Shown in pieces: positions 1-64,000 of a stretch of DNA of 64,000 nt. The translations under genes and the position numbers were made by a program. The stretch is taken from NCBI GenBank assembly GCA_044229975.1, contig JBGARZ010000007.1, forward strand, positions 288,001-352,000, read 5' to 3'. The stretch is from Polyangiales bacterium. GTDB lineage: Bacteria > Myxococcota_A > Polyangia > Polyangiales > Ga0077539. The first letter of the stretch is position 1. Each line of letters starts with the position of its first letter. The notes beneath the pieces are model-generated. The model did no database searches, was not told the DNA's origin, and worked only from the letters and a program-made list of their open reading frames with translations.

Positions 1-1094
1 AGCGCGACGTCGCCGGGGCGCGACCGCAGCGGCGGCGCCTCGATGGGAAACACCCCGAGGCGGTAGTAGAGGTCCGCGCGAAAACGCCCCGCGGCGACCT
101 CCGTCGGAAGCGTCCGGTTGGTGGCCGCGATCACCCGCACGTCGACCTTCACCGCCTGCGCGCCGCCCACGCGCTCGAACTCCCGCTCCTGCAACACCCG
201 CAAGAGCGCGGCCTGCGCGTCGGGCGGCAGCTCGCCCACCTCGTCGAGGAAGAGCGTTCCGCGGTCGGCCAGCTCGAAGCGGCCCGCCCGTCGCGCCGAG
301 GCGCCCGTAAACGCGCCCTTCTCGTGCCCGAAGAGCTCGCTCTCCAGCAACGACGGAGCGATGGCCGCGCAGTTGATCCGCACCAGCGCGTGACCCCTCC
401 GAGGGCTCGACTCGTGGACGATGCGGGCGAGGAGCTCCTTGCCGGTTCCGGTCTCGCCGGTGAGCAGAACCGTCGCGTCGGTGGGCGCCACCCGCCGCGC
501 GGCCTCCACCGTCGCGCGCCACGCGGGGCTCTCGCCGACGACGGGCGTGCGCGGGTCGTGGGCCTCTTCGCGGAGGTAGAGGTTCTCGTCGCGCAGACGC
601 GCGGCCATGGCATCGAGCTCGGTGAAGAGCCGGGCGTTCTTGATGGCCACCGCCGACTGATGGGCGAAGGCACCCACGCGCTCGAACTCCGCCGCCGACA
701 GACCGCGCCGCGTGAAGATCGCGAGCACCCCGAGCAGCTCGCCACGAAACAGCAACGGGTAGCCCGCGAAGGCCCGCAGCCCGTGGGCGCGCACCCACGC
801 CGGGTCGGCAACGCGCGGGTCGTTCTCCAGTCCGTCGAGCAGGGTGGGCTCGCGGCGCGAGGCGATGGCGCCGATCTTCAGCGACCCGAAGGCCACCTCG
901 CGGTAGCGACCGTCGAGCCGCCGTGAGAGCCCCGAGCTCGCCCGCAGTTGGAGTCGGTCGGACTCGACCAGCCAGATGCGCGCGAGGGCCGCGTCGAACT
1001 CCGCCACCAGCCCGTCGGTGATTGCGCCGAGCAGCGCGCCCAGGTCGAGCACGCTGGTCATCTCAAGCGCGATGCGGGCGAGCGGGTCGGTCAT
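1..1094 (-). CDS. GAF-domain sigma-54-dependent transcriptional activator (3' end runs off the window)
   Basis: Manual translation from ATG at 1094: [18 protein letters not shown], a GAF domain, then GETGTGKE (Walker A), [32 protein letters not shown] and FRADLYYRL. Absent from the ORF track because it has no stop in the window. Confidence 0.93.
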
Positions 1095-1191
1095 CGGGTT
1101 TGGCCGCGGGGTCTCGTGGGAGCGCCACGACGACTCGCGGCGAGGCCACGATATACCGTGGGCTGCGACCGAAGAGGCTTGAATTGCCGTA

Positions 1192-1207
1192 TGGTCTGGT
1201 GATTGAA
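1192..1207 (+). promoter_or_regulatory. possible sigma-54 -24/-12 promoter
   Basis: TGGTCT-N5-TTGAA, with GG at 1193-1194 and GA at 1205-1206 (12-nt offset), divergent from a sigma-54 activator. The -12 element is GA rather than GC. Confidence 0.3.
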
Positions 1208-1220
1208 GAAGGGTGCAGCC

Positions 1221-1595
1221 ATGGACACTGTAACGGACATCGTGGCCGCGGTGGAGAGCGCCGATGCGTCGCGCCGGAGGGCGTTGGAGGCGCGGCTGGA
1301 GGCGCTGGCGGAGACGCGTCGCGGGCTGACGCGGGTCGTCGCGCGGGCGCCGTGGTTGTTGATGAGCGCGCTGGGGTCGATTCCCGCGGGGGTCATCTGG
1401 GGAGCGGGCGCGGCGCTCGCGGTGCTGCTCACGTCGATCGCGGTGTCGGGCATGGCGATGTACCTCGCGTGGAGCCACGAGCAGGAGTACGCGGCGCAGC
1501 AGGACACGGTGCGCCAGGCCATCGCGGAGATCGGCAACCCGACCGTGCGCAAGAGCACGCCGTGGCGGGTGCAGGGCAAGGCGACGCAGTGGTGA
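1221..1595 (+). CDS. small two-TM membrane protein, hypothetical
   Basis: ORF from ATG 1221 with two hydrophobic segments ([37 protein letters not shown]) and host-like codon usage. Confidence 0.7.
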
Positions 1596-1608
1596 GAGGC
1601 TACCGGGC

Positions 1609-1874
1609 GGGCCTCACCCCGCTGCGGGACCGGAGTTCGCGTGACCTCGTTGCGAGTGCGTGCAGTCGCTCACTCCGGGCTATTTCACGTGGTCACCTCG
1701 CGGCGCGAGGTTGCAGGATCTCCTGGCTGGCGATGAGCGAGTCGCTGGGTTGCTTGTTGAAACCAGTGCTGCAACCTCGCGCCGCGAGGTGACCACGTGA
1801 AATAGCCCGGAGTGAGCGACTGCACGCGCTCGCAACGAGGTCACGCGAACTCCGGTCCCAGCGGGGTGAGGCCC
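1609..1874. repeat. long palindromic REPIN/MITE-like element, copy 1
   Basis: Near-perfect inverted arms at 1609-1716 and 1769-1874 around a 52-nt spacer. Each arm contains an internal hairpin, ACCTCGC-NNN-GCGAGGT. Lies between convergent genes. Confidence 0.9.
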
Positions 1875-2806
1875 TACCGCGCGACGAGCAGCGAGTGCGC
1901 GAAGGGCCACGCGGCGTCGACCCACTGCGCGGCGCAGGTGTAGCCCGACTCGTCGGCCCAGGCGCGCAGCTCGTCGGCGCGGAAGCGGTGGCTCGACTCG
2001 GTCCAGATGCTCTCGGCCTCAGCGAAGGAGATGGCCTCGCCCAGCACGCGCACCTCGCACGCCGTGCGGGCGACGAGGTGCATCTCGATGCGGCGGTCGT
2101 GGGCGTTCCAGCGGGCCTCGTGGGTGAAGTTGGCCAGCGGGAAGTCTGCGTCCCACTCGCGGTTGAGGCGCACCAGAAGGTTGCGGTCGAAGGCCGCCGT
2201 CACCCCGAGCGCGTCGTCGTAGGCGGGGAGCAGCAGCGACGGGTCCTTCTCCAGGTCGGTGGCCAGCAGCAACGCGTCACCGGGCGTGAGCGTGTCGCGG
2301 ACGTCGCGCAGGAAGCCCAGCGCCTCGCGGCGCGCGAAGTTGGACAGGTTGCTGCCGAGGAAGAGCACCAGGCGACGCGCACCGTCGACCCGGGCGGCAC
2401 GACGTAGACCCTCAACGTAGGTGGCCTCGACGGCGCGGACGTCGATGCCGGGGAGGTGTTCGAGCGCGCGCTGGCAGTCGCGCAGGGCGGTGGGGGAGAC
2501 GTCGACGGCGGTGAAGACCGTCGACGGCTGACGGGCGCACACGGCCGGGAGGAAGAGCGCCGCCTTGCGACCGCCGCCCGGACCAAGCTCGATGACATCG
2601 AGCGGACCGTTCAGTGAGCTAACGACATCGGGCGCGTGGGCTTCGATGAGACGGAGGTCGGCGCGGGTGAGCCCGTACTCGGGCAGCTCGGTGATGGCCT
2701 CGAAGAGCGCCGAGCCGAGGGCGTCGTAGAGCAGCGAGGTGGGGAGCGTCTTCGGGGTGGCGCGCAGCCCCTTCAGGATGGCGGCGCCGAGGGCAGGATC
2801 GGTCAC
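1874..2806 (-). CDS. egtD: L-histidine N-alpha-methyltransferase EgtD
   Basis: PKTLPTSLLYDALGSALFEAITELPEYGLTR, IELGPG, FLGSNLSNF, AYDDALGVTAAF, RIEMHL and ESIWTESSHRF. GTG start overlaps the egtB stop (GTGA at 2803-2806). Confidence 0.92.
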   Translation of the reverse strand: MTDPALGAAILKGLRATPKTLPTSLLYDALGSALFEAITELPEYGLTRADLRLIEAHAPDVVSSLNGPLDVIELGPGGGRKAALFLPAVCARQPSTVFTAVDVSPTALRDCQRALEHLPGIDVRAVEATYVEGLRRAARVDGARRLVLFLGSNLSNFARREALGFLRDVRDTLTPGDALLLATDLEKDPSLLLPAYDDALGVTAAFDRNLLVRLNREWDADFPLANFTHEARWNAHDRRIEMHLVARTACEVRVLGEAISFAEAESIWTESSHRFRADELRAWADESGYTCAAQWVDAAWPFAHSLLVAR

Positions 2807-4125
2807 GCGGGGCTCCCGTCGTCGACGCAGCGTAGCGTCGCGTACACGTGCGGATAGTGCGGCTGAAACCAGTTGCGAAACGAGCGGCGCAGGAAGGTGG
2901 TCGCGGTGCGCGGCGAAGCGCCCTTGAGCACGAAGTGGCGACCGTCGAAGAAGTCCGCCGAGTACCCGCGATAGAAGGGCAGCGGCGCGAAGCCCTCGAA
3001 GGGAGCGAAGGGCGTGCGGGTCCACTCCCAGCCGTTGCCGAGCATCTCGTCGACGCCGAGCGCGCTCCGGCCCGCGGGGTGCGTGCCGACGGGCGTCGGG
3101 TCGAAGCGCCCGAAGCCGAAGTTGCCGTGCACACCCGCGATGGGTGCTTCGGTGCCCCACGGGAAGGGTCGCTCCGAGCCGTCAGCGTTGGCGTACGCCG
3201 CGCGGTGCCACTGCGCCTCGGTGGGGAGCGACCATCCCTTCCAACGAGCATAGGCGCGAGCCTCGGCGTGGCTCACATACACCGGGCACGCGAGCGGCAA
3301 CGGAACCTCTCCCGCCATCGCCCGCCACCACCATCGACCATCACGACGCACCCAGAACGCCGGGTGTTGGACGCCCTCCCGATCGCGCCACGCGCGGTCG
3401 TCGTCGGACCAGAGCGCGTCGTGGCGATAGCCGCCGTCGTCGAGGAAGGCGAGCCACTCGGCGTTGGTCACCTTGTGCGAGCGAACGCGAAACGCCGGGA
3501 CGTCAATCGTGTGCTCGTCGTACTCGTTGTCCCATCCGCCGTGAGGGTCTTCGGTGCGCGAGCGACCGAGCGTGGCGCGACCGGCGGGGACGTCGATCCA
3601 GTGGGTCGTGGGTTGTGGCGTGTCGTGGAAGGCGGGCGCGGCCACACCCCGGAGAGAGCGCGGTGGGAGGTGGTGCAGGAGGTACGAGAGCGTCTCGGCG
3701 TGCATGAGCCGGTGCTCGACGGCGAGGCGCGCGGCCCAGGCGCCAGAGAGCCAGCCGGTGAGCGGCGCGGTGGCGATGACGGCGTCGACGTCGACGCGAC
3801 AGGCGGCGATCCACGCGCGGATGGCATGCGTGGCGGGCCAGTCGTTGGCGGTGTCGCGGGGGAGGTCGCCGTGGGTGGGGTCGATGCCGAAGGCGAAGAG
3901 GCGCTCGAACTCCTCGTGGCGTGAGGGCGCGTGGAGGCAGTCGCGCGCGAGGAGGTTGAAGTCGAAGGCGTCGAGGTGGCCGAGGTAGAAGACGAGCCGG
4001 TGACGCTCGGCGACGGGGCGTGAGAGCAGGGCCGCGGGGGTGAGCGCCTCGAAGAGCGCGTCGGTCTGGCGGCGGGCGGAGTGGAGGTCGCGGGCGAGCG
4101 CGTCGCGGATCGGGTCGCGGGTCAC
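2803..4125 (-). CDS. egtB: ergothioneine sulfoxide synthase EgtB (DinB-like + FGE-sulfatase domains)
   Basis: FYLGH plus EHRLMHAET iron-ligand motifs, GWDNE, LPTEAQW, GNGWEWT, YSADFFDG and RNWF; translationally coupled to egtD. Confidence 0.9.
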   Translation of the reverse strand: MTRDPIRDALARDLHSARRQTDALFEALTPAALLSRPVAERHRLVFYLGHLDAFDFNLLARDCLHAPSRHEEFERLFAFGIDPTHGDLPRDTANDWPATHAIRAWIAACRVDVDAVIATAPLTGWLSGAWAARLAVEHRLMHAETLSYLLHHLPPRSLRGVAAPAFHDTPQPTTHWIDVPAGRATLGRSRTEDPHGGWDNEYDEHTIDVPAFRVRSHKVTNAEWLAFLDDGGYRHDALWSDDDRAWRDREGVQHPAFWVRRDGRWWWRAMAGEVPLPLACPVYVSHAEARAYARWKGWSLPTEAQWHRAAYANADGSERPFPWGTEAPIAGVHGNFGFGRFDPTPVGTHPAGRSALGVDEMLGNGWEWTRTPFAPFEGFAPLPFYRGYSADFFDGRHFVLKGASPRTATTFLRRSFRNWFQPHYPHVYATLRCVDDGSPA

Positions 4126-4269
4126 AGGGCCATCCTTACGCCATCGGTGGGAGAGCGGTAACGGACTCCCACTGTTGCCCGGAGGGTTGAGCCGCCAGTG
4201 CCGATGGGAGAAGGGAGCGATGGACGGGCGGCGCGCGATGTTCTAGCGATGCGCGCACAGGAGCCAACG

Positions 4270-4998
4270 ATGGAATACGAGCTGTTCTACTGGCCGGGAA
4301 TCCAGGGGCGTGGGGAGTTCATCCGGCTGGCGTTCGAGGACGCGGGCGCGCCCTATGTGGACGTCGCGCGCGGCGCAGAGGGTGTGCAGGGCATCGTGCG
4401 GATGCTCAAGGGCGAAGGCTTCGACGGGCCGACGCCGTTTGCGCCGCCCATCCTGCGCCATGGTCCGCTGGTCATCGCGCAGGTGGCCAACATCCTCCAC
4501 TACGTCTCGTCGAAGGTGGGGCTCGCGCCCACGCACGAGTCGGAGCGCCACCTCGCGTTGCAGCTCCAGCTCACCGTCGCCGACCTCGTGGCGGAGGTTC
4601 ACGACACGCACCACCCGGTGAGCACGGCGCTCTACTACGAAGACCAGAAGGACGAGGCGCGGCGGCGCACGGCGAGCTTCGTGCTGGAGCGCCTGCCGAA
4701 GTATCTCGGGTACTTCGAGAAGGTGCTGACCCGCAACGGCGGAGACCATCTCGTGGGCGCCGACGTGAGCTACGTCGACCTGTCGATCTTCCAGGTGGTG
4801 GAGGGGCTGCGCTACGCGTTTCCGCGGGCGATGGTGGCGGTCGAGCCGAAGGCGCCGAAGGTCATCGCGCTGCACGACCGGGTGGCCGCGCGACCGGGCG
4901 TGGCGGCGTACGTGAAGTCACCGCGGCGCCTGGCCTTCAACGAGAACGGGATCTTCCGCCGCTACAAGGAGCTCGACCTCGCGCCCGGCGAGGAGTGA
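4270..4998 (+). CDS. glutathione S-transferase
   Basis: YELFYWPGIQGRGEFIRL, FAPPIL, VIAQVANIL and SYVDLSIFQVVEGLRYAFP. Confidence 0.9.
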   Translation: MEYELFYWPGIQGRGEFIRLAFEDAGAPYVDVARGAEGVQGIVRMLKGEGFDGPTPFAPPILRHGPLVIAQVANILHYVSSKVGLAPTHESERHLALQLQLTVADLVAEVHDTHHPVSTALYYEDQKDEARRRTASFVLERLPKYLGYFEKVLTRNGGDHLVGADVSYVDLSIFQVVEGLRYAFPRAMVAVEPKAPKVIALHDRVAARPGVAAYVKSPRRLAFNENGIFRRYKELDLAPGEE

Positions 4999-5002
4999 GA
5001 CG

Positions 5003-6475
5003 TCAGCGCCCTCCACGCAGCGGTCGCGGCACCAGCGCCCGCTCCAGCAGCGCGAAGAGAACCTGCGTGACGATCGCCAGCGCGGCGGCGGGCAACGCGC
5101 CCTCCATGATGGTCGGCGTCGAGTCCAGGCGGATGCCCCTCAGGATGGGCTGCCCGTAGCCTCCCGCGCCGACCATCGCGCCGAGCGTGGCGGTGCCGAC
5201 GTTGATGACGGCGGCGGTCTTCACGCCCGCGAGGATGGACGGCAGCGCGAGCGGCAGCTCCACCAGGCGCAGCCGCGCCCACGGTGGCAGACCGAGAGCC
5301 TCGGCGCTCTCGACGAGCGACGCGGGGATGCCGCGCAGGCCCGCGACGGTGTTCTGCACGATGGGGAGCAGCGAGTAGAGGAAGAGGGCCGCGACGGCGG
5401 GCGCCGCGCCGATGCCCAGCACCGGGATGAGCAGCACCAGCAGCGCCAACGACGGAACCGTCTGCAACACCCCCGCGACCCCGAGCACGGCGGCACCGAG
5501 GCGAGGGCGCTTCGCCGCGGCGACGCCCAACGGGACGGCGCACAACACCGCAGCGAACAGAGAGGCGAGAACGAGCGCGAGGTGCTCGCGGGTGCGGTCG
5601 GCGATGCGCGAGAGGCGGCCCTCGGCGGCGACGACGGTGCGCAGCCCGCGGTGCTCCTCCAGCCACGCGGCGGCGACTGCGCCTTCGGTGCGATGGCGTC
5701 GCTTCACCTGATCGTTGAGGTCGATCATCGCGGGGGCGTCGAGGCTGCCGCCGAGCGACTCCAGCGCCCGCGCGCACGACGGCGACCGACGCGCGAGGTC
5801 GGAGCGGTAGAGCAGCACCGCGGAGTACTCGGGGAAGTAACCGCGGTCGTCCGCGAGCACGCGCAGGTGGTGCCACGCGATCTCGGCGTCGGTGGTGTAG
5901 AGGTCGGTCACCTGGATGGCGCCCGACGCGAGGGCCCGGTAGGCGAGGTCGTGGTCCATGCCGCGCACCTCGTGTTGCGGGAGCTCGTAGCGGGCGCGCA
6001 GTCCGGGCCACCCGTCGGCGCGGTCGAGAAACTCGTGTGAGAGGCCCAGCACGAGGTCGGGCTGCCCGCGCAGGTCGCTGAGGGTGCGCAGTCCGCGCGC
6101 GGTCGCGAGCGACTCAGGGACGCCCAGCGCGTAGGTGTTGTTGAACCCGAGCGGGGCCGTCATGGAGACGCCCTCACGGGCGAGGGCGCGGCGCAGCCCC
6201 GTGAGGTCGCGCGCGTCGACGCCGCGGAGGAGCTCGGCGGCGAGCGTGCCGGTGTACTCGGGGTAGACGTCGATCTCGCCGGCGCGGAGGGCGCGCCAGA
6301 GGACGGCTGTTCCACCGAGCTGGCGGCGGTGCTCGGTGGTGGAGCCGGTGGCGGCGCAGGCGCGCGTGGCGACCTCGCCGAGGATGACGCCTTCGGTGAA
6401 GTTCTTGGAGCCGATGCGTACCGCGCGAGGGGCGCACCCGAGGGCCACGAAGAGGAGAAGGAGGAGGGGCCTCAC
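5003..6475 (-). CDS. glycine-betaine/osmoprotectant-family ABC transporter, substrate-binding + permease fusion
   Basis: Lipobox LGC; VRIGSKNFTE, DVYPEYTGT, GFNNTYAL, YTTDAEI and FPEYSAV (OpuAC-type binding domain); C-terminal permease with LQTVPSLALL and an EAA-like loop (VESAEALG). Confidence 0.9.
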   Translation of the reverse strand: MRPLLLLLFVALGCAPRAVRIGSKNFTEGVILGEVATRACAATGSTTEHRRQLGGTAVLWRALRAGEIDVYPEYTGTLAAELLRGVDARDLTGLRRALAREGVSMTAPLGFNNTYALGVPESLATARGLRTLSDLRGQPDLVLGLSHEFLDRADGWPGLRARYELPQHEVRGMDHDLAYRALASGAIQVTDLYTTDAEIAWHHLRVLADDRGYFPEYSAVLLYRSDLARRSPSCARALESLGGSLDAPAMIDLNDQVKRRHRTEGAVAAAWLEEHRGLRTVVAAEGRLSRIADRTREHLALVLASLFAAVLCAVPLGVAAAKRPRLGAAVLGVAGVLQTVPSLALLVLLIPVLGIGAAPAVAALFLYSLLPIVQNTVAGLRGIPASLVESAEALGLPPWARLRLVELPLALPSILAGVKTAAVINVGTATLGAMVGAGGYGQPILRGIRLDSTPTIMEGALPAAALAIVTQVLFALLERALVPRPLRGGR

Positions 6476-7230
6476 GACGTCACCCCCGCGTCACTCTGCG
6501 CGCGGAAGAAGTCGCGCACGAAGGGGTCGGCCGGCGTGGACTCCAGCTCCGCGAAGGTCCCCTGCTGCACCACGCGGCCGTCGCGCAGCAGCACGATGGT
6601 GTCCCCGAAATGCCGCGCTTCGCGGAGATCGTGCGTGACCAGTACGACCGTCTTCGCCAGCGAGCGGAACGCGTCGCGCAGGTCGCGCTGCAACTCGGCG
6701 CGCACCATCGGGTCGAGCGCCCCGAGCGGTTCGTCGAGGAGCAGCACCTCCGGGTCGAGGACCAACGCCCGCATCAACGCCACACGCTGCCGCTGACCAC
6801 CCGAGAGCGCGTCGGGGTGGCGGTCGAGCAGCGCCGCGGGGAGGCGCGCCAGCGAGGCGAGCTCGGTCACGCGGGCGTCGAGGTCGGCGGTCGGTCGGCG
6901 CAGCCAGCGCGGGAGGAGCGTGACGTTGTCGCGGGCCGTGAGGTGGGGAAAGAGCCCGCCCTCCTGGATGACGTAACCGATGCGTCGACGGAGGGCCTCG
7001 ACGTTGGCGGGGGAGGGGGTCTCGCCGAGCACACGGAGGGCTCCGGCGGTCGGGGCGATGAGGCCGTTGATGAGGCGCAGCAGGGTGCTCTTGCCGCAGC
7101 CGCTCGGTCCGAGGAGCACCGTGGTGCGACCGGCGGGGATGTCGAGGTCGATGGGGCCGAGGGCGATCGCGTCGCCGTAGCGGCGGGTCACGCCGAGCAG
7201 GGACACCGCGGCTGGCGGGGCAGTGGGCAT
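6472..7230 (-). CDS. ABC transporter ATP-binding subunit (OpuA/OsmV-like)
   Basis: GPSGCGKS, IGYVIQEGGLFPH, LSGGQRQR, LLLDEP and VTHD. Start could also be 7251. Confidence 0.92.
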   Translation of the reverse strand: MPTAPPAAVSLLGVTRRYGDAIALGPIDLDIPAGRTTVLLGPSGCGKSTLLRLINGLIAPTAGALRVLGETPSPANVEALRRRIGYVIQEGGLFPHLTARDNVTLLPRWLRRPTADLDARVTELASLARLPAALLDRHPDALSGGQRQRVALMRALVLDPEVLLLDEPLGALDPMVRAELQRDLRDAFRSLAKTVVLVTHDLREARHFGDTIVLLRDGRVVQQGTFAELESTPADPFVRDFFRAQSDAGVTS

Positions 7231-7298
7231 CGGGGCGCGCGATGGTCGCACGCATCCCGTCGCGGGGGTCGCGCGGCTCGCGTAGGCTCCGAGGCGCC

Positions 7299-7838
7299 AT
7301 GGGATTGTTGACGATCATCGGGCTGTTGGTGGTGGGCTTCAGCGTCGGCGTGTCCAGCGGGCTGCTGGGCATCGGCGGCGGGGTGCTGGTGATCCCGGCG
7401 CTGGTGATGGGCTTCGGCTTCTCGCAGCAGCGGGCCGTCGGGACGAGCCTCGCGATGCTGCTGCCGCCCATCGGCATCTTCGCGGTGCTGCGCTACGCGC
7501 GCGGCGGCCACGTCGACTGGGCCGCGGCGATGATCATGGCGGCGGCCTTCGCGGGCGGCGCCTTCGTGGGCGCGTGGGCCGTCACGCGGGGTTGGGTCTC
7601 CGAGCGCGCGCTGCGGACGGTGTTCGCGGCGTTTCTGCTCTACGTGGTAGGCAACCTGCTGTTTCGCGGGGAGAAGCGCGTCTGGTCGGCGCTGGTGACG
7701 CTGGGCCTCGGCGCGGCCTACGGGCTCGCGTACCTCGGTCTGCGCGCCGCGGGTCGGAAGTGGGAGCGCGAGACCAAGCTGTCGGCGATCTACGCCAAGC
7801 AGATCGAGGCGCCGGTGCCGATGGAGTACGAGATCTAG
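7299..7838 (+). CDS. TauE/SafE (TSUP) family membrane protein, half-size
   Basis: GVSSGLLGIGGGVLVIPAL and AVGTSLAMLLPPIG motifs; hydrophobic throughout. Confidence 0.85.
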   Translation: MGLLTIIGLLVVGFSVGVSSGLLGIGGGVLVIPALVMGFGFSQQRAVGTSLAMLLPPIGIFAVLRYARGGHVDWAAAMIMAAAFAGGAFVGAWAVTRGWVSERALRTVFAAFLLYVVGNLLFRGEKRVWSALVTLGLGAAYGLAYLGLRAAGRKWERETKLSAIYAKQIEAPVPMEYEI

Positions 7839-8083
7839 CGACGGTCGCGCCCGAGGCGCTGGATGGCGTCCCTGATCGCCTCGTGGCGGGTGAGCGTCGG
7901 GGCGCGCTTCAGCTCGTGGCTGACGAGGCGCTCGGCCATCGCGTGATCGCCGCGCACCAGCCGCATGAGCCGCAGGAAGTCGTCGTCTTCTTTCGCTCTC
8001 GGCGACCCGAAGAAGACCCACCAGGCCACGACCGCGCCGGCGATCAGCAGCGCGATGAGCGTCAGCGTCGGGTTGTGTCTCAT
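7835..8083 (-). CDS. small membrane-anchored hypothetical protein
   Basis: N-terminal TM segment, then LMRLVRGDHAMAERLV...AIRDAIQRLGRDRR. Confidence 0.6.
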   Translation of the reverse strand: MRHNPTLTLIALLIAGAVVAWWVFFGSPRAKEDDDFLRLMRLVRGDHAMAERLVSHELKRAPTLTRHEAIRDAIQRLGRDRR

Positions 8084-8195
8084 GACGCGAGCATCCGTCG
8101 TCGGTGGCGCCGCGCGCAATCCCCGATGCTGCACGTCTCGACCTGCGCCTGATGCATCGCCCGATGGGGCGGGCTATGGCTGTCGTGGCGCAACG

Positions 8196-8639
8196 ATGGC
8201 GACCCCGCGCGAGACGCAGCTCCCCCTGTTGACCGTCGACCCGCGCGAGCGCGGCCGCGGGTTGCTCGCCGTCTGTCGGTTGGTGGTCCGGTCGTTGGAG
8301 CGGGCGCGGCGGCTCTCCGACGACCGCCCGGAGCTGGCGCTCGCCACGCTCGAACGCTGGCTGGACCGGGACGACGGCCCCGCGGAGCTGCACGAGGCGA
8401 TGGAGCTGATGGTGCAGGCGACCTTCGACGATCGCGAGGCGGTGGCCGCGACGCGGTGCGTGCTGTGGGCGATGCGGGTCAACGTGATCCACCCGGCGCG
8501 CGCGAGCGACGTGGCGACGCGCGTGATCGACGGCGCAGTGGAGGTGCTGGTGGCGTTGGGCGAAGAGCCGGAGGCCGCGGCGGCGCAGGTCGACCTCGCG
8601 TACCGCGCGGGCGCGGACGGTCAGGCGTTGGACCAGTAG
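8196..8639 (+). CDS. hypothetical helical protein
   Basis: ORF MATPRETQLPLL with host-like codon bias, filling the gap between neighbours. Confidence 0.55.
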   Translation: MATPRETQLPLLTVDPRERGRGLLAVCRLVVRSLERARRLSDDRPELALATLERWLDRDDGPAELHEAMELMVQATFDDREAVAATRCVLWAMRVNVIHPARASDVATRVIDGAVEVLVALGEEPEAAAAQVDLAYRAGADGQALDQ

Positions 8640-9340
8640 CGGGCGCGGCCCCGCTCGACGTAGGCCACGAGGTCGGGGAGCGCCTTCAGGCGGGCACGCA
8701 CCGCGTTGTCGAAGGGAGCATCGTGCAGCGAGTACAGGAAGGACCACACCGTCGCATCGACGGTGCGCGGCGCGTCGCCCAGCACCCATGGCCCCGACCC
8801 GATGAGCTCGTTGAGCGACTCGACGAGCTCGATGGCCAGCGCCTCGACCTCGGCGACGGAGTGACGCCCGGTCCCTTGACCCTTGAGGGACTTCTTCACC
8901 TGCCCGCGGACGAAGTTGCTGATGGTTCCGGCCAGGAAGGCGGGGGGACCGCCCGGTCCCGCGAAGAGCTGCTTGAGCGCCGGGGCCATCACCGTCCACC
9001 CGCGGTCGTCCTGCCAGCGCAGAAACAGCGTGGTGAAGTACATGTGCTCTTCGACCATCGACTGGATGGCGCGGCCGAGCGCGCGGTCGCGAGGGGAGAG
9101 CCCCGCGTCGAGGTCGCCGTGCTTCTTCGACAGGTGCCGGATGATGAAGGTCGTGTCGCCGAGCAGCGTTCCGTCGTCGTCGACGATGTAGGGGATCTTC
9201 CCCTTCGGCGCCTTGCGCGGGTCACCGGGCGCGAAGCGGTACTCGACGCCCGCCATGCGGCACCAGGTCGCGAGCTTCACCACGAAGGGGCTCAGGTCGA
9301 TCATGCCGAGGGCCGCGTTGAACTGGTGGATGGTGATCAT
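8621..9340 (-). CDS. glutathione S-transferase family protein (metaxin/FAX-like)
   Basis: DLSPFVVKLATWCRMAG, APKGKIPYI, GDTTFII, MVEEHMYF and QGTGRHS. True start taken as ATG 9340. Confidence 0.88.
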   Translation of the reverse strand: MITIHQFNAALGMIDLSPFVVKLATWCRMAGVEYRFAPGDPRKAPKGKIPYIVDDDGTLLGDTTFIIRHLSKKHGDLDAGLSPRDRALGRAIQSMVEEHMYFTTLFLRWQDDRGWTVMAPALKQLFAGPGGPPAFLAGTISNFVRGQVKKSLKGQGTGRHSVAEVEALAIELVESLNELIGSGPWVLGDAPRTVDATVWSFLYSLHDAPFDNAVRARLKALPDLVAYVERGRARYWSNA

Positions 9341-9415
9341 GGGGCGGACGGTCTCCCGCCCAACGCGGGTGACGCAAGATCCCTCTCTTCGGCGGTGTAG
9401 AGTCGCCGCCCGAAG

Positions 9416-10279
9416 ATGCCCCTCGAAGGTCGCGGCGAACACTACTCCCGTCTGCGCGGCGCCATCGAGTGGACGCTGGCCCACCTCTACCGCGGCGGCT
9501 GGTCGGCCCGTGTGGTCCGTCGGCTCGGGCTCCAGTCGCCGGTGCGCGTCGTCCGCCACCGTGTCGCCGTCGCGCGCTGGCCCGCCGGCCTCCGCCCGCT
9601 GCGCATCGCCTTCGCGTCCGACCTGCACGCGGGGCCGACGACGCACCCGTCGCTCCTCGACGAGGTCGTGCGCGCCATCGAGGACGCTTCTCCCGACGTG
9701 GTGCTGCTGGGCGGCGACTACGTGTTCATGGATGCCCGCGAGGTCGGCGCGCTCACCACGCGGCTCGCTCGACTCCGCGCGACGCCGCAGCGCTTCTGCG
9801 TGATGGGCAACCACGACCTCTGGGCCAACGACGCGCGCATCGCCGACGATCTCTCGGGCGCCGGGTTCGCGCTGCTGCGCAACGGCTCCGTCCATCTCGC
9901 GCCGCCCTTCGACCACGTCTCCATCTGCGGCCTCGACGAGCCCTGGACGGGCTCTCCCGACCCTCGCGCCACCTTCGCCGACGCCCGCGACGTTCGCGTG
10001 CTGCTGGTGCACGCGCCGTCGGGTCTGCTGCTCACGGGCGATGAGCGCTTCGACCTCGCGCTCTGCGGCCACACCCACGGCGGCCACATCGCGTTGCCCG
10101 GTGGTGTTCCCATCGTGTCGGTGGGGCCGCTCAGTCGACGGTACCCGCACGGTGAGCACCGCCTGCCCGACGGCGCGACGCTCATCGTGAGCCGCGGCGT
10201 CGGCGCGACCGAGAGCCCGCTGCGGCTCTTCGCCGACCCCGACGTGCGCGTCGTCGAACTGGGGCCGGAGTTCGCGTGA
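9416..10279 (+). CDS. calcineurin-like metallophosphoesterase (YkuE-like)
   Basis: SDLH, GGDY, GNHD, LVHAP, GHTHGG and VSRGVG motifs. Confidence 0.92.
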   Translation: MPLEGRGEHYSRLRGAIEWTLAHLYRGGWSARVVRRLGLQSPVRVVRHRVAVARWPAGLRPLRIAFASDLHAGPTTHPSLLDEVVRAIEDASPDVVLLGGDYVFMDAREVGALTTRLARLRATPQRFCVMGNHDLWANDARIADDLSGAGFALLRNGSVHLAPPFDHVSICGLDEPWTGSPDPRATFADARDVRVLLVHAPSGLLLTGDERFDLALCGHTHGGHIALPGGVPIVSVGPLSRRYPHGEHRLPDGATLIVSRGVGATESPLRLFADPDVRVVELGPEFA

Positions 10280-10492
10280 CCCCAATGAGTCGAAGTGCAG
10301 TCGCTCACTCCGGGCTATTTCACGTGGTCACCTCGCTGCGCGAGGTTGCAGGAAGCCTCCGCCGACAATGAACGAGTCGATGGGTTGTTCGTTGAAACCA
10401 GTGCTGCAACCTCGCGCAGCGAGGTGACCACGTGAAATAGCCCGGAGTGAGCGACTGCACTTCGACTCATTGGGGTCACGCAAACTCCGGCC
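10263..10492. repeat. long palindromic REPIN/MITE-like element, copy 2
   Basis: 89-nt inverted arms (10263-10351 and 10404-10492, one mismatch) around a 52-nt spacer; homologous to 1609-1874. Confidence 0.9.
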
Positions 10493-10497
10493 ACAGC

Positions 10498-12411
10498 TCA
10501 CCGCTCCTCCACCGGCTCCGCCTGTCGCGTCGTCGGCGCCTCCGTTCGTACGCACCCGTACGATCCCAGCGCCGCCCACGGTGTCGCCGCGAGAAAGTCC
10601 GTCCGTTGCAGCCGTTGCGCCGCCTGTCGCAGCGCCGCTCGCAGCCTGCACCGGGCTCGTACGTCCATCGCCTCGGGCGGCTGAAACCCCACCGCCCCAC
10701 GCAGCCACGGGTCGACCAGCTCGCGCCCCTCGGTCACCCGGTACGCCACCACCGCGAGCGCCTCCACCGCCTCCACCGTCGGGTCGCCCAGCGCCGCGAT
10801 CACCTCCTGCGCGCGGTGCCCGTTGGCCGCCGCCGTGACCCGCGCCATCGCCTCGGCGCGCTCCCTGGCCGGGACATCCCTCGCGGGAACATAGTCCCCC
10901 AGCCGCCACCACTCGACCTGCGCCGCGAGCCGCGCGCCCGACGACGCCGTGTTGAGCTCCGCCGAGCGCCACGGGTTGTTGAGCTCGTCGAGGCCCACCC
11001 CGACACCCGGGAGGCGCGCGATGATGGGCCGCAGCGAGTGGTCGGTCGATGGCAGCCCTCGCATCGTCTCGGCCACCGACGCCCAGGTGTAGCCCTGCGG
11101 CCACGGCTGCCCCGCCGCGAAGCGCAGGTCGAGCGTGTCCACCGCGAGCGTCGCGCCCGCCGCCGCGAGCTGCCGGACGTTGCTGCGCAGGAGCGATGGC
11201 CGGCGCCACCACATCGGTCGCCAGGGTGGTCCGTAGGTGGTCGCCCGCAGCGCGATGCGGTGCTCGATCACCAGGCGGGCGAGGTCGCGCGACACGTCGT
11301 CGGGGCAGCCCACCGGGCCGCACGCAGCCACCGCGTCGCGCACGCAGCGCACCGTGTCGCGCAGGAGGAAGGGCAGCCGTGGGTCGGCCAGCGCGCCGCG
11401 CAGGATCGCCCCGTCGCGCGCGAGGCAGGAGAGGGTCACTCCGTCGGGTCGCGCCCGCGCGGTCTCCTCGCGAACGGCCTGCGAGAGCGGGTGTTCGTCG
11501 ATGCGCGTGCGGAGGTTGCAGCGGTCATCGGGCCACGGGTCGCGCCCGGTGCGACGGAGAAACTCCGCCGCGAGCGCGCAGTCCCCGGTGGCTTCGACGG
11601 CGTGGGCGATGCGGTCCATGGCTGGGGCGTCGATCCATGGGATGGGTCGTTCGGTGGGCCGTCCCGCGCGCAGGATGCGTTGCGCGCGACGATGATGGAG
11701 CGGGCTCACGTTGGCGAGCGCGAGGTGCGCGCGTTGGTACGGGGTCCAACGAACCTCCCAGCGGAGGCCGTGCGCCGTCATGGCGACGGGGCGCGCGACG
11801 GGCGCGATGCGACCGAGGGCGCGGTGTGCGGCCGCGACGACGCCCGCGAACAGCGCGACGACGACGACCGCGAGGGCGATGGACCAGCGGGCGTACGGGA
11901 CGTCTCGCACGACGCCCGGATCGAGCGCGGCCATGGGGATGGCGTCGCCGTCGGCGCGGAGCGACCAGTGACCTACGTCGGCGCGGGTCGCGTCGTCGGT
12001 CGTGGGCTCGTCCTCGTGGCAGTGGAGCACACCGCGCGCGCGCACCCGGACGCCGCGGGCGAGGGAGCGGCGGTCGGACGGTGCCCACGGTTCGACGCTG
12101 CCGAGGAGCAGTCGTCGCGGTCCGTCGAGGGTGACGCGTCGGCCGCCGACCATGATCCAGGCGGGGCCGTCGGGGGCTTCGTCGCGACCGTAGTGGCCGT
12201 CGAGGGTGACGACCGACCCGACGCCCGCGAAGGGGTCGCGCGCAGGATCACCGAGCGCCCGGAGCGCGACGTGAAACCGGGCGCGAAACCGGGCCCGCGA
12301 CGCGAGGTACATCGCCGCGAGGGAGACGCCGACGAGCAGGCCCAGCGCGATGAAGGTCAGCGGCGGTCCGACGCGCAACGCTAGAGCGACCAGGGCCCGC
12401 ACGCGCGGCAA
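10498..12411 (-). CDS. hypothetical membrane protein
   Basis: 637-aa ORF with two hydrophobic segments; no family recognised. Confidence 0.55.
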   Translation of the reverse strand: MPRVRALVALALRVGPPLTFIALGLLVGVSLAAMYLASRARFRARFHVALRALGDPARDPFAGVGSVVTLDGHYGRDEAPDGPAWIMVGGRRVTLDGPRRLLLGSVEPWAPSDRRSLARGVRVRARGVLHCHEDEPTTDDATRADVGHWSLRADGDAIPMAALDPGVVRDVPYARWSIALAVVVVALFAGVVAAAHRALGRIAPVARPVAMTAHGLRWEVRWTPYQRAHLALANVSPLHHRRAQRILRAGRPTERPIPWIDAPAMDRIAHAVEATGDCALAAEFLRRTGRDPWPDDRCNLRTRIDEHPLSQAVREETARARPDGVTLSCLARDGAILRGALADPRLPFLLRDTVRCVRDAVAACGPVGCPDDVSRDLARLVIEHRIALRATTYGPPWRPMWWRRPSLLRSNVRQLAAAGATLAVDTLDLRFAAGQPWPQGYTWASVAETMRGLPSTDHSLRPIIARLPGVGVGLDELNNPWRSAELNTASSGARLAAQVEWWRLGDYVPARDVPARERAEAMARVTAAANGHRAQEVIAALGDPTVEAVEALAVVAYRVTEGRELVDPWLRGAVGFQPPEAMDVRARCRLRAALRQAAQRLQRTDFLAATPWAALGSYGCVRTEAPTTRQAEPVEER

Positions 12412-12470
12412 GCTATCACCACGGCGGGGCCTCTCATGGCGCCCCGGGCGTGATAGCGTCGTTCGCCGTC

Positions 12471-13592
12471 ATGGGAACAACGCGCACACCCTCCCTGGGG
12501 TTTCTTGCGTCCGTGGTGCTGTTGTCTGCCTGCTCCCCTGACGGGGTGGAGGAGGTCTCCGTCGTCGCCGACGACGTCCCTGCCGCCGTCGATCGCGCCG
12601 CCGCCCCCGACGCCCCGACACCCTCCATCGACGTCGTCTCTTCGCGCGACGCCTCCGCGCCTCGCGACCTGCCGACCATCCTCGACGTCCCGTTTGCGAT
12701 CGATCGTCCGCCGACCATCGTCGACGTCCCACCGACCATCGTCGATGTCCCGCCGACCATCGTCGACACGGGCCCGCCCGACACCGGCTGCACGCTCCCG
12801 CCGCCCGCCGCGCGCCCGCCCGCCACGGGGCCCGACGGGTCGGCCATCGTCCGCGCCATCGCCGCCGAGCACCCCGACTGGCTGCGCGACTCGTGCGTCC
12901 CCATGGGCGGCAACTACCGCTTCCTCTTCGAGGCCGTGCGCCGCGGGCGCGCCGTCGATCCGCGCTGGGGCCTCGACCGTCGCACCGGCTCCCTCAGCGG
13001 CGACATCGTCACGTACTTCTACGGCGACGGGTGCCCGGAGGGACGCCGCGAGGTCTACATGTTCGACATCATCACCCGGCACTGCGCCATCGCCGGGGTG
13101 CACGAGCCCGCCGCGCCCGGTTGGATCGACCGCTCCTCCGAGGGCGGCGTCTGGACCCTCATGGGCTACGACGCCACGCCCCCGCCCGACGCCGGAACGC
13201 CCGTCGTCGATGTTCCACCCACGCGCCCGCCGCTGCCCAACGGCCGCCCCACGCTGGAGGAGGTCGCGCGCGATCACGCCGACTGGCTCCGCAACTCCTG
13301 CATCACCATGGGCGGCAACAACGACTTCCTCTTCGAGGTGGTGCGCCGCCTCCGTCGCATCGATCCCCGCTGGGGCCTCAACTGGAAGCGCGGCCGCGTC
13401 GGCGACATGTCCCAGGACGTCGTCTCGTACTACTTCGGCCCCGGCGCCCCGGTGGAGGGCAGCCTCGACGTCTACATCGTCGACGTCATCGCGGGCCACT
13501 GCGGCGCGACCCCTGGCACCACCTGGATCGACCAGACCGGCGTCGGCGGCGCCGAAGCCCGTTGGACCCTCGCGGGTCGCACCGACCTCTGA
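12471..13592 (+). CDS. lipoprotein with Asp/Pro linker and two copies of an unknown ~100-aa domain
   Basis: Lipobox LLSAC; repeated PPTIVDV linker; duplicated H.DWLR.SC..MGGN..FLFE.VRR.R..DPRWGL domain. Confidence 0.8.
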   Translation: MGTTRTPSLGFLASVVLLSACSPDGVEEVSVVADDVPAAVDRAAAPDAPTPSIDVVSSRDASAPRDLPTILDVPFAIDRPPTIVDVPPTIVDVPPTIVDTGPPDTGCTLPPPAARPPATGPDGSAIVRAIAAEHPDWLRDSCVPMGGNYRFLFEAVRRGRAVDPRWGLDRRTGSLSGDIVTYFYGDGCPEGRREVYMFDIITRHCAIAGVHEPAAPGWIDRSSEGGVWTLMGYDATPPPDAGTPVVDVPPTRPPLPNGRPTLEEVARDHADWLRNSCITMGGNNDFLFEVVRRLRRIDPRWGLNWKRGRVGDMSQDVVSYYFGPGAPVEGSLDVYIVDVIAGHCGATPGTTWIDQTGVGGAEARWTLAGRTDL

Positions 13593-13595
13593 CCA

Positions 13596-13766
13596 TCAGC
13601 CCCGCTCGCTGAGCATCTCGTCGATGGCCCGGCGCCGCGCCTCGCGCACTGCGACGGAGGCCCATCGCAGGAGCTCGGCGGGCATCCGCAGCACGACCTC
13701 GGTCGCGTCGTCGGTCGGCGCCTGGGGCGATGGATCGGTCGGTGGATCAACCGTGGCGAGGTGCAC
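13596..13766 (-). CDS. possible 56-aa small protein
   Basis: GTG start with GAGG upstream; reads VHLATVDPP...EVVLRMPAELLRWASVAVREARRRAIDEMLSERG; fills an intergenic gap. Confidence 0.35.
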   Translation of the reverse strand: MHLATVDPPTDPSPQAPTDDATEVVLRMPAELLRWASVAVREARRRAIDEMLSERG

Positions 13767-13839
13767 GGCCTCGCTCTACCAGCGACCCGCTCGCAGGCCG
13801 ATGACACGTCGATAGCAGCCGATATCAACCCGCTGGAAT

Positions 13840-14717
<878 letters not shown>

Positions 14718-14721
<4 letters not shown>

Positions 14722-16751
14722 CGCGGCGCCAGCGCGATGCCGCGGAAGACGGTGTTGGTCGCCGCGGAGCGCAGCGCGGTACCCATCACTCCGGTCGGGG
14801 CGGTGCCGTTGTCGGTGAATCGCACGATGCGCGAGACGGTCTCCGCGGTGGTCACGAAGAGCTGCACGTTGGCGCCATCGACGAAGCCCGTGACCGAGCG
14901 GCAGCCGCTGGTGATGCCCATGGCGTAGGTCCCGATCAGCGACCAGGTGCCACCGGAGAGGGTCCACTTCTGGAGGCCGCCGCCCGAGGCCAGGGCGCGA
15001 TCACTGCACTGGTAGATCGCGTCGATACCGGGCGTCGAGTCACGGTCGAAGGCCGCGAAGCCGAAGGGCGACGGCGTGGGGCTCCCGGTGGTCGGGAAGC
15101 CCGGAAGCAATGTGCCCACGTTGCCGTCCACGCGGAACACGCCGTACTGGCTGCCCGTCGCGACGCTGCCGAAGATCGCGCCGTCGTAGTAGGTGACGAA
15201 GCGGGCGTTGCCCAGCGCCGGGACGAGCGGGGTCAGCATCGCGGAGGCGGGCGAGCCCAGCGGCGCGCTGACGATGGCGCCCGCGGTGTTGGCGCCGATC
15301 GCCAGGAACGAGCTCCCGTCGAGCGACGCCGCCCCGCGGACGTTGTTGCCCGAGAACGACGACCCGAGGAGAGTGGTGGTGTCCACGACGCCTGCCGCAG
15401 ACACGCGAGCGACGACACGGCGCACCGTCGACGACGGGGTGCCGGTGACCGAGGCGGTGCCGGGCGCGACGGCATAACCGGCGAGCACGGCGAAGCGGCG
15501 GTCGACGCTGCGCGTGAGCTGGCCGTCGCTGTCGGAGGTCCCAGAGGTGGTGAAGGGGTTGTTGGCGCCATCCATGGCGACGGGGAGGGCGATGGCTGCG
15601 GCCGAGTCCATGCCGTCGCTGAGGCGCACACGGTCGATGAACACCGCCGTAGAAGCGTTGGTCAGCGCGGCCGCGCCGCTGCCGATGCGGACCACCCAGA
15701 GGTCCGTCGGCGCGGGCTCGGTGCCCGCGTCGGGGACACCCGTGTCCGGCGCACCGCCTGCGTCGGGCGTCCCCACATCGGGCGTTCCTGCGTCGATCGT
15801 TCCGCTGTCGACGGGCGGCGTCCCCGCGTCCATGGGCGTCCCGCTGTCGACCGGCGGTGTCCCCGCGTCGGTGCCCGCGTCGGTCTCGGTCGGGCACGTC
15901 CCGAGCGTGAAGTCGGCCGCGGCCCAGGCGTGCACCTGGGTCTGCGTGTTGAAGCGCCAGAGCGGCGCCGTCGTGGTGAACGTGCACCCCTGCCGCAGCC
16001 CCATCGAGGTGCGCAGCGCCGTCGGAACGCGCAGCCGCAAGCCCGTGACCACCGCGGGGATGCCCATGGTGGTGATCTGCGCCGACTCGAAGCCGGTGCC
16101 CGCCGAGCCGAAGCCCCCGGCGACGGTGCCCTGCACCCGCACGAGCTCGTGCTCGTAGCCGTCCAGGCCCGTCACGAGGTCGGCAGCGGCGGAGAGGTCT
16201 TGTCGGAGCGCGGCGAGGTCGGTGCCTGTGCCCGCGCGGGAGAAGCCCGTGACGGCGGTGATCCACTTCGCGCCGCCGCGCACCGCCCCCTGGGTCGCGG
16301 TGAAGGCCACGCGGTCGCCCGCCTCGGGCGCCGGCGTGAGCGTGGTCGGATCCACCGCGACGAAGATCGCCGGACCCGTCATGCCCTGCTGCACGAAGAA
16401 GCCCGCCGGGTCGTTGGCCGACACACCACCGTCGGCCGCCGTCGCTGCGACGCGCGCGGTGACCACGAGGTCGCTGAGCGCGGCGCTGAGCGTGACCGCC
16501 GCGGTGCCGGTGATGGCGGCGCGCACGGCCGCGAGCGAGCCCGCGGGCGCGTCGGTGGGCGTCTGCGTGTCGGTCGGCGTCTGCACGTCACCGGGCGTCT
16601 GCACGTCGGTGGGCACCTGCACGTCGCGACCGACGTCGGAGGTCGTCCCCGCGTCGTCGCCGACGGTGTTGATGGCGGTGGGCGAGGAGTTGCAGCCGAC
16701 GCCCACCGCGGCCGCGGCGAGGAGGAAACAGGTCGTTCGGTGACGCATCAT
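14718..16751 (-). CDS. secreted lipoprotein with OB-fold-like and beta-rich C-terminal domains
   Basis: Signal peptide and lipobox GVGC; DAG/DVQTP linkers; GFFVQ...GDRV motif typical of extracellular OB folds; C-terminal GGGLQKW...FRGIALAP. Confidence 0.75.
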
Positions 16752-16860
16752 GGCTCTGAGGTTCTCCGCTCCCGGTACGGGGTGCGCGCAACCGTAGCGC
16801 CCTCGGGGTCGCTTCGTCGATGGCGCTCGTGTGTCTACGACCGACACGCCTCTGCCATGG

Positions 16861-17463
16861 TCAGAAGACGGTGCAGAACCCGCCGCGGCAGGGGCCGCGG
16901 TTGCACGCTCCGCCCCCGCAGCAGAGCTGGAAGTCACCGCCGCACGGCGTGCAGAACGCCACACCCGGGTTCACGCAGGTCAGGCCCGACCGACAGGACA
17001 TCGCCCCGGCGCAGCAGCGCTGCATGTTGCTGCCACACGTCGGGTCCAGCGGAACGTCCACGGTCCCGCTGTCGACCACCACCGGGACATCGGGCACGCC
17101 CACGTCGGGGCTCCCCACGTCGGGCACGCCGACATCCAGCACGCCCGTGTCGGGCACGCCCGCGTCGGGCACGCCCACGTCCATCACGCCGGCATCCATC
17201 GGCCCGGTGTCGACCACACCCGCATCGCGCCCGGCGTCGACCCCGAGGTCTACCGTCGGTGGTCGATCGATCGCCGTCACCACGTCGACGGCGATGCCCA
17301 GGTCGACGGGCGTCGGGCGATCGATGGGCTCCGCCACGTCCACGGCCGCGCCCACGTCCGTCGCGACGTCGTTGGTCGGCGGAACGATCACCTGCGGGTT
17401 CTCCAGGGCGCACGCCCCGAGCCCCGACAGCACCAGCACCAGAAGTGTCCGCGACCCGGCCAT
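16861..17463 (-). CDS. lipoprotein with DVG/DAG repeats and Cys-rich tail
   Basis: Lipobox LGAC-ALENP; DVGVP repeats; CG...Q.CC Cys repeats. Confidence 0.8.
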   Translation of the reverse strand: MAGSRTLLVLVLSGLGACALENPQVIVPPTNDVATDVGAAVDVAEPIDRPTPVDLGIAVDVVTAIDRPPTVDLGVDAGRDAGVVDTGPMDAGVMDVGVPDAGVPDTGVLDVGVPDVGSPDVGVPDVPVVVDSGTVDVPLDPTCGSNMQRCCAGAMSCRSGLTCVNPGVAFCTPCGGDFQLCCGGGACNRGPCRGGFCTVF

Positions 17464-17527
17464 GGCCCGCGTCTGTAAACCACCTCCGCGCGCGACGCTA
17501 TGGCTCCGGACGAAGGACCGGTGAGCG

Positions 17528-18778
17528 TCAGGGCGCGGTGGGCGCCGACGCGAGCTGTATCCAGGTGGCGACGTTGGTGAACGACGCGGTCACCCGCTGC
17601 GAGAGCCCACGACCACCGTTGGCATCGGGCGCGCTCACGCGAACGGTGCACGTGCCATCGCGGAGCAATCGGGCCGCCGTGTGGCCGTGGTTGAGGTACG
17701 TCGGGCCGTCGAGGCCGTTGGGGTTGACCGGCACCACGTCGCAGACATCGGGCGTCTCGGTCGTGAGGGTGAACCACCGTGCGTCGACGTCGTCGCAGAG
17801 CCGGTCGTCGCCGACGGTCGCGTTGGGGATCTGAAAGTAGACGCCCCCCAACGCGCGATTGCCGCCGGTCAGGGACGCGCCTTCGGTGACCTCGTGGGTG
17901 GCCCCGGCCTGACCGGGGATGAAGAAGCGGACGGTGGCGGTGGTGAGGTCGCGCGCCGTCACGCCGCACTCGACCGATGGGTGGTCGTTCGTCTCGGGGG
18001 AGGAGAAGGCGAGGTGCGCGCGGGTCGATGGGAGGCGGAGCTCGTCGGGTGACTCGGGCGCTTCACCGAGGTCGACATCGGACTCGATGAACAGGGGAAA
18101 GGGCGCCGTGCGAAGCACGTTGTTGAAGGTCTCCGGCCTGCCCGCGGCGGGCTCGAACGCGAGGCTCACCGGCAGGCCCGTCTGGCAGCGGACGAAGCGG
18201 GCGACGCGCGCCGCCTCGCAGCGCCCCGCGCGGGTGATGCGAACGCGCCCGGGGTCGGACGTCACGTCGATGTGGAGCGTGGTCGCGTGAGGCAGACGAG
18301 AACCGACGGGCGGCGTTCGGCCGCAGGTCGTGCGGCCCTGGGTGTACTCGCCGCGCAGGACGAGCGTGGTGACGCCGTCGGCGACGGGGCGGATGCGCAC
18401 GACGTCGTCGTCGAGCGCCGCCGTGACGGGCGCGCCCGGAGGGACGTCGAGGGCCTGGAGGACGAGACGCCCCGACTCCTCGCCGCAGGTGTCGATCGCC
18501 GGGGCGATGGTGAGCTCGTACTCCGTCGGGAGATCGGCGTGGCGCAACAGGTTGATATTGACGTTGCGGGTGAGCGGCCCGACGGCGCGGTTGATGATCG
18601 GGACGTGGCGCTCGCCCGCGACGCCGCGGCGTGGGAGCTGCAAACGATGGGGGAGAGCGGTCGTGGTCGCGGTAGATGCCGGGGGCGCGGGTGTGGTCGG
18701 GCGCACCGCATTGGTGACGACGGCGTGGGTGCACCCAGCGAGAAGCAGGAGCGCGAGGACAGGTCGACGGCGGTTCAA
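17528..18778 (-). CDS. hypothetical lipoprotein
   Basis: RRRPVLALLLLAGC signal after a TTG at 18778 (ATG 18862 is an alternative); beta-rich with paired Cys. Confidence 0.6.
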   Translation of the reverse strand: MNRRRPVLALLLLAGCTHAVVTNAVRPTTPAPPASTATTTALPHRLQLPRRGVAGERHVPIINRAVGPLTRNVNINLLRHADLPTEYELTIAPAIDTCGEESGRLVLQALDVPPGAPVTAALDDDVVRIRPVADGVTTLVLRGEYTQGRTTCGRTPPVGSRLPHATTLHIDVTSDPGRVRITRAGRCEAARVARFVRCQTGLPVSLAFEPAAGRPETFNNVLRTAPFPLFIESDVDLGEAPESPDELRLPSTRAHLAFSSPETNDHPSVECGVTARDLTTATVRFFIPGQAGATHEVTEGASLTGGNRALGGVYFQIPNATVGDDRLCDDVDARWFTLTTETPDVCDVVPVNPNGLDGPTYLNHGHTAARLLRDGTCTVRVSAPDANGGRGLSQRVTASFTNVATWIQLASAPTAP

Positions 18779-18948
18779 GGCACGGTGCTCCGATGGCGAG
18801 GAAGGTACCAACCTCGTCGGGTTGTCGAGTGGTGCCGATCGTGGACGTGGGGAAGGTCTCATAGTCGTCGTTGACCCAATAGCGCGGCGATCTGTTAGCG
18901 TCCGCGGGTCTGCGAGGTGAAGTCTGGCTGTGCAACGGTAGAGGAGGG

Positions 18949-19719
18949 ATGACGATGCGGGAAAAGACAGTCCGATGTCTGCGGGCCGCTCAGCGATGGG
19001 TGTTTGTGTGCCTGGGGTTGGTCGGAGCGGGGTGCACCCCTCCAACGCCCGCAACCCCCATCGCGGCCGATCGACCGCGCCCCGTCGACGTGCCGACCAA
19101 CGGCAGGTGCGAGGGCGTTCCCGGGATGCGATGTCACGGGCTGCCTCCGCCCGAGGAGCGTGAAGGAGGCGTGCCTCCGCCCGAGTTGGACGCCGCGGTG
19201 CGCGTCTCATCGTGGGAAGACGATGGTGGGACGCAGTACACTCGGCAGGTCGATCCGGGGCCCTTCCAGATCTGGGAGTACCTCGGCAACACCTGGGTGT
19301 TGGAGGGAATCATCTACGTCACGGCGGACTCGGCCAATCCCATGATGCTCACCGAACGCTGGGCGTTTTCGCACTATGACGCCTCGACGAACGTCGGCGG
19401 ATACCGCCATCCGCGGTTTGACTTCACCACCGCGCACCTGGCGTTCATCCGCCTGACTACGAGCCCGACAGCGAAGACCGATGCTGCGTTCCAACTCTGG
19501 GCGGGAAACCAATTGCGGGCGCTCGCCGTGGCCTATGCGCCCCAGACGGCGAAGTTCGACAACCCGAACATCGAATACATGAACGCCGCAGTGACCTGTC
19601 CCGCGACGCTCTACTATGGCGGTACGTGCGGTGCGGTTGCCCTGAGCGCGACGACCACCAGCCGCGTGCCGCCCGGGCTGCCTCCGCCTCCGCCGTTGGT
19701 CCCCTCTCAGCAGCGCTGA
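18949..19719 (+). CDS. hypothetical lipoprotein
   Basis: GGAGG-like SD upstream; lipobox VGAGC; directly upstream of the kinase gene. Confidence 0.6.
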   Translation: MTMREKTVRCLRAAQRWVFVCLGLVGAGCTPPTPATPIAADRPRPVDVPTNGRCEGVPGMRCHGLPPPEEREGGVPPPELDAAVRVSSWEDDGGTQYTRQVDPGPFQIWEYLGNTWVLEGIIYVTADSANPMMLTERWAFSHYDASTNVGGYRHPRFDFTTAHLAFIRLTTSPTAKTDAAFQLWAGNQLRALAVAYAPQTAKFDNPNIEYMNAAVTCPATLYYGGTCGAVALSATTTSRVPPGLPPPPPLVPSQQR

Positions 19720-19747
19720 GTCGAGTCGGGGCCCTTCGGAAGTCATT

Positions 19748-22700
19748 GTGACTGGCCTTCCAGAACCTACTACCGCCGATGCGTCGCTCACGGTTGGCGC
19801 GTCGTCGGACCCTGCCCCGACACCGCGGGACGGTCGTTGCGTCGCTCGTCGCTACGACCTCATCGCCGCGATCGGACGGGGCGGCTACGGCACCGTCTGG
19901 AGTGCGTTCGATCGACTGAGCGAGTCGCGTGTCGCCCTGAAGTTCTGGAACCTTCGCGACTCTCCAGCCACCCGCATCCGGCGGGAGGTGGCGGCGTTGC
20001 GCATGCTGCGGGTGCCGGGTGTCGTGCAGCTCTTCGATGAGGGGCGCGATGGCGATGACGCGTTTCTGGTGATGGAGCTCATCGACGGCGTCGCGTTTCC
20101 GGGACGCTCGCTGCCATCGTCGTGGTCGGACGTGGCACCGACTGTCATCAGTCTTCTCGAGACGCTCGCGCTGGTTCACGCGCATGGCGTCGTGCACCGC
20201 GACCTCAAGCCCTCCAACGTCTTCGTCGACGCGAACGGGCGCCCGACGCTACTCGACTTCGGCATCGCTCTTGACGAGCGCGACGCCACATTGACCGGCA
20301 AGAACGAGACACTGGGCACCCCGGCCTACCTCGCGCCGGAGCAGTTTGCGGGCGAGCCGGTCGGTCCTGCGGCTGACCTCTATGCGCTTGGCACCATGCT
20401 CTACGAGACCCTCTCGGGCGACCTGCCCTTCGGTCGCCTGCCGCGAATGGCAACGATGTTCGCGCGCGCTTTCCGAGTGCCTCCGCCGCTCCTCGAAGTC
20501 GCACCGGATGTCCCTGGGCACGTCGCGGAGGTGGTCGACTCCATGCTTCGTCGCTCTCCGGCGGACCGGCCTCGTTCCGCAGGAGCAGTGATCGAGCTGC
20601 TTCGTGGGCGCCTCAGTACGCCCCCTTCCGCCGATGCTCCGGTCATCGTCGACGCCAACCTCGTCTCTGCCATCCTCGCTCGGGCTCAGGGTGGCCAGGC
20701 GGTCGATGTCGTCGGGCCGCCGGACGCAGGGCACTTTCGGGCGCTGCGCGCGGCCGCCGAGGTGTTCGCCGCGGCGGGGCAGGAGGTCCTCTACCTGGAG
20801 CGATCACATCGTCCGTTTGCCGCACTCACGGCCCTGGTCTCAGGAGCGACCGCCACGGAGGGGCTCGACGCCGTCGCGCAGCGGGTGGAAAACGGCTTGC
20901 GGACACGCCTGCGCGGCGGCGCGGTTGTCGTCGCGGAGCACGTCGAGGCAATCGATCGCTGGTCTCGCGGAGTGCTCGACCGTGTTCGCGGCGAGGGTCT
21001 CGTCATGCGCGGATTCGTTGCAAGGGAAGGGCTCCCGACGGATGCGATCGAGGCTCATCCGCTCGACGACGCCTCGCTACGAGCGCTCATCGCAGGTCCT
21101 GATCGGATACTCCACTTGAAAGAGGACGGTGCCCGACTGCTCCGTGCACGCACAGGCGGCCATGCGTTGGGTGTTGAGCGCGAGGTTCGTCGATGGCTTC
21201 GCGCCGGACTTGCACGATGGGATGGCTCTTCCCTCACGCTGCGTCGCGACGACCTCGCCCGCATCGAGGCCGAGCCGCAGCGACCGACCGATCCCACGCA
21301 CAGCGCGGCTTCTTCGAGAGAAGTCGGCGGGCACCACCGAGACATACTCGTGTGGATCGTGCTCGCGTGGCCGGTGGCGACGACCACGCTCCTCTCGGCG
21401 GCCACGGGCACGGCGCGTTGGGAGATCGAGGCGGCGGTCGCCGAACTCATGCAGGACGGATTGGTGTACGAGGAGCCGGACGGGAGCCTCATGACCGCGG
21501 TGCCCTTGCCGGTCGCCGAGCTGTGGCCCGCAGAGCGAATCGACGAAGCGCACCGTGCGCTCGGTCGGGTGACGGCGGTCGGCACCGAAGGACGCATGCG
21601 ACATCTGCTGGCAGGCTCATCGGGGAGGTTGGAACTCCTCGCAGGTGTCGTGGCCGAGGCAGTCGCGGTCACACGTCAGCTGACAGGTCGCGGGCTCTTG
21701 GGACGCGCCGAGGCGATCCTTCGTGAGTCGTTGATGCACCTGCGTCGACACGGCGCCGCGGGGGCCGAACTTGAAGCGCCCCTCCTCGCCGCCTGGGTCG
21801 ATGTTGCGCTCGCACAGAACACTCCGCACGCTATCGATCGAGTCCTGTACGAACTCTCTCGTGCCGAGCAGTTGTCTGCCTCGCACCATGCCATGGAGGC
21901 ACTGTCGCGGGCCGCGCTGTCGGCTCGAACCAACGGCGAGCACGCGCTTGCTCTCGCGAACTCCCTGCCGTTTATGGACGATCCGAGGCTCGAATGGTGG
22001 CGTCATTCGGTGCGTGTGATCGCCGCGCGGCGTTGCTCCCAGGCTGACGAGGAGCAAGTGCTCGCCGACGTGGCGGTCTGGGCTGATGGCGTCAATACAC
22101 CCGAGGCGGCGGCAAGTCTCGCGGGCTGGCGTGCGAGGCTCCGGTATCGACAAGGACGATTCGTGGAGGCCGCGGAGCTGTGGTTGGAGGCCATGCGCGG
22201 CGAGACGCTGCCAGAACGCCAACTCTCCGCGATGACAGGTGCCGCGTCGGGTCTCATGGAGGCTGCCCGATTGGACGAGGCTGGGCGTCTTGCGCACGAC
22301 GCGCTCGATGCGGCGCGGGCTGCGCGACATGTATATTTCGAGGCGAGAGCTGAGTGGCTTGTGCGCGCCGTCTACTATCGTCGTTGCCAGGCGCTGCAGC
22401 CAGACGAGGAGCTGGTGGCGGTCGTTGGTCTGGTCGGGGTGAGTGATCTGGAGGCGCTGGTGTGCCTGACCGAAGCCGCCGTCGCCTGGCGTGTCGGTCA
22501 GACCGAAACCTGCGCGCGCCTCGCGTCGCGTGTGTCGGAACTTTGGCGTCGCAGCGGCTGGTCGTGGCCGGTCGTCCTTCCGCAGAGCCTTGAGCTAGTG
22601 GTCGCGCGCACCGACGTCGTCGATCAGGCGAAGGCACTCATGCATCAGGCTGTGGACTGCCCCATCGCGAGCGTAGGAATCCAAGCACTCGGCCTTCTTG

Positions 22701-22852
22701 CGTTTGGGTTTCCTCAGCTTCGAGAGGGGCTGCGCGCGGCCATCGAGATGCAGGCGAAGACCGTCGATCGACACCTTTGGGAGATTCGCATGGAGGTGAT
22801 CTCGGTCCGAGAGGCGCTCGTCGCTGTTGGTGTCCACGGTGGCGGGTTCTGA
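19748..22852 (+). CDS. Hanks-type Ser/Thr protein kinase with degenerate ATPase-like middle and helical-repeat C-terminus
   Basis: GRGGYG, VALK, HRDLKPSN, DFG, GTPAYLAPE and DLYALG. Confidence 0.9.
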   Translation: MTGLPEPTTADASLTVGASSDPAPTPRDGRCVARRYDLIAAIGRGGYGTVWSAFDRLSESRVALKFWNLRDSPATRIRREVAALRMLRVPGVVQLFDEGRDGDDAFLVMELIDGVAFPGRSLPSSWSDVAPTVISLLETLALVHAHGVVHRDLKPSNVFVDANGRPTLLDFGIALDERDATLTGKNETLGTPAYLAPEQFAGEPVGPAADLYALGTMLYETLSGDLPFGRLPRMATMFARAFRVPPPLLEVAPDVPGHVAEVVDSMLRRSPADRPRSAGAVIELLRGRLSTPPSADAPVIVDANLVSAILARAQGGQAVDVVGPPDAGHFRALRAAAEVFAAAGQEVLYLERSHRPFAALTALVSGATATEGLDAVAQRVENGLRTRLRGGAVVVAEHVEAIDRWSRGVLDRVRGEGLVMRGFVAREGLPTDAIEAHPLDDASLRALIAGPDRILHLKEDGARLLRARTGGHALGVEREVRRWLRAGLARWDGSSLTLRRDDLARIEAEPQRPTDPTHSAASSREVGGHHRDILVWIVLAWPVATTTLLSAATGTARWEIEAAVAELMQDGLVYEEPDGSLMTAVPLPVAELWPAERIDEAHRALGRVTAVGTEGRMRHLLAGSSGRLELLAGVVAEAVAVTRQLTGRGLLGRAEAILRESLMHLRRHGAAGAELEAPLLAAWVDVALAQNTPHAIDRVLYELSRAEQLSASHHAMEALSRAALSARTNGEHALALANSLPFMDDPRLEWWRHSVRVIAARRCSQADEEQVLADVAVWADGVNTPEAAASLAGWRARLRYRQGRFVEAAELWLEAMRGETLPERQLSAMTGAASGLMEAARLDEAGRLAHDALDAARAARHVYFEARAEWLVRAVYYRRCQALQPDEELVAVVGLVGVSDLEALVCLTEAAVAWRVGQTETCARLASRVSELWRRSGWSWPVVLPQSLELVVARTDVVDQAKALMHQAVDCPIASVGIQALGLLAFGFPQLREGLRAAIEMQAKTVDRHLWEIRMEVISVREALVAVGVHGGGF

Positions 22853-23040
22853 CTTCGGCTTGCCCGTAACGGACAGGCTGCGTCGACCGGAACCCCGTAC
22901 TCTCGGATGCGACAGTCCGATCGAAGATCGGGTGTGCGAATCGTGCACAGCGATGCGTATTCGAAGTCCCAATAGAGCACAGTTCATTTGCTTCGAGTTG
23001 AGTTACATCATCAACGCTCCGAGGGATATCGTCTCTGGCG

Positions 23041-24216
23041 GTGGACACGCCCGCTCGTCGCGCCCCGCTGCTCTGGACACTCGCCGTCGCGATGACCTCG
23101 TGCGCGTTGGAGAACCCCTCTCTGCGCCACGCGCCGGAGCCCGACCCTCGCTTCGTCGACGCGCAGCCGATCGACGCCGGCGAGCCCGCCGCCGATGCAC
23201 CGAACGACCTCGGTGTCGCTGACGTCGTGGACGCTCCCGCGGGCGACACGGTCGTCGCGGCGCTCGACGTCCCAGCGGACGCCCTGATCCCCGCCGAGGA
23301 CATCGCCGACGCGCCCGACGACGCGCCCGCGATCGACGCTGGCGACGTCGTGGATGCTCGTGACGTCATCGATGCGCCCGACGTCGTCGACGCTCCCGAC
23401 GCGGCCGATGTGCGCGACGTCGTCGATGTTCCCGACGTGGTCGATGTGCGGGCCGACGTCCCGCCCGCCATCGATGCGCCGCCCGCCATCGATGCGCCGA
23501 TCGTCGTCGATGGGCCTGGCGCGGATGCGGGCGATCGTCCGGCCACGCTCGATACGGGTCGCCTCGACACGGGCGCCGCGTTCGACTCGGGCGCGCTCGA
23601 CACCGGGATGGTCGTCACGGGACCCATCGGTGGCGCCTGTGGAGGCAACGGTCAGGCGTGCTGCAACAACGGCCGCTGCGACACCGACCGCGTCTGCACG
23701 CCGCGCATCGCCGCCTCGCCGATCTGCCTCGACTGCGGCGGCAACGCTCAGCCCTGCTGCGACTTCGGCCGCTGCGACCCGGGCGCCGCCTGCACGCCGC
23801 GCATCGGGGCGACGCCCATCTGCCTGAGCTGCGGCGGCAACGGCGAGGCGTGCTGCAACGGCGGCGGCTGCGAAGGCGAGCGCGTCTGCACCGAGCGCAT
23901 CGCGGCGTACGCCGTGTGTCTCGACTGCGGCGGCAACGGTCAACCGTGCTGCGCCTTCGGGCGCTGTGGCGCGGGGCGGGCGTGCGTGGAGTTCCCGGCC
24001 GTCCCGCCGTTGTGCGTGAACTGCGGCGGCAACAACGAGCCGTGCTGCGCCTTCGGCGGGTGCGACGTCGGGCGCACGTGCCTCCCGCGCATCGGGACCA
24101 TCCCGGCCTGCCGCGACTGCGGCGGCAACGGGCAGCCGTGCTGCGGTGGCGTCACGTGCGAGGGCACGCGGCGGTGCGTGCTGGGCATCGGGGAGCCGTA
24201 TCCGTTCTGTCGATGA
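23041..24216 (+). CDS. lipoprotein with Asp-rich linker and five CGGNG/NE.CC repeats
   Basis: Lipobox MTSC-ALENP; DVVDAP repeats; five ~32-aa Cys-rich repeats. Confidence 0.8.
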   Translation: MDTPARRAPLLWTLAVAMTSCALENPSLRHAPEPDPRFVDAQPIDAGEPAADAPNDLGVADVVDAPAGDTVVAALDVPADALIPAEDIADAPDDAPAIDAGDVVDARDVIDAPDVVDAPDAADVRDVVDVPDVVDVRADVPPAIDAPPAIDAPIVVDGPGADAGDRPATLDTGRLDTGAAFDSGALDTGMVVTGPIGGACGGNGQACCNNGRCDTDRVCTPRIAASPICLDCGGNAQPCCDFGRCDPGAACTPRIGATPICLSCGGNGEACCNGGGCEGERVCTERIAAYAVCLDCGGNGQPCCAFGRCGAGRACVEFPAVPPLCVNCGGNNEPCCAFGGCDVGRTCLPRIGTIPACRDCGGNGQPCCGGVTCEGTRRCVLGIGEPYPFCR

Positions 24217-24241
24217 GCGATGGCCCTCCGCTCGCCGCCCA

Positions 24242-25242
24242 TCACTCCCTCCCGTCCACCCCAAACCCCTTCAACAACTCATCGGCCGCCGCGGTCGGCG
24301 TCATCTTCCCCGCCAGCACCGCGGCCTCCACCGCCCCGACGCGCCCCGCCACCGCCGCGTCTGCCCGGAATCGCCGCTCCAGCCGCTCGGTGATCAGCGC
24401 CCACATCCACGCCCGCTGCTGCTCCGCGCGCATCGCCCCGAGCTCGCCCGTCGCCGCGAGCGCCGCCCGGTGCTCTTCCACCATTCCCCACAACTCATCG
24501 AGCCCGGCGCCCGTCTGTCCCGACACCGCCACCGCCCGCGTCGCCCAGCCCGGTCGCTTGCGCGGCAGGTACCGTATCGCCGCGCGGATGTCCCCCAACG
24601 CCACGCGCGCCCGCATCTCCCCGTCGCCATCGGCCTTGTTCACCGCGATGGCATCCGCCAGTTCGAACACCCCCTTCTTGATGCCTTGCAGCTCGTCGCC
24701 CGACCCGGGCAACGCCAGCACCAGGAAGAAGTCCACCATGTCCGCGACGGCCGTCTCCCCCTGGCCGACGCCCACCGTCTCTACCAGCACCACGTCGAAG
24801 CCCGCTGCTTCGCACAGCAGCAGCGTCTCCCGCGTGCGCCGCGCGACGCCGCCCGGCGACAGCCCGCTCGGCGACGGCCGGATGTACGCCCGCGGCTCAA
24901 CCGACAACCGCGCCATACGGGTCTTGTCACCAAGAATCGATCCACCCGACAACGCGCTCGATGGGTCGATGGCCAGCACCGCGACCCGATGTCCCTTCGC
25001 CACTAGCCGCATCCCGAGCTCATCGACGAAGGTGCTCTTCCCCACACCCGGAACGCCCGTCACCCCCACGCGCCGCGCCCCGCCCGTCACTGGCAACAGT
25101 CGAGTGAGCAGCGCCTGCGCCAGCGCCCCGTCCTCCGCCGTCCGGCTCTCGACCAGGGTGATGGCCCGCGCCAGCACCGCGCGGTCGGCGGCACGCACGC
25201 CCCGCTCGTACTCATCGAGCGTGAGGCGCTGCCGCCGCCCGC

Positions 25243-25246
<4 letters not shown>
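24242..25246 (-). CDS. meaB: methylmalonyl-CoA mutase-associated GTPase MeaB
   Basis: [48 protein letters not shown] and NKAD. GTG start overlaps the mutase stop. Confidence 0.95.
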
Positions 25247-27384
<2,138 letters not shown>

Positions 27385-27406
27385 CGCACTCCCCCGATCG
27401 TGAGCT

Positions 27407-27456
27407 CATCGCGCCCGTCTGCCGCGGGTTGAAACCCACGGCAGACGGACGCGATG
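27407..27456 (-). repeat. REP-like intergenic hairpin (family 2)
   Basis: On the minus strand CATCGCGTCCGTCTGCCGTGGGTT-TC-AACCCGCGGCAGACGGGCGCGATG folds fully with G-U pairs; core shared with 62784-62818. Confidence 0.75.
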
Positions 27457-27472
27457 GCTTCGTCGGTGTTCC

Positions 27473-29161
27473 TCACGACACCACCTCCAACACATCCCTC
27501 AACGCCGCGACCACGTCACACCCCACATAGATGAACCCATCCACCCCCGCCTCACGTAACCCCGCCTCCAGCGCCCCCGGCCTTCCCGCCAGCAGCACCC
27601 GTTTACAGCCCGCCGCCTTCAGCGCCCGCGCCGCCTCCGCCGCTTCCGTCGCGTAGCGCTCGTCGGCGCCACACAGACACGCCACCGCTGCCGCCGCCCC
27701 CTCCTTCGCGCGCAGTCCCCCCGCCGCGAACAATGCCGTCGCAAACCCCACCCGCGCCCGGTGCTCCGCGGGCGGTCCGAGCGTCACCAGGGCCACCGCC
27801 CCGTCGAGCCCGTCCGCCCGATCGCGCAGCGCCTCGAACTCCTCCGCGTCGCGCCTCCGCGGCAGTCCCTCTCCCGTCGTCGCCGCCGTCTCGCCAGCCA
27901 GCCGGGTCTCATCGAGGTTGGCAAACTCCGACACGCCCGTGATCGCCTCCTTCCGCTTCGCGATGACCTCGCGACGCTTCGCCCACGCCGCGTCGAGCCG
28001 CGCCCGCAGGCTCCCGTCCGTCAGCGCTGCCGCCACGCCGCCCGCCGCCTCCATCGCGCGAAAGCGCCGCCAGCCTTCACGGGCGAGCGCTTCGGTGAGG
28101 TGTTCGAGGTAGTAGGCGCCGCCGGCCGGGTCGACGACGCGACCGAGGTGGCTCTCCTCGCGCAGCACGAGGCAGGTGTTGCGCGCGACACGACGACCGT
28201 GCGCGCCCGGTGCGCCGACGGCCTCATCGAAGCTCGCGGGCGTGACCAGATCGGCGCCACCCAGCACCGCGGCAAACACCTGCGTCGACACGCGCAGCAG
28301 GTTGACCCACGGATCGCGCGCGGTGAGCGTTCGCGACGAGCAGACGGCGTGCAGCACCGGCATCGTCGCACCCGCAACACCCGCGGCGGTGAGCATCTTT
28401 CCCCAGCACAACCGCAGCGCGCGCAGCTTGCACAGCTCGGCGAAGGTGTCGCGCCCCACGGCCACCTGCACCGCGAGATGCTTCGCCGCGACCGCCGCAG
28501 CGAGGCCCGCGTCGAGCAGCGCGCGCAGGTACGCGACCGCCGTCGACAGCGCGAGGGCGATCTCGTCGGCCGCGTCGGCTCCTGCGTCGTGATACGCGAG
28601 CGTGGACACCAGCGCGCCGCAGCCCAGCGGGTAGCGCTCGTTCACGGCCGTCACGGTGTGCCCGAGCTGCGCGAGCGCATCGGCGACGCCCGTCGTCGCA
28701 ACGACCCCGCGCGCAACCCTGGCCAACGGGTCAGCCGCGAGCGTGAAGTGCACCCCCGTCGTCGGAACCCCATGGCGCGCGGCGTCTTCCATCAACGAAG
28801 CGAGCGCGCCCAGCTCGGACCCGTCGCCATCGACCACGAAGTGCATCTCACGCGCCTTCGCATGGGCGAAGACACCATCGGCCTTCGCGCGCAGCCACAG
28901 AGCCTCGGCGCCGCCGTCGAGGTCATCGCGGAGAGCCGCGGGGTCGTTGGCGTCGTGGCGCATGCACACGCGAAACGGGGCCGCCGCGCCGAGGGTGCGC
29001 GCTTCGGTCGGCGGCGCGTCGGTGTACAGCGGTTGCACCGCGATGCCCTCGGGCGTGGTGTGCACCAGGGTCTTCTCGAAGGAGGCGCCCGCGAGCTCTT
29101 TCTCGACCTGGGCGCGCCACTGTCCAACGGTCACTTCGGGGAGGGTCATTCGGTCACTCAC
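27473..29161 (-). CDS. mutA: methylmalonyl-CoA mutase small subunit
   Basis: [49 protein letters not shown] and GVSEF; lacks the DxHxxG B12 motif. Start is GTG 29161 or ATG 29149. Confidence 0.9.
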
Positions 29162-32100
29162 ATGTTCCGCCGATACTGTCCGCCCACGCGGTACAGCGCG
29201 CCCGAGAGCTGGCCCAGCGTGCACACCTTGCACGCCTCCATCAGCGCCTCGAACACGTTGCCGCCCTCCAGCGCCGCCCGCTGCACTGCCTCCAGCGCCT
29301 TCTCCGCCGTGCCCTCATTGCGCTTCCAGAACGCGTTGCGCGCCTCGATGGCGTAGTCCTTCTCCTCGCCTGTCGCGCGAATCACCTCCGGTGGCGTCAC
29401 CGTCGGCGACCCCTTCGGGTCAAGGAAGGTATTCACCCCCACGATGGGCAACGTCCCGTCGTGCTTCAGCATCTCGTAGTGCAGCGACTCTTCCTGAATC
29501 TTCGAGCGCTGATACATCCGCTCCATCGCCCCGAGCACGCCGCCGCGCTCCGAGATGGCCCGGAATTCCGCCAGCACCGCGGCCTCCACGAGATCGGTCA
29601 GCTCTTCGATGATGAATGAACCCTGCGACGGGTTTTCGTTCTTCGAGAGGCCAAACTCCTTGCTGATGACCAACTGAATCGCCAGCGCCCGCCGTACGCT
29701 CTCCTCGGTCGGAGTCGTGATGGCCTCGTCGTAGGCGTTGGTGTGGAGGGAGTTGCAGTTGTCGTTGAGCGCCAGCAGCGCCTGGAGCGTGGTGCGGATG
29801 TCGTTGAAGGCGATCTCCTGCGCGTGCAGCGATCGGCCCGACGTCTGGATGTGATATTTCAGCTTCTGCGAGCGATCGTTGCCGCCGTACTTGTCCCGAA
29901 TGGCCCGCGCCCAGATGCGCCGCGCCACGCGACCGAGCACCGCATACTCCGGGTCCATCCCATTGGAGAAGAAGAACGACAGGTTGGGCGCGAAGTCGTC
30001 GATGTTCATCCCCCGCGAGAGGTAGTACTCGACAAAGGTGAACCCGTTGGCCAGCGTGAACGCGAGCTGCGAGATGGGGTTCGCCCCCGCCTCAGCGATG
30101 TGATAGCCGCTAATCGACACCGAATAGAAATTGCGAACCTTCTTGTCGATGAAGAGCTGCTGGATGTCCCCCATCATCCGCAGCGCAAACTCCGTCGAGA
30201 AGATGCAGGTGTTCTGCGCCTGGTCTTCCTTGAGGATGTCGGCCTGCACCGTCCCGCGCACCGCCGAGAGCGTCTTCGCCTTGATCTTCTCGTAGACGTC
30301 CCTCGGCAAGACGTCGTCTCCCGACACGCCCAATAGCAACAACCCCAGGCCGTCGTTGCCCTCGGGCAGCGCGCCCTGGTACCGCGGCCTCGCCACACCC
30401 TTCTCCGCGTAGATCGCCTCGATCTTCGCGTCGACCTCGGCCGCCAATCCCTGCGCGTGGATGTACCGCTCGCACTGCTGATCGATGGCGGCGTTGAGGT
30501 AGAAGCCCAACAGCATTGGCGCGGGGCCGTTGATGGTCATGGACACCGACGTGGTCGGGTCGGCGAGGTCGAAGCCCGAGTAGAGCTTCTTGGCATCATC
30601 GACACTCGCGATGGAAACCCCCGAGTTGCCGACCTTCCCATAGATGTCCGGCCGATGATCGGGGTCCTCTCCGTAGAGCGTCACCGAGTCAAAGGCCGTC
30701 GAGAGTCGCTTGGCGGGAAGTCCCCTGGAGACGTAGTGGAAGCGCTTGTTGGTGCGCTCGGGCCCGCCCTCTCCCGCGAACATCCGCGCCGGGTCTTCGC
30801 CCTCACGCTTCAGCGGAAACACGCCCGCCGTGAAGGGGAAATCCCCCGGAGCGTTTTCGCGCAACAGCCACGTCAACACGTCTCCCCAGTCTTCATAACG
30901 AGGGAGGGAGATCTTCGGGATGCGGAGCTTCGAGAGCGACTCGTAGACGAGGTCGAGCTCGATGACCTTGTCGCGCACCTGAAACTGGTACTTCGACGCG
31001 GCATAGCGTCGCTTCGTGGTGGGCCACTGGGCGAGCAGGCGACGGCACTCGGGGTCGAGGCGCGCTTCGAGGTCGCGGTAGAGCTCGACGAGGTCGGCCA
31101 CGTAGGCGGGCTCATCCTCCACGCGCTCGGTGACGTGGACGGCGTCGTCGCCCGAGCGCGGCTCGACGATCTCCAGGCGCTTCTTCCCCACGTTGGAGCG
31201 CAGCGCCTCGATGGTGCCGTGGAGCTGGTACATGCGCCGCGCGATGGCGCACTGGGCGCGCACGAAGCGGTCGGCGGCCTCGCACGTCTCGACGATCTCG
31301 GCGAGGTAGCGGGTGCGCTCCGGGGGGATGATCCAGCGCTTCTCGCTCATGGCCGCGGTGAGCTCGAAGCGTGAGTGGAGCGGGGCGCCGGTGCGCTCGA
31401 CGAGCACGTCCATGAGCTTGCGGTAGAGCCTGCTCATGCCGGGGTCGTTGAACTGCGCGGCGATGGTCCCGTAGACGGGGACGTCGTCCTCGGCGATGGC
31501 GAAGGCGTTGTGGTTGCGGCGCCACTGCTTGCGCACGTCGCGCAGCGCGTCGAGCGAGCCGCGCTTGTCGAACTTGTTGATGGCGACGACGTCGGCGAAG
31601 TCGAGCATGTCGATCTTCTCCAGCTGCGTGGCGGCGCCGTACTCCGCGGTCATCAGGTAGAGCGACACGTCGGCGTGCTCGGTGATCTCCGTGTCGGACT
31701 GGCCGATGCCCGAGGTCTCGACGACGATGAGGTCGAAGCCCGCCGCGCGGCACACCTCGATGGACTCGCGCACGTGCTTGGAGAGCGCGAGGTTGGACTG
31801 CCGCGTCGCGAGCGAGCGCATGTACACGCGCTTGCTGTCGATGGCGTTCATGCGGATGCGGTCGCCGAGGAGCGCGCCGCCGGACTTGCGCTTGGAGGGG
31901 TCGACCGAGAGCACCGCGATGGTCTTGTCGGGGAAGTCGGCGAGAAACCGTCGCACGAGCTCGTCGACGAGGCTCGATTTGCCTGCGCCGCCGGTGCCCG
32001 TGACGCCGAGCACGGGCACGCGGGGCACCGCCGCGACGAGGGGCGCGAGCGCGGCGCGGAGGTCGTCGCCCGCGGCGGGGAAGTTCTCCGCGACGGTGAT

Positions 32101-32616
32101 GAGCGTCGCGATGGTGGCGGGATCGCGACGCGGGAGGCCGTCGAGCGCGGCCTTGAACTCCGCGGGCCGCTTCTCGAAGTCGCACTGGCGGAGGAGGTCG
32201 TCGATCATGCCCTGGAGGCCGAGCGCGCGGCCGTCGTCGGGCGAGTAGATGCGGGCGACGCCGTAGCGGTGCAGCTCCTCGATCTCGGTGGGGAGGATGG
32301 TTCCGCCGCCGCCGCCGAAGACGCGGGTGTTGGCTCCGCGCTCGCGGAGCAGGTCGATCATGTACTTGAAGTACTCGACGTGGCCGCCCTGGTACGACGT
32401 GATGGCAATGCCCTGGACGTCCTCCTGGATGGCGCACTCGACGATCTCGGAGACGGAGCGGTTGTGCCCGAGGTGGATCACCTCGGCGCCCGACGCCTGC
32501 ATGATGCGGCGCATCACGTTGATGGCGGCGTCGTGGCCGTCGAAGAGCGAGGCCGCCGTGACGATGCGAACGTGGTGGCGCGGCTTGTACGGAGCGGGCG
32601 CGTCGATGGTCTTCAC
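29158..32616 (-). CDS. icmF: fused isobutyryl-CoA mutase/GTPase IcmF
   Basis: N-terminal B12 domain [12 protein letters not shown]; GTPase GTGGAGKSS and NKFD; mutase RMFAGEG; ends GGQYRRNM. Confidence 0.96.
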
Positions 32617-32682
32617 GCGCGGAGAGTAGGAGGGCGGGCGACGGGGAGACAAGCCCGACGCATTGTCGCGGGGCGCCGTTTG

Positions 32683-34203
32683 CTACAGAGCCAGCAGGCG
32701 CGCGATTCGTCCGGGCTGCGCCCAGTTGCAGGTGCCTTCCATCCGGTGGGCCCGGAGGAGTGGTTCGATCACATCCGGTGCGAGCGCGCGGAGCGCACGA
32801 TCGCCCTCCGCGCGGCTTCGCACCGGGACATAGGCGTGGAGGGCCTGGTTGCCCTGCCACGGCGCGCCGTCGACCGACCCGAGCAGCACCGGTCGAAACG
32901 TCGATCGGCCATACGCCTCCCAGGCCACGCGGTACGGCGAGAACGAATACGCTCCGACGCCGAGCAGCGCCCACCACGCGCCCCGCTTCAAGTGGGACGA
33001 CAGCATGGTTCCCCGACGCGCACGGAGTCGCTCACCATGCGCGTCGAGGTAGCGGGCGAGGTCGGGCTCGGCGTCGATTGCGTCTCGATCGAGAGGGTGT
33101 CCCGTGACGCAATCGTGGGGGACGAGAACCCACCGGCGCGGCGTGGTGTCGCCGTCGCGCAGGGTCGACGCCGTCATCAGTGGGAGCACATAGCGGCGGG
33201 GCAACCTCACCCCGTTGAGTGCTGCATTGCCCACGACCACGCTCTCGCCCTTGCGCTCCAGTCGGTCGAAGACGAACAGCTCCGTGGCTCCGCCAGTGTT
33301 CACGCCCTGTCGCGGGCGCCAGAGGTCACGTTCGCCGCGGGTGGCGCCAGGGTCGCGCACCTTGATTGCAGCCGGTGGTTCTTCGTGGATGCCGAGCGGC
33401 CCGACGCCGCCGTCGGTCGGAGCAGCATGGCGTCGCACCCATCGCTCGCCCTCGCGCACATGCCAGGGCACCGGCCAGCGTGTCTCCGCGTCGCGCTCGA
33501 AGGTCACCAGTCCGTAGCGGGTCGCGACGTCCGGGAAGAGCGGAGCGTCGCGGTGGTCCCAGACCTCGCGCAGCGCGTACCGAACGCCCTCGACCTCGTG
33601 GCGACGAAAGCCTTCGTGGGCGCCGTCGTTGAGGTAGAGCGAGAGTGGCGCCAGAAACACCGCCCGACCGCCCTCGCGCAGGTGATGGCGCATCGAGCGT
33701 GCGATGACGAGCGCGGCGAGGTCGATGCGCGAGCCGCCGAGCAGGAGCCTGCGTGGGTCACCGATGAGCCCGCACGAGTGAAACAGGGGACGGAGGCGCG
33801 CCCGCTCCGACTCTGGGAGGTCGACGTAGTTCACCCACGGAGGGTTGCCGACGAGCAGGTCGACGACGGGGCCGTCGCGCAGGTCGAAGAGGTCGCGAGC
33901 AATCAGGTTGCGCGCTGGGAGCTTCACCCCGAAGCGGTCGCGCAGTCGGGTGGCTAGCGAGGCGAGCTGGGCGGCGTCGCGCTCCACCGCGAAGAGGCGG
34001 TTGAGAGGTAGTCGGTTGTGGGCCAGACCGCGTTCGACGGCGAGGGACACCAGCGCCTCCAGGAAGCTGCCGTCGCCCGCGGTCGGGTCGAGCACCGAAG
34101 CCCCGGCGAGCCAGGCCGACAGGATGCCGTGCGTCTCGACGATGTCGCGTGCGACCGCGAGGGGCGTGAAGACCTGACCGATGTGCGTAGTGCGCGGGCT
34201 CAC
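32683..34203 (-). CDS. amino (N6-adenine-type) DNA methyltransferase, gamma-type motif order
   Basis: GQVFTP, VLDPTAGDGSFL (motif I) preceding VGNPPW (motif IV); C-terminal RQGVNTG region similar to TaqI-type TRDs. Confidence 0.85.
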   Translation of the reverse strand: MSPRTTHIGQVFTPLAVARDIVETHGILSAWLAGASVLDPTAGDGSFLEALVSLAVERGLAHNRLPLNRLFAVERDAAQLASLATRLRDRFGVKLPARNLIARDLFDLRDGPVVDLLVGNPPWVNYVDLPESERARLRPLFHSCGLIGDPRRLLLGGSRIDLAALVIARSMRHHLREGGRAVFLAPLSLYLNDGAHEGFRRHEVEGVRYALREVWDHRDAPLFPDVATRYGLVTFERDAETRWPVPWHVREGERWVRRHAAPTDGGVGPLGIHEEPPAAIKVRDPGATRGERDLWRPRQGVNTGGATELFVFDRLERKGESVVVGNAALNGVRLPRRYVLPLMTASTLRDGDTTPRRWVLVPHDCVTGHPLDRDAIDAEPDLARYLDAHGERLRARRGTMLSSHLKRGAWWALLGVGAYSFSPYRVAWEAYGRSTFRPVLLGSVDGAPWQGNQALHAYVPVRSRAEGDRALRALAPDVIEPLLRAHRMEGTCNWAQPGRIARLLAL

Positions 34204-34892
34204 GGGTCACTCCGCGAGCTCGTAAAGTCACGGTAAGCCCTCGCGGCGAAGGCAGCGAGGTGGTCGCGTCGTCGCGTCGCTACAGCCGCGACGGTCTCAT
34301 AGTGCGACTGCGCCTTGGCCACGAACTCCTTCAGGAACGCGCCGAGCGATCGGTCCCACTCGATCTCCGCCACGACCTCTGCGATGCGACGATCAAGGCG
34401 CACCTGACCGGTCCCGAGGTTCTCAATACGCAGGTCAGCGGTTGGCAGGCAGTGGAGGGGCGCGGCGATGATCGAAGAGACCTTGCGGACATCCGTACGA
34501 CCCGAGATCGCCTCGTGGGTCAGTTCGAGCACGATCAGGGTGCCGGTCTTGGTCGCATCCTTCCCAGCGAGGAATCGCAACAGATTTTCGACCGAGCACA
34601 CTCCTCCGTCCGAGTACTTCGCCTCGTCGGCATCGGCCGTCTTGACGTCGACGCCGTAGAAGGTCGATCCCACTCGACACGCCAGATCGTAGAGCGTGCG
34701 CCTCCCCGGTCGCGCCACGGCGACCCAGTTCTCGGCCGCGCAGATCGCCTCCCAGCGATCGACGATGAGCTTCTCGGCCTGACCGCCGAACGCTCGCGAG
34801 TCTTCACGCGCCGGGAGTTGGCCATCGTGCGGAAGGCACCCGCGCGCGACGAGTTGCAGGCGGTCGCAGAACTGCTTGGAGGAGTTGCTCAT
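34200..34892 (-). CDS. putative type II restriction endonuclease (PD-(D/E)xK)
   Basis: R.FG...E helix followed by LYDLAC...GVDVKT catalytic-like motif; stop overlaps the MTase start (GTGA); weaker host codon bias. Confidence 0.65.
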   Translation of the reverse strand: MSNSSKQFCDRLQLVARGCLPHDGQLPAREDSRAFGGQAEKLIVDRWEAICAAENWVAVARPGRRTLYDLACRVGSTFYGVDVKTADADEAKYSDGGVCSVENLLRFLAGKDATKTGTLIVLELTHEAISGRTDVRKVSSIIAAPLHCLPTADLRIENLGTGQVRLDRRIAEVVAEIEWDRSLGAFLKEFVAKAQSHYETVAAVATRRRDHLAAFAARAYRDFTSSRSDP

Positions 34893-34938
34893 GGAAGGCG
34901 AGCGTCGATGCTACCCCGTCGAGGCCAGAGCGGGGCCT

Positions 34939-36936
34939 CTACGACCAGCGTCGACCGAACCATCCCAACCACGGCCACGTGCACCAGCTCGCCACCGCGC
35001 CGCCGAAAAGATCGCCGTCCGCAGCGCCGACGGAGACCCACGACGCGGTCGCCGCGATGCCCGACGCGCTCCCCATGAACAAGTGGGCGGAGCCGTCGAA
35101 GTTGCGACTGGCGGAGTGGGTGTTGGGCGTTCCGACGATGAGGTCGTCGTAGCCGTCGCGGTTTACGTCGCCCGCACCGGCCAACGACAGGTTGTTCCAG
35201 TTGGCGCCCGTGAGGACCCGCGCGGCGGTCGTGGTGACACCCATCGAGCCGCCGTGAAACACCTGCACGCTGCCGCTCTGCGCTCCCACGGCGAGGTCGC
35301 CGTAGCCGTCGCCGTTGACGTCGCCCGTCGTCGCGACGGCGCTGCCGAGGAGGTCGCTCGCTGCGCCGCCGAGGACGCGCACCGCGCTCGCCGACAGGCC
35401 CGACGATCCGCCGTGGAAGACGCTCGCGGTGCCCGCCGCGACGAGCCCGCCCGGGCTGGCGCGCGGTGCCCCGACCACGACGTCGCTGTAACCGTCGCCG
35501 TTGAGGTCGCCCGCGCTCGCCACGCTGCTGCCGAGGAGGTCCTCCGCATCGACGCCCTCGATCACCCTCGGCACCTCTCCGACGCCTTCGCTGCTGCCCA
35601 GGAACACGCTCGCCGTCCCCGCGTGGGTGCGTGCGCCGACGGTCGCGTACGCCGCGCCGATGATGACGTCGTCGTAGCCGTCGCCGTTGATGTCGCCCGC
35701 GCCCGCCACCCTCTGGCCGAAGAGGTCGCCCGCCCCGCCGCCGTTGAACACCCGCGCCGCGAGCGGCACGACCCCGTCGGCGCTCCCGAGAAATACGCTC
35801 GCCGAGCCCGCCTCCATGCGCCCGTCCGGGTCTGCGTAGGGTTCTCCGACGACGACGTCGGCGTATCCGTCGCCGTTGACGTCGCCGACGCCCGCCACCG
35901 ACTGCCCGAACTCGTTGCCTCGCGCGGAGCCTCCCAACACACGCGCCGCCGTCGTCGCGACGCCCGACGCGCTCCCGTGGAAGACGTACGCCTCACCCGC
36001 CAGGCCGAGCCCTCGCGGGCTGCCGCCGATCGCGCCGACGATGAGGTCGGCGTAGCCGTCGCCGTTGACGTCACCCGCGTTGGCCACCGAGAAGCCGAAC
36101 GCGAATCCACCCGTCAGGCCGGGGCTCTCCAGCACGCGGTCGGCGCTCGCCGCGAGGCCCGACGGGTTGCCGTGGAAGATGCTCACGGCGCCCATCTGCG
36201 CGAGCGATCGGACGGAGACGTTCTTCGCCGCGACGACGAGGTCGTCGACGCCGTCGCCGTTGACGTCGCAGTGGGGCGCGGCGCTGGTGTCGACGCTCGT
36301 GCTCGCGCTGGTGGCAGGCACGTGAAACAGCCAGGTCGGGCTGTACGCGGCGTCGGTCGTCGCGCCCCTTCGCCCGCGCAACCGCCAGAACACCACGCTG
36401 CGCGCCGGCAGGTCGGTCAACGGCCGAGCGCTGCTCCCCGTCACCGAGCGCGTCTCGATCACCATGGTGCACGCACGATCGCGGCACAGCTCCAGCACGG
36501 CGCCGTCGTAGCCCGGGGGGAGCTGCCACCGCAGGGTAGGACGGCGTTGCGTCACGTTCCCGAGCGAGATGGGCGCGATCGGTCGGGGAGCCGTGAGCGC
36601 AGGAACGTCGGCCGCTGGGACGTCGACGGGCACATCCGCGCGAACATCGGCGAAAGGGACGTCGATCGTGGGGACGTCGATCGTGGGGACGTCGATCGTG
36701 GGGACGTCGACCTGTGCGTCCGCAGGAGCGTCGATCGCTGGGACATCGGTCGGCGCGTCAGCGGGAGCATCGATCGCCGCGACGTCGGTCGAAGCGTCGA
36801 TCGCGGGGACGTCGACTGTGACCTCACTGGTGTTCACATCGACTCCTGCGTCGTAGGCCCAGGTGTCCCGAACGCACGCCGGGGCGCACGCCAGGACCAC
36901 CAGCACACCGAGCCAACCACCCGCGACAGGAGACAT
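34939..36936 (-). CDS. FG-GAP / integrin-alpha repeat lipoprotein
   Basis: Multiple GDVNGDGY.D(L/V)(I/V)VG repeats with FG.SVA; DVP linker; N-terminal signal with Cys. Confidence 0.9.
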   Translation of the reverse strand: MSPVAGGWLGVLVVLACAPACVRDTWAYDAGVDVNTSEVTVDVPAIDASTDVAAIDAPADAPTDVPAIDAPADAQVDVPTIDVPTIDVPTIDVPFADVRADVPVDVPAADVPALTAPRPIAPISLGNVTQRRPTLRWQLPPGYDGAVLELCRDRACTMVIETRSVTGSSARPLTDLPARSVVFWRLRGRRGATTDAAYSPTWLFHVPATSASTSVDTSAAPHCDVNGDGVDDLVVAAKNVSVRSLAQMGAVSIFHGNPSGLAASADRVLESPGLTGGFAFGFSVANAGDVNGDGYADLIVGAIGGSPRGLGLAGEAYVFHGSASGVATTAARVLGGSARGNEFGQSVAGVGDVNGDGYADVVVGEPYADPDGRMEAGSASVFLGSADGVVPLAARVFNGGGAGDLFGQRVAGAGDINGDGYDDVIIGAAYATVGARTHAGTASVFLGSSEGVGEVPRVIEGVDAEDLLGSSVASAGDLNGDGYSDVVVGAPRASPGGLVAAGTASVFHGGSSGLSASAVRVLGGAASDLLGSAVATTGDVNGDGYGDLAVGAQSGSVQVFHGGSMGVTTTAARVLTGANWNNLSLAGAGDVNRDGYDDLIVGTPNTHSASRNFDGSAHLFMGSASGIAATASWVSVGAADGDLFGGAVASWCTWPWLGWFGRRWS
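36656..36710. repeat. perfect 15-bp tandem repeat (3.7 copies) encoding DVPTI
   Basis: GGGACGTCGATCGTG at 36656, 36671 and 36686, plus a partial copy at 36701. Confidence 0.9.
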
Positions 36937-37080
36937 GCGCGACTCTCGCCCTACGGCATCCTTCGGTGTCAATGGCCGAGCGATGGCGCCCCCTGGACGG
37001 CGTCCTTGACGCTCGGAGCGCGCGTGCGGTAACCGTGAAACGCGGGATCGGACACGTCACAAACCCCCCACTGCCTACCG

Positions 37081-37635
37081 GTGAGCGCGATGAGCCGAGA
37101 CGACGGTGACGAGGTTCTGGAGGCGCTGGAGGTTCGCGGGACGCTGACCACCGAGACGGGCATCTCGGCGTCCATCACGCGGAGCCACGAGGCCGAGGTG
37201 CTGCGGGTCGTCGACGCCGACGGTCGCCTGCTCTTCGAACACCACACCGGCACCCGCGTCACGGTCATCGTGGCGCCCGAAGGCGACCTCGAACTACGGG
37301 CGCCGCACGGCAAGGTGAAGATCGTCGCGTCGGGCGGGGTCGAGGTCGACACACCCACGCTCGACGCGCGGGTCGGCGAGGCGCGCGTCGAGGGCCGCAC
37401 GCTGAGCACCACCTTCGACCGGGTGCGCTCGGTGGTGGGCGTGCTGGAGACGCGCGCGGGGCGGGTGCTGGAGCGGGCGAAGAGCGTCTACCGCGAGGTG
37501 GAGGGGCTCTCGCAGACGCGCGCCGGTCGGCTACGGCTGGTGGCCGAGACCACGGCGAGTCTGTTGGGGCAGCGCACCGTGGTGAAGGCGAAGGAAGACG
37601 TGAAGGTCAAGGGCGACAAGGTCTACCTGGCCTGA
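37081..37635 (+). CDS. DUF3540-like spike-locus accessory protein
   Basis: C-terminus RVLERAKSVYREVEGLSQTRAGRL...KAKEDVKVKGDKVYLA resembles DUF3540; directly upstream of a DUF4150 gene. Confidence 0.7.
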   Translation: MSAMSRDDGDEVLEALEVRGTLTTETGISASITRSHEAEVLRVVDADGRLLFEHHTGTRVTVIVAPEGDLELRAPHGKVKIVASGGVEVDTPTLDARVGEARVEGRTLSTTFDRVRSVVGVLETRAGRVLERAKSVYREVEGLSQTRAGRLRLVAETTASLLGQRTVVKAKEDVKVKGDKVYLA

Positions 37636-37657
37636 CGGGCGGAAGAGGAGAGAGCGG

Positions 37658-38065
37658 ATGTTTCCAGCGTCGTCCAAGGGTGGTGGTCAGTGCATGGCGT
37701 TTCCGGACGTGTGCAAGGTGCCCGCGCCGCCCGCGCCCTTCGTGCCGGTTCCGTTTCCCAACATCTCGATGGTGATGCAGGCGTCGGGCACGGCCAGCAA
37801 GGTGAAGATCTGCGGCAAGGACGCGGTCACCAAGTCCAGTGACGTCCCGCGGTCGCAGGGTGACGAGGCGGGCACGCTCTTCGGCATGATGAGCCAGGTC
37901 AACATGAACAAGACGACCTACAAAGTGGGCGCGTCCAACGTGAAGTTCCAGGGCGCCGACGCCGTCACGGTGCTCAAGCCCACGGGGCAGAACGGCATGA
38001 GCGCCAACGCCCCCGCCGGCGCGCAGATCGCCCCCAGCCAGACCACCGTCATCATCGTCGGCTGA
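37658..38065 (+). CDS. stand-alone PAAR-like DUF4150 spike-tip protein
   Basis: CMAFPDVCKVP..P..PVPFPNIS, SQGDEAG and QIAPSQTTV motifs; GAGGAG SD. Confidence 0.85.
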   Translation: MFPASSKGGGQCMAFPDVCKVPAPPAPFVPVPFPNISMVMQASGTASKVKICGKDAVTKSSDVPRSQGDEAGTLFGMMSQVNMNKTTYKVGASNVKFQGADAVTVLKPTGQNGMSANAPAGAQIAPSQTTVIIVG

Positions 38066-38105
38066 GCGCCTTCGCGCTCCCTAATCCCACCAGAGCTCAA
38101 TCAAG

Positions 38106-40415
38106 TTGCGGATCATCAAAGAGACTCCCTTCGAGTTCGGCTTCCTCCCGTGGCAGGTCAGGCCCCCGGAGGGGGCGCTGATGGTGTTCGTGAAGGGCAC
38201 CTTCGATCTCGTTCATGACGGCGTCTGCACCGTCGCCGCCGAGCAGTCGCTCATCACTGGTCCGCTCCACTGGGATGACGACCCCAACCAGTCGCTGCGC
38301 CTCGACGGCGACTTCGCCGTGCTCAAGCCGCGCGGCGAGTGCCACTTCGTCGGTCACGCCTACGCCCCCGGCGGAGAGCCCGTCGGCAGCGTGCTCGTCG
38401 GCTTTCGCGTGGGCCAGGTGTCGCGCAACCTCGCCGTCTTCGGCGACCGCACCTTCGACGGCTATGGCGCCGTCACCGCTCCCGTCCCCTTCGAGCGCAT
38501 GCCCATCCGCTGGGAACTGGCGTTTGGCGGTCCGAGCTACGCGCGCAACCCGCTGGGTCGCGGCATCGCGGCCGTCGACACCGAGCAGGGCCGCCGGGTG
38601 GCGCTGCCCAACCTCGAAGACACCTCGGAGCCCATCACCAGCACGAGCGATCGGCCGCGGCCCGCGTGCTTCGGCCCCGTCCCACCGAGCTGGGTCGAGC
38701 GCACCCGCAAGGCGGGGACCTACGACCAGCGCTGGCTGAAGACCCGCTGGCCCTGGCTGCCCGACGACTTCGACTTCTCGTATTACCTGAGCGCTCCGTC
38801 GGCGCAGCACATCGAAGGGTACTGGCGCGGCGACGAGGCCGTCGGGTTGCAGCACCTCGCGGCGTCGCAGACGGTGATCCGATCGAAGCTGCCGGGCCTG
38901 CGCGGGCGCTGCTTCGCGGAGGTGCGGCGGGGCGGGGCGGTGGAGTTCGTGGAGGTTCCGCTGCGGCTCGACACCGTGACGCTCGATGGCGACAAGGAGC
39001 AGGTGCAGTGCGTCTGGCGCGGCCTGCTCGAAGGCATCTCGGAGAAGCACACCGAGGTCGAGACCTTCTTCTTCATCCATGAGTCCATCGATGTCGGGTA
39101 TCCGCTCGACCATTATCGACAATGGATGGAGCGCAAGCGCGCCGAGGCCGTCGCGCTCGACGACGACCTCGAAGCCGAAGCGCCGCCCGCGGAAGAACCC
39201 CTCGCGCTGCCACCGTCACCGCCGACGCCCACCGCGGCGCTGCTGCTCGCGGGTCTCGCGCTGTCCATGGAGGAGAACGGTCCGACGCCAGGGGTCGATG
39301 CGGCCGCCCACGCGGCGCAGGTCGCGCAGGTGAAGGCGCTCGCCGCGGCGCCGCCCGAACCGCCGATGCCGAAGCCTTCCGAGGTGCGTGCGGGCATGGA
39401 CGCGCAGGGCATCGAGGTCCCCGACGAGCTGCGTGAGCTGCCCGACGACGAGCCCGCGGAGCCCGAGACGGAAGAAGAGCCGCCGGGGCTCACGCGTGAA
39501 GACGTGCTGCGGTTTCGTGCGTACGGGCAGCCCCTCGCGGGCGCCGACCTCACCGGGGTCGACCTGTCCGAGCTCGACCTGTCGGGGCAGGACTTCACTG
39601 GCGCCGTGATGAGCCGCGCCGACCTGCGCAACTGCGTGCTGCGCGAGGCGGTGTTCACGGACGTGGTGCTCGACCACGCCGACCTCACGGGGGGTGATTT
39701 CGTGGGCGCCAACTTCGACGGCGCCGACCTCACGGGCGCCGCGGCGGTGCGCGTCAACGCGGAGGGCGCGAGCTTCGAGGGCGCGACGGCCGAGGGCTCG
39801 GCGTGGACGGGGTCGCGGTTCTTCCGGGCGAACCTGAAGGGCGCGGAGTTCGTGGGCTGCACGCTCAACGCGTGCGACTTCCGGGAGAGCACCTGCGACG
39901 AGGCGGACTTCAGCCGCTCGCGCGGAGAGCAGGCGCATTTCGAAGGGGCCTCGCTGGCGTCGGCGACGCTGGAGGCGGGGCAGTTCGCGCGGGCGGTCTT
40001 CGATGATGCGGTGCTGACCAACCTGCGCGCGGACGAGGGCGCGGACTTCACCGAGGCGTCGTTTCGGAGGGTGAAGGCGGCGGACGCGCACTTCGAGCAG
40101 GCGACGCTGCGCGGGGCGCAGATGGGCGAAGGGGACTTCGACAAGGCGGAGTTCGCGCGGGCCAACCTGGAGCGGGCGACGCTCACGGCGGCGTCGCTGA
40201 AGGGCGCGCGGTTCCACGAGGCCAACCTGACGGGCGCGGTGATGCTGAGGGCCAACGCGATGGAGGCGAGCTTCGAGGCGGCGCTGCTGGTGGAGACCGA
40301 CCTGCGCGGGGCCAACCTGACGAGCGCCCAGTTGTGGCGGGCCCGCACCGAGCGCGCGCAGATGGAGCTCGCGCTGCTGCACCGCACCGTCCTCGACCCC
40401 GCCATTCAGGGATGA
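38106..40415 (+). CDS. DUF2169 adaptor fused to pentapeptide repeats
   Basis: VKGTF, DFAVLKPRGE, LAVFGDR, AFGG...NPLGRG, GTYDQRW, LPDDFD and LDTV...VWRG, followed by A(D/N)LxxA pentapeptide repeats. Confidence 0.9.
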   Translation: MRIIKETPFEFGFLPWQVRPPEGALMVFVKGTFDLVHDGVCTVAAEQSLITGPLHWDDDPNQSLRLDGDFAVLKPRGECHFVGHAYAPGGEPVGSVLVGFRVGQVSRNLAVFGDRTFDGYGAVTAPVPFERMPIRWELAFGGPSYARNPLGRGIAAVDTEQGRRVALPNLEDTSEPITSTSDRPRPACFGPVPPSWVERTRKAGTYDQRWLKTRWPWLPDDFDFSYYLSAPSAQHIEGYWRGDEAVGLQHLAASQTVIRSKLPGLRGRCFAEVRRGGAVEFVEVPLRLDTVTLDGDKEQVQCVWRGLLEGISEKHTEVETFFFIHESIDVGYPLDHYRQWMERKRAEAVALDDDLEAEAPPAEEPLALPPSPPTPTAALLLAGLALSMEENGPTPGVDAAAHAAQVAQVKALAAAPPEPPMPKPSEVRAGMDAQGIEVPDELRELPDDEPAEPETEEEPPGLTREDVLRFRAYGQPLAGADLTGVDLSELDLSGQDFTGAVMSRADLRNCVLREAVFTDVVLDHADLTGGDFVGANFDGADLTGAAAVRVNAEGASFEGATAEGSAWTGSRFFRANLKGAEFVGCTLNACDFRESTCDEADFSRSRGEQAHFEGASLASATLEAGQFARAVFDDAVLTNLRADEGADFTEASFRRVKAADAHFEQATLRGAQMGEGDFDKAEFARANLERATLTAASLKGARFHEANLTGAVMLRANAMEASFEAALLVETDLRGANLTSAQLWRARTERAQMELALLHRTVLDPAIQG

Positions 40416-40472
40416 GGGTCTAAGGGTGCGAGCCCCCAGGCGTCTCGTACCATCTCGCCCGCGAGAGCCGCG

Positions 40473-42221
40473 ATGACCGACACCCTCGCGTCCGTCCTCG
40501 AACGCTGCCGCGCCCACCGCGCGGGCCTCACGCGCCACCTCGTGCTCGCGCCCGACAGCCTGCACCGCGTGCTGCGCTGCCTCCGTTGTCAGCAATGGAG
40601 CATCGACACCCGCGTCTACGAGGGCTTCCTCCAGGTCGCCGACGGCGGTCAGCGCCCGTGCTGGAGCCTCGATGAGCTCCGCGCCTTCGTCGAGACCCAG
40701 CACCTCGCGCTGCACACCGTCGACCGCCTCGACCCGTGCCGCTGCGGTGCGCCCGCGGTCAGCCTCTCCCTCGTCGCGGCGCGCTTCCTCCACGCGATGC
40801 CCGGCAGCGGCGCCGAGCTCATAGTAGAAGTGTCCTACGAGCGCGATGAGGTCGTCTCGGTCAGCCTCGGGCGGGCCGTCGTGGGCGGCCCCGTGCTCGG
40901 CATCGACGAGCGCTCCGAGGAGGCGATCCATGGAGCCTTCGGGGTTCCGCTGACGGTGTGGGGTGCGTGGCGGAAGGTGGTGGCCGCCGAGCAGGGCGGG
41001 CTCATCGCGCTCGAAGAGGGACTCGCGCTCGCGGCCTTCCCCGTCGGGGCGGAGGACTTTCGCGCGGAGTTCGACGCGGGCCTCGCGGAGGAGCCCGAGC
41101 TGCGCGCCTACGGGCTCTCCACGCGCGTCACCGCCGACCCCTCCTGGCAGTGGCTCCGCACCAACCCCGACCTCGTCGCGCGGCCCGACACCGTGCTCGT
41201 GATGATGCTTCGCCACGACGTTCTTGCGGCACGCCTCGCCGCGCTCGCCGCCGCGCGCGGGGTCGATGCGCGACGCGATGGCGACACCGTCTGGTTCGAA
41301 GACGCTCCCGTTCGATGGCCCGTCGAGCTGCCCACCGTCGCCGAGGAGGGGCTGCGTCGCGGCTTCACCCTCTCGACCATGGCCGCCGCGGCGACCACCC
41401 ACGCGCTCGATCGATTGGAGACCCTCAAGACCTTCCTCGGGGCCATCGAGAAGCTGCGACCCGGCGTCTCCCTCGCCGTCGACGCGATGACCCTCACCGC
41501 CTCCGTCGATGGCGGCGCCGGTCGACCGATCGACCTCCGCGTCGCTCCCTTCGGACCGATCCCCGACCCCGCCACGCTCGACCGCGACCTGCGCTTCCAC
41601 CTCGACGAGGCGCCCGCCTGGAGCGACCCGTGGCGCGTCTGTCCCTGCGGCGCCGCGCGCTCCGTCGCCCTGCACCGCTGGCGTCGCGACGACCTCCCGA
41701 CGCTCGGACCACAGTCGTCCGATCTCGTGCTCGCGGACGATGACGACGAGGGCACCGTGCGGGTCTTCGCCGTCGCCTGTGATCGCCACGTCGAGTACGC
41801 GCTCGCGCCCCTCGTAGCCGCGCATCCTCGCACCCGCGAGGCACTCACGATGCAGGCCGAGCGCGACCTCGATCGACAGCGCTACGTCCTCAAGGTCGCC
41901 CCCTACGTCGACGCCGCGGGCAGGGTCGCCGCGCTCGTCGAGGGGGAGCACCTCATCGACGCCACGACGCACCCGGCGCTCGTCGCGGGCCTCGCGATGG
42001 CTGCCCTTGGTGGCGACGGTGCGGCCGTCATCACCACGCTCTCCCGCGAGCTCGCGGTGGTGGCCGCCGATGGGGTCGACGCCGAGCTCGTCGCGCGACT
42101 GGAGGAGGTCGGTCGGGTGCTCTGGACCCTCCAGCGAGGAACCTCCCCGACGCCCCTTCGCGTGACCTTCGCGACCGCGGCGGGAGCGGCGCGGGCGGGG
42201 GTCTTCGCGCGGGCGACGTGA
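40473..42221 (+). CDS. hypothetical protein with Cys clusters
   Basis: 582-aa ORF with host-like codon bias and motifs CLRC, CRCG and CPCG; lies inside the spike operon. Confidence 0.7.
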   Translation: MTDTLASVLERCRAHRAGLTRHLVLAPDSLHRVLRCLRCQQWSIDTRVYEGFLQVADGGQRPCWSLDELRAFVETQHLALHTVDRLDPCRCGAPAVSLSLVAARFLHAMPGSGAELIVEVSYERDEVVSVSLGRAVVGGPVLGIDERSEEAIHGAFGVPLTVWGAWRKVVAAEQGGLIALEEGLALAAFPVGAEDFRAEFDAGLAEEPELRAYGLSTRVTADPSWQWLRTNPDLVARPDTVLVMMLRHDVLAARLAALAAARGVDARRDGDTVWFEDAPVRWPVELPTVAEEGLRRGFTLSTMAAAATTHALDRLETLKTFLGAIEKLRPGVSLAVDAMTLTASVDGGAGRPIDLRVAPFGPIPDPATLDRDLRFHLDEAPAWSDPWRVCPCGAARSVALHRWRRDDLPTLGPQSSDLVLADDDDEGTVRVFAVACDRHVEYALAPLVAAHPRTREALTMQAERDLDRQRYVLKVAPYVDAAGRVAALVEGEHLIDATTHPALVAGLAMAALGGDGAAVITTLSRELAVVAADGVDAELVARLEEVGRVLWTLQRGTSPTPLRVTFATAAGAARAGVFARAT

Positions 42222-42283
42222 GCGCGGCGGGAGTGTGATACATCGGTAGGACAGCGCCGCGAGAGGCGCGCGCGGAGGTGGCG

Positions 42284-43450
42284 ATGACGGCGCAGCTCTT
42301 GTCGGTCGAGGTTCCGTTCAGCAGTACTGCCCTCAAGCTGGGGTCGTCGGTGGGCGGTCCCGGGGCGAGCCTCCAGACGGCGGGTGACGTGCTCCTCGAC
42401 TGCGTCGGGGTGATGGACATCCAATCGGCGGCCGCGTTTGTCGGGCAGACCAGCGCCGCGATGTCGATGCTGTCGGCGGCGATCCAGAAGATCCACTCGC
42501 AGGCGAAGGTCGAGCTCTTCGCGGGCGGTGGCATCTCGCCGAGCGCGTGCGGCCCGTCGGGCCCCGTGTCGGCGCCCGACCATGGTCCTCCGGGTGCTGC
42601 CTCGGAGAAGGTGACCGGCCTGGCGACGGCGGCGCTCTCGGCGACCAGCGCGAGCTACGGGTTGAAGGACGCGTTTTCGCCCAACCTCGCCATCGAAGCG
42701 GCGGGGAAGGGCGCCAAGGTCATCGCCGTCGCGGTTGGTGGTATCGCGGCGGTTGGTGGTGTGAGCGCGATCGGCAACGCGGCCTCCGGGTCGGGCTCCG
42801 GCGGAGCGGCGGCACCCGCAGGGGCGGGGGCAGGTGCAGGGGCGGGCGGAGCGAGCAGCTCGGGCGAAGGCGGATCGCACGGAGCGAGCAGCGGCAGTGG
42901 CGGGGGCGGCGGCGGTGGGACGCACATCGAGGAGCGCGCGTCGGCCAACATCAAGATGGTCGCGGGGAAGAAGATCTCGGGCATCGCTCCGGCCATGATC
43001 AGCTCGAAGACCCTGGGGAAGTTCGAGGTGAAGGCGCTGCTGGTGACCGACTTCACCACGGTGCTGTTCACCAACTTCGCGCTGGCGAAGTTCGAGGTGA
43101 AGGCGCTCGATGCCTTCAAGACGGTGTCGGGGAAATTCGAGGTCGAGGCCGACGTCGCGGTGGACATCAAGACCAAGGACTTCAAGGGCAAGGCCCCGGC
43201 CGTCACGATGGACGGCCACACCAAGGTCACGAAGGTGACCGACGTGAAGGGCAAGACGACGCTGAAGGACGACCTGGAGGTCGAGCGCAACGCCCTCATG
43301 AAGGACAAGCTCACCGTGAAGAAGAAGGTCGAGGTGAAGGGCACCCTCACGGTGAAGAAGAACACCAAGGTCACCTCGACGGCCACCATCGACGGCGACG
43401 TGAAGACCAAGACCGTGACCTTCAAGTCGCGAGTGACCTTCGGGCTCTAA
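42284..43450 (+). CDS. VgrG C-terminal spike-like protein, paralog A
   Basis: GGAGG SD; SVEVPFSSTALKLG, FAGGGISP and IEERA..IKMVAG; K/V/T-rich alternating beta-strand repeats at the C-terminus. Confidence 0.7.
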   Translation: MTAQLLSVEVPFSSTALKLGSSVGGPGASLQTAGDVLLDCVGVMDIQSAAAFVGQTSAAMSMLSAAIQKIHSQAKVELFAGGGISPSACGPSGPVSAPDHGPPGAASEKVTGLATAALSATSASYGLKDAFSPNLAIEAAGKGAKVIAVAVGGIAAVGGVSAIGNAASGSGSGGAAAPAGAGAGAGAGGASSSGEGGSHGASSGSGGGGGGGTHIEERASANIKMVAGKKISGIAPAMISSKTLGKFEVKALLVTDFTTVLFTNFALAKFEVKALDAFKTVSGKFEVEADVAVDIKTKDFKGKAPAVTMDGHTKVTKVTDVKGKTTLKDDLEVERNALMKDKLTVKKKVEVKGTLTVKKNTKVTSTATIDGDVKTKTVTFKSRVTFGL

Positions 43451-43474
43451 GGGCCACCACCAGAGGGAGAGCCG

Positions 43475-44617
43475 ATGACCACGCCGCAGACCTTTGCTGT
43501 CACTGTTCCGCACGCGTCGAGCCAGCTCGCGCTGGGGCGCTGCGCCTGCCCCGACGGGGCCTCGCTCACCACCGTCGGGAGCGTGCTCGCCGACGCCGCC
43601 GGAACGCTCACCGCGCAGTGCGACGGGGCGTTTCTGGCGCAGACCAACGCGGCCATGTCGTGGCTCTCGACGGCCGGGACGCAGGTTCACACGGCCGCGG
43701 GGATCACCGTCTACGCGGGCGGCGGCGTGGCGCCGGGCGCGGCCGGGGGAGGGGTTCCGGCGAGCTCGCCGGGGTCGTCGAAGCCAGGGGCGGTGACCGA
43801 GAAGGTGGTCAACCTCACGCTCATCGGGGCCAACCTCGCGCGCAACGCCGTCGACGCGGCGGGCGCGGAGTCGGCGGTCGGGGTCGCGGCGCAGGTCCTC
43901 GACGCGGCGAAGAACGTGACCGCGGCCACCGCGGAGGTCGGCGCTGGGGGGGCGAAGCTCTCGGCGGCGACGGAGATGACGGGCGGCGCTCTCACCCTGG
44001 CGGAGGGCATGGCGAAGGGTGACCTCGCGGGCGTGGTCGTAGGGGCCGCGGGCATGGCGAGCGGCGCGTCGGGCGTGGCGAGCGGGTCGGACATCGAGCA
44101 GCGCGCGGTCAACGAGATCAAGATGGTGGCGGGCACCATGATCACGGGCTCGGCGACCGTGGGCTACGACTACAAGACGCTCAACAAGTTCGGCGTGACG
44201 GCGGGGGCGCTCACGAGCTTCACGACGACGGTGTGGGGAGCGTTCTGTCTGTTGAAATTCGAGGTGAAGGCCGGGGCCGCGGTGAAGGTGAAGACCAAGC
44301 TGGTGACGGTCAACGCGACGGTGTCGGCGACCATGGACGCGAAGACCGCGCTGAAGGTGATCAGCCCGAAGATCGAGTACGTGAGCAAGCTCGAGGTGAG
44401 CAAGACGCTGAAGGTCGTGAAGAAGACCAAGGTCAACAGCCTCGAAGTGAAGAAGAAGTCCGACCTCGACGGCACCCTCACGGTCGACAAGAACATGACC
44501 ATCGAGATGAACCTCGCGGTGAAGAAGAACCTCGACGCCAAGAAGGACGCCAAGGTGACGAAGGCCACCACGGCGAAGGGCGCGGCCACGGTGAGCGGCA
44601 AGACGAAGGTCGCCTGA
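43475..44617 (+). CDS. VgrG C-terminal spike-like protein, paralog B
   Basis: AVTVPHASSQLALG, YAGGGVAP and IEQRA..IKMVAG; K/V-rich beta repeats. Confidence 0.7.
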   Translation: MTTPQTFAVTVPHASSQLALGRCACPDGASLTTVGSVLADAAGTLTAQCDGAFLAQTNAAMSWLSTAGTQVHTAAGITVYAGGGVAPGAAGGGVPASSPGSSKPGAVTEKVVNLTLIGANLARNAVDAAGAESAVGVAAQVLDAAKNVTAATAEVGAGGAKLSAATEMTGGALTLAEGMAKGDLAGVVVGAAGMASGASGVASGSDIEQRAVNEIKMVAGTMITGSATVGYDYKTLNKFGVTAGALTSFTTTVWGAFCLLKFEVKAGAAVKVKTKLVTVNATVSATMDAKTALKVISPKIEYVSKLEVSKTLKVVKKTKVNSLEVKKKSDLDGTLTVDKNMTIEMNLAVKKNLDAKKDAKVTKATTAKGAATVSGKTKVA

Positions 44618-44630
44618 GGGAGCCCCTGCG

Positions 44631-46199
44631 ATGCCCAACAACAACATCACGGGTGAGCTCAACAACACCGACCCGGTCTGCCTGCCCGGGGTGGACAACC
44701 AGGGCGCGACGGTCGAGTCGGACAGTGATCTCAGCGACGGGATGATGTGCGCGACCGGGTACGTGGACGTCGCGAAGTTTCCCGCGACCGCGCCCGGCAT
44801 CGATGAGCAGAAGAAGGCCGCCAACGCGCGGGCGGCGAAGTCTCCGAAGGGCGACGACGCGACGGCGCAGACGTACCGGGCAGAGGTTCCGTTTTCGGGG
44901 ACGGCGTTGCAGCTCGGGTCGGGCAGCTCGGCGGGCGGCGCGGGCGCGGCGCTCACCACCGGCGGCAACGTCTTCGTTGGCGCGACGGGCAAGATCACCA
45001 TGCAGTCGCTCGCGGCCTTCACGGGTCAGACGACGGCGACGATGGGGCTCTACGCGGGGGCCGGGGTGACGGCGCACTCGCAGGACAAGTTCGAGATCTA
45101 CGCGGGCGGCGGCGTGGCGCCGGGCAAGTGCGGGAGCGGCGGTCCGGCGGGGAGCGCGGGGACGACCAAGCCCGCCGAGGCGGCCGAGAAGTGGACCAAC
45201 GTCGGCTGCAACGCCCTCGGCGTGGTGAAGGGCCTCAACGACATGAGGAACGCCAACACCTGGTGGAAGGGCACCGCGTCGGACAAGGTGACGATGCTCA
45301 AGGGCGCCACGGACGCGTTGGGCAAGGGCACGCAGGCGGTCATGGGCGGCATCGGCACCGACAAGGACACGTTGAAGACCACGTCGAAGGTGGCCGACAC
45401 GACGTCGGGCGTGCTCAACGTGATCGGCGGCCTCACGAAGCTCAAGGAAGACCCCGTGGGGGCCGCGTCGAGCATCGTGTCCGGCATCGGCGGCGTCTCG
45501 GGCGCTTTCGGCGGGTCGCAGTTGATGAACTCCGACGGTCCCGTCGCGGGTAGCGATGGCGCGACGGACAGCGTCCCCGGCAACAAGGAGAAGAAGGCCA
45601 AGGCGAAGGCCGCGGGCGGCGGCGGCGGCGGTGGCGCTGGCGGCGGTGGTGGGCCGTTGGACATCGAGAAGCGCGCGGCGACGAAGATCCACCAGTGCTG
45701 CCCCTTGAAGATCTCGGGCAACGCCCCGGAGGGCATCGACTGGAAGGTGGGCGGCGCCTACCTGGTCAACGCCGTCGCGCTGGTGGACTTCCAGACGACC
45801 AACTGGGGTGCGTTTGCGGCGGCGATCTTCAAGGTGCGCGCGGTGGCGCTGGTCGACGTGAAGTGCCGACGCTTCGAGATGAAGGCGGTGGGCACTGGCA
45901 CCGTGAAGACCGTGTCGACGACCATCACGGCGTCGACGCTGAGCCTGCTCGACGGGGTGACGGACGTGACCGAGACGCTCACGGTGCTCAAGCACACGAC
46001 GCTGCACGACGAGCTGCACTGCGACAACGGCGGCAAGGCGAGCCTCGTGAAGGGCAACCTCACGGTGAAGAAGGACACCACCCACCAGGACGACGCCAAG
46101 ATCTACAAGACGTTCACGGTGAAGGACAGCATCACGATCAACGGTCGGTACGTGTCCAAGAGTCAGTTGAAGGCGGCCAGCGAGGGCAAGTTCGGCTGA
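44631..46199 (+). CDS. VgrG C-terminal spike-like protein, paralog C (N-terminal extension)
   Basis: DDATAQTYRAEVPFSGTALQLG, YAGGGVAP and IEKRA; K/V/T-rich beta repeats. Confidence 0.7.
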   Translation: MPNNNITGELNNTDPVCLPGVDNQGATVESDSDLSDGMMCATGYVDVAKFPATAPGIDEQKKAANARAAKSPKGDDATAQTYRAEVPFSGTALQLGSGSSAGGAGAALTTGGNVFVGATGKITMQSLAAFTGQTTATMGLYAGAGVTAHSQDKFEIYAGGGVAPGKCGSGGPAGSAGTTKPAEAAEKWTNVGCNALGVVKGLNDMRNANTWWKGTASDKVTMLKGATDALGKGTQAVMGGIGTDKDTLKTTSKVADTTSGVLNVIGGLTKLKEDPVGAASSIVSGIGGVSGAFGGSQLMNSDGPVAGSDGATDSVPGNKEKKAKAKAAGGGGGGGAGGGGGPLDIEKRAATKIHQCCPLKISGNAPEGIDWKVGGAYLVNAVALVDFQTTNWGAFAAAIFKVRAVALVDVKCRRFEMKAVGTGTVKTVSTTITASTLSLLDGVTDVTETLTVLKHTTLHDELHCDNGGKASLVKGNLTVKKDTTHQDDAKIYKTFTVKDSITINGRYVSKSQLKAASEGKFG

Positions 46200-46220
46200 C
46201 GCCCGACGACTGCAATTCCG

Positions 46221-48146
46221 ATGAGCGACATCACCACCGTCGAGGCCCTGGAGGCCGCCCTCGCGACCGGATCTCTCTCGGGCGCGCGCGTCCGCAATCT
46301 CACCGTGGAAGACCTCTCCTTCGAGGGCGTGACGCTCACCGCGGTGGCCTTCCTCGGGTGCGTCTTTCGGCGGCTGTCGCTGTCGCAGTCGTCGCTGACG
46401 GCGGTGGCCTTCCACGGCTGCCAGTGGGACGACTGCGCGTGGACGGAGCTCAGCGTCACGGGCGCCCTCTTCGCGGCGGGCGAGGGGGGCGAGGCGTCGT
46501 ACTTCGTGGGCACGCGCTTCGAGAGCTGGAGCGGCGAGAAGCTGACCTTCGAGACGTGCAGCTTCGAGGGTTCGACGCTGGCCGAGGCGGGGCTCAGCGA
46601 GGTGCGCTTCGCGGGCTGCGCGCTGCGCGACGTGGTGTGGCGCGAGGTGTCGCTGTCGGAGTTCTCGCTGGAGGCCGTGACCGTCGAGCGGGGGCAGTGG
46701 CTGGAGACGCGGCTCGAAGGCGGCGAGCTGGTGCGCTGCGAGCTGCACGCGCTCAGCGCGCCGGGTCTGGGCATCGAGGACACACGCTTCGATCACGTCG
46801 AGTGGGCGGGCGCCGACCTGACGGGCGCGAGGCTCGCGGGGCTCTCGTTTGCGGGCGTGGTGTCGATGCCCGCGACGCTTGACGGGGCGGTGCTCACGAG
46901 CGCCGACCTCACGGGCTGCGACCTGACGGGTGTCGCTCTCCGCGGGGCTGATCTGTCGGAGGCGGTGCTGGCGCGCGCGGTCTTCGACACGGCCGACCTG
47001 ACGGGCGCCGACCTCACGAGCGCGATGGCGGCGGGCGCGTCGTTCCAGGCGGCGATCGTTCGAGGGGCGAACTTCTCCAGCGCGGTGCTCCAGGGCGTCG
47101 ACCTGCGGGCGCGCGACGCGGAGTCGGTGGTGTTCTCGGGGGCCGACCTGCGGGCGAGCGACGTGCGCTACGCCGAGTTCAACGGGTGCCTCTTCGACGG
47201 GTCGCTGTGGGCCGAGGCGCGCACCGGGCGGGCGTCGTTTCGAGGGTGCAGCTTCGAGGGTGCGACGCTGGAGGGCGCCGTCTTCGACGGGTGCGCGCTG
47301 ACGGACTCGTCGCTCGCCGCGGCGCGCGCGGCCGGGGCGTCGTTGCGCGGGTGCGACCTGAGCGAGGTCGACGCGAGCGGAGCGCAGCTCGCGGGTGCGT
47401 TGCTCGCGGGTGCGCGATTGCATGACGCGGTGCTGACGGACGCCGACCTCACGGGGGCCGACCTCACGGGGGCGCAGCTCTATCGCAGCGACCTCGCGGG
47501 GGCGCGGCTCGCGGGCGCGGTGCTCCTGGGCGCCGACCTCACGCGGGTGGACGCGCGCGGGCTGCACCTGGGCGACTGTCGCATCGACCGCGCGACGGTG
47601 TGGGAGGGGGCCGACCTGCGGGGCGCGGCGGCGGTGGGGATGGACTTCCGCGGCGCCAACCTGCGCGACCTCGACGGGCGCGGCGGTGACTTCACCGGGT
47701 GCCGCTTCGACGAGGCGGTGGCGGAGGGCGCGACGCTGCACGAAGCGAAGCTCACGGGCTCGTCGTGGGTGAAGACGAAGGCGCGCGGGGCGGAGTTCGA
47801 CGGGGCCAACCTCGACGCGAGCGACCTGCGCGGGGCCGACCTGCGCGCGGCGACGATGGTGGGCGCGAGCGCGCTGCGGGCGCTGTTCACGAAGGCCGAC
47901 CTCGACCGCGCGCGGCTGGTGAAGTGCGACCTGCGCGAGGCCAACCTGGCGCTGTGCACGATGCGGTACTGCGACCTCTCGCACGCGAAGCTCGACCGGG
48001 CGGACTGCACCCACGCCGACCTCACGGGGTCGCTGCTGCATCGCACGACGGAGCTGGAGACGAAGTGGTTCGACGCGACGCTGGACGAGGTCGGGCGCAC
48101 CGACCCGAAGCTCGCCGCGGGCGAGGACTTCGTCCCGACGCGGTAG
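46221..48146 (+). CDS. long pentapeptide-repeat protein
   Basis: Almost the whole 641 aa consists of ADLTG/A.F.. pentapeptide repeats. Confidence 0.92.
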   Translation: MSDITTVEALEAALATGSLSGARVRNLTVEDLSFEGVTLTAVAFLGCVFRRLSLSQSSLTAVAFHGCQWDDCAWTELSVTGALFAAGEGGEASYFVGTRFESWSGEKLTFETCSFEGSTLAEAGLSEVRFAGCALRDVVWREVSLSEFSLEAVTVERGQWLETRLEGGELVRCELHALSAPGLGIEDTRFDHVEWAGADLTGARLAGLSFAGVVSMPATLDGAVLTSADLTGCDLTGVALRGADLSEAVLARAVFDTADLTGADLTSAMAAGASFQAAIVRGANFSSAVLQGVDLRARDAESVVFSGADLRASDVRYAEFNGCLFDGSLWAEARTGRASFRGCSFEGATLEGAVFDGCALTDSSLAAARAAGASLRGCDLSEVDASGAQLAGALLAGARLHDAVLTDADLTGADLTGAQLYRSDLAGARLAGAVLLGADLTRVDARGLHLGDCRIDRATVWEGADLRGAAAVGMDFRGANLRDLDGRGGDFTGCRFDEAVAEGATLHEAKLTGSSWVKTKARGAEFDGANLDASDLRGADLRAATMVGASALRALFTKADLDRARLVKCDLREANLALCTMRYCDLSHAKLDRADCTHADLTGSLLHRTTELETKWFDATLDEVGRTDPKLAAGEDFVPTR

Positions 48147-48167
48147 GCGGTCGAGCGGCCGGCGCGC

Positions 48168-49208
48168 TCAGCTCAACGTCGCGCCCGCGCGGTACGTCGA
48201 CGGCGACCGGCCGGTCCAGCGGCGGAACGCTCGCGTGAAGGCGGTCGACTGACCAAACCCGAGGTCGTGGGAGATCTGCTTCAGCGAGCGCGTGCGGTCG
48301 CCGATCCAGAGCAGCGCGAGCTCACGTCGCGCCTCATCCAACAGGTCCTGAAACGACGTCCCCGCGTCGCCCAGCGCGCGCTGGAGCGATCGCACGCTGA
48401 GGGCCATCCCAGAGGCGACGCTCGTCACCGACGGCGACGCGCCCTCCTTGAGCACCCGCTTGAGCTCGGCGCGCACGCGCTCTTCGATCTGGGGCCGCGA
48501 CGCGACCCGCTCCTTCCGGTCGACGAGATGGGCCTCCATCAGGTTGGCGAGCGCGGGGTTGGCGCTGCGCAACGGAGCGGTGAGGTACGACTCGTCGAAG
48601 GTCACGCAGTCCTCCGCGGCGGAGAACGACGGCACCGTGCCCAGCACGCGCGCGTGCTCCGCGAGGTCCGCCGGGGCCGAGTGGCGGAAGCACACACTCC
48701 GCGCAACAAACGGCCGATCGATGAGCGTCCGCGCCCGCAGAAACCAGACCGCGACCGCGAACTCGCAGAAGTGACGCGGCACCCGCGACGTCGAGTGAAA
48801 CACCACCCACACCCGCGCCTCGCCCTGCTCCACCGCCAGCCGGATCTCCGCGCCGTCGTGTTGGAGCCGCAGGTGACGCATCATGCGCTCCAGCCCGTCG
48901 CGCATCGTCGGCGCGCTCGTCACCGCGAAGTCGTACGCGTCGAACATGGCGTCCTGCATCGCCTCGGCGGCGTGCAGTCCGAAGTGCGGGTCCCCCAGGT
49001 GTTCGGCGACGCGGTCCCACGCGCGATAGGTGAGCTCCGCCGATACGCGCGCCTCGGGGTCGGCCAGCGTCTCCAGGTCGACCCCGATCAGCGCCGCGGC
49101 CTCGGTGAGTTCGAGGCCCGCGTTGGCGGCCACCAGGACGCAGCCACGCAAGGCGTTGACGCAGACGTTGGGCGCGTACGGGGTCGAGCGGGTCGAGGGG
49201 TTGGACAT
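48168..49208 (-). CDS. AraC family transcriptional regulator
   Basis: LADPEARVS and GDPHFGL N-terminal domain; SVRSLQRAL and LGFGQSTAFTRAFRRWTGRSPS HTH. Confidence 0.92.
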   Translation of the reverse strand: MSNPSTRSTPYAPNVCVNALRGCVLVAANAGLELTEAAALIGVDLETLADPEARVSAELTYRAWDRVAEHLGDPHFGLHAAEAMQDAMFDAYDFAVTSAPTMRDGLERMMRHLRLQHDGAEIRLAVEQGEARVWVVFHSTSRVPRHFCEFAVAVWFLRARTLIDRPFVARSVCFRHSAPADLAEHARVLGTVPSFSAAEDCVTFDESYLTAPLRSANPALANLMEAHLVDRKERVASRPQIEERVRAELKRVLKEGASPSVTSVASGMALSVRSLQRALGDAGTSFQDLLDEARRELALLWIGDRTRSLKQISHDLGFGQSTAFTRAFRRWTGRSPSTYRAGATLS

Positions 49209-49403
49209 CGTCGGTAGCCTCGCGAGGTGCGGTGCCTCTGGCGCGTGGGGGTAGGTCGTGGGCGCCCCAGGGTAACGCCATCTCAGCGATGGCGCGGTAG
49301 CTGTGTCCGCCAGTCCTGGGACGGGCACTTCCCCTGCGTGATGGGCCAGGCGGGGGTGAGACGCCGCGTCGCAAACACGGAACAACCGACAAGGAGATCC
49401 CGC

Positions 49404-51719
49404 ATGACCAGCGTCTTGCAACACGGCTCGACAAGCGCCAACCCGCCTTCCGTCTTCATTCGACTTCTGGCGATTGCCTCAATGATCACGGCCGCCGCTG
49501 GGTGCAGTGACCCGGTGAGCGTCACCCCGACCGATGCAGGCACCGACGTCCCCGTCGCTCCGACCGACGCGCCCGTCGCCGATGCGCCCACCGACCAACC
49601 GCCTCCTGCCGACGCGCCATCCGCTGATGCGCCCATCTCTCCATTGAACTGTGGCGGTGTCGAGGTGCTCGACCTCAACGCGCTGGGCACCACGACCGAC
49701 GGCGTCCTCCGTTACACGGGCATGTCGCCCATGATGCAGGCGGCCGCAATGGTCCCGATGTGCACGGCGATGTTCAACGTCCCGCGCATCCTCCGGTACA
49801 CGGCGCCCGCCGCCGGTCGCGTGGCCTTCAGCACCGACAACATGGGGACCACCTTCGACACCACCCTGGCCGTGCTCACCGGCTGCCCGGGGCCGACGGC
49901 CACCTCCCTCGGGTGCGTCGACGACAACGGCGTCACCACGCGCCTCTCGTCCATCGTCCGTACCGAGCGTGCCCTCACCGCAGGCGAGAGCGTCTACGTC
50001 CTCGTCGGCGCCTTCGCCACGGGAGGCACCTTCGCCCTCTCCGTCACCGCGGTCAGTGAGGTCGCCGTCGGCGCGGCCTGCGACACCGATCGGGTGTGCG
50101 TGACCGGTGCGACCTGCATCACGCCCGCGGGCTCCACCGCCCGCTGCGTCGCCAACGGAACCTCCGGTGGCGCCTGCCGACCCGCGAGCGCCGGTGGCAC
50201 CCGCTGCGACGCGCCCCTGTCGTGCTCGGCCGCCGAGCGCTGCATCCCCACCATCGCCGCGGGCGCCGAGTGCGACGCCGCGGGCGCCGCCAACGTCTGC
50301 GTCGCCGGCACCTCGTGTCAGACCGCCGGCACCGCCCGCACCTGCGTGGCAGACGGCGCGCTCAACGGCCGCTGCCGCGCGACCGACAGCTCTTGCGACG
50401 CGGGCCTCGGGTGCGCGCGCGCCAGCAACCTCTGCCTCCCCGTGGTCGCGATCGGAGCCGCGTGCGACCTCGCGAGCAGCACCTCGGTCTGCATCACCGG
50501 ATCGTCGTGCCAGGGCTCGCCGGGTCTCTACCGCTGCGTGGCGGACGGCGTGCTGGGCGGGCAGTGCCGCGCGTCCATGGGCTGCGACACCGGCCTCGGT
50601 TGCAACGCCACCAACTACTGCGTCACGGGCATCGCCGCGGGTGCCACCTGCGACCCCTCGTCGTCCTCGTCGGTGTGCGTCTCCGGGAGCATCTGCGTGG
50701 GCTCGCCTGGCATGTATCGCTGCCAGCCTGACGGCGCCGTCGGTGGCCGCTGCCGCGCGGCGGTGCCCCGATGCGACACGGGCCTCGGCTGCGGAGCCGA
50801 CCGCTGCCTCCCGACCGTGGCCGCGGGCGCGGCGTGTGATCCGGCCCGCATGGCCAACGTGTGCGCCGACACGACGAGCTGCATCGCCGCGACGAGCGGC
50901 GCTGCGACCTGCGTGGCCGACGGCATCGCGGGCGGTCGTTGCCGCACGACGGCGATGCCCTGCGACACGGGCCTCGGCTGCGGCGCCGGCCAGCGCTGCA
51001 TCACGGCGGTCGCCATCGGCGCGACCTGCGACGCGACGGGTGTGACCAACGCCTGCGTGAGCCCGGCGCGATGCGTGGTGATGGGAACGTCCAAGGCGCG
51101 CACCTGCCAGCTCCCGAGCTACGTCGAGAGCGAGATCGCGTCGCCGACCTTCGTCGATGCGTGCACCGCGGACGCCACGCGCGTCACGTTCACGTCAATG
51201 GATGACGCCATCTCTGCGATGGTTCCGATCGGCTTCACGCTGCGCGCGTACGGCGCCGACTACACCGCGATGCTGGTCTCCACCAACGGGATGGTGGTGC
51301 TCGGCGATGCGGCGCTGCCGATGCCGCCGCCCTTCAGCACCGGGGGCGATCTCTTCCCCTGGGTCGGGGCACCGCGGCCGGTGTTCGCGCCCTTCTGGGA
51401 CGACCTCGTGCTCCGCACCGCTGGGAGCGTCTGCGTGCGCACCCTGGGCGCGGCGCCGTCGCGAACGACGGTGGTCGAGTGGTTCGACGCATCCCTCTAC
51501 CTCGGTGAGACGGCGCACCTGACCTTCGAGCTCGTCCTGCGCGAGGGCTCCAACCAGGTCGACTTCCTCTACCAGACGCTCACCCCTGGGATGGCGCCCG
51601 CCGCCCGACTGGAGGGCGGCTCCGCGGGCATCGGCGTGCAGGGCGCCATGGGCCTCGACGCCACCCGCCACGCGGCCGCCGTGAGCACCGCCCGCGGCAT
51701 CCGCTTCGCTCCGCGCTGA
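49404..51719 (+). CDS. Cys-rich repeat lipoprotein with C-terminal nidogen-like beta domain
   Basis: AAGGAG SD; lipobox AAGC; FDTTLAV (PPC-like); repeated C.ADG..GGRCR....CD.GLGC; C-terminal VSTNG...FAPFWDDL. Confidence 0.8.
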   Translation: MTSVLQHGSTSANPPSVFIRLLAIASMITAAAGCSDPVSVTPTDAGTDVPVAPTDAPVADAPTDQPPPADAPSADAPISPLNCGGVEVLDLNALGTTTDGVLRYTGMSPMMQAAAMVPMCTAMFNVPRILRYTAPAAGRVAFSTDNMGTTFDTTLAVLTGCPGPTATSLGCVDDNGVTTRLSSIVRTERALTAGESVYVLVGAFATGGTFALSVTAVSEVAVGAACDTDRVCVTGATCITPAGSTARCVANGTSGGACRPASAGGTRCDAPLSCSAAERCIPTIAAGAECDAAGAANVCVAGTSCQTAGTARTCVADGALNGRCRATDSSCDAGLGCARASNLCLPVVAIGAACDLASSTSVCITGSSCQGSPGLYRCVADGVLGGQCRASMGCDTGLGCNATNYCVTGIAAGATCDPSSSSSVCVSGSICVGSPGMYRCQPDGAVGGRCRAAVPRCDTGLGCGADRCLPTVAAGAACDPARMANVCADTTSCIAATSGAATCVADGIAGGRCRTTAMPCDTGLGCGAGQRCITAVAIGATCDATGVTNACVSPARCVVMGTSKARTCQLPSYVESEIASPTFVDACTADATRVTFTSMDDAISAMVPIGFTLRAYGADYTAMLVSTNGMVVLGDAALPMPPPFSTGGDLFPWVGAPRPVFAPFWDDLVLRTAGSVCVRTLGAAPSRTTVVEWFDASLYLGETAHLTFELVLREGSNQVDFLYQTLTPGMAPAARLEGGSAGIGVQGAMGLDATRHAAAVSTARGIRFAPR

Positions 51720-51736
51720 CACCCCCCCCACCGGCC

Positions 51737-51767
51737 AAACGCCGCGGGCTGCGACAGCTCCGCGGCG
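51737..51767 (-). terminator. terminator-like hairpin directly after the vgrG stop
   Basis: Stem CGCCGCGG/CCGCGGCG followed by TTT on the minus strand; lies between convergent genes. Confidence 0.55.
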
Positions 51768-51768
51768 G

Positions 51769-53241
51769 TCAGCTCTGGTCGTCGAAGGTCACGGTGATGC
51801 CGTGGCGCGTGCGGATCTGGCTCTGCGTGGGGTTGCCCGAGTTGACCGGCGAGGCCGTCTCGAAGTTGGGCACCGACGACATGATGAGCGGTCGGTCGGG
51901 GTCGCCGTTGACGTGGATGAGCGCGACCTCGGTGCCGATGTGCAGCGGAAACTGCACGCCGTAGCCGCTGCCCGAGGCGGGCTGCGCCATGCGAATCCAG
52001 CGCGACGCCTTGCCGCCGGCCTTGCCCGCGAGGTCCCACGGGAGGATGACCTTGTAGCGGCCGTGCTCGTCGACGGGCGTCGCGCGCACGCCATCATCGG
52101 GCGCGTCGATCTTGCCGTGGATCACGCCCGCGATGCGGGGCACCGGTGTCATCCGCACCGGGCGCCACGGCACCGCGGTGGGGACGGCGGTGAACTCGTT
52201 GCGGTACGCCTGCGAGCCGCCGCTCGTGCCGATGCCCGCCTGCTGCACCGAGTGGCGGATGTCGGTGACGAAGTACTCCTGCTCCATCGCGTCGAAGTAG
52301 TGCTGCTCGACGCTGAACTTGTGCCCCGGGTGCAGGCCCCGCAGCGCCGTGACGCCCGCGTAGGTCTCGCGGTGGGCGAACAGCTCCTGCGAGCGCAGCT
52401 TGGCGATGCGCGTGCCGCCCGCGTGATCCTTGAAGTGCTCGCCGTAGTAGACGTGCTCGCCGGTGCCGGTGGTGTCGACGTCCTCCTTGGCGACGAGCTC
52501 GGTGGACGGCGTGCGGTAGTTGTAGTCGCGCACCGTGACCTTCGTGGTGACCGTGCGACGCGTTCGCGAGAGGGCCGTGATGCGCTGCTCGCCGCCCGCC
52601 GTGCCGCCGCGCGGGTCGTAGGTGAGCACCTCGTAGCCGTCGAGGTTCTGGAAGTTGTTGTTGCCGTCCGCGAAGACCAGCTTCGACCCTTCGTCGCCGT
52701 GCTCGAAGAAGTAGAAGATCCCTTCGTACTCCATCACCCGCGACAGAAACTGGAAGTCCGTCTCCTCGTACTGGACCTTGTATTCGTAGGGCTTGTACGT
52801 CTTCGAGAGCCGCAGCTCGAAGTCGTCGCCGTCGGCAAAACCAGCCTCCGTCAGCACGTCCTTGATGACCTGCGGGGCTGAGAGTTCTTGATAGACCCAC
52901 GAGCCCGCGGTGAGGGTCGTGTCGAAGAACTTCGGCACCAGGCGCAGGTGGTAGAGCACGGGTGACGGCTCGTTCATCGAGAGCATCTCGACCTCGCGGA
53001 TGACCCCGTGGATCTTGTTCTCCTCCTGGTCGCCGAAGGCGATGTACGCGCTCTTCACGAGCAGCTCTTCGACCGTGGCGAAGGACAGCGGCGTGCCGGT
53101 GGAGGTCTCCACGATGAGGTCGAACGCGTAGAGCTGCGAGAGCCCCTCGTGTCCGTCCATCTGCCGAACGTAGAGGTCCGGCGCCGACTCCGCCGTGGTG
53201 CGAAACACGACCGTGTAGTTCGAGTGGTCCTGGTCAGGCAT
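51769..53241 (-). CDS. vgrG: VgrG (TssI), gp27-like + gp5 OB-fold only; no C-terminal spike
   Basis: GHEGLSQLYAF, QYEETDFQFLSRVMEYEGIFYFFEH, RDYNYRTP, YRNEF, DEHGRYKV, FPLHIGTEV and GDPDRP; ends IRTRHGITVTFDDQS*. Confidence 0.92.
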   Translation of the reverse strand: MPDQDHSNYTVVFRTTAESAPDLYVRQMDGHEGLSQLYAFDLIVETSTGTPLSFATVEELLVKSAYIAFGDQEENKIHGVIREVEMLSMNEPSPVLYHLRLVPKFFDTTLTAGSWVYQELSAPQVIKDVLTEAGFADGDDFELRLSKTYKPYEYKVQYEETDFQFLSRVMEYEGIFYFFEHGDEGSKLVFADGNNNFQNLDGYEVLTYDPRGGTAGGEQRITALSRTRRTVTTKVTVRDYNYRTPSTELVAKEDVDTTGTGEHVYYGEHFKDHAGGTRIAKLRSQELFAHRETYAGVTALRGLHPGHKFSVEQHYFDAMEQEYFVTDIRHSVQQAGIGTSGGSQAYRNEFTAVPTAVPWRPVRMTPVPRIAGVIHGKIDAPDDGVRATPVDEHGRYKVILPWDLAGKAGGKASRWIRMAQPASGSGYGVQFPLHIGTEVALIHVNGDPDRPLIMSSVPNFETASPVNSGNPTQSQIRTRHGITVTFDDQS

Positions 53242-53325
53242 GACGAGCACGTTACCAAAATCGGTGGTGGGTGGGTGAGGTCATCCCCCCGCCGCGAGCC
53301 TGCGATAGAGTCGTCGCCCAACCCG

Positions 53326-54816
53326 ATGCTCATCCAGAACCGCCTCGGAACGCAGTTCGAGCTGATCCTTCATCCGGGCGCGTCGGTCGGCGCCGGAGTT
53401 CCTCCGCCGTACGCGAGCGCGGAGGCCTTCATGTCGACCTTCACCGCCGCGCAGCGCGCGGAGATGATGCGCTCGCTCGGCGGCAACGCGGCCTTCCCTT
53501 CGCTCGACCCCATCGCGCTGCGCAACATCAACACCGACGAGGGCGCCTCGACCACGCTGGCGCGCATGCTGCGAAGCCGGCAGATCGGGTTTCGTCACCC
53601 CGTCGCCGCGACGGGTCCGCGGGTGGCCTCCGCCAACGCTGGAGCGCAGGGTCAGCCGGCGAGCAAGGCGCCCGCGGCGCCTCCGCCCGCGGCGCGCCCG
53701 GAGGTGGTGTGCGAGCTGCTCACGGCCGAAGCCGCGTGCGCGCACAACGCCCGCAAGGCCAACCGCAGCGGTCTTCTGGAGGTGGTGCCGGGGCGCTCGG
53801 ACGACCTCATCCAGCTCAAGTCGACGCTGCGCGGCGGGTGCGGCAAGCACTCGCGCTGGGAGATCCGCGCGCCGTTTTCGTCGGAGACGAAGACGGGCGT
53901 GACGTCGTCCTTCGTGGCGAAGAGCTGGGGCCTGAAGACCATGGGCATCTTCGAGGTGCTGCCCAAGTCGTACTACGTCAACGCGACGGCCTGCTCGGGG
54001 GCGACGAAGCAGTTCGAGGTGCGCGCGTACCCCATCGACGAGTGGGAGCTGAGCTTCGCCATCGACCTGAAGAAGCCGCCGACGCAGTGGGACGTCGAGG
54101 TGAAGATCACCCCGTGGGAAGACACCTCGCTCACGCTGAAGACCGAGGCGCTGAAGCGATTCACCGACCGCACCGAGCGCATGCGGTGGGCGCTCGACAA
54201 GGTGATGGTCCCGCTGGTCGGCAAGCAGGGGGACTGGGAGTTCTTCAAGACCAAGCTGAAGTTCAGCGGCAAGTGGGTGGAGAACGAGAGCGACCACCGC
54301 GCCTACTACAAGTACACGGCGGGGCTCGAACTCGACCCGCTGCTGAAGGGCTACTTCCTCATCCCCTTCGGCCCCACCGCGGCCATCCCCGGGTGGATCA
54401 AGAAGTGGACGACCGACCTCATCGGCGACCTCTACCTGTATTTGAAGTTCGAGGGCGAGGTGAAGCTCTTCGGCTCGTGGAGCCGCACCAGCCCCGACGA
54501 GTCCAAGGCCCAGGTCGAGGGCTCCGGCAAGATCGGCGTGAAGGCAGGCGGCAACCTCTTCCTGATGAAGAAGGGCGCGCTCAACCTCGACGTCAACGGT
54601 GGCACCAGCATCACGGCCGAGGCGAAGGCGCCGGTGTCGAAGACGCCCGCCATCGAGTACGACCTGAAGTGGGGCGGCCTGGAGATCGAGCTCACCATCG
54701 AGGCCGCCTGGGGGCTCGTCGAGTACAAGCGCAAGTGGAAGCCCATCGACGGCTTCTCGCTCCTGGAGAAGATGCTCGGGCGCAAGCCCGACCCCTGGTA
54801 TCCGCTCGGCAAGTAG
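53326..54816 (+). CDS. hypothetical beta-rich protein divergent from vgrG
   Basis: Strong host codon bias; Lys/Trp/Gly-rich alternating beta strands in the C-terminal two-thirds; no signal peptide seen. Confidence 0.75.
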   Translation: MLIQNRLGTQFELILHPGASVGAGVPPPYASAEAFMSTFTAAQRAEMMRSLGGNAAFPSLDPIALRNINTDEGASTTLARMLRSRQIGFRHPVAATGPRVASANAGAQGQPASKAPAAPPPAARPEVVCELLTAEAACAHNARKANRSGLLEVVPGRSDDLIQLKSTLRGGCGKHSRWEIRAPFSSETKTGVTSSFVAKSWGLKTMGIFEVLPKSYYVNATACSGATKQFEVRAYPIDEWELSFAIDLKKPPTQWDVEVKITPWEDTSLTLKTEALKRFTDRTERMRWALDKVMVPLVGKQGDWEFFKTKLKFSGKWVENESDHRAYYKYTAGLELDPLLKGYFLIPFGPTAAIPGWIKKWTTDLIGDLYLYLKFEGEVKLFGSWSRTSPDESKAQVEGSGKIGVKAGGNLFLMKKGALNLDVNGGTSITAEAKAPVSKTPAIEYDLKWGGLEIELTIEAAWGLVEYKRKWKPIDGFSLLEKMLGRKPDPWYPLGK

Positions 54817-54833
54817 ACACCACCACGGCTCGC

Positions 54834-54872
54834 AACTGTCTACTTGACACTGTAACTGTCACGATGCATTCT
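54834..54872 (+). promoter_or_regulatory. sigma-70-type promoter with overlapping operator for the MerR-like gene
   Basis: TTGACA (54844-54849), 17 nt, CATTCT (54867-54872); inverted repeat TGACA-N7-TGTCA; AACTGTC direct repeats at 54834 and 54854. Confidence 0.6.
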
Positions 54873-54879
54873 CCGCGTC

Positions 54880-55341
54880 GTGGTGGACCAACGACGACAG
54901 TCCCGATGGAAGCTGGACGAGCTCGCCGAGCGGGCCGGGGTCTCTCCCCGCACGGTGCGGTACTACGTTCAGCGGGGGTTGCTCCCGGCGCCTGAGTTTC
55001 GCGGGCCCGACACGGCCTACGGCGACGAGCACCTCGCGCGGCTCAAGGCGATCCGGGCGCTTCAGGAGAAGCACCTCCCGCTCGATGCCATTCAAGAGAT
55101 GCTCGACTCGCGCTCGGCCGCGGAGGTCGCTCGCATCGGCCGGGGAGAGCTACCCCCCGGTGTCGATGTGACAGCGCCGCTGTCGCGATCGCCCGCGGTC
55201 ACCACCCACACGGAGAACCTGACGCGCCACGTGATCGCGCCCGGGCTCGAACTCCTCATCACGGACACGGCGTCGCCCGAGGTTCGGGCGCTCGCCGAGA
55301 GGTTGCTGCGAGAGGCAGCGCGAAGGGAAGGCTCACGATGA
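54880..55341 (+). CDS. MerR-family HTH regulator
   Basis: LDELAERAGVSPRTVRYYVQRGLLPAP...YGDEHLARLKAIRALQ. Confidence 0.9.
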   Translation: MVDQRRQSRWKLDELAERAGVSPRTVRYYVQRGLLPAPEFRGPDTAYGDEHLARLKAIRALQEKHLPLDAIQEMLDSRSAAEVARIGRGELPPGVDVTAPLSRSPAVTTHTENLTRHVIAPGLELLITDTASPEVRALAERLLREAARREGSR

Positions 55342-57851
55342 CCAGCGCAGGACTGTGTTCGAAGCAGGGCGACGCGATTCCGTTGAAGGGCGTCGAGGTC
55401 GAGGGCGAGGTGCTCGGCGCCCACGCGCGCGTTCGGGTGCGGCAGCGCTACTGCAACGAGAGGCGCACGGCGCTGGAGGCGGTGTACACGTTTCCGTTGC
55501 CCGCCGACGCGACGCTCACGGCCTTCGCGATGACCTGTGACGGGCGACGCCTCGATGGCACCGTGAAGGAGCGCGAGGCCGCGTTCCGCGCGTACGACGA
55601 CGCGCTCGTGGCGGGTCACGGCGCCGCGCTGCTGGAGCAGGAGCGACCCAACGTCTTCACCGCGAGCGTGGGCAACCTGCTGCCGGGCGAAGAGACGCTG
55701 GTCGAGGTCGAGTACGTGCAGCGGGTCGCCGCCGACGAAGGATCACTGCGCTGGATGATCCCGACACTCGTCGCCCCGCGGTACATCCCGGGCACGCCGA
55801 CGGGTGACCGCACGGCGCATGGGGAGAGCGCGCCGACTGATCGCGTTCCGGATGCGGATCGCATCACGCCGCCGCGGGTGGCGGAGGTTCCGTACGGGCT
55901 GCGGCTCGACCTGACCTTCGACCTCGGGCGGCCAGTGACGGTGGAGTCGCCCTCGCACGCCATCACCGCGACCACCGAGGGGGCGAAGGTGCGGGTGCGT
56001 TTCGCGCAGTCGGAGGTGGCGCTCGACCGCGACGTGGTGCTGACGGCGCGCGGTTCGGCGGCGGGGCTGAAGCAGGGCGCTGGCGTGGTGGCGCATCGGG
56101 CTGCGGGCAAGGAGGGCTACCTCTCGCTGTCGGTGGTGCCCGATCTGTTCGGTGACGAACGAAGTGCGATGCCCACGTCGACGGTGGTCTTCGTGGTGGA
56201 TGTATCGGGGTCGATGGCGGGCGCGTCGATCATCGAGGCGAAGCGCGCGCTGCGGCTGTGTCTGCGGCACCTGCGGGCGGGTGATCGCTTCAACGTGATC
56301 GCGTTCAACAACTCGCACTGGTCGTTTGCGCCGCGGGTGGCGGAGTTTACGCAGGACGCGCTGGCGAAGGCCGACCAGTGGATCGAGGCGCTCGCTCCCA
56401 ACGGCGGCACGGAGATGCTCGGTCCGTTGACGGAGGCGATCACGCTGGCGGAGGGCGGCGTGGTGATGCTGCTCACCGACGGCGAGGTGGGCAACGAGGA
56501 CGAGATCGCGCAGGCCGTGATGAAGCGCCGCGGCGAGTCGCGCTCGCGGGTGTACTCGTTCGGCATCGGAACCAACGTGAGCGAAGCCCTCCTGCGCGAC
56601 CTCGCGCGAGAGACGGGCGGCGCGGTGGAGTTCATCCACCCCGGTGAGCGCATCGACGAGAAGGTGGTGGCGCAGTTTGCGCGGGCGGTGGCGCCGCGGG
56701 TGACGGACGTGACGGTGCGCTTCGTCGGCGCGGACGTCGGCGAGCTGGCGCCGGGGCGGGTGCCCGATCTGGTGGATGGCGAGCCGTGGTCGGTGCTCGG
56801 GCGGTATGCGCGCGGTGGCGGCGGGACGGTGGAGATCGACGGGCGCTTTCAGGGGAAGGCGTTTGCGATGAGGGTTCCGCTCGACCTGCCGGACGAGGTG
56901 TCGCGGCCGGTGGTGGCGAAGCTCTGGGCCGCAGAGCGCATCCGCGATCTGGAGAGCGTGAAGGTCGAGGGGCGGCGGGGCGAGGCGATGAAGGCGCGCA
57001 TCACGGAGCTGGCGGTGGAGCACGGCATCGCGTCGCGGTTCACGAGCTTCGTGGTGGTGGAGCAGCGTACGGGCGACCGGCGCACGAGCGGGATGCCGGA
57101 CACCGCGGTGGTGCCGGTGGGGCTGCCTGCGGGGTGGGCGATGTTCGAGGGGGGCGAGCAGGAGCGTGGGGCGCCGTACGGCGGCGGTGGGGTGAGGAGC
57201 AAGCGCGCGGCACCTCCGATGGCGGCGATGAAGAAGATGGCCGCACGGCCGGTGATGGCGGCGGCGCCTGCTGCGATGCCTTCGCTGGGGCGTCGGGTGT
57301 TGGCGGCGATGGCACCGGGTGCGCCGCCTCCGCCGCCCGCAGCGGCACCGGCTCCCATGGCGCAGGCAGCGATGCCGGCGCCGAAGGGTGGGAGCTTCGA
57401 TCGGATGGAAGCCGATGAGGGCTTCGCCATGGCCGACGAGGCGGCGCCGAAGAGGGAGCGTGCGCGTGATGGTGGCGACCTCGGTGGGCTCTTCGGTCGG
57501 CAGCTCGCGTCGGGGCTGTGGGACGACACTTCGCTCGGCGCGGACGGCGACGTACGACGGTTGCGGGCGACCGTGGCGGTGCTGCGCGCGCTGCTGGCGG
57601 AGGGCGTCGACACGGCGCACGCGCTCTACGGAGCGCAGGTGCGGAAGGCGATCGAGGCGGTGGTGGCCGCGGCCGGAGTGACCGACCGCGCGCTGGTCGA
57701 GCAGGCCCTCGGACTCGCGTGGTTGCTGGCGACGGGAGCGCGGACGCGGAGCGCCGTCGAAGGGGCCGTCGCGAAGGCGGGGTTCACCGAGCTGGCCGCG
57801 CGGGTGAAGGAGCCCGCGAAGCTGCGCGAGTGGGTGGTAGCGGTGGCGTAG
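55338..57851 (+). CDS. VIT + vWA domain protein
   Basis: VIT: LEAVYTFPLP, NVFTASVGNL. vWA MIDAS: DVSGSM, GGTEM, LLTDGEV, FGIG. ATGA overlap with the MerR gene. Confidence 0.92.
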   Translation: MTSAGLCSKQGDAIPLKGVEVEGEVLGAHARVRVRQRYCNERRTALEAVYTFPLPADATLTAFAMTCDGRRLDGTVKEREAAFRAYDDALVAGHGAALLEQERPNVFTASVGNLLPGEETLVEVEYVQRVAADEGSLRWMIPTLVAPRYIPGTPTGDRTAHGESAPTDRVPDADRITPPRVAEVPYGLRLDLTFDLGRPVTVESPSHAITATTEGAKVRVRFAQSEVALDRDVVLTARGSAAGLKQGAGVVAHRAAGKEGYLSLSVVPDLFGDERSAMPTSTVVFVVDVSGSMAGASIIEAKRALRLCLRHLRAGDRFNVIAFNNSHWSFAPRVAEFTQDALAKADQWIEALAPNGGTEMLGPLTEAITLAEGGVVMLLTDGEVGNEDEIAQAVMKRRGESRSRVYSFGIGTNVSEALLRDLARETGGAVEFIHPGERIDEKVVAQFARAVAPRVTDVTVRFVGADVGELAPGRVPDLVDGEPWSVLGRYARGGGGTVEIDGRFQGKAFAMRVPLDLPDEVSRPVVAKLWAAERIRDLESVKVEGRRGEAMKARITELAVEHGIASRFTSFVVVEQRTGDRRTSGMPDTAVVPVGLPAGWAMFEGGEQERGAPYGGGGVRSKRAAPPMAAMKKMAARPVMAAAPAAMPSLGRRVLAAMAPGAPPPPPAAAPAPMAQAAMPAPKGGSFDRMEADEGFAMADEAAPKRERARDGGDLGGLFGRQLASGLWDDTSLGADGDVRRLRATVAVLRALLAEGVDTAHALYGAQVRKAIEAVVAAAGVTDRALVEQALGLAWLLATGARTRSAVEGAVAKAGFTELAARVKEPAKLREWVVAVA

Positions 57852-57907
57852 GGGGCCGGTTGGGGGGGGACTGACTGCGAGAGAGCGTCGGGCGTAGCGT
57901 TCCGGGG

Positions 57908-59098
57908 ATGAGTGCTTATCGGTCGACGCTCGGGGCCTGGTGGTTGATCGCGGTCGTCGCGGGTTGCGACTCTCAGGCTTCCACCATTGTGGCAGCGGCT
58001 CCGAGCGATGCGTGGAGGAACGAGACACCAACCCAGGTACGAGTCGACGACTGCGACCCACGGTTGTTCGGCGCGGAGGTCGCCGACGCGGGTGTCAAAG
58101 GACCCGGTGATACCTACGACTATGTCCTCGATCGGGTGATCATCGACGAGCCCGCCGAGCCTCCGACCGCCCGCGGTTTCTACGGCTTCAATCTCGACGG
58201 TCGCAGTTCTCCCGAGGTCGCCAATCTCCAGCAGAACGCCGACTGCTCCTCCGGCGACTACCTCTCGGTCGTCGACCCCGACCAGAACGAAGTTACCTGT
58301 GGTGACAGCGTGCCCGGAGGCGGACGCGGTTGTCGCGGCGGCGTCGACAACCAGCTTCCCAGCTTCATCGGACTCATTCAGCTTGGAGAGGCGTTTGGGC
58401 ACCTCGGGACTGGTCAGACGTCCCAACCGCGCCTGAACGTGTCCGGCTTCATCAACCAACAGATCGACGCAGGGCGGTACGCGGCGCTCATCCGGGTCGC
58501 GGGCGTGCATGGGACGCTCGGGTCGTCGTTGAACGACCCGTCCGTGGTGATCCGCGTGTATCCCGTCGCGCGGCCTGCATTCCAGGACTGCGGGAGCCTC
58601 GAGCGGCCGGGGCAGGAATACGCAGTTGACGACACCTCGTTGCGCGAGCGTGGCAACGTCCAAGCGCCCGTGTTGGAGTACCCCGGCTGCATCCTGCGGG
58701 GGCGTCTTCGGCAGAGGACCTCGGGGCTGACACGCGCGGCGACACCGATGTTCCTGCCGCTGGCGGATGGCGTGCGTGTGCCGTTGCGTGACCTGCATCT
58801 GCGCATCGACCTGACAGAGGACGGCGGCGTGAGAGGCAACCTCGGAGGGGTCGTGCTCACGTCCGACCTTGAGCTGGCACTTGCCACGTTCTACCGAGGG
58901 CCGGAGCTCGTACCTCCGAATTGGGGGTCTCTCGCCAACGCATTCGCCGATCTTCCTGGTCCCTTCCAAGACGACCTGTGGTCATGTTGGAACGGCGTCG
59001 GAGCGATGAGCGTCGGCCTCGGCTTCACCGCCCTCCGCGCCAACGTCCAACCGACCACCGTCTCCGGTCCGATCCCTGGCGCCTGCGGCTCTCCATAA
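57908..59098 (+). CDS. hypothetical lipoprotein
   Basis: Lipobox VAGC; GFNLDG and GGVDNQL motifs. Confidence 0.7.
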   Translation: MSAYRSTLGAWWLIAVVAGCDSQASTIVAAAPSDAWRNETPTQVRVDDCDPRLFGAEVADAGVKGPGDTYDYVLDRVIIDEPAEPPTARGFYGFNLDGRSSPEVANLQQNADCSSGDYLSVVDPDQNEVTCGDSVPGGGRGCRGGVDNQLPSFIGLIQLGEAFGHLGTGQTSQPRLNVSGFINQQIDAGRYAALIRVAGVHGTLGSSLNDPSVVIRVYPVARPAFQDCGSLERPGQEYAVDDTSLRERGNVQAPVLEYPGCILRGRLRQRTSGLTRAATPMFLPLADGVRVPLRDLHLRIDLTEDGGVRGNLGGVVLTSDLELALATFYRGPELVPPNWGSLANAFADLPGPFQDDLWSCWNGVGAMSVGLGFTALRANVQPTTVSGPIPGACGSP

Positions 59099-59135
59099 AG
59101 CTGCATCCGCCGCGCGATGCGGATAGACCCAGCGC

Positions 59136-61472
59136 GTGACCCTCGGCCTCCCGCCAACCCCCGAAGACGAGTACCTCTGGGGCTGGGACGCCACCCCCGC
59201 CATCGTCTCCGTCTGGGCCGATCACGACGGCCGCGCCCACGTCTGGCGTCGCACGCCCACCGGCATCTCCTACGAGCCCGCGCGCTTCCGCCCGTGGGCG
59301 CTGCTCGCCTCGCTCGACGACATCGTCTCCCCGTCACTCCCGCGCGGCGTCACCTGGCGCGAGCTCCGCGGCGACGGCCCGCTGCGCTTCCTCGTCGAGG
59401 CCGATGCCTCCCGCGACCTCACCGCGGCCATCCTCCGCAACGCCTCGCGCCGCACCGGACGCACCCTCCAGCGCCTCTCCGAGCTCGATGACGGCACCGT
59501 GCTCTCGCTCCCACCCGAGGAGCAGTACCTCGTCGCCACCGGCCGAACCCACTTCCGCGACCTCGCCTTCGACGACCTCCACCGCCTCGCCTTCGACCTC
59601 GAAACCACCGGCCTCGACCCCGCCCACCATCGCGTCTTCCTCGTCGCCATCCGCGACAACCGCGGCCTCGCCACGACCCTCGAAGTCGCCGACGCCTCCG
59701 ACGCCGCCGAAGCACAGCTCCTCCGCGACCTCGTCGCGCTCATCAAGACCCGCGACCCCGACGTCATCGAGAACCACAACCTCCACGGCTTCGACCTCCC
59801 CTTCATCGCGACCCGCGCTCGCGCGCTCGGCGTCCCGCTCACCTTCGGTCGCTTGCCCAGCGTTCGACTCGCGCCTCGCCCCGGACCGCGCGGCAAGACC
59901 CGCTACACCATCCCGGGCAGGGAGCTCATCGACACGCTCGACGCCGTTCGCCGCCACGACTTCTCGGCGCGCGACCTCCCTGGTCACGGCCTGAAAGCCG
60001 TCGCGAAGCACTTCGGGCTCGCGGGTCCTGATCGCGAGTACGTTGCTGGATCGAAGGTCTACGCGACCTGGCTCAGCGACCCCGCGCGGGTGCGCCGCTA
60101 CGCCCTCGACGACACCGCCGAGGCCATGGGACTCGCGCGCGTTCTCGGTGGTGCGGCCTTCGCGTTGGCCCGCATGGCGCCGCGTCGCTACGAGCGCCTC
60201 GCAGACGCCGGCCCCGCCACGGGTGTGCTCGACCCGCTCCTGGTGAGGGCGTACGTGCGCGCCGACACCGCGCTCCCCGCGCGCTCCGAGGGCGACGGAA
60301 CCGTCCACACCGGCGCCGCCCTCTACCTCTTCGCAGCCGGCGTGGCGAAGCGCATCGTGAAGGCCGACGTCGCGAGCCTGTACCCCTCGCTCATGCGGCA
60401 GTACCGCATCGGACCGCGCGGCGACGGCCTCGGCGCGCTGCTCGCACTGGTCGATCGCCTCGTCGAGCAACGACTCGCGGCGAAGGCGCGCGGTCGCGCG
60501 GCGCCGCACGGCTCCAACGAGCGGTACACCGACGAGGCGCTGTCGGCGGCGATGAAGATCCTCGTCAACTCGGCCTACGGCTATCTCGGCGCGGTCGGGC
60601 TCACGCGCTTCGCGGACGTGCACGCGGCCAACGAGGTCACGCGGCGCGGTCGCGAGGTGCTCGATCGCGTTTGCGCGGCGCTGGCCGAGCGCGGCGTGAC
60701 GCTGCTGGAGGGGGACACCGACGGCGTGTACTTCGCCGTTCCCGAGGAGTGGAGCGAGGAGGACGAGCGGCGCGTGGTGCGCGAGGTCGGAGAACTGCTA
60801 CCGCCGCTGGTGCGGTTGGAGTTCGACGGGCGCTACGCCGCGATGCTCTCGCACGAGCCCAAGAACTACGCGCTGCTCGGCTACGACGGAAAGCTGCTGC
60901 TGCGCGGGGTGGCCTTCCGATCGAGCCGCTCGGAGGCGTATGGGGAGCGCTTCCTGCGCGAGGCGGCGGGCTGTCTGCTGGCGGGCGACGTGAAGGGCGC
61001 GCGGGCCGCGTACCGGGCGACGGTGACGGCGGTGCGGGCGCGGGCGCTGCCGACGTCGGACGTGGCGATGCGGGTGCGGCTGACGAAGGAGACGGCAGCG
61101 TACGTGGCGACGCGCCATCGCCGAAAGGAGCTGCCCTACGAGGCGGTGCTGACCAACGGGCGCACGACGTGGGCGGTGGGCGAGCGGGTGCGGATCTACC
61201 GGGCGACGGGTGGTCGCGCGGGGCTGCTGACGGAGGCGGAGGAGGGCGGCGACGAGGGCGCGGTCGACGCGAGGGACTACGACGTGGAGCACTACGTGCG
61301 GGTGCTGCGCGACGGGTACGCGACGCGGCTGGCGCGGGCGTTTTCGCCGGAGGGGTTCAGGGCGCTCTTCGACGACCCCGACCAGCCGTCGCTGTTTGCG
61401 CGGCTCGACGAGCTGGTGCAGCCGCGGCTGACGGTGTGTCGCGCGCCGCCGCGGTTGCGCGAGGGGGAGTAG
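59136..61472 (+). CDS. family B DNA polymerase with 3'-5' exonuclease
   Basis: ExoI FDLETTG, ExoII NHNLHGFDLPF, ExoIII YALDD; polymerase DVASLYPS, KILVNSAYG, GDTDG and KNYA. Confidence 0.93.
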   Translation: MTLGLPPTPEDEYLWGWDATPAIVSVWADHDGRAHVWRRTPTGISYEPARFRPWALLASLDDIVSPSLPRGVTWRELRGDGPLRFLVEADASRDLTAAILRNASRRTGRTLQRLSELDDGTVLSLPPEEQYLVATGRTHFRDLAFDDLHRLAFDLETTGLDPAHHRVFLVAIRDNRGLATTLEVADASDAAEAQLLRDLVALIKTRDPDVIENHNLHGFDLPFIATRARALGVPLTFGRLPSVRLAPRPGPRGKTRYTIPGRELIDTLDAVRRHDFSARDLPGHGLKAVAKHFGLAGPDREYVAGSKVYATWLSDPARVRRYALDDTAEAMGLARVLGGAAFALARMAPRRYERLADAGPATGVLDPLLVRAYVRADTALPARSEGDGTVHTGAALYLFAAGVAKRIVKADVASLYPSLMRQYRIGPRGDGLGALLALVDRLVEQRLAAKARGRAAPHGSNERYTDEALSAAMKILVNSAYGYLGAVGLTRFADVHAANEVTRRGREVLDRVCAALAERGVTLLEGDTDGVYFAVPEEWSEEDERRVVREVGELLPPLVRLEFDGRYAAMLSHEPKNYALLGYDGKLLLRGVAFRSSRSEAYGERFLREAAGCLLAGDVKGARAAYRATVTAVRARALPTSDVAMRVRLTKETAAYVATRHRRKELPYEAVLTNGRTTWAVGERVRIYRATGGRAGLLTEAEEGGDEGAVDARDYDVEHYVRVLRDGYATRLARAFSPEGFRALFDDPDQPSLFARLDELVQPRLTVCRAPPRLREGE

Positions 61473-61486
61473 TGGAGAGCGAGCGG

Positions 61487-62215
61487 ATGCGCTTGCTGGT
61501 CGTCGCGGTCGCGCTGCTGGGATGCGCCGCGCGGCCGCCGCTCGCGGTCGTCGCGCGGGACTCCCCCGACGTCGGCGCCGTCGTTCGCATCCGCGGCACC
61601 GGCGCGTGCCTCGCGGTGCGCGTCGCTCCGGGCACGCTGCTCACCGCGGCCCACTGTGTCGTCGGCGTTCGCTCGCTCGGGGACATCCGCGTCGGCGCGC
61701 CGCCCCGCGCCGTGCGCCCGCCCCGCGTGCTCTCGTGCGCGCTGCATCCGACCAACGCGCCGCGCTTCGACCGCTGCGACGTCGACGACCACAACGCCCG
61801 CGGTCACCTCGGTGACGTGTGGGGCGACCTCGCGATCCTGCGCGTGGGGGATGATCCCGCGGGTGCTCCGGTGCTCCCGTCGTTGGAGTCGCTCGCCGAC
61901 CCGGAGTCGCTGGTGGGCCTCGACGCGTGGGTGATCTCCGACGACGCGCCTACCTGGATCGACGCGTCCGCGCCGCGCCCGGTGCGCAACCGGGTGACCT
62001 TCGCCGAGCAGGGCGAGGTGCGCACGGCGGGCGCCGATCGCGCGGACATCTCGACGCGACCCGGCGACTCGGGCGGTCCGTTGCTGATGCGCCGCGCGGG
62101 GCGCTGGGTGGTGGTGGGTGTCCTGTCGGGCGGGGCGAGCGACTACTCGCCGGACTCGCGCTTCGCACCGACCTTCGCCGTCGAGACGTCGGCGTGGCTC
62201 GCACGCTCCCGTTGA
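61487..62215 (+). CDS. trypsin-like (S1) serine protease lipoprotein
   Basis: Lipobox LLGC; catalytic triad motifs LTAAHC, DLAIL and GDSGGP. Confidence 0.9.
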   Translation: MRLLVVAVALLGCAARPPLAVVARDSPDVGAVVRIRGTGACLAVRVAPGTLLTAAHCVVGVRSLGDIRVGAPPRAVRPPRVLSCALHPTNAPRFDRCDVDDHNARGHLGDVWGDLAILRVGDDPAGAPVLPSLESLADPESLVGLDAWVISDDAPTWIDASAPRPVRNRVTFAEQGEVRTAGADRADISTRPGDSGGPLLMRRAGRWVVVGVLSGGASDYSPDSRFAPTFAVETSAWLARSR

Positions 62216-62254
62216 CCCAAGAGGGTTGTCGGAAAGAAAATTGTCGATTGGGCA

Positions 62255-62282
62255 TTGACCCGATATGGAAGTGCTGTAAGGT
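62255..62282 (+). promoter_or_regulatory. putative sigma-70 promoter of the tRNA cluster
   Basis: TTGACC, 16 nt, TAAGGT, with an A-rich UP-like tract upstream (GGAAAGAAAATT). Confidence 0.5.
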
Positions 62283-62441
62283 CGGCCTCGGTAACTGCCA
62301 TGACGACCAGGCCACACACGCAGAGGCGAAGGCGAGATGGAGAGCGCGAGCCGTCGCGCCTCGATCGCTCGGAAACCTGCGCTCCGGCCGTCTCGTAGCA
62401 GTACGCGACACGACGGAGCGCCACCGGCCCGAGCCGGAACC

Positions 62442-62517
62442 GCCACCGTCTTCTAACGGTAAAGGATGCTGGGCCCTCGACCCGGCGATGAGGGTTCAAA
62501 TCCCTTCGGTGGCACCA
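62442..62517 (+). tRNA. tRNA-Glu(CTC), atypical C33
   Basis: Acceptor GCCACCG/CGGTGGC, then A-CCA; anticodon arm CTGGG-CCCTCGA-CCCGG; T-loop TTCAAAT. Confidence 0.8.
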
Positions 62518-62547
62518 TCGGTCTCCCTTGTCGGGAGCACCGAGCGG

Positions 62548-62621
62548 GTTCTCATAGGTCAACCGGATAGACCGCTCGTTTCCTAAACGGGTTGTTGGAG
62601 GTTCGAATCCTCCTGAGAACA
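62548..62621 (+). tRNA. tRNA-Arg(CCT)
   Basis: Acceptor GTTCTCA/TGAGAAC; anticodon arm CTCGT-TTCCTAA-ACGGG; T-arm GGAGG-TTCGAAT-CCTCC; no encoded CCA. Confidence 0.88.
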
Positions 62622-62632
62622 CTGCCTTGTAT

Positions 62633-62705
62633 CCCCTGATGGTCCAGCGGTACGGACGCTCGCTCGTCGCGTGAGAAGCCCACGGTTCGACTCCCGGTCG
62701 GGGGG
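62633..62705 (+). tRNA. tRNA-Asp(GTC), degenerate (C33, mismatched T-stem), possible pseudogene
   Basis: Acceptor CCCCTGA/TCGGGGG with G73; D-arm GTCC/GGAC; anticodon arm CTCGC-TCGTCGC-GTGAG; T-stem imperfect. Confidence 0.65.
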
Positions 62706-62783
62706 CTGTCGATTGAATAGTGTGGGGAGAGGACATTGGCGTAGCGGTGAAGCGGACTTCAAGTGTCTTGAGTGACGTCGTGC

Positions 62784-62818
62784 CCGGCTGCCGTGGGTTT
62801 TCAACCCGCGGTAGCCGG
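62784..62818 (+). repeat. REP-like hairpin (family 2)
   Basis: CCGGCTGCCGTGGGTT-TTC-AACCCGCGGTAGCCGG; core matches the minus strand of 27421-27442. Confidence 0.7.
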
Positions 62819-62892
62819 ACGCAATGACCCCTTTGAAGGAGCATGACGTCCCCCATTGACCCCGAGGCCCCATCGCGAGTGCAATCACCCGC

Positions 62893-64000
62893 ATGGACAG
62901 CCGCCCTCCCGTCGTCGCGCGAGCCCTCACCTGCCTCGCCCTCTGCCTCTCGGTCGGCGTCGGCTGTGACGGTGGCAACTCCGTCGTCGGCGGCGCCGAT
63001 GCGGGTGACAACACCGTCGACGTGAAGCCCATCGACACCGGCTCCGTCGTCGACGTCACCGACCTCGGTGCGACCGACGTCGTGGTCGATGTCCCCGGCA
63101 TGGACGCCGCCCTCGATGTCCCCTTCGACGCGCCCACCGATGTCGCTGCCGACGTCGCCGCCGACACGCCCGATGTCCCCACGCGCTGCATGGGCAACGG
63201 CGACTGCGCCGGCGACGCCACCCGCCCGGTCTGCGACACCGTCTCGGGTCGCTGCGTGGTCTGCACCGGTGCCGACCCGGGCGCCTGCTCGACCGCCGAG
63301 CACTGCGACTCGACGGCCAACGTGTGCGTTCCGGGCTGTCGCTCTGACGAGGGATGCGTCGCGGGCGACGGTGGCGTCGGTCCCGACGGCGGAACCGGTC
63401 GCTGCGACACCGAGCGCCACGTCTGCGTCGAGTGCAGCACCAACGCCCAGTGCGGCGCCGGTCGCCTCTGCGTGGGCAACGTGTGCGTCCCCGGGTGCAA
63501 CGACACCCAACCGTGCTCCGCAGGGCAGACCTGCTGCGCCGGTGCGTGCGCCGACCTCCAGACCAACCTCACCAACTGCGGCACCTGCGGAACCGTCTGC
63601 CGCACCCCCAACGGCACCCCCACCTGCCTCAATGCGATGTGCCAGGCGGGGACGTGCGGTGAGGGCTACGCCGACTGCAACCGCTCCAACGCCGACGGCT
63701 GCGAGGTCTCCCTCAACACCGACCTCACCAACTGCGGCACCTGCGGAACGGTGTGCCCCACCCCTGCCAACGCCAGCGCCTCCACCTGCGTGAGCGGCCG
63801 CTGCGGGTACACCTGCGCGCCCTCCTTCGCCGACTGCGACACCACGGCCGCCAACGGCTGCGAGGCCGACCTGCGCGTCAACGTCGCCCACTGCGGCGCG
63901 TGCGGGGTCGCCTGCCCGCCTCGCGACCACGCTCCCACGGGCGTCTGCGCGGCGGGGCGCTGCGACGTGGTGTGCGAGGCCAGCTACGGCAACTGCGACA
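62893..64000 (+). CDS. Cys-rich repeat lipoprotein (3' end runs off the window)
   Basis: Manual translation MDSRPPVVARALTCLALCLSVGVGC-DGGNSVVGG; DV/DA linker; repeated NCGTCG..C and ADC....DGCE units. Confidence 0.85.
   Translation, partial: MDSRPPVVARALTCLALCLSVGVGCDGGNSVVGGADAGDNTVDVKPIDTGSVVDVTDLGATDVVVDVPGMDAALDVPFDAPTDVAADVAADTPDVPTRCMGNGDCAGDATRPVCDTVSGRCVVCTGADPGACSTAEHCDSTANVCVPGCRSDEGCVAGDGGVGPDGGTGRCDTERHVCVECSTNAQCGAGRLCVGNVCVPGCNDTQPCSAGQTCCAGACADLQTNLTNCGTCGTVCRTPNGTPTCLNAMCQAGTCGEGYADCNRSNADGCEVSLNTDLTNCGTCGTVCPTPANASASTCVSGRCGYTCAPSFADCDTTAANGCEADLRVNVAHCGACGVACPPRDHAPTGVCAAGRCDVVCEASYGNCD

Follow-up and report, generated by a model that had tools for sequence, protein, structure and literature searches.

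A short VgrG and three separately encoded needle-like paralogs suggest a two-piece T6SS spike in a Polyangiales bacterium

Introduction

What completes a VgrG that stops directly behind its OB-fold? The question is raised by a 64,000-nucleotide stretch of a Polyangiales bacterium genome (the window), in which a short vgrG lies near three tandem paralogs that begin with a motif reminiscent of VgrG. An earlier note on this DNA, made from the sequence without database searches, had proposed that the spike is split into one hub gene and three needle genes, which would form either a heterotrimeric needle or interchangeable needles on one hub. The analysis reported here favors, with a probability of roughly 0.6, a T6SS spike made of a hub trimer and three separately produced needle chains, with A, B and C most likely contributing one chain each.

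Results

Gene content of the locus

The features of the locus are collected in Table 1. By gene content, the locus belongs to the Class III Tvp clusters: TvpAB (DUF2169 followed by pentapeptide repeats at the C-terminus), a separate TvpB, a DUF3540-type TvpC and a stand-alone DUF4150 PAAR are all present. The neighbors on which the earlier proposal drew (DUF3540, DUF4150, DUF2169 with pentapeptide repeats, and the pentapeptide gene) all exceed their Pfam cut-offs. Unmentioned in the earlier note, vgrG is convergent with the needle operon, from which it is separated by an araC regulator and a Cys-rich gene. These two genes are missing between tvpB and vgrG in loci L005, L006, L007 and L010, and the segment 48168..51719 is a lineage-specific insertion outside the system. 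The 582-aa protein gave no Pfam match above cut-off and no PDB match. The 496-aa protein, likewise without Pfam or PDB match and with ESM Atlas scores below 0.9, is a candidate cargo or partner of the hub.

Table 1. Features of the spike locus (window coordinates).
Feature	Coordinates	Strand	Basis
DUF3540 protein, TvpC	37081..37635	+	Pfam E 7.5e-18; role per PMC13373197
DUF4150 PAAR-like tip protein, stand-alone, 135 aa (Tox-PAAR-like)	37658..38065	+	Pfam PF13665 E 9.7e-30
DUF2169 + pentapeptide repeats, TvpAB, PAAR chaperone	38106..40415	+	Pfam E 1.1e-90; role per PMC13373197
582-aa conserved protein without family assignment, accompanies window-type loci	40473..42221	+	present in related loci
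Putative needle chain A, 388 aa: beta N-domain 1-80, Gly/Ala-rich middle 81-212, beta C-domain from 213	42284..43450	+	
Putative needle chain B, 380 aa, three-part build like A	43475..44617	+	
Putative needle chain C, 522 aa: N-terminal extension of ~76 aa, longer middle	44631..46199	+	
Stand-alone pentapeptide-repeat protein, TvpB	46221..48146	+	Pfam E 2.4e-72
araC regulator	48168-49424	-	between tvpB and vgrG
Cys-rich 830-aa gene	49227-51719	+	between tvpB and vgrG
VgrG hub without needle, 490 aa: gp27-like domain, OB-fold, first beta-prism strands, end at DD motif	51769..53241	-	Pfam, NCBIfam
496-aa protein without family assignment, divergent from vgrG	53326..54816	+	conserved neighbor of window-type hub

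The window had been described as free of hcp, sheath and baseplate genes, and tblastn with 10 T6SS core and Hcp proteins from the same genome indeed found no match in it. The locus is a T6SSi client (orphan) locus, with the core machine elsewhere in the genome: contig C39 carries TssE, J, K, L, M, TagF, A, B, C and a Clp-type ATPase, TssF is on C11, and the genome holds three hcp genes. A phage-type sheath (PF04984) was not found in the genome; the PF06841 search gave no match anywhere, its controls included.

The hub ends at a conserved point

Translation of vgrG starts at ATG 53241 (alternatively GTG 53250) and terminates in TQSQIRTRHGITVTFDDQS, followed by a TGA stop. As the earlier note had it, the chain ends right after the gp5 OB-fold; its end falls at the DD motif. 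Both the gp27-like domain (Phage_GPD, PF05954, residues 31-334, E 1.6e-71) and the gp5 OB-fold (Phage_base_V/OB, PF04717, residues 393-456, 33.3 bits against a cut-off of 23.8) are present. The hub is a canonical TssI by its match to TIGR03361 (17-479 of 513 covered, 338.9 bits, cut-off 186); TIGR01646 also matched. A beta-prism needle on the same chain is absent: the stop falls 45 residues after the start of GDPDRP, and full-length relatives run on for about 280-770 aa past this point. The terminator-like hairpin reported behind vgrG did not hold up, being a GC stem without a U-tract that the scan does not list as one of its 8 sites; its folding z-score is -0.44, with 57 of 200 shuffles equally good.

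The end point of the hub is shifted by at most one residue in all 30 of the best per-genome matches (54-100% identity), and in other genomes the stop at this position is TGA, TAA or TAG. Of the 15 vgrG matches in the genome, 13 are full length. The genome has a second short vgrG besides that of the window, and fused and split forms coexist in it. On the hub tree, from which one duplicate hub was left out, fused and split forms interconvert at least three times.

The N-domain of the paralogs resembles the segment after DD

The three tandem genes each carry the Q..VP..L.LG and GA(S/A)L.T.G.V motifs, an own start and K/V/T-rich ends, as previously described. With profile comparison (hhalign), the N-domain of the window family aligns with the post-junction tails of 112 full-length VgrGs (P 66%, E 5.7e-5; score 30.9, maximum of 40 column shuffles 13.7) and with those of 11 fused myxobacterial VgrGs (P 94%, E 9.4e-8; score 42.9, shuffles 14.2). 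Both alignments begin in the first residues past the junction. A PDB profile search with the N-domain returned the VgrG 6SJL as best match (E 2.4e-4), the motif being aligned with KTQLNLG..GEGAELRTD, and VgrG, gp5 and CIS spikes make up 7 of the 16 matches at E<=10. By these profile comparisons, the N-domain is homologous to the segment that directly follows DD in fused VgrGs. Among 59,130 ORFs of the genome, the iterated domain HMM has four strong matches: the three paralogs and a gene of 1106 aa that immediately follows the second short vgrG; the next best has E 0.3. The AlphaFold2 model of the N-domain (pLDDT 85.5) consists of a three-strand sheet followed by an unpaired extended chain, as expected of an intertwined oligomer.

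The assignment of the paralogs to the VgrG region behind DD thus stands for the N-domain on the strength of the hhalign and 6SJL alignments, but not at the level of Pfam families: T6SS_Vgr, DUF2345 and Gp5_C (including PF13296 and PF10106) have no match on A, B or C. Clusters of these types are listed in the ESM Atlas only at 0.83-0.84, with A scoring below 0.9, which is a lead. Run on the three paralogs by themselves, the PDB profile search returned Gly-linker noise only, and sub-profiles of the window family were not significant at the junction in an hmmsearch against the 15 VgrGs of the genome and the C20 needle. An alignment-based search for fused homologues of greater length gave none among 7,981 candidates of 915-2610 aa, which is weak evidence; fused counterparts surfaced later, via the hub search. 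PHROGs gave weak baseplate-hub matches (8 and 6 of 75 members, best E 0.003), and a phage collection weak OB-fold matches only.

The C-terminal repeats

For the C-terminal part, the signal for a likeness to a gp5 needle or VgrG tip is weak. The K/V/T repeats align with the 11 fused tails at P 34% on 30 columns and with the tips of the 112 full-length VgrGs at P 1.4%, so that homology of the C-domain to the VgrG needle or tip is at most weakly indicated. The full-length monomer model has a pLDDT of 48, and Foldseek returned no match at E<=0.001 for it or for the N-domain model. The top ranks for the N-domain are mostly spike or triple beta-helix proteins, none of them significant; they are a lead. 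Bactofilin (PF04519) matches residues 319-386 of A with 20.7 bits against a cut-off of 27.9 (E 5e-4) and has no match on B or C. The search of 50%-representatives was dominated by K/V repeat proteins, the repeat resembling many long repeat proteins.

Three orthogroups in a fixed order

The genes are separated by 24 nt (A-B) and 13 nt (B-C), gaps that hold no small immunity-like gene, and each ORF has an ATG with a GGAG-like site upstream. Both B and C share 38% identity with A. A, B and C form three separate orthogroups (SH-aLRT 97, 99 and 97, respectively), and their order is preserved across genera; one paralog C, in L011, carries a TAG. Across 24 orthologues, the C-domain measures 175-182 aa vs. 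67-210 aa for the middle, which reaches about 1000 aa in other lineages; the needle-chain family as a whole spans about 320-1300 aa. The middles of A and B are ~51% identical to those of L007, compared with 71-79% for the beta parts. The middle of A contains a hydrophobic stretch (146-164).

Needle genes accompany short hubs, alone or in threes

A separate needle gene occurs near 40 of 50 short-vgrG loci vs. none of 21 full-length loci, a comparison that is partly circular on the short side, as the HMM was iterated on loci later counted; neither the genome background nor the 21 control loci entered the training. The 50 loci had been selected because their frames were short or their scores high. 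Most of the 21 full-length loci carry Tvp genes, and in 9 of the 21 VgrG itself contains the needle domain, exactly at the junction. Many lineages have the needle gene immediately behind the short vgrG. For ten of the 50 short hubs the fetched region holds no needle gene, and three of those genomes (G153, G097 and G072) hold the triplet on another contig.

Before counting, L042-L051 (the same loci as L004-L014), L152 (short, picked as a control), L039 (frameshifted) and DUF3540 ORFs matched by the needle HMM were left out. Complete needle arrays (n=52) comprise 38 singles and 14 triples, with no other number. Five of 12 edge cases could be resolved, into two singles, two triples and one double (L166), which brings the arrays to 40 single, 16 triple and one double, with none larger. 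The combination of a short vgrG and a triplet, proposed as something to look for in related genomes, does recur, with triples in several lineages; they represent about four lineages, not 17 independent cases. At the control loci, full-length vgrG is also single (17) or present as three in tandem (4). In a phylum-wide sample with 15 candidates scored per genome, the needle domain was found in 5 of 301 genomes, all of the order to which the window belongs. A search of sequencing runs listed no RNA run, and all shares were <=0.14.

Discussion

A probable hub with separate needle chains

The spike is likely to consist of a hub and separate needles because vgrG stops after the OB-fold and three genes carry the segment that normally follows. 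The split into hub and needle genes proposed earlier thus finds agreement in the conserved hub end, the N-domain homology and the linkage of short hubs to needle genes, from which binding of the one to the other may be inferred. The paralogs very probably represent the C-terminal half of VgrG, and they probably dock on the window hub. Given docking, an obligate or preferred heterotrimer is a rather good bet.

In the proposed assembly, the first needle strand (Q-x-x-x-V-x-VP) would pair with a hub chain's free last strand, and the beta-prism would continue non-covalently from hub into needle. The variable middle may loop out as a cargo or membrane-active part, while the fixed-length C-domains (175-182 aa) would intertwine to form the tip. 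TvpAB and TvpB may then pass the DUF4150 PAAR to this tip while TvpC gives way, a swap published for Serratia. A further consequence of the split would be a free N-terminus able to take up extra domains, at a place where a fused VgrG cannot carry any. On balance, it seems slightly favored that this myxobacterial lineage has a two-piece spike with a constant needle-less VgrG socket, in which repeated triplication gave programmed A/B/C needles, each chain with its own looped-out middle and N-terminal cargo domain, and thus a natural plug-in tip.

It is rather unlikely that homotrimeric needles (A3, B3 or C3) instead take turns freely on the one hub, each with its own middle domain to deliver. 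Homotrimers are structurally possible, since single-needle systems must form them. A single needle gene suffices at 40 loci, the middles of A and B diverge faster than their beta parts, and the apparent need for a VgrG heterotrimer in Aeromonas is traced in PMC8668125 to effector load, not to heterotrimers as such. Interchange nevertheless predicts arrays of two, four or five, where triples and a lone double are seen, and it agrees poorly with the fixed A/B/C order across genera, the matched C-domain lengths and the lack of small immunity-like genes between A, B and C. Between the two arrangements offered by the earlier note, copy numbers therefore favor the heterotrimer over free interchange. 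Less probable again is an origin of the paralogs from VgrG tails with docking on the window hub since lost, so that they act as TvpC-like assembly helpers or separate cargo and the short VgrG is completed by TvpC or left blunt. TvpC itself, with its OB-fold and beta-prism, is described as mimicking VgrG (PMC13373197), three genomes have hub and triplet on separate contigs, and a nearby needle gene is missing at 10 of 50 short hubs. Against this, the end of the hub and the start of the needle complement each other to within a few residues, all 21 full-length loci are free of needle genes even though most carry Tvp genes, and many lineages have a needle gene immediately downstream of the short vgrG.

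That the three genes encode cytoskeletal or adhesin beta-helix proteins of bactofilin type, with no relation to the spike, is very improbable. Some homologues are named CcmA by JGI, and the repeat matches many long proteins, yet the bactofilin match on A is below cut-off and confined to 68 residues of one chain, and N-domain homology and linkage pattern point to VgrG. That vgrG is a pseudogene, with its stop a recent lesion or an assembly error, is refuted by the conserved hub end. This reading could draw on the 13 full-length copies among 15 in the genome, but the end point is the same in 29 other genomes, down to 54% identity and with all three stop codons in use, and nothing needle-like lies past the stop within the window. 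Read-through or frameshifting is likewise excluded at this locus, because nothing needle-like follows the stop and the needles are on the other strand.

Comparison with known systems

Phage T4 gp5, a chain separate from gp27, is also cleaved after its lysozyme domain, with the beta-helix retained non-covalently. In T4 (gp27 and gp5) and P2 (gpD and gpV), as proposed for the window, hub and spike are separate chains; the phage break lies before the OB-fold, whereas that of the window lies after it (PMC5924787). A precedent is the Francisella T6SSii, where hub and needle are likewise divided between PdpA and VgrG and the break is proposed to lie behind the OB-fold: VgrG has 164 aa, without gp27 and OB-fold parts, and PdpA is the cap (PMC5924787). 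That system, however, belongs to a divergent T6SS subtype, whose PdpA has 95 kDa and whose single needle is bare (PMC5924787), while loci of the window type combine a canonical TssI hub (TIGR03361) with needles that come as one or three and have looped-in middles and N-terminal extras. The PdpA family was not reported in Pfam and NCBIfam scans of the window proteins, and the comparison is one of working principle only. The earlier note mentioned neither this precedent nor the published Class III Tvp system. Some Acinetobacter strains have separate genes for the N- and C-terminal parts of VgrG, mentioned in one sentence of PMC6838775; the split is likened there to that of phage gp27/gp5, and the main text gives no break point, conservation or function. 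For Vibrio cholerae and Aeromonas dhakensis, trimers that mix paralogous spike chains have been proposed (PMC8668125); there whole VgrG chains mix, whereas in the window only needles would mix, on a homotrimeric hub.

The closest gene set is that of the Serratia marcescens Class III Tvp system (VgrG1-Paar1 with TvpAB, TvpB and TvpC; synteny type C, Sachar et al.), which is present in full in the window (PMC13373197, PMC11883445). Serratia VgrG1 is one chain with a long beta-prism, in contrast to the window, where the prism is missing from VgrG and would reside in separate genes (PMC13373197). In the two-step assembly described for Serratia, TvpC is the VgrG mimic of a pre-complex and is displaced by the VgrG tip; the words "split", "truncated" and "heterotrimer" are absent from the main text of that paper (PMC13373197). 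The window would extend this Class III model, in that the tip displacing TvpC would be a separate protein. More generally, canonical T6SS spikes have OB-fold and needle covalently joined as standard, and this link could be lost at one exact residue. This would account for many short Myxococcota vgrG genes otherwise taken as pseudogenes and would assign a large unannotated family, the needle chains, to the spike. Because needle chains can vary apart from the hub, the one-or-three pattern offers a clean genetic handle on the long-discussed question of whether spike heterotrimers are structurally programmed.

Conserved End of the Hub

The hub, the product of the short vgrG, has 490 residues and ends in ...GITVTFDDQS-TGA; the gp27 hub and OB-fold are present and, as the earlier note had read it, the needle is absent. 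Its stop is conserved. Among 12 related loci found by needle alignment vgrG is visible in 7, all with the same end motif, and in a search with the last 123 residues across 301 genomes of the order the best 30 per-genome loci all end at most one residue from the window's stop, at identities down to 54%. The source genome holds 15 vgrG matches, 13 full length and two short. Behind the second short vgrG, on contig C20, a 1106-aa gene with the needle motif starts after 13 nt, a pairing seen again in three other genomes. The C20 pair sits inside another Class III Tvp cluster, and its needle middle is long, Ala/Gly-rich and helical.

The Segment Missing from VgrG

Aligned on GDPDRP, short hubs end at the (E/D)D junction after the OB-fold; in full-length myxobacterial VgrGs this is followed by Q-x-I-x-I-S-T-P...T-x-L-x-LG. 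The paralogs begin with this segment, in agreement with the earlier note: the profile of the window-family N-domain matches the first 50 residues of post-junction tails (P 66%, E 5.7e-5, score 30.9, against at most 13.7 in 40 column shuffles and 13.0 when reversed), a broader profile does so at P 88%, and against 11 fused tails nearer this hub the values are P 94%, E 9.4e-8 and score 42.9 (best shuffle 14.2). The T6SS_Vgr and DUF2345 profiles of Pfam, the region to which the note had likened A, B and C, do not detect them. In a PDB profile search the top match is VgrG 6SJL (E 2.4e-4), whose motif we take to be the T6SS_Vgr segment, and VgrG, gp5 or CIS spikes make up 7 of the 16 matches at E≤10. 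The AlphaFold2 model of the N-domain has a pLDDT of 85.5; a Foldseek search with it returned nothing significant.

A needle HMM, iterated solely on separate genes from fetched loci, matches four of 59,130 stop-to-stop ORFs of the source genome at E ~1e-24, namely the three paralogs plus the C20 gene; the fifth-ranked ORF reaches only E 0.3. A separate needle gene occurs at 40/50 short-vgrG loci vs 0/21 full-length loci, the former figure being partly circular because the same loci, which we chose from the match list for a short frame or high score, trained the HMM; the 21 controls and the genome background lay outside training. At 9 of these 21 the HMM places the needle domain inside VgrG, a few residues from the junction, and one intended full-length control was in fact short, with a separate needle gene. 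The C-domain bears a weak likeness to VgrG tips, with a sub-threshold bactofilin match. Several fused VgrGs are ordered as beta segment, long variable insert and beta tip, the order of parts in the needle genes, which fits these being whole C-terminal halves.

The split of the spike genes is genuine and, within this order, both conserved and common. On a tree of 92 hubs (quick method, unrooted, with one long-branch row called full on a tail of just 56 residues) the short/full label requires four changes, at least three of them forced by starred branches, so fission or fusion occurred more than once. Adjacency is not required: hub and needles lie on different contigs in three other genomes (G153, G097, G072). 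Read-through or frameshifting is ruled out in the window, since hub and needles face each other across an insertion.

One or Three Needles

Flanking sequence of 1.8 kb or more on both sides is available for 52 needle arrays, 38 with one gene and 14 with three. Five of 12 edge arrays could be resolved: two proved single and two triple, and the fifth, L166, is a true double, the only one, with near-identical N-domains. Roughly four groups can be told apart among the triples (window type; L041/L112/L135/L167; L106/L115; L113/L120). On a short, weakly resolved N-domain tree that omits L113 and L120, window-type domains sit among single-copy relatives, so this triplication seems to have arisen separately from the rest. 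A, B and C each make up a supported orthogroup of their own and keep a fixed gene order; across 24 orthologues the C-domains are constant at 175-182 aa and the middles span 67-210 aa. Full-length vgrG itself occurs once at 17 of the 21 control loci and three times in tandem at four, the C32 locus among them; its tandem number thus equals that of the needle triplets. Tandem full-length triplets in Tvp loci were seen on C32 of the source genome and in L148, L150 and L155.

Such counts would be expected from a trimer in which every gene supplies one chain, but the trace is circumstantial and related loci are not independent. The best reading, to which we give a probability of about 0.6, is a hub trimer with three needle chains, looped-out middles and a PAAR-capped tip of C-domains. 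The main rival, in which the needles would be interchangeable, each forming a homotrimer on the hub, seems to us unlikely.

VgrG is established to seed the Hcp tube. Under the reading of one hub trimer with three needle chains, the homotrimeric hub would do so as usual, and the chains would add strands at the DD edge, thereby completing the beta-prism. The middles may loop out as cargo; in needle A, residues 146-164 are hydrophobic. The C-domains would build the tip, onto which, by analogy with the published system, TvpAB and TvpB may load the DUF4150 PAAR, displacing TvpC (PMC13373197). At the N-terminus, a position opened up only by the split, several needles have additions, 76 aa long in C and made of Ig-like ASH domains in L041. 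First genes of other triplets have upstream frames of a length similar to that in L041. Needle genes of ~1050-1300 aa with very long middles (L092, L095, L096, L097, L102, L129, L130, L166) are candidate effector-bearing needles.

Relation to Known Spikes

The proposed split spike would be a new form of T6SS spike with partial precedent. T4 gp5 undergoes cleavage. For Francisella PdpA/VgrG, a break between hub and needle after the OB-fold is proposed in PMC5924787; split vgrG loci are mentioned in passing for Acinetobacter (PMC6838775) and a truncated vgrG for Neisseria (PMC10210955), and PMC8668125 discusses VgrG heterotrimers. Full-text searches of main texts in the open literature turned up no account of either needle triplets or a post-OB split conserved in Myxococcota.

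Locus Context

The window spans positions 288001-352000 of contig C33. Its plus strand carries, in order, genes for DUF3540, DUF4150, DUF2169/pentapeptide, the 582-aa protein, A, B, C and a pentapeptide protein, with gaps of 13-62 nt, and vgrG is convergent with this run. The gene set is that of a Class III Tvp system, as PMC13373197 and PMC11883445 describe it. The motif and build that the earlier note gave A, B and C are common to all three, and its statement that hcp, sheath and baseplate genes are absent held, no query of these kinds matching in the window; the terminator-like hairpin behind vgrG did not stand (no U-tract, folding z -0.44).

Coordinates of features in the window, in other contigs (C) of the source genome and in fetched loci (L)
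Feature	Location	Strand	Remarks
Overlapping ORFs (two)	window 32683-34892	-	by eye, resemble DNA methyltransferase and small endonuclease
582-aa protein	window 40473-42221	+	no known family; shared by single-needle and triple-needle loci of the window type
Needle A	window 42284-43450	+	
Needle B	window 43475-44617	+	
Needle C	window 44631-46199	+	
araC and 830-aa Cys-rich repeat genes	window 48168-51719		inserted between tvpB and vgrG; missing from four close relatives
Hub (vgrG)	window 51769-53241	-	
496-aa protein	window 53326-54816		no Pfam/PDB match; accompanies this hub
Second short vgrG and its needle gene	C20, L001 7526-12524		hub 554 aa, ends ...TNDDA; needle gene 1106 aa
Full-length vgrG triplet	C32, L003 10565-17596		
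Interrupted paralog C	L011 12481-13896		TAG
ASH-bearing needle gene	L041 8775-10775		N-terminal Ig-like ASH/Cep192 domains
T6SS core site	C39 110353-122592		
T6SS core site	C11 116483-118237		

The T6SS core of the source genome is scattered: its main part is on C39, TssF on C11, and the three hcp genes on three other contigs (C28, C36 and C10). C11 also has a second tssM-like gene and C19 a distant sheath-like gene. Named relatives are Myxococcota (labels Polyangiales, Myxococcales, Myxococcaceae, Deltaproteobacteria), so the host is probably a myxobacterium. Frameshifts, possibly assembly errors, occur in Tvp or needle genes of L006, L039 and L135. The 582-aa protein has one further copy on C38, and the gene for the 496-aa protein is divergent from the hub gene in L005, L006, L007, L010 and L014, whereas in L036, L037 and L073 it comes immediately downstream.
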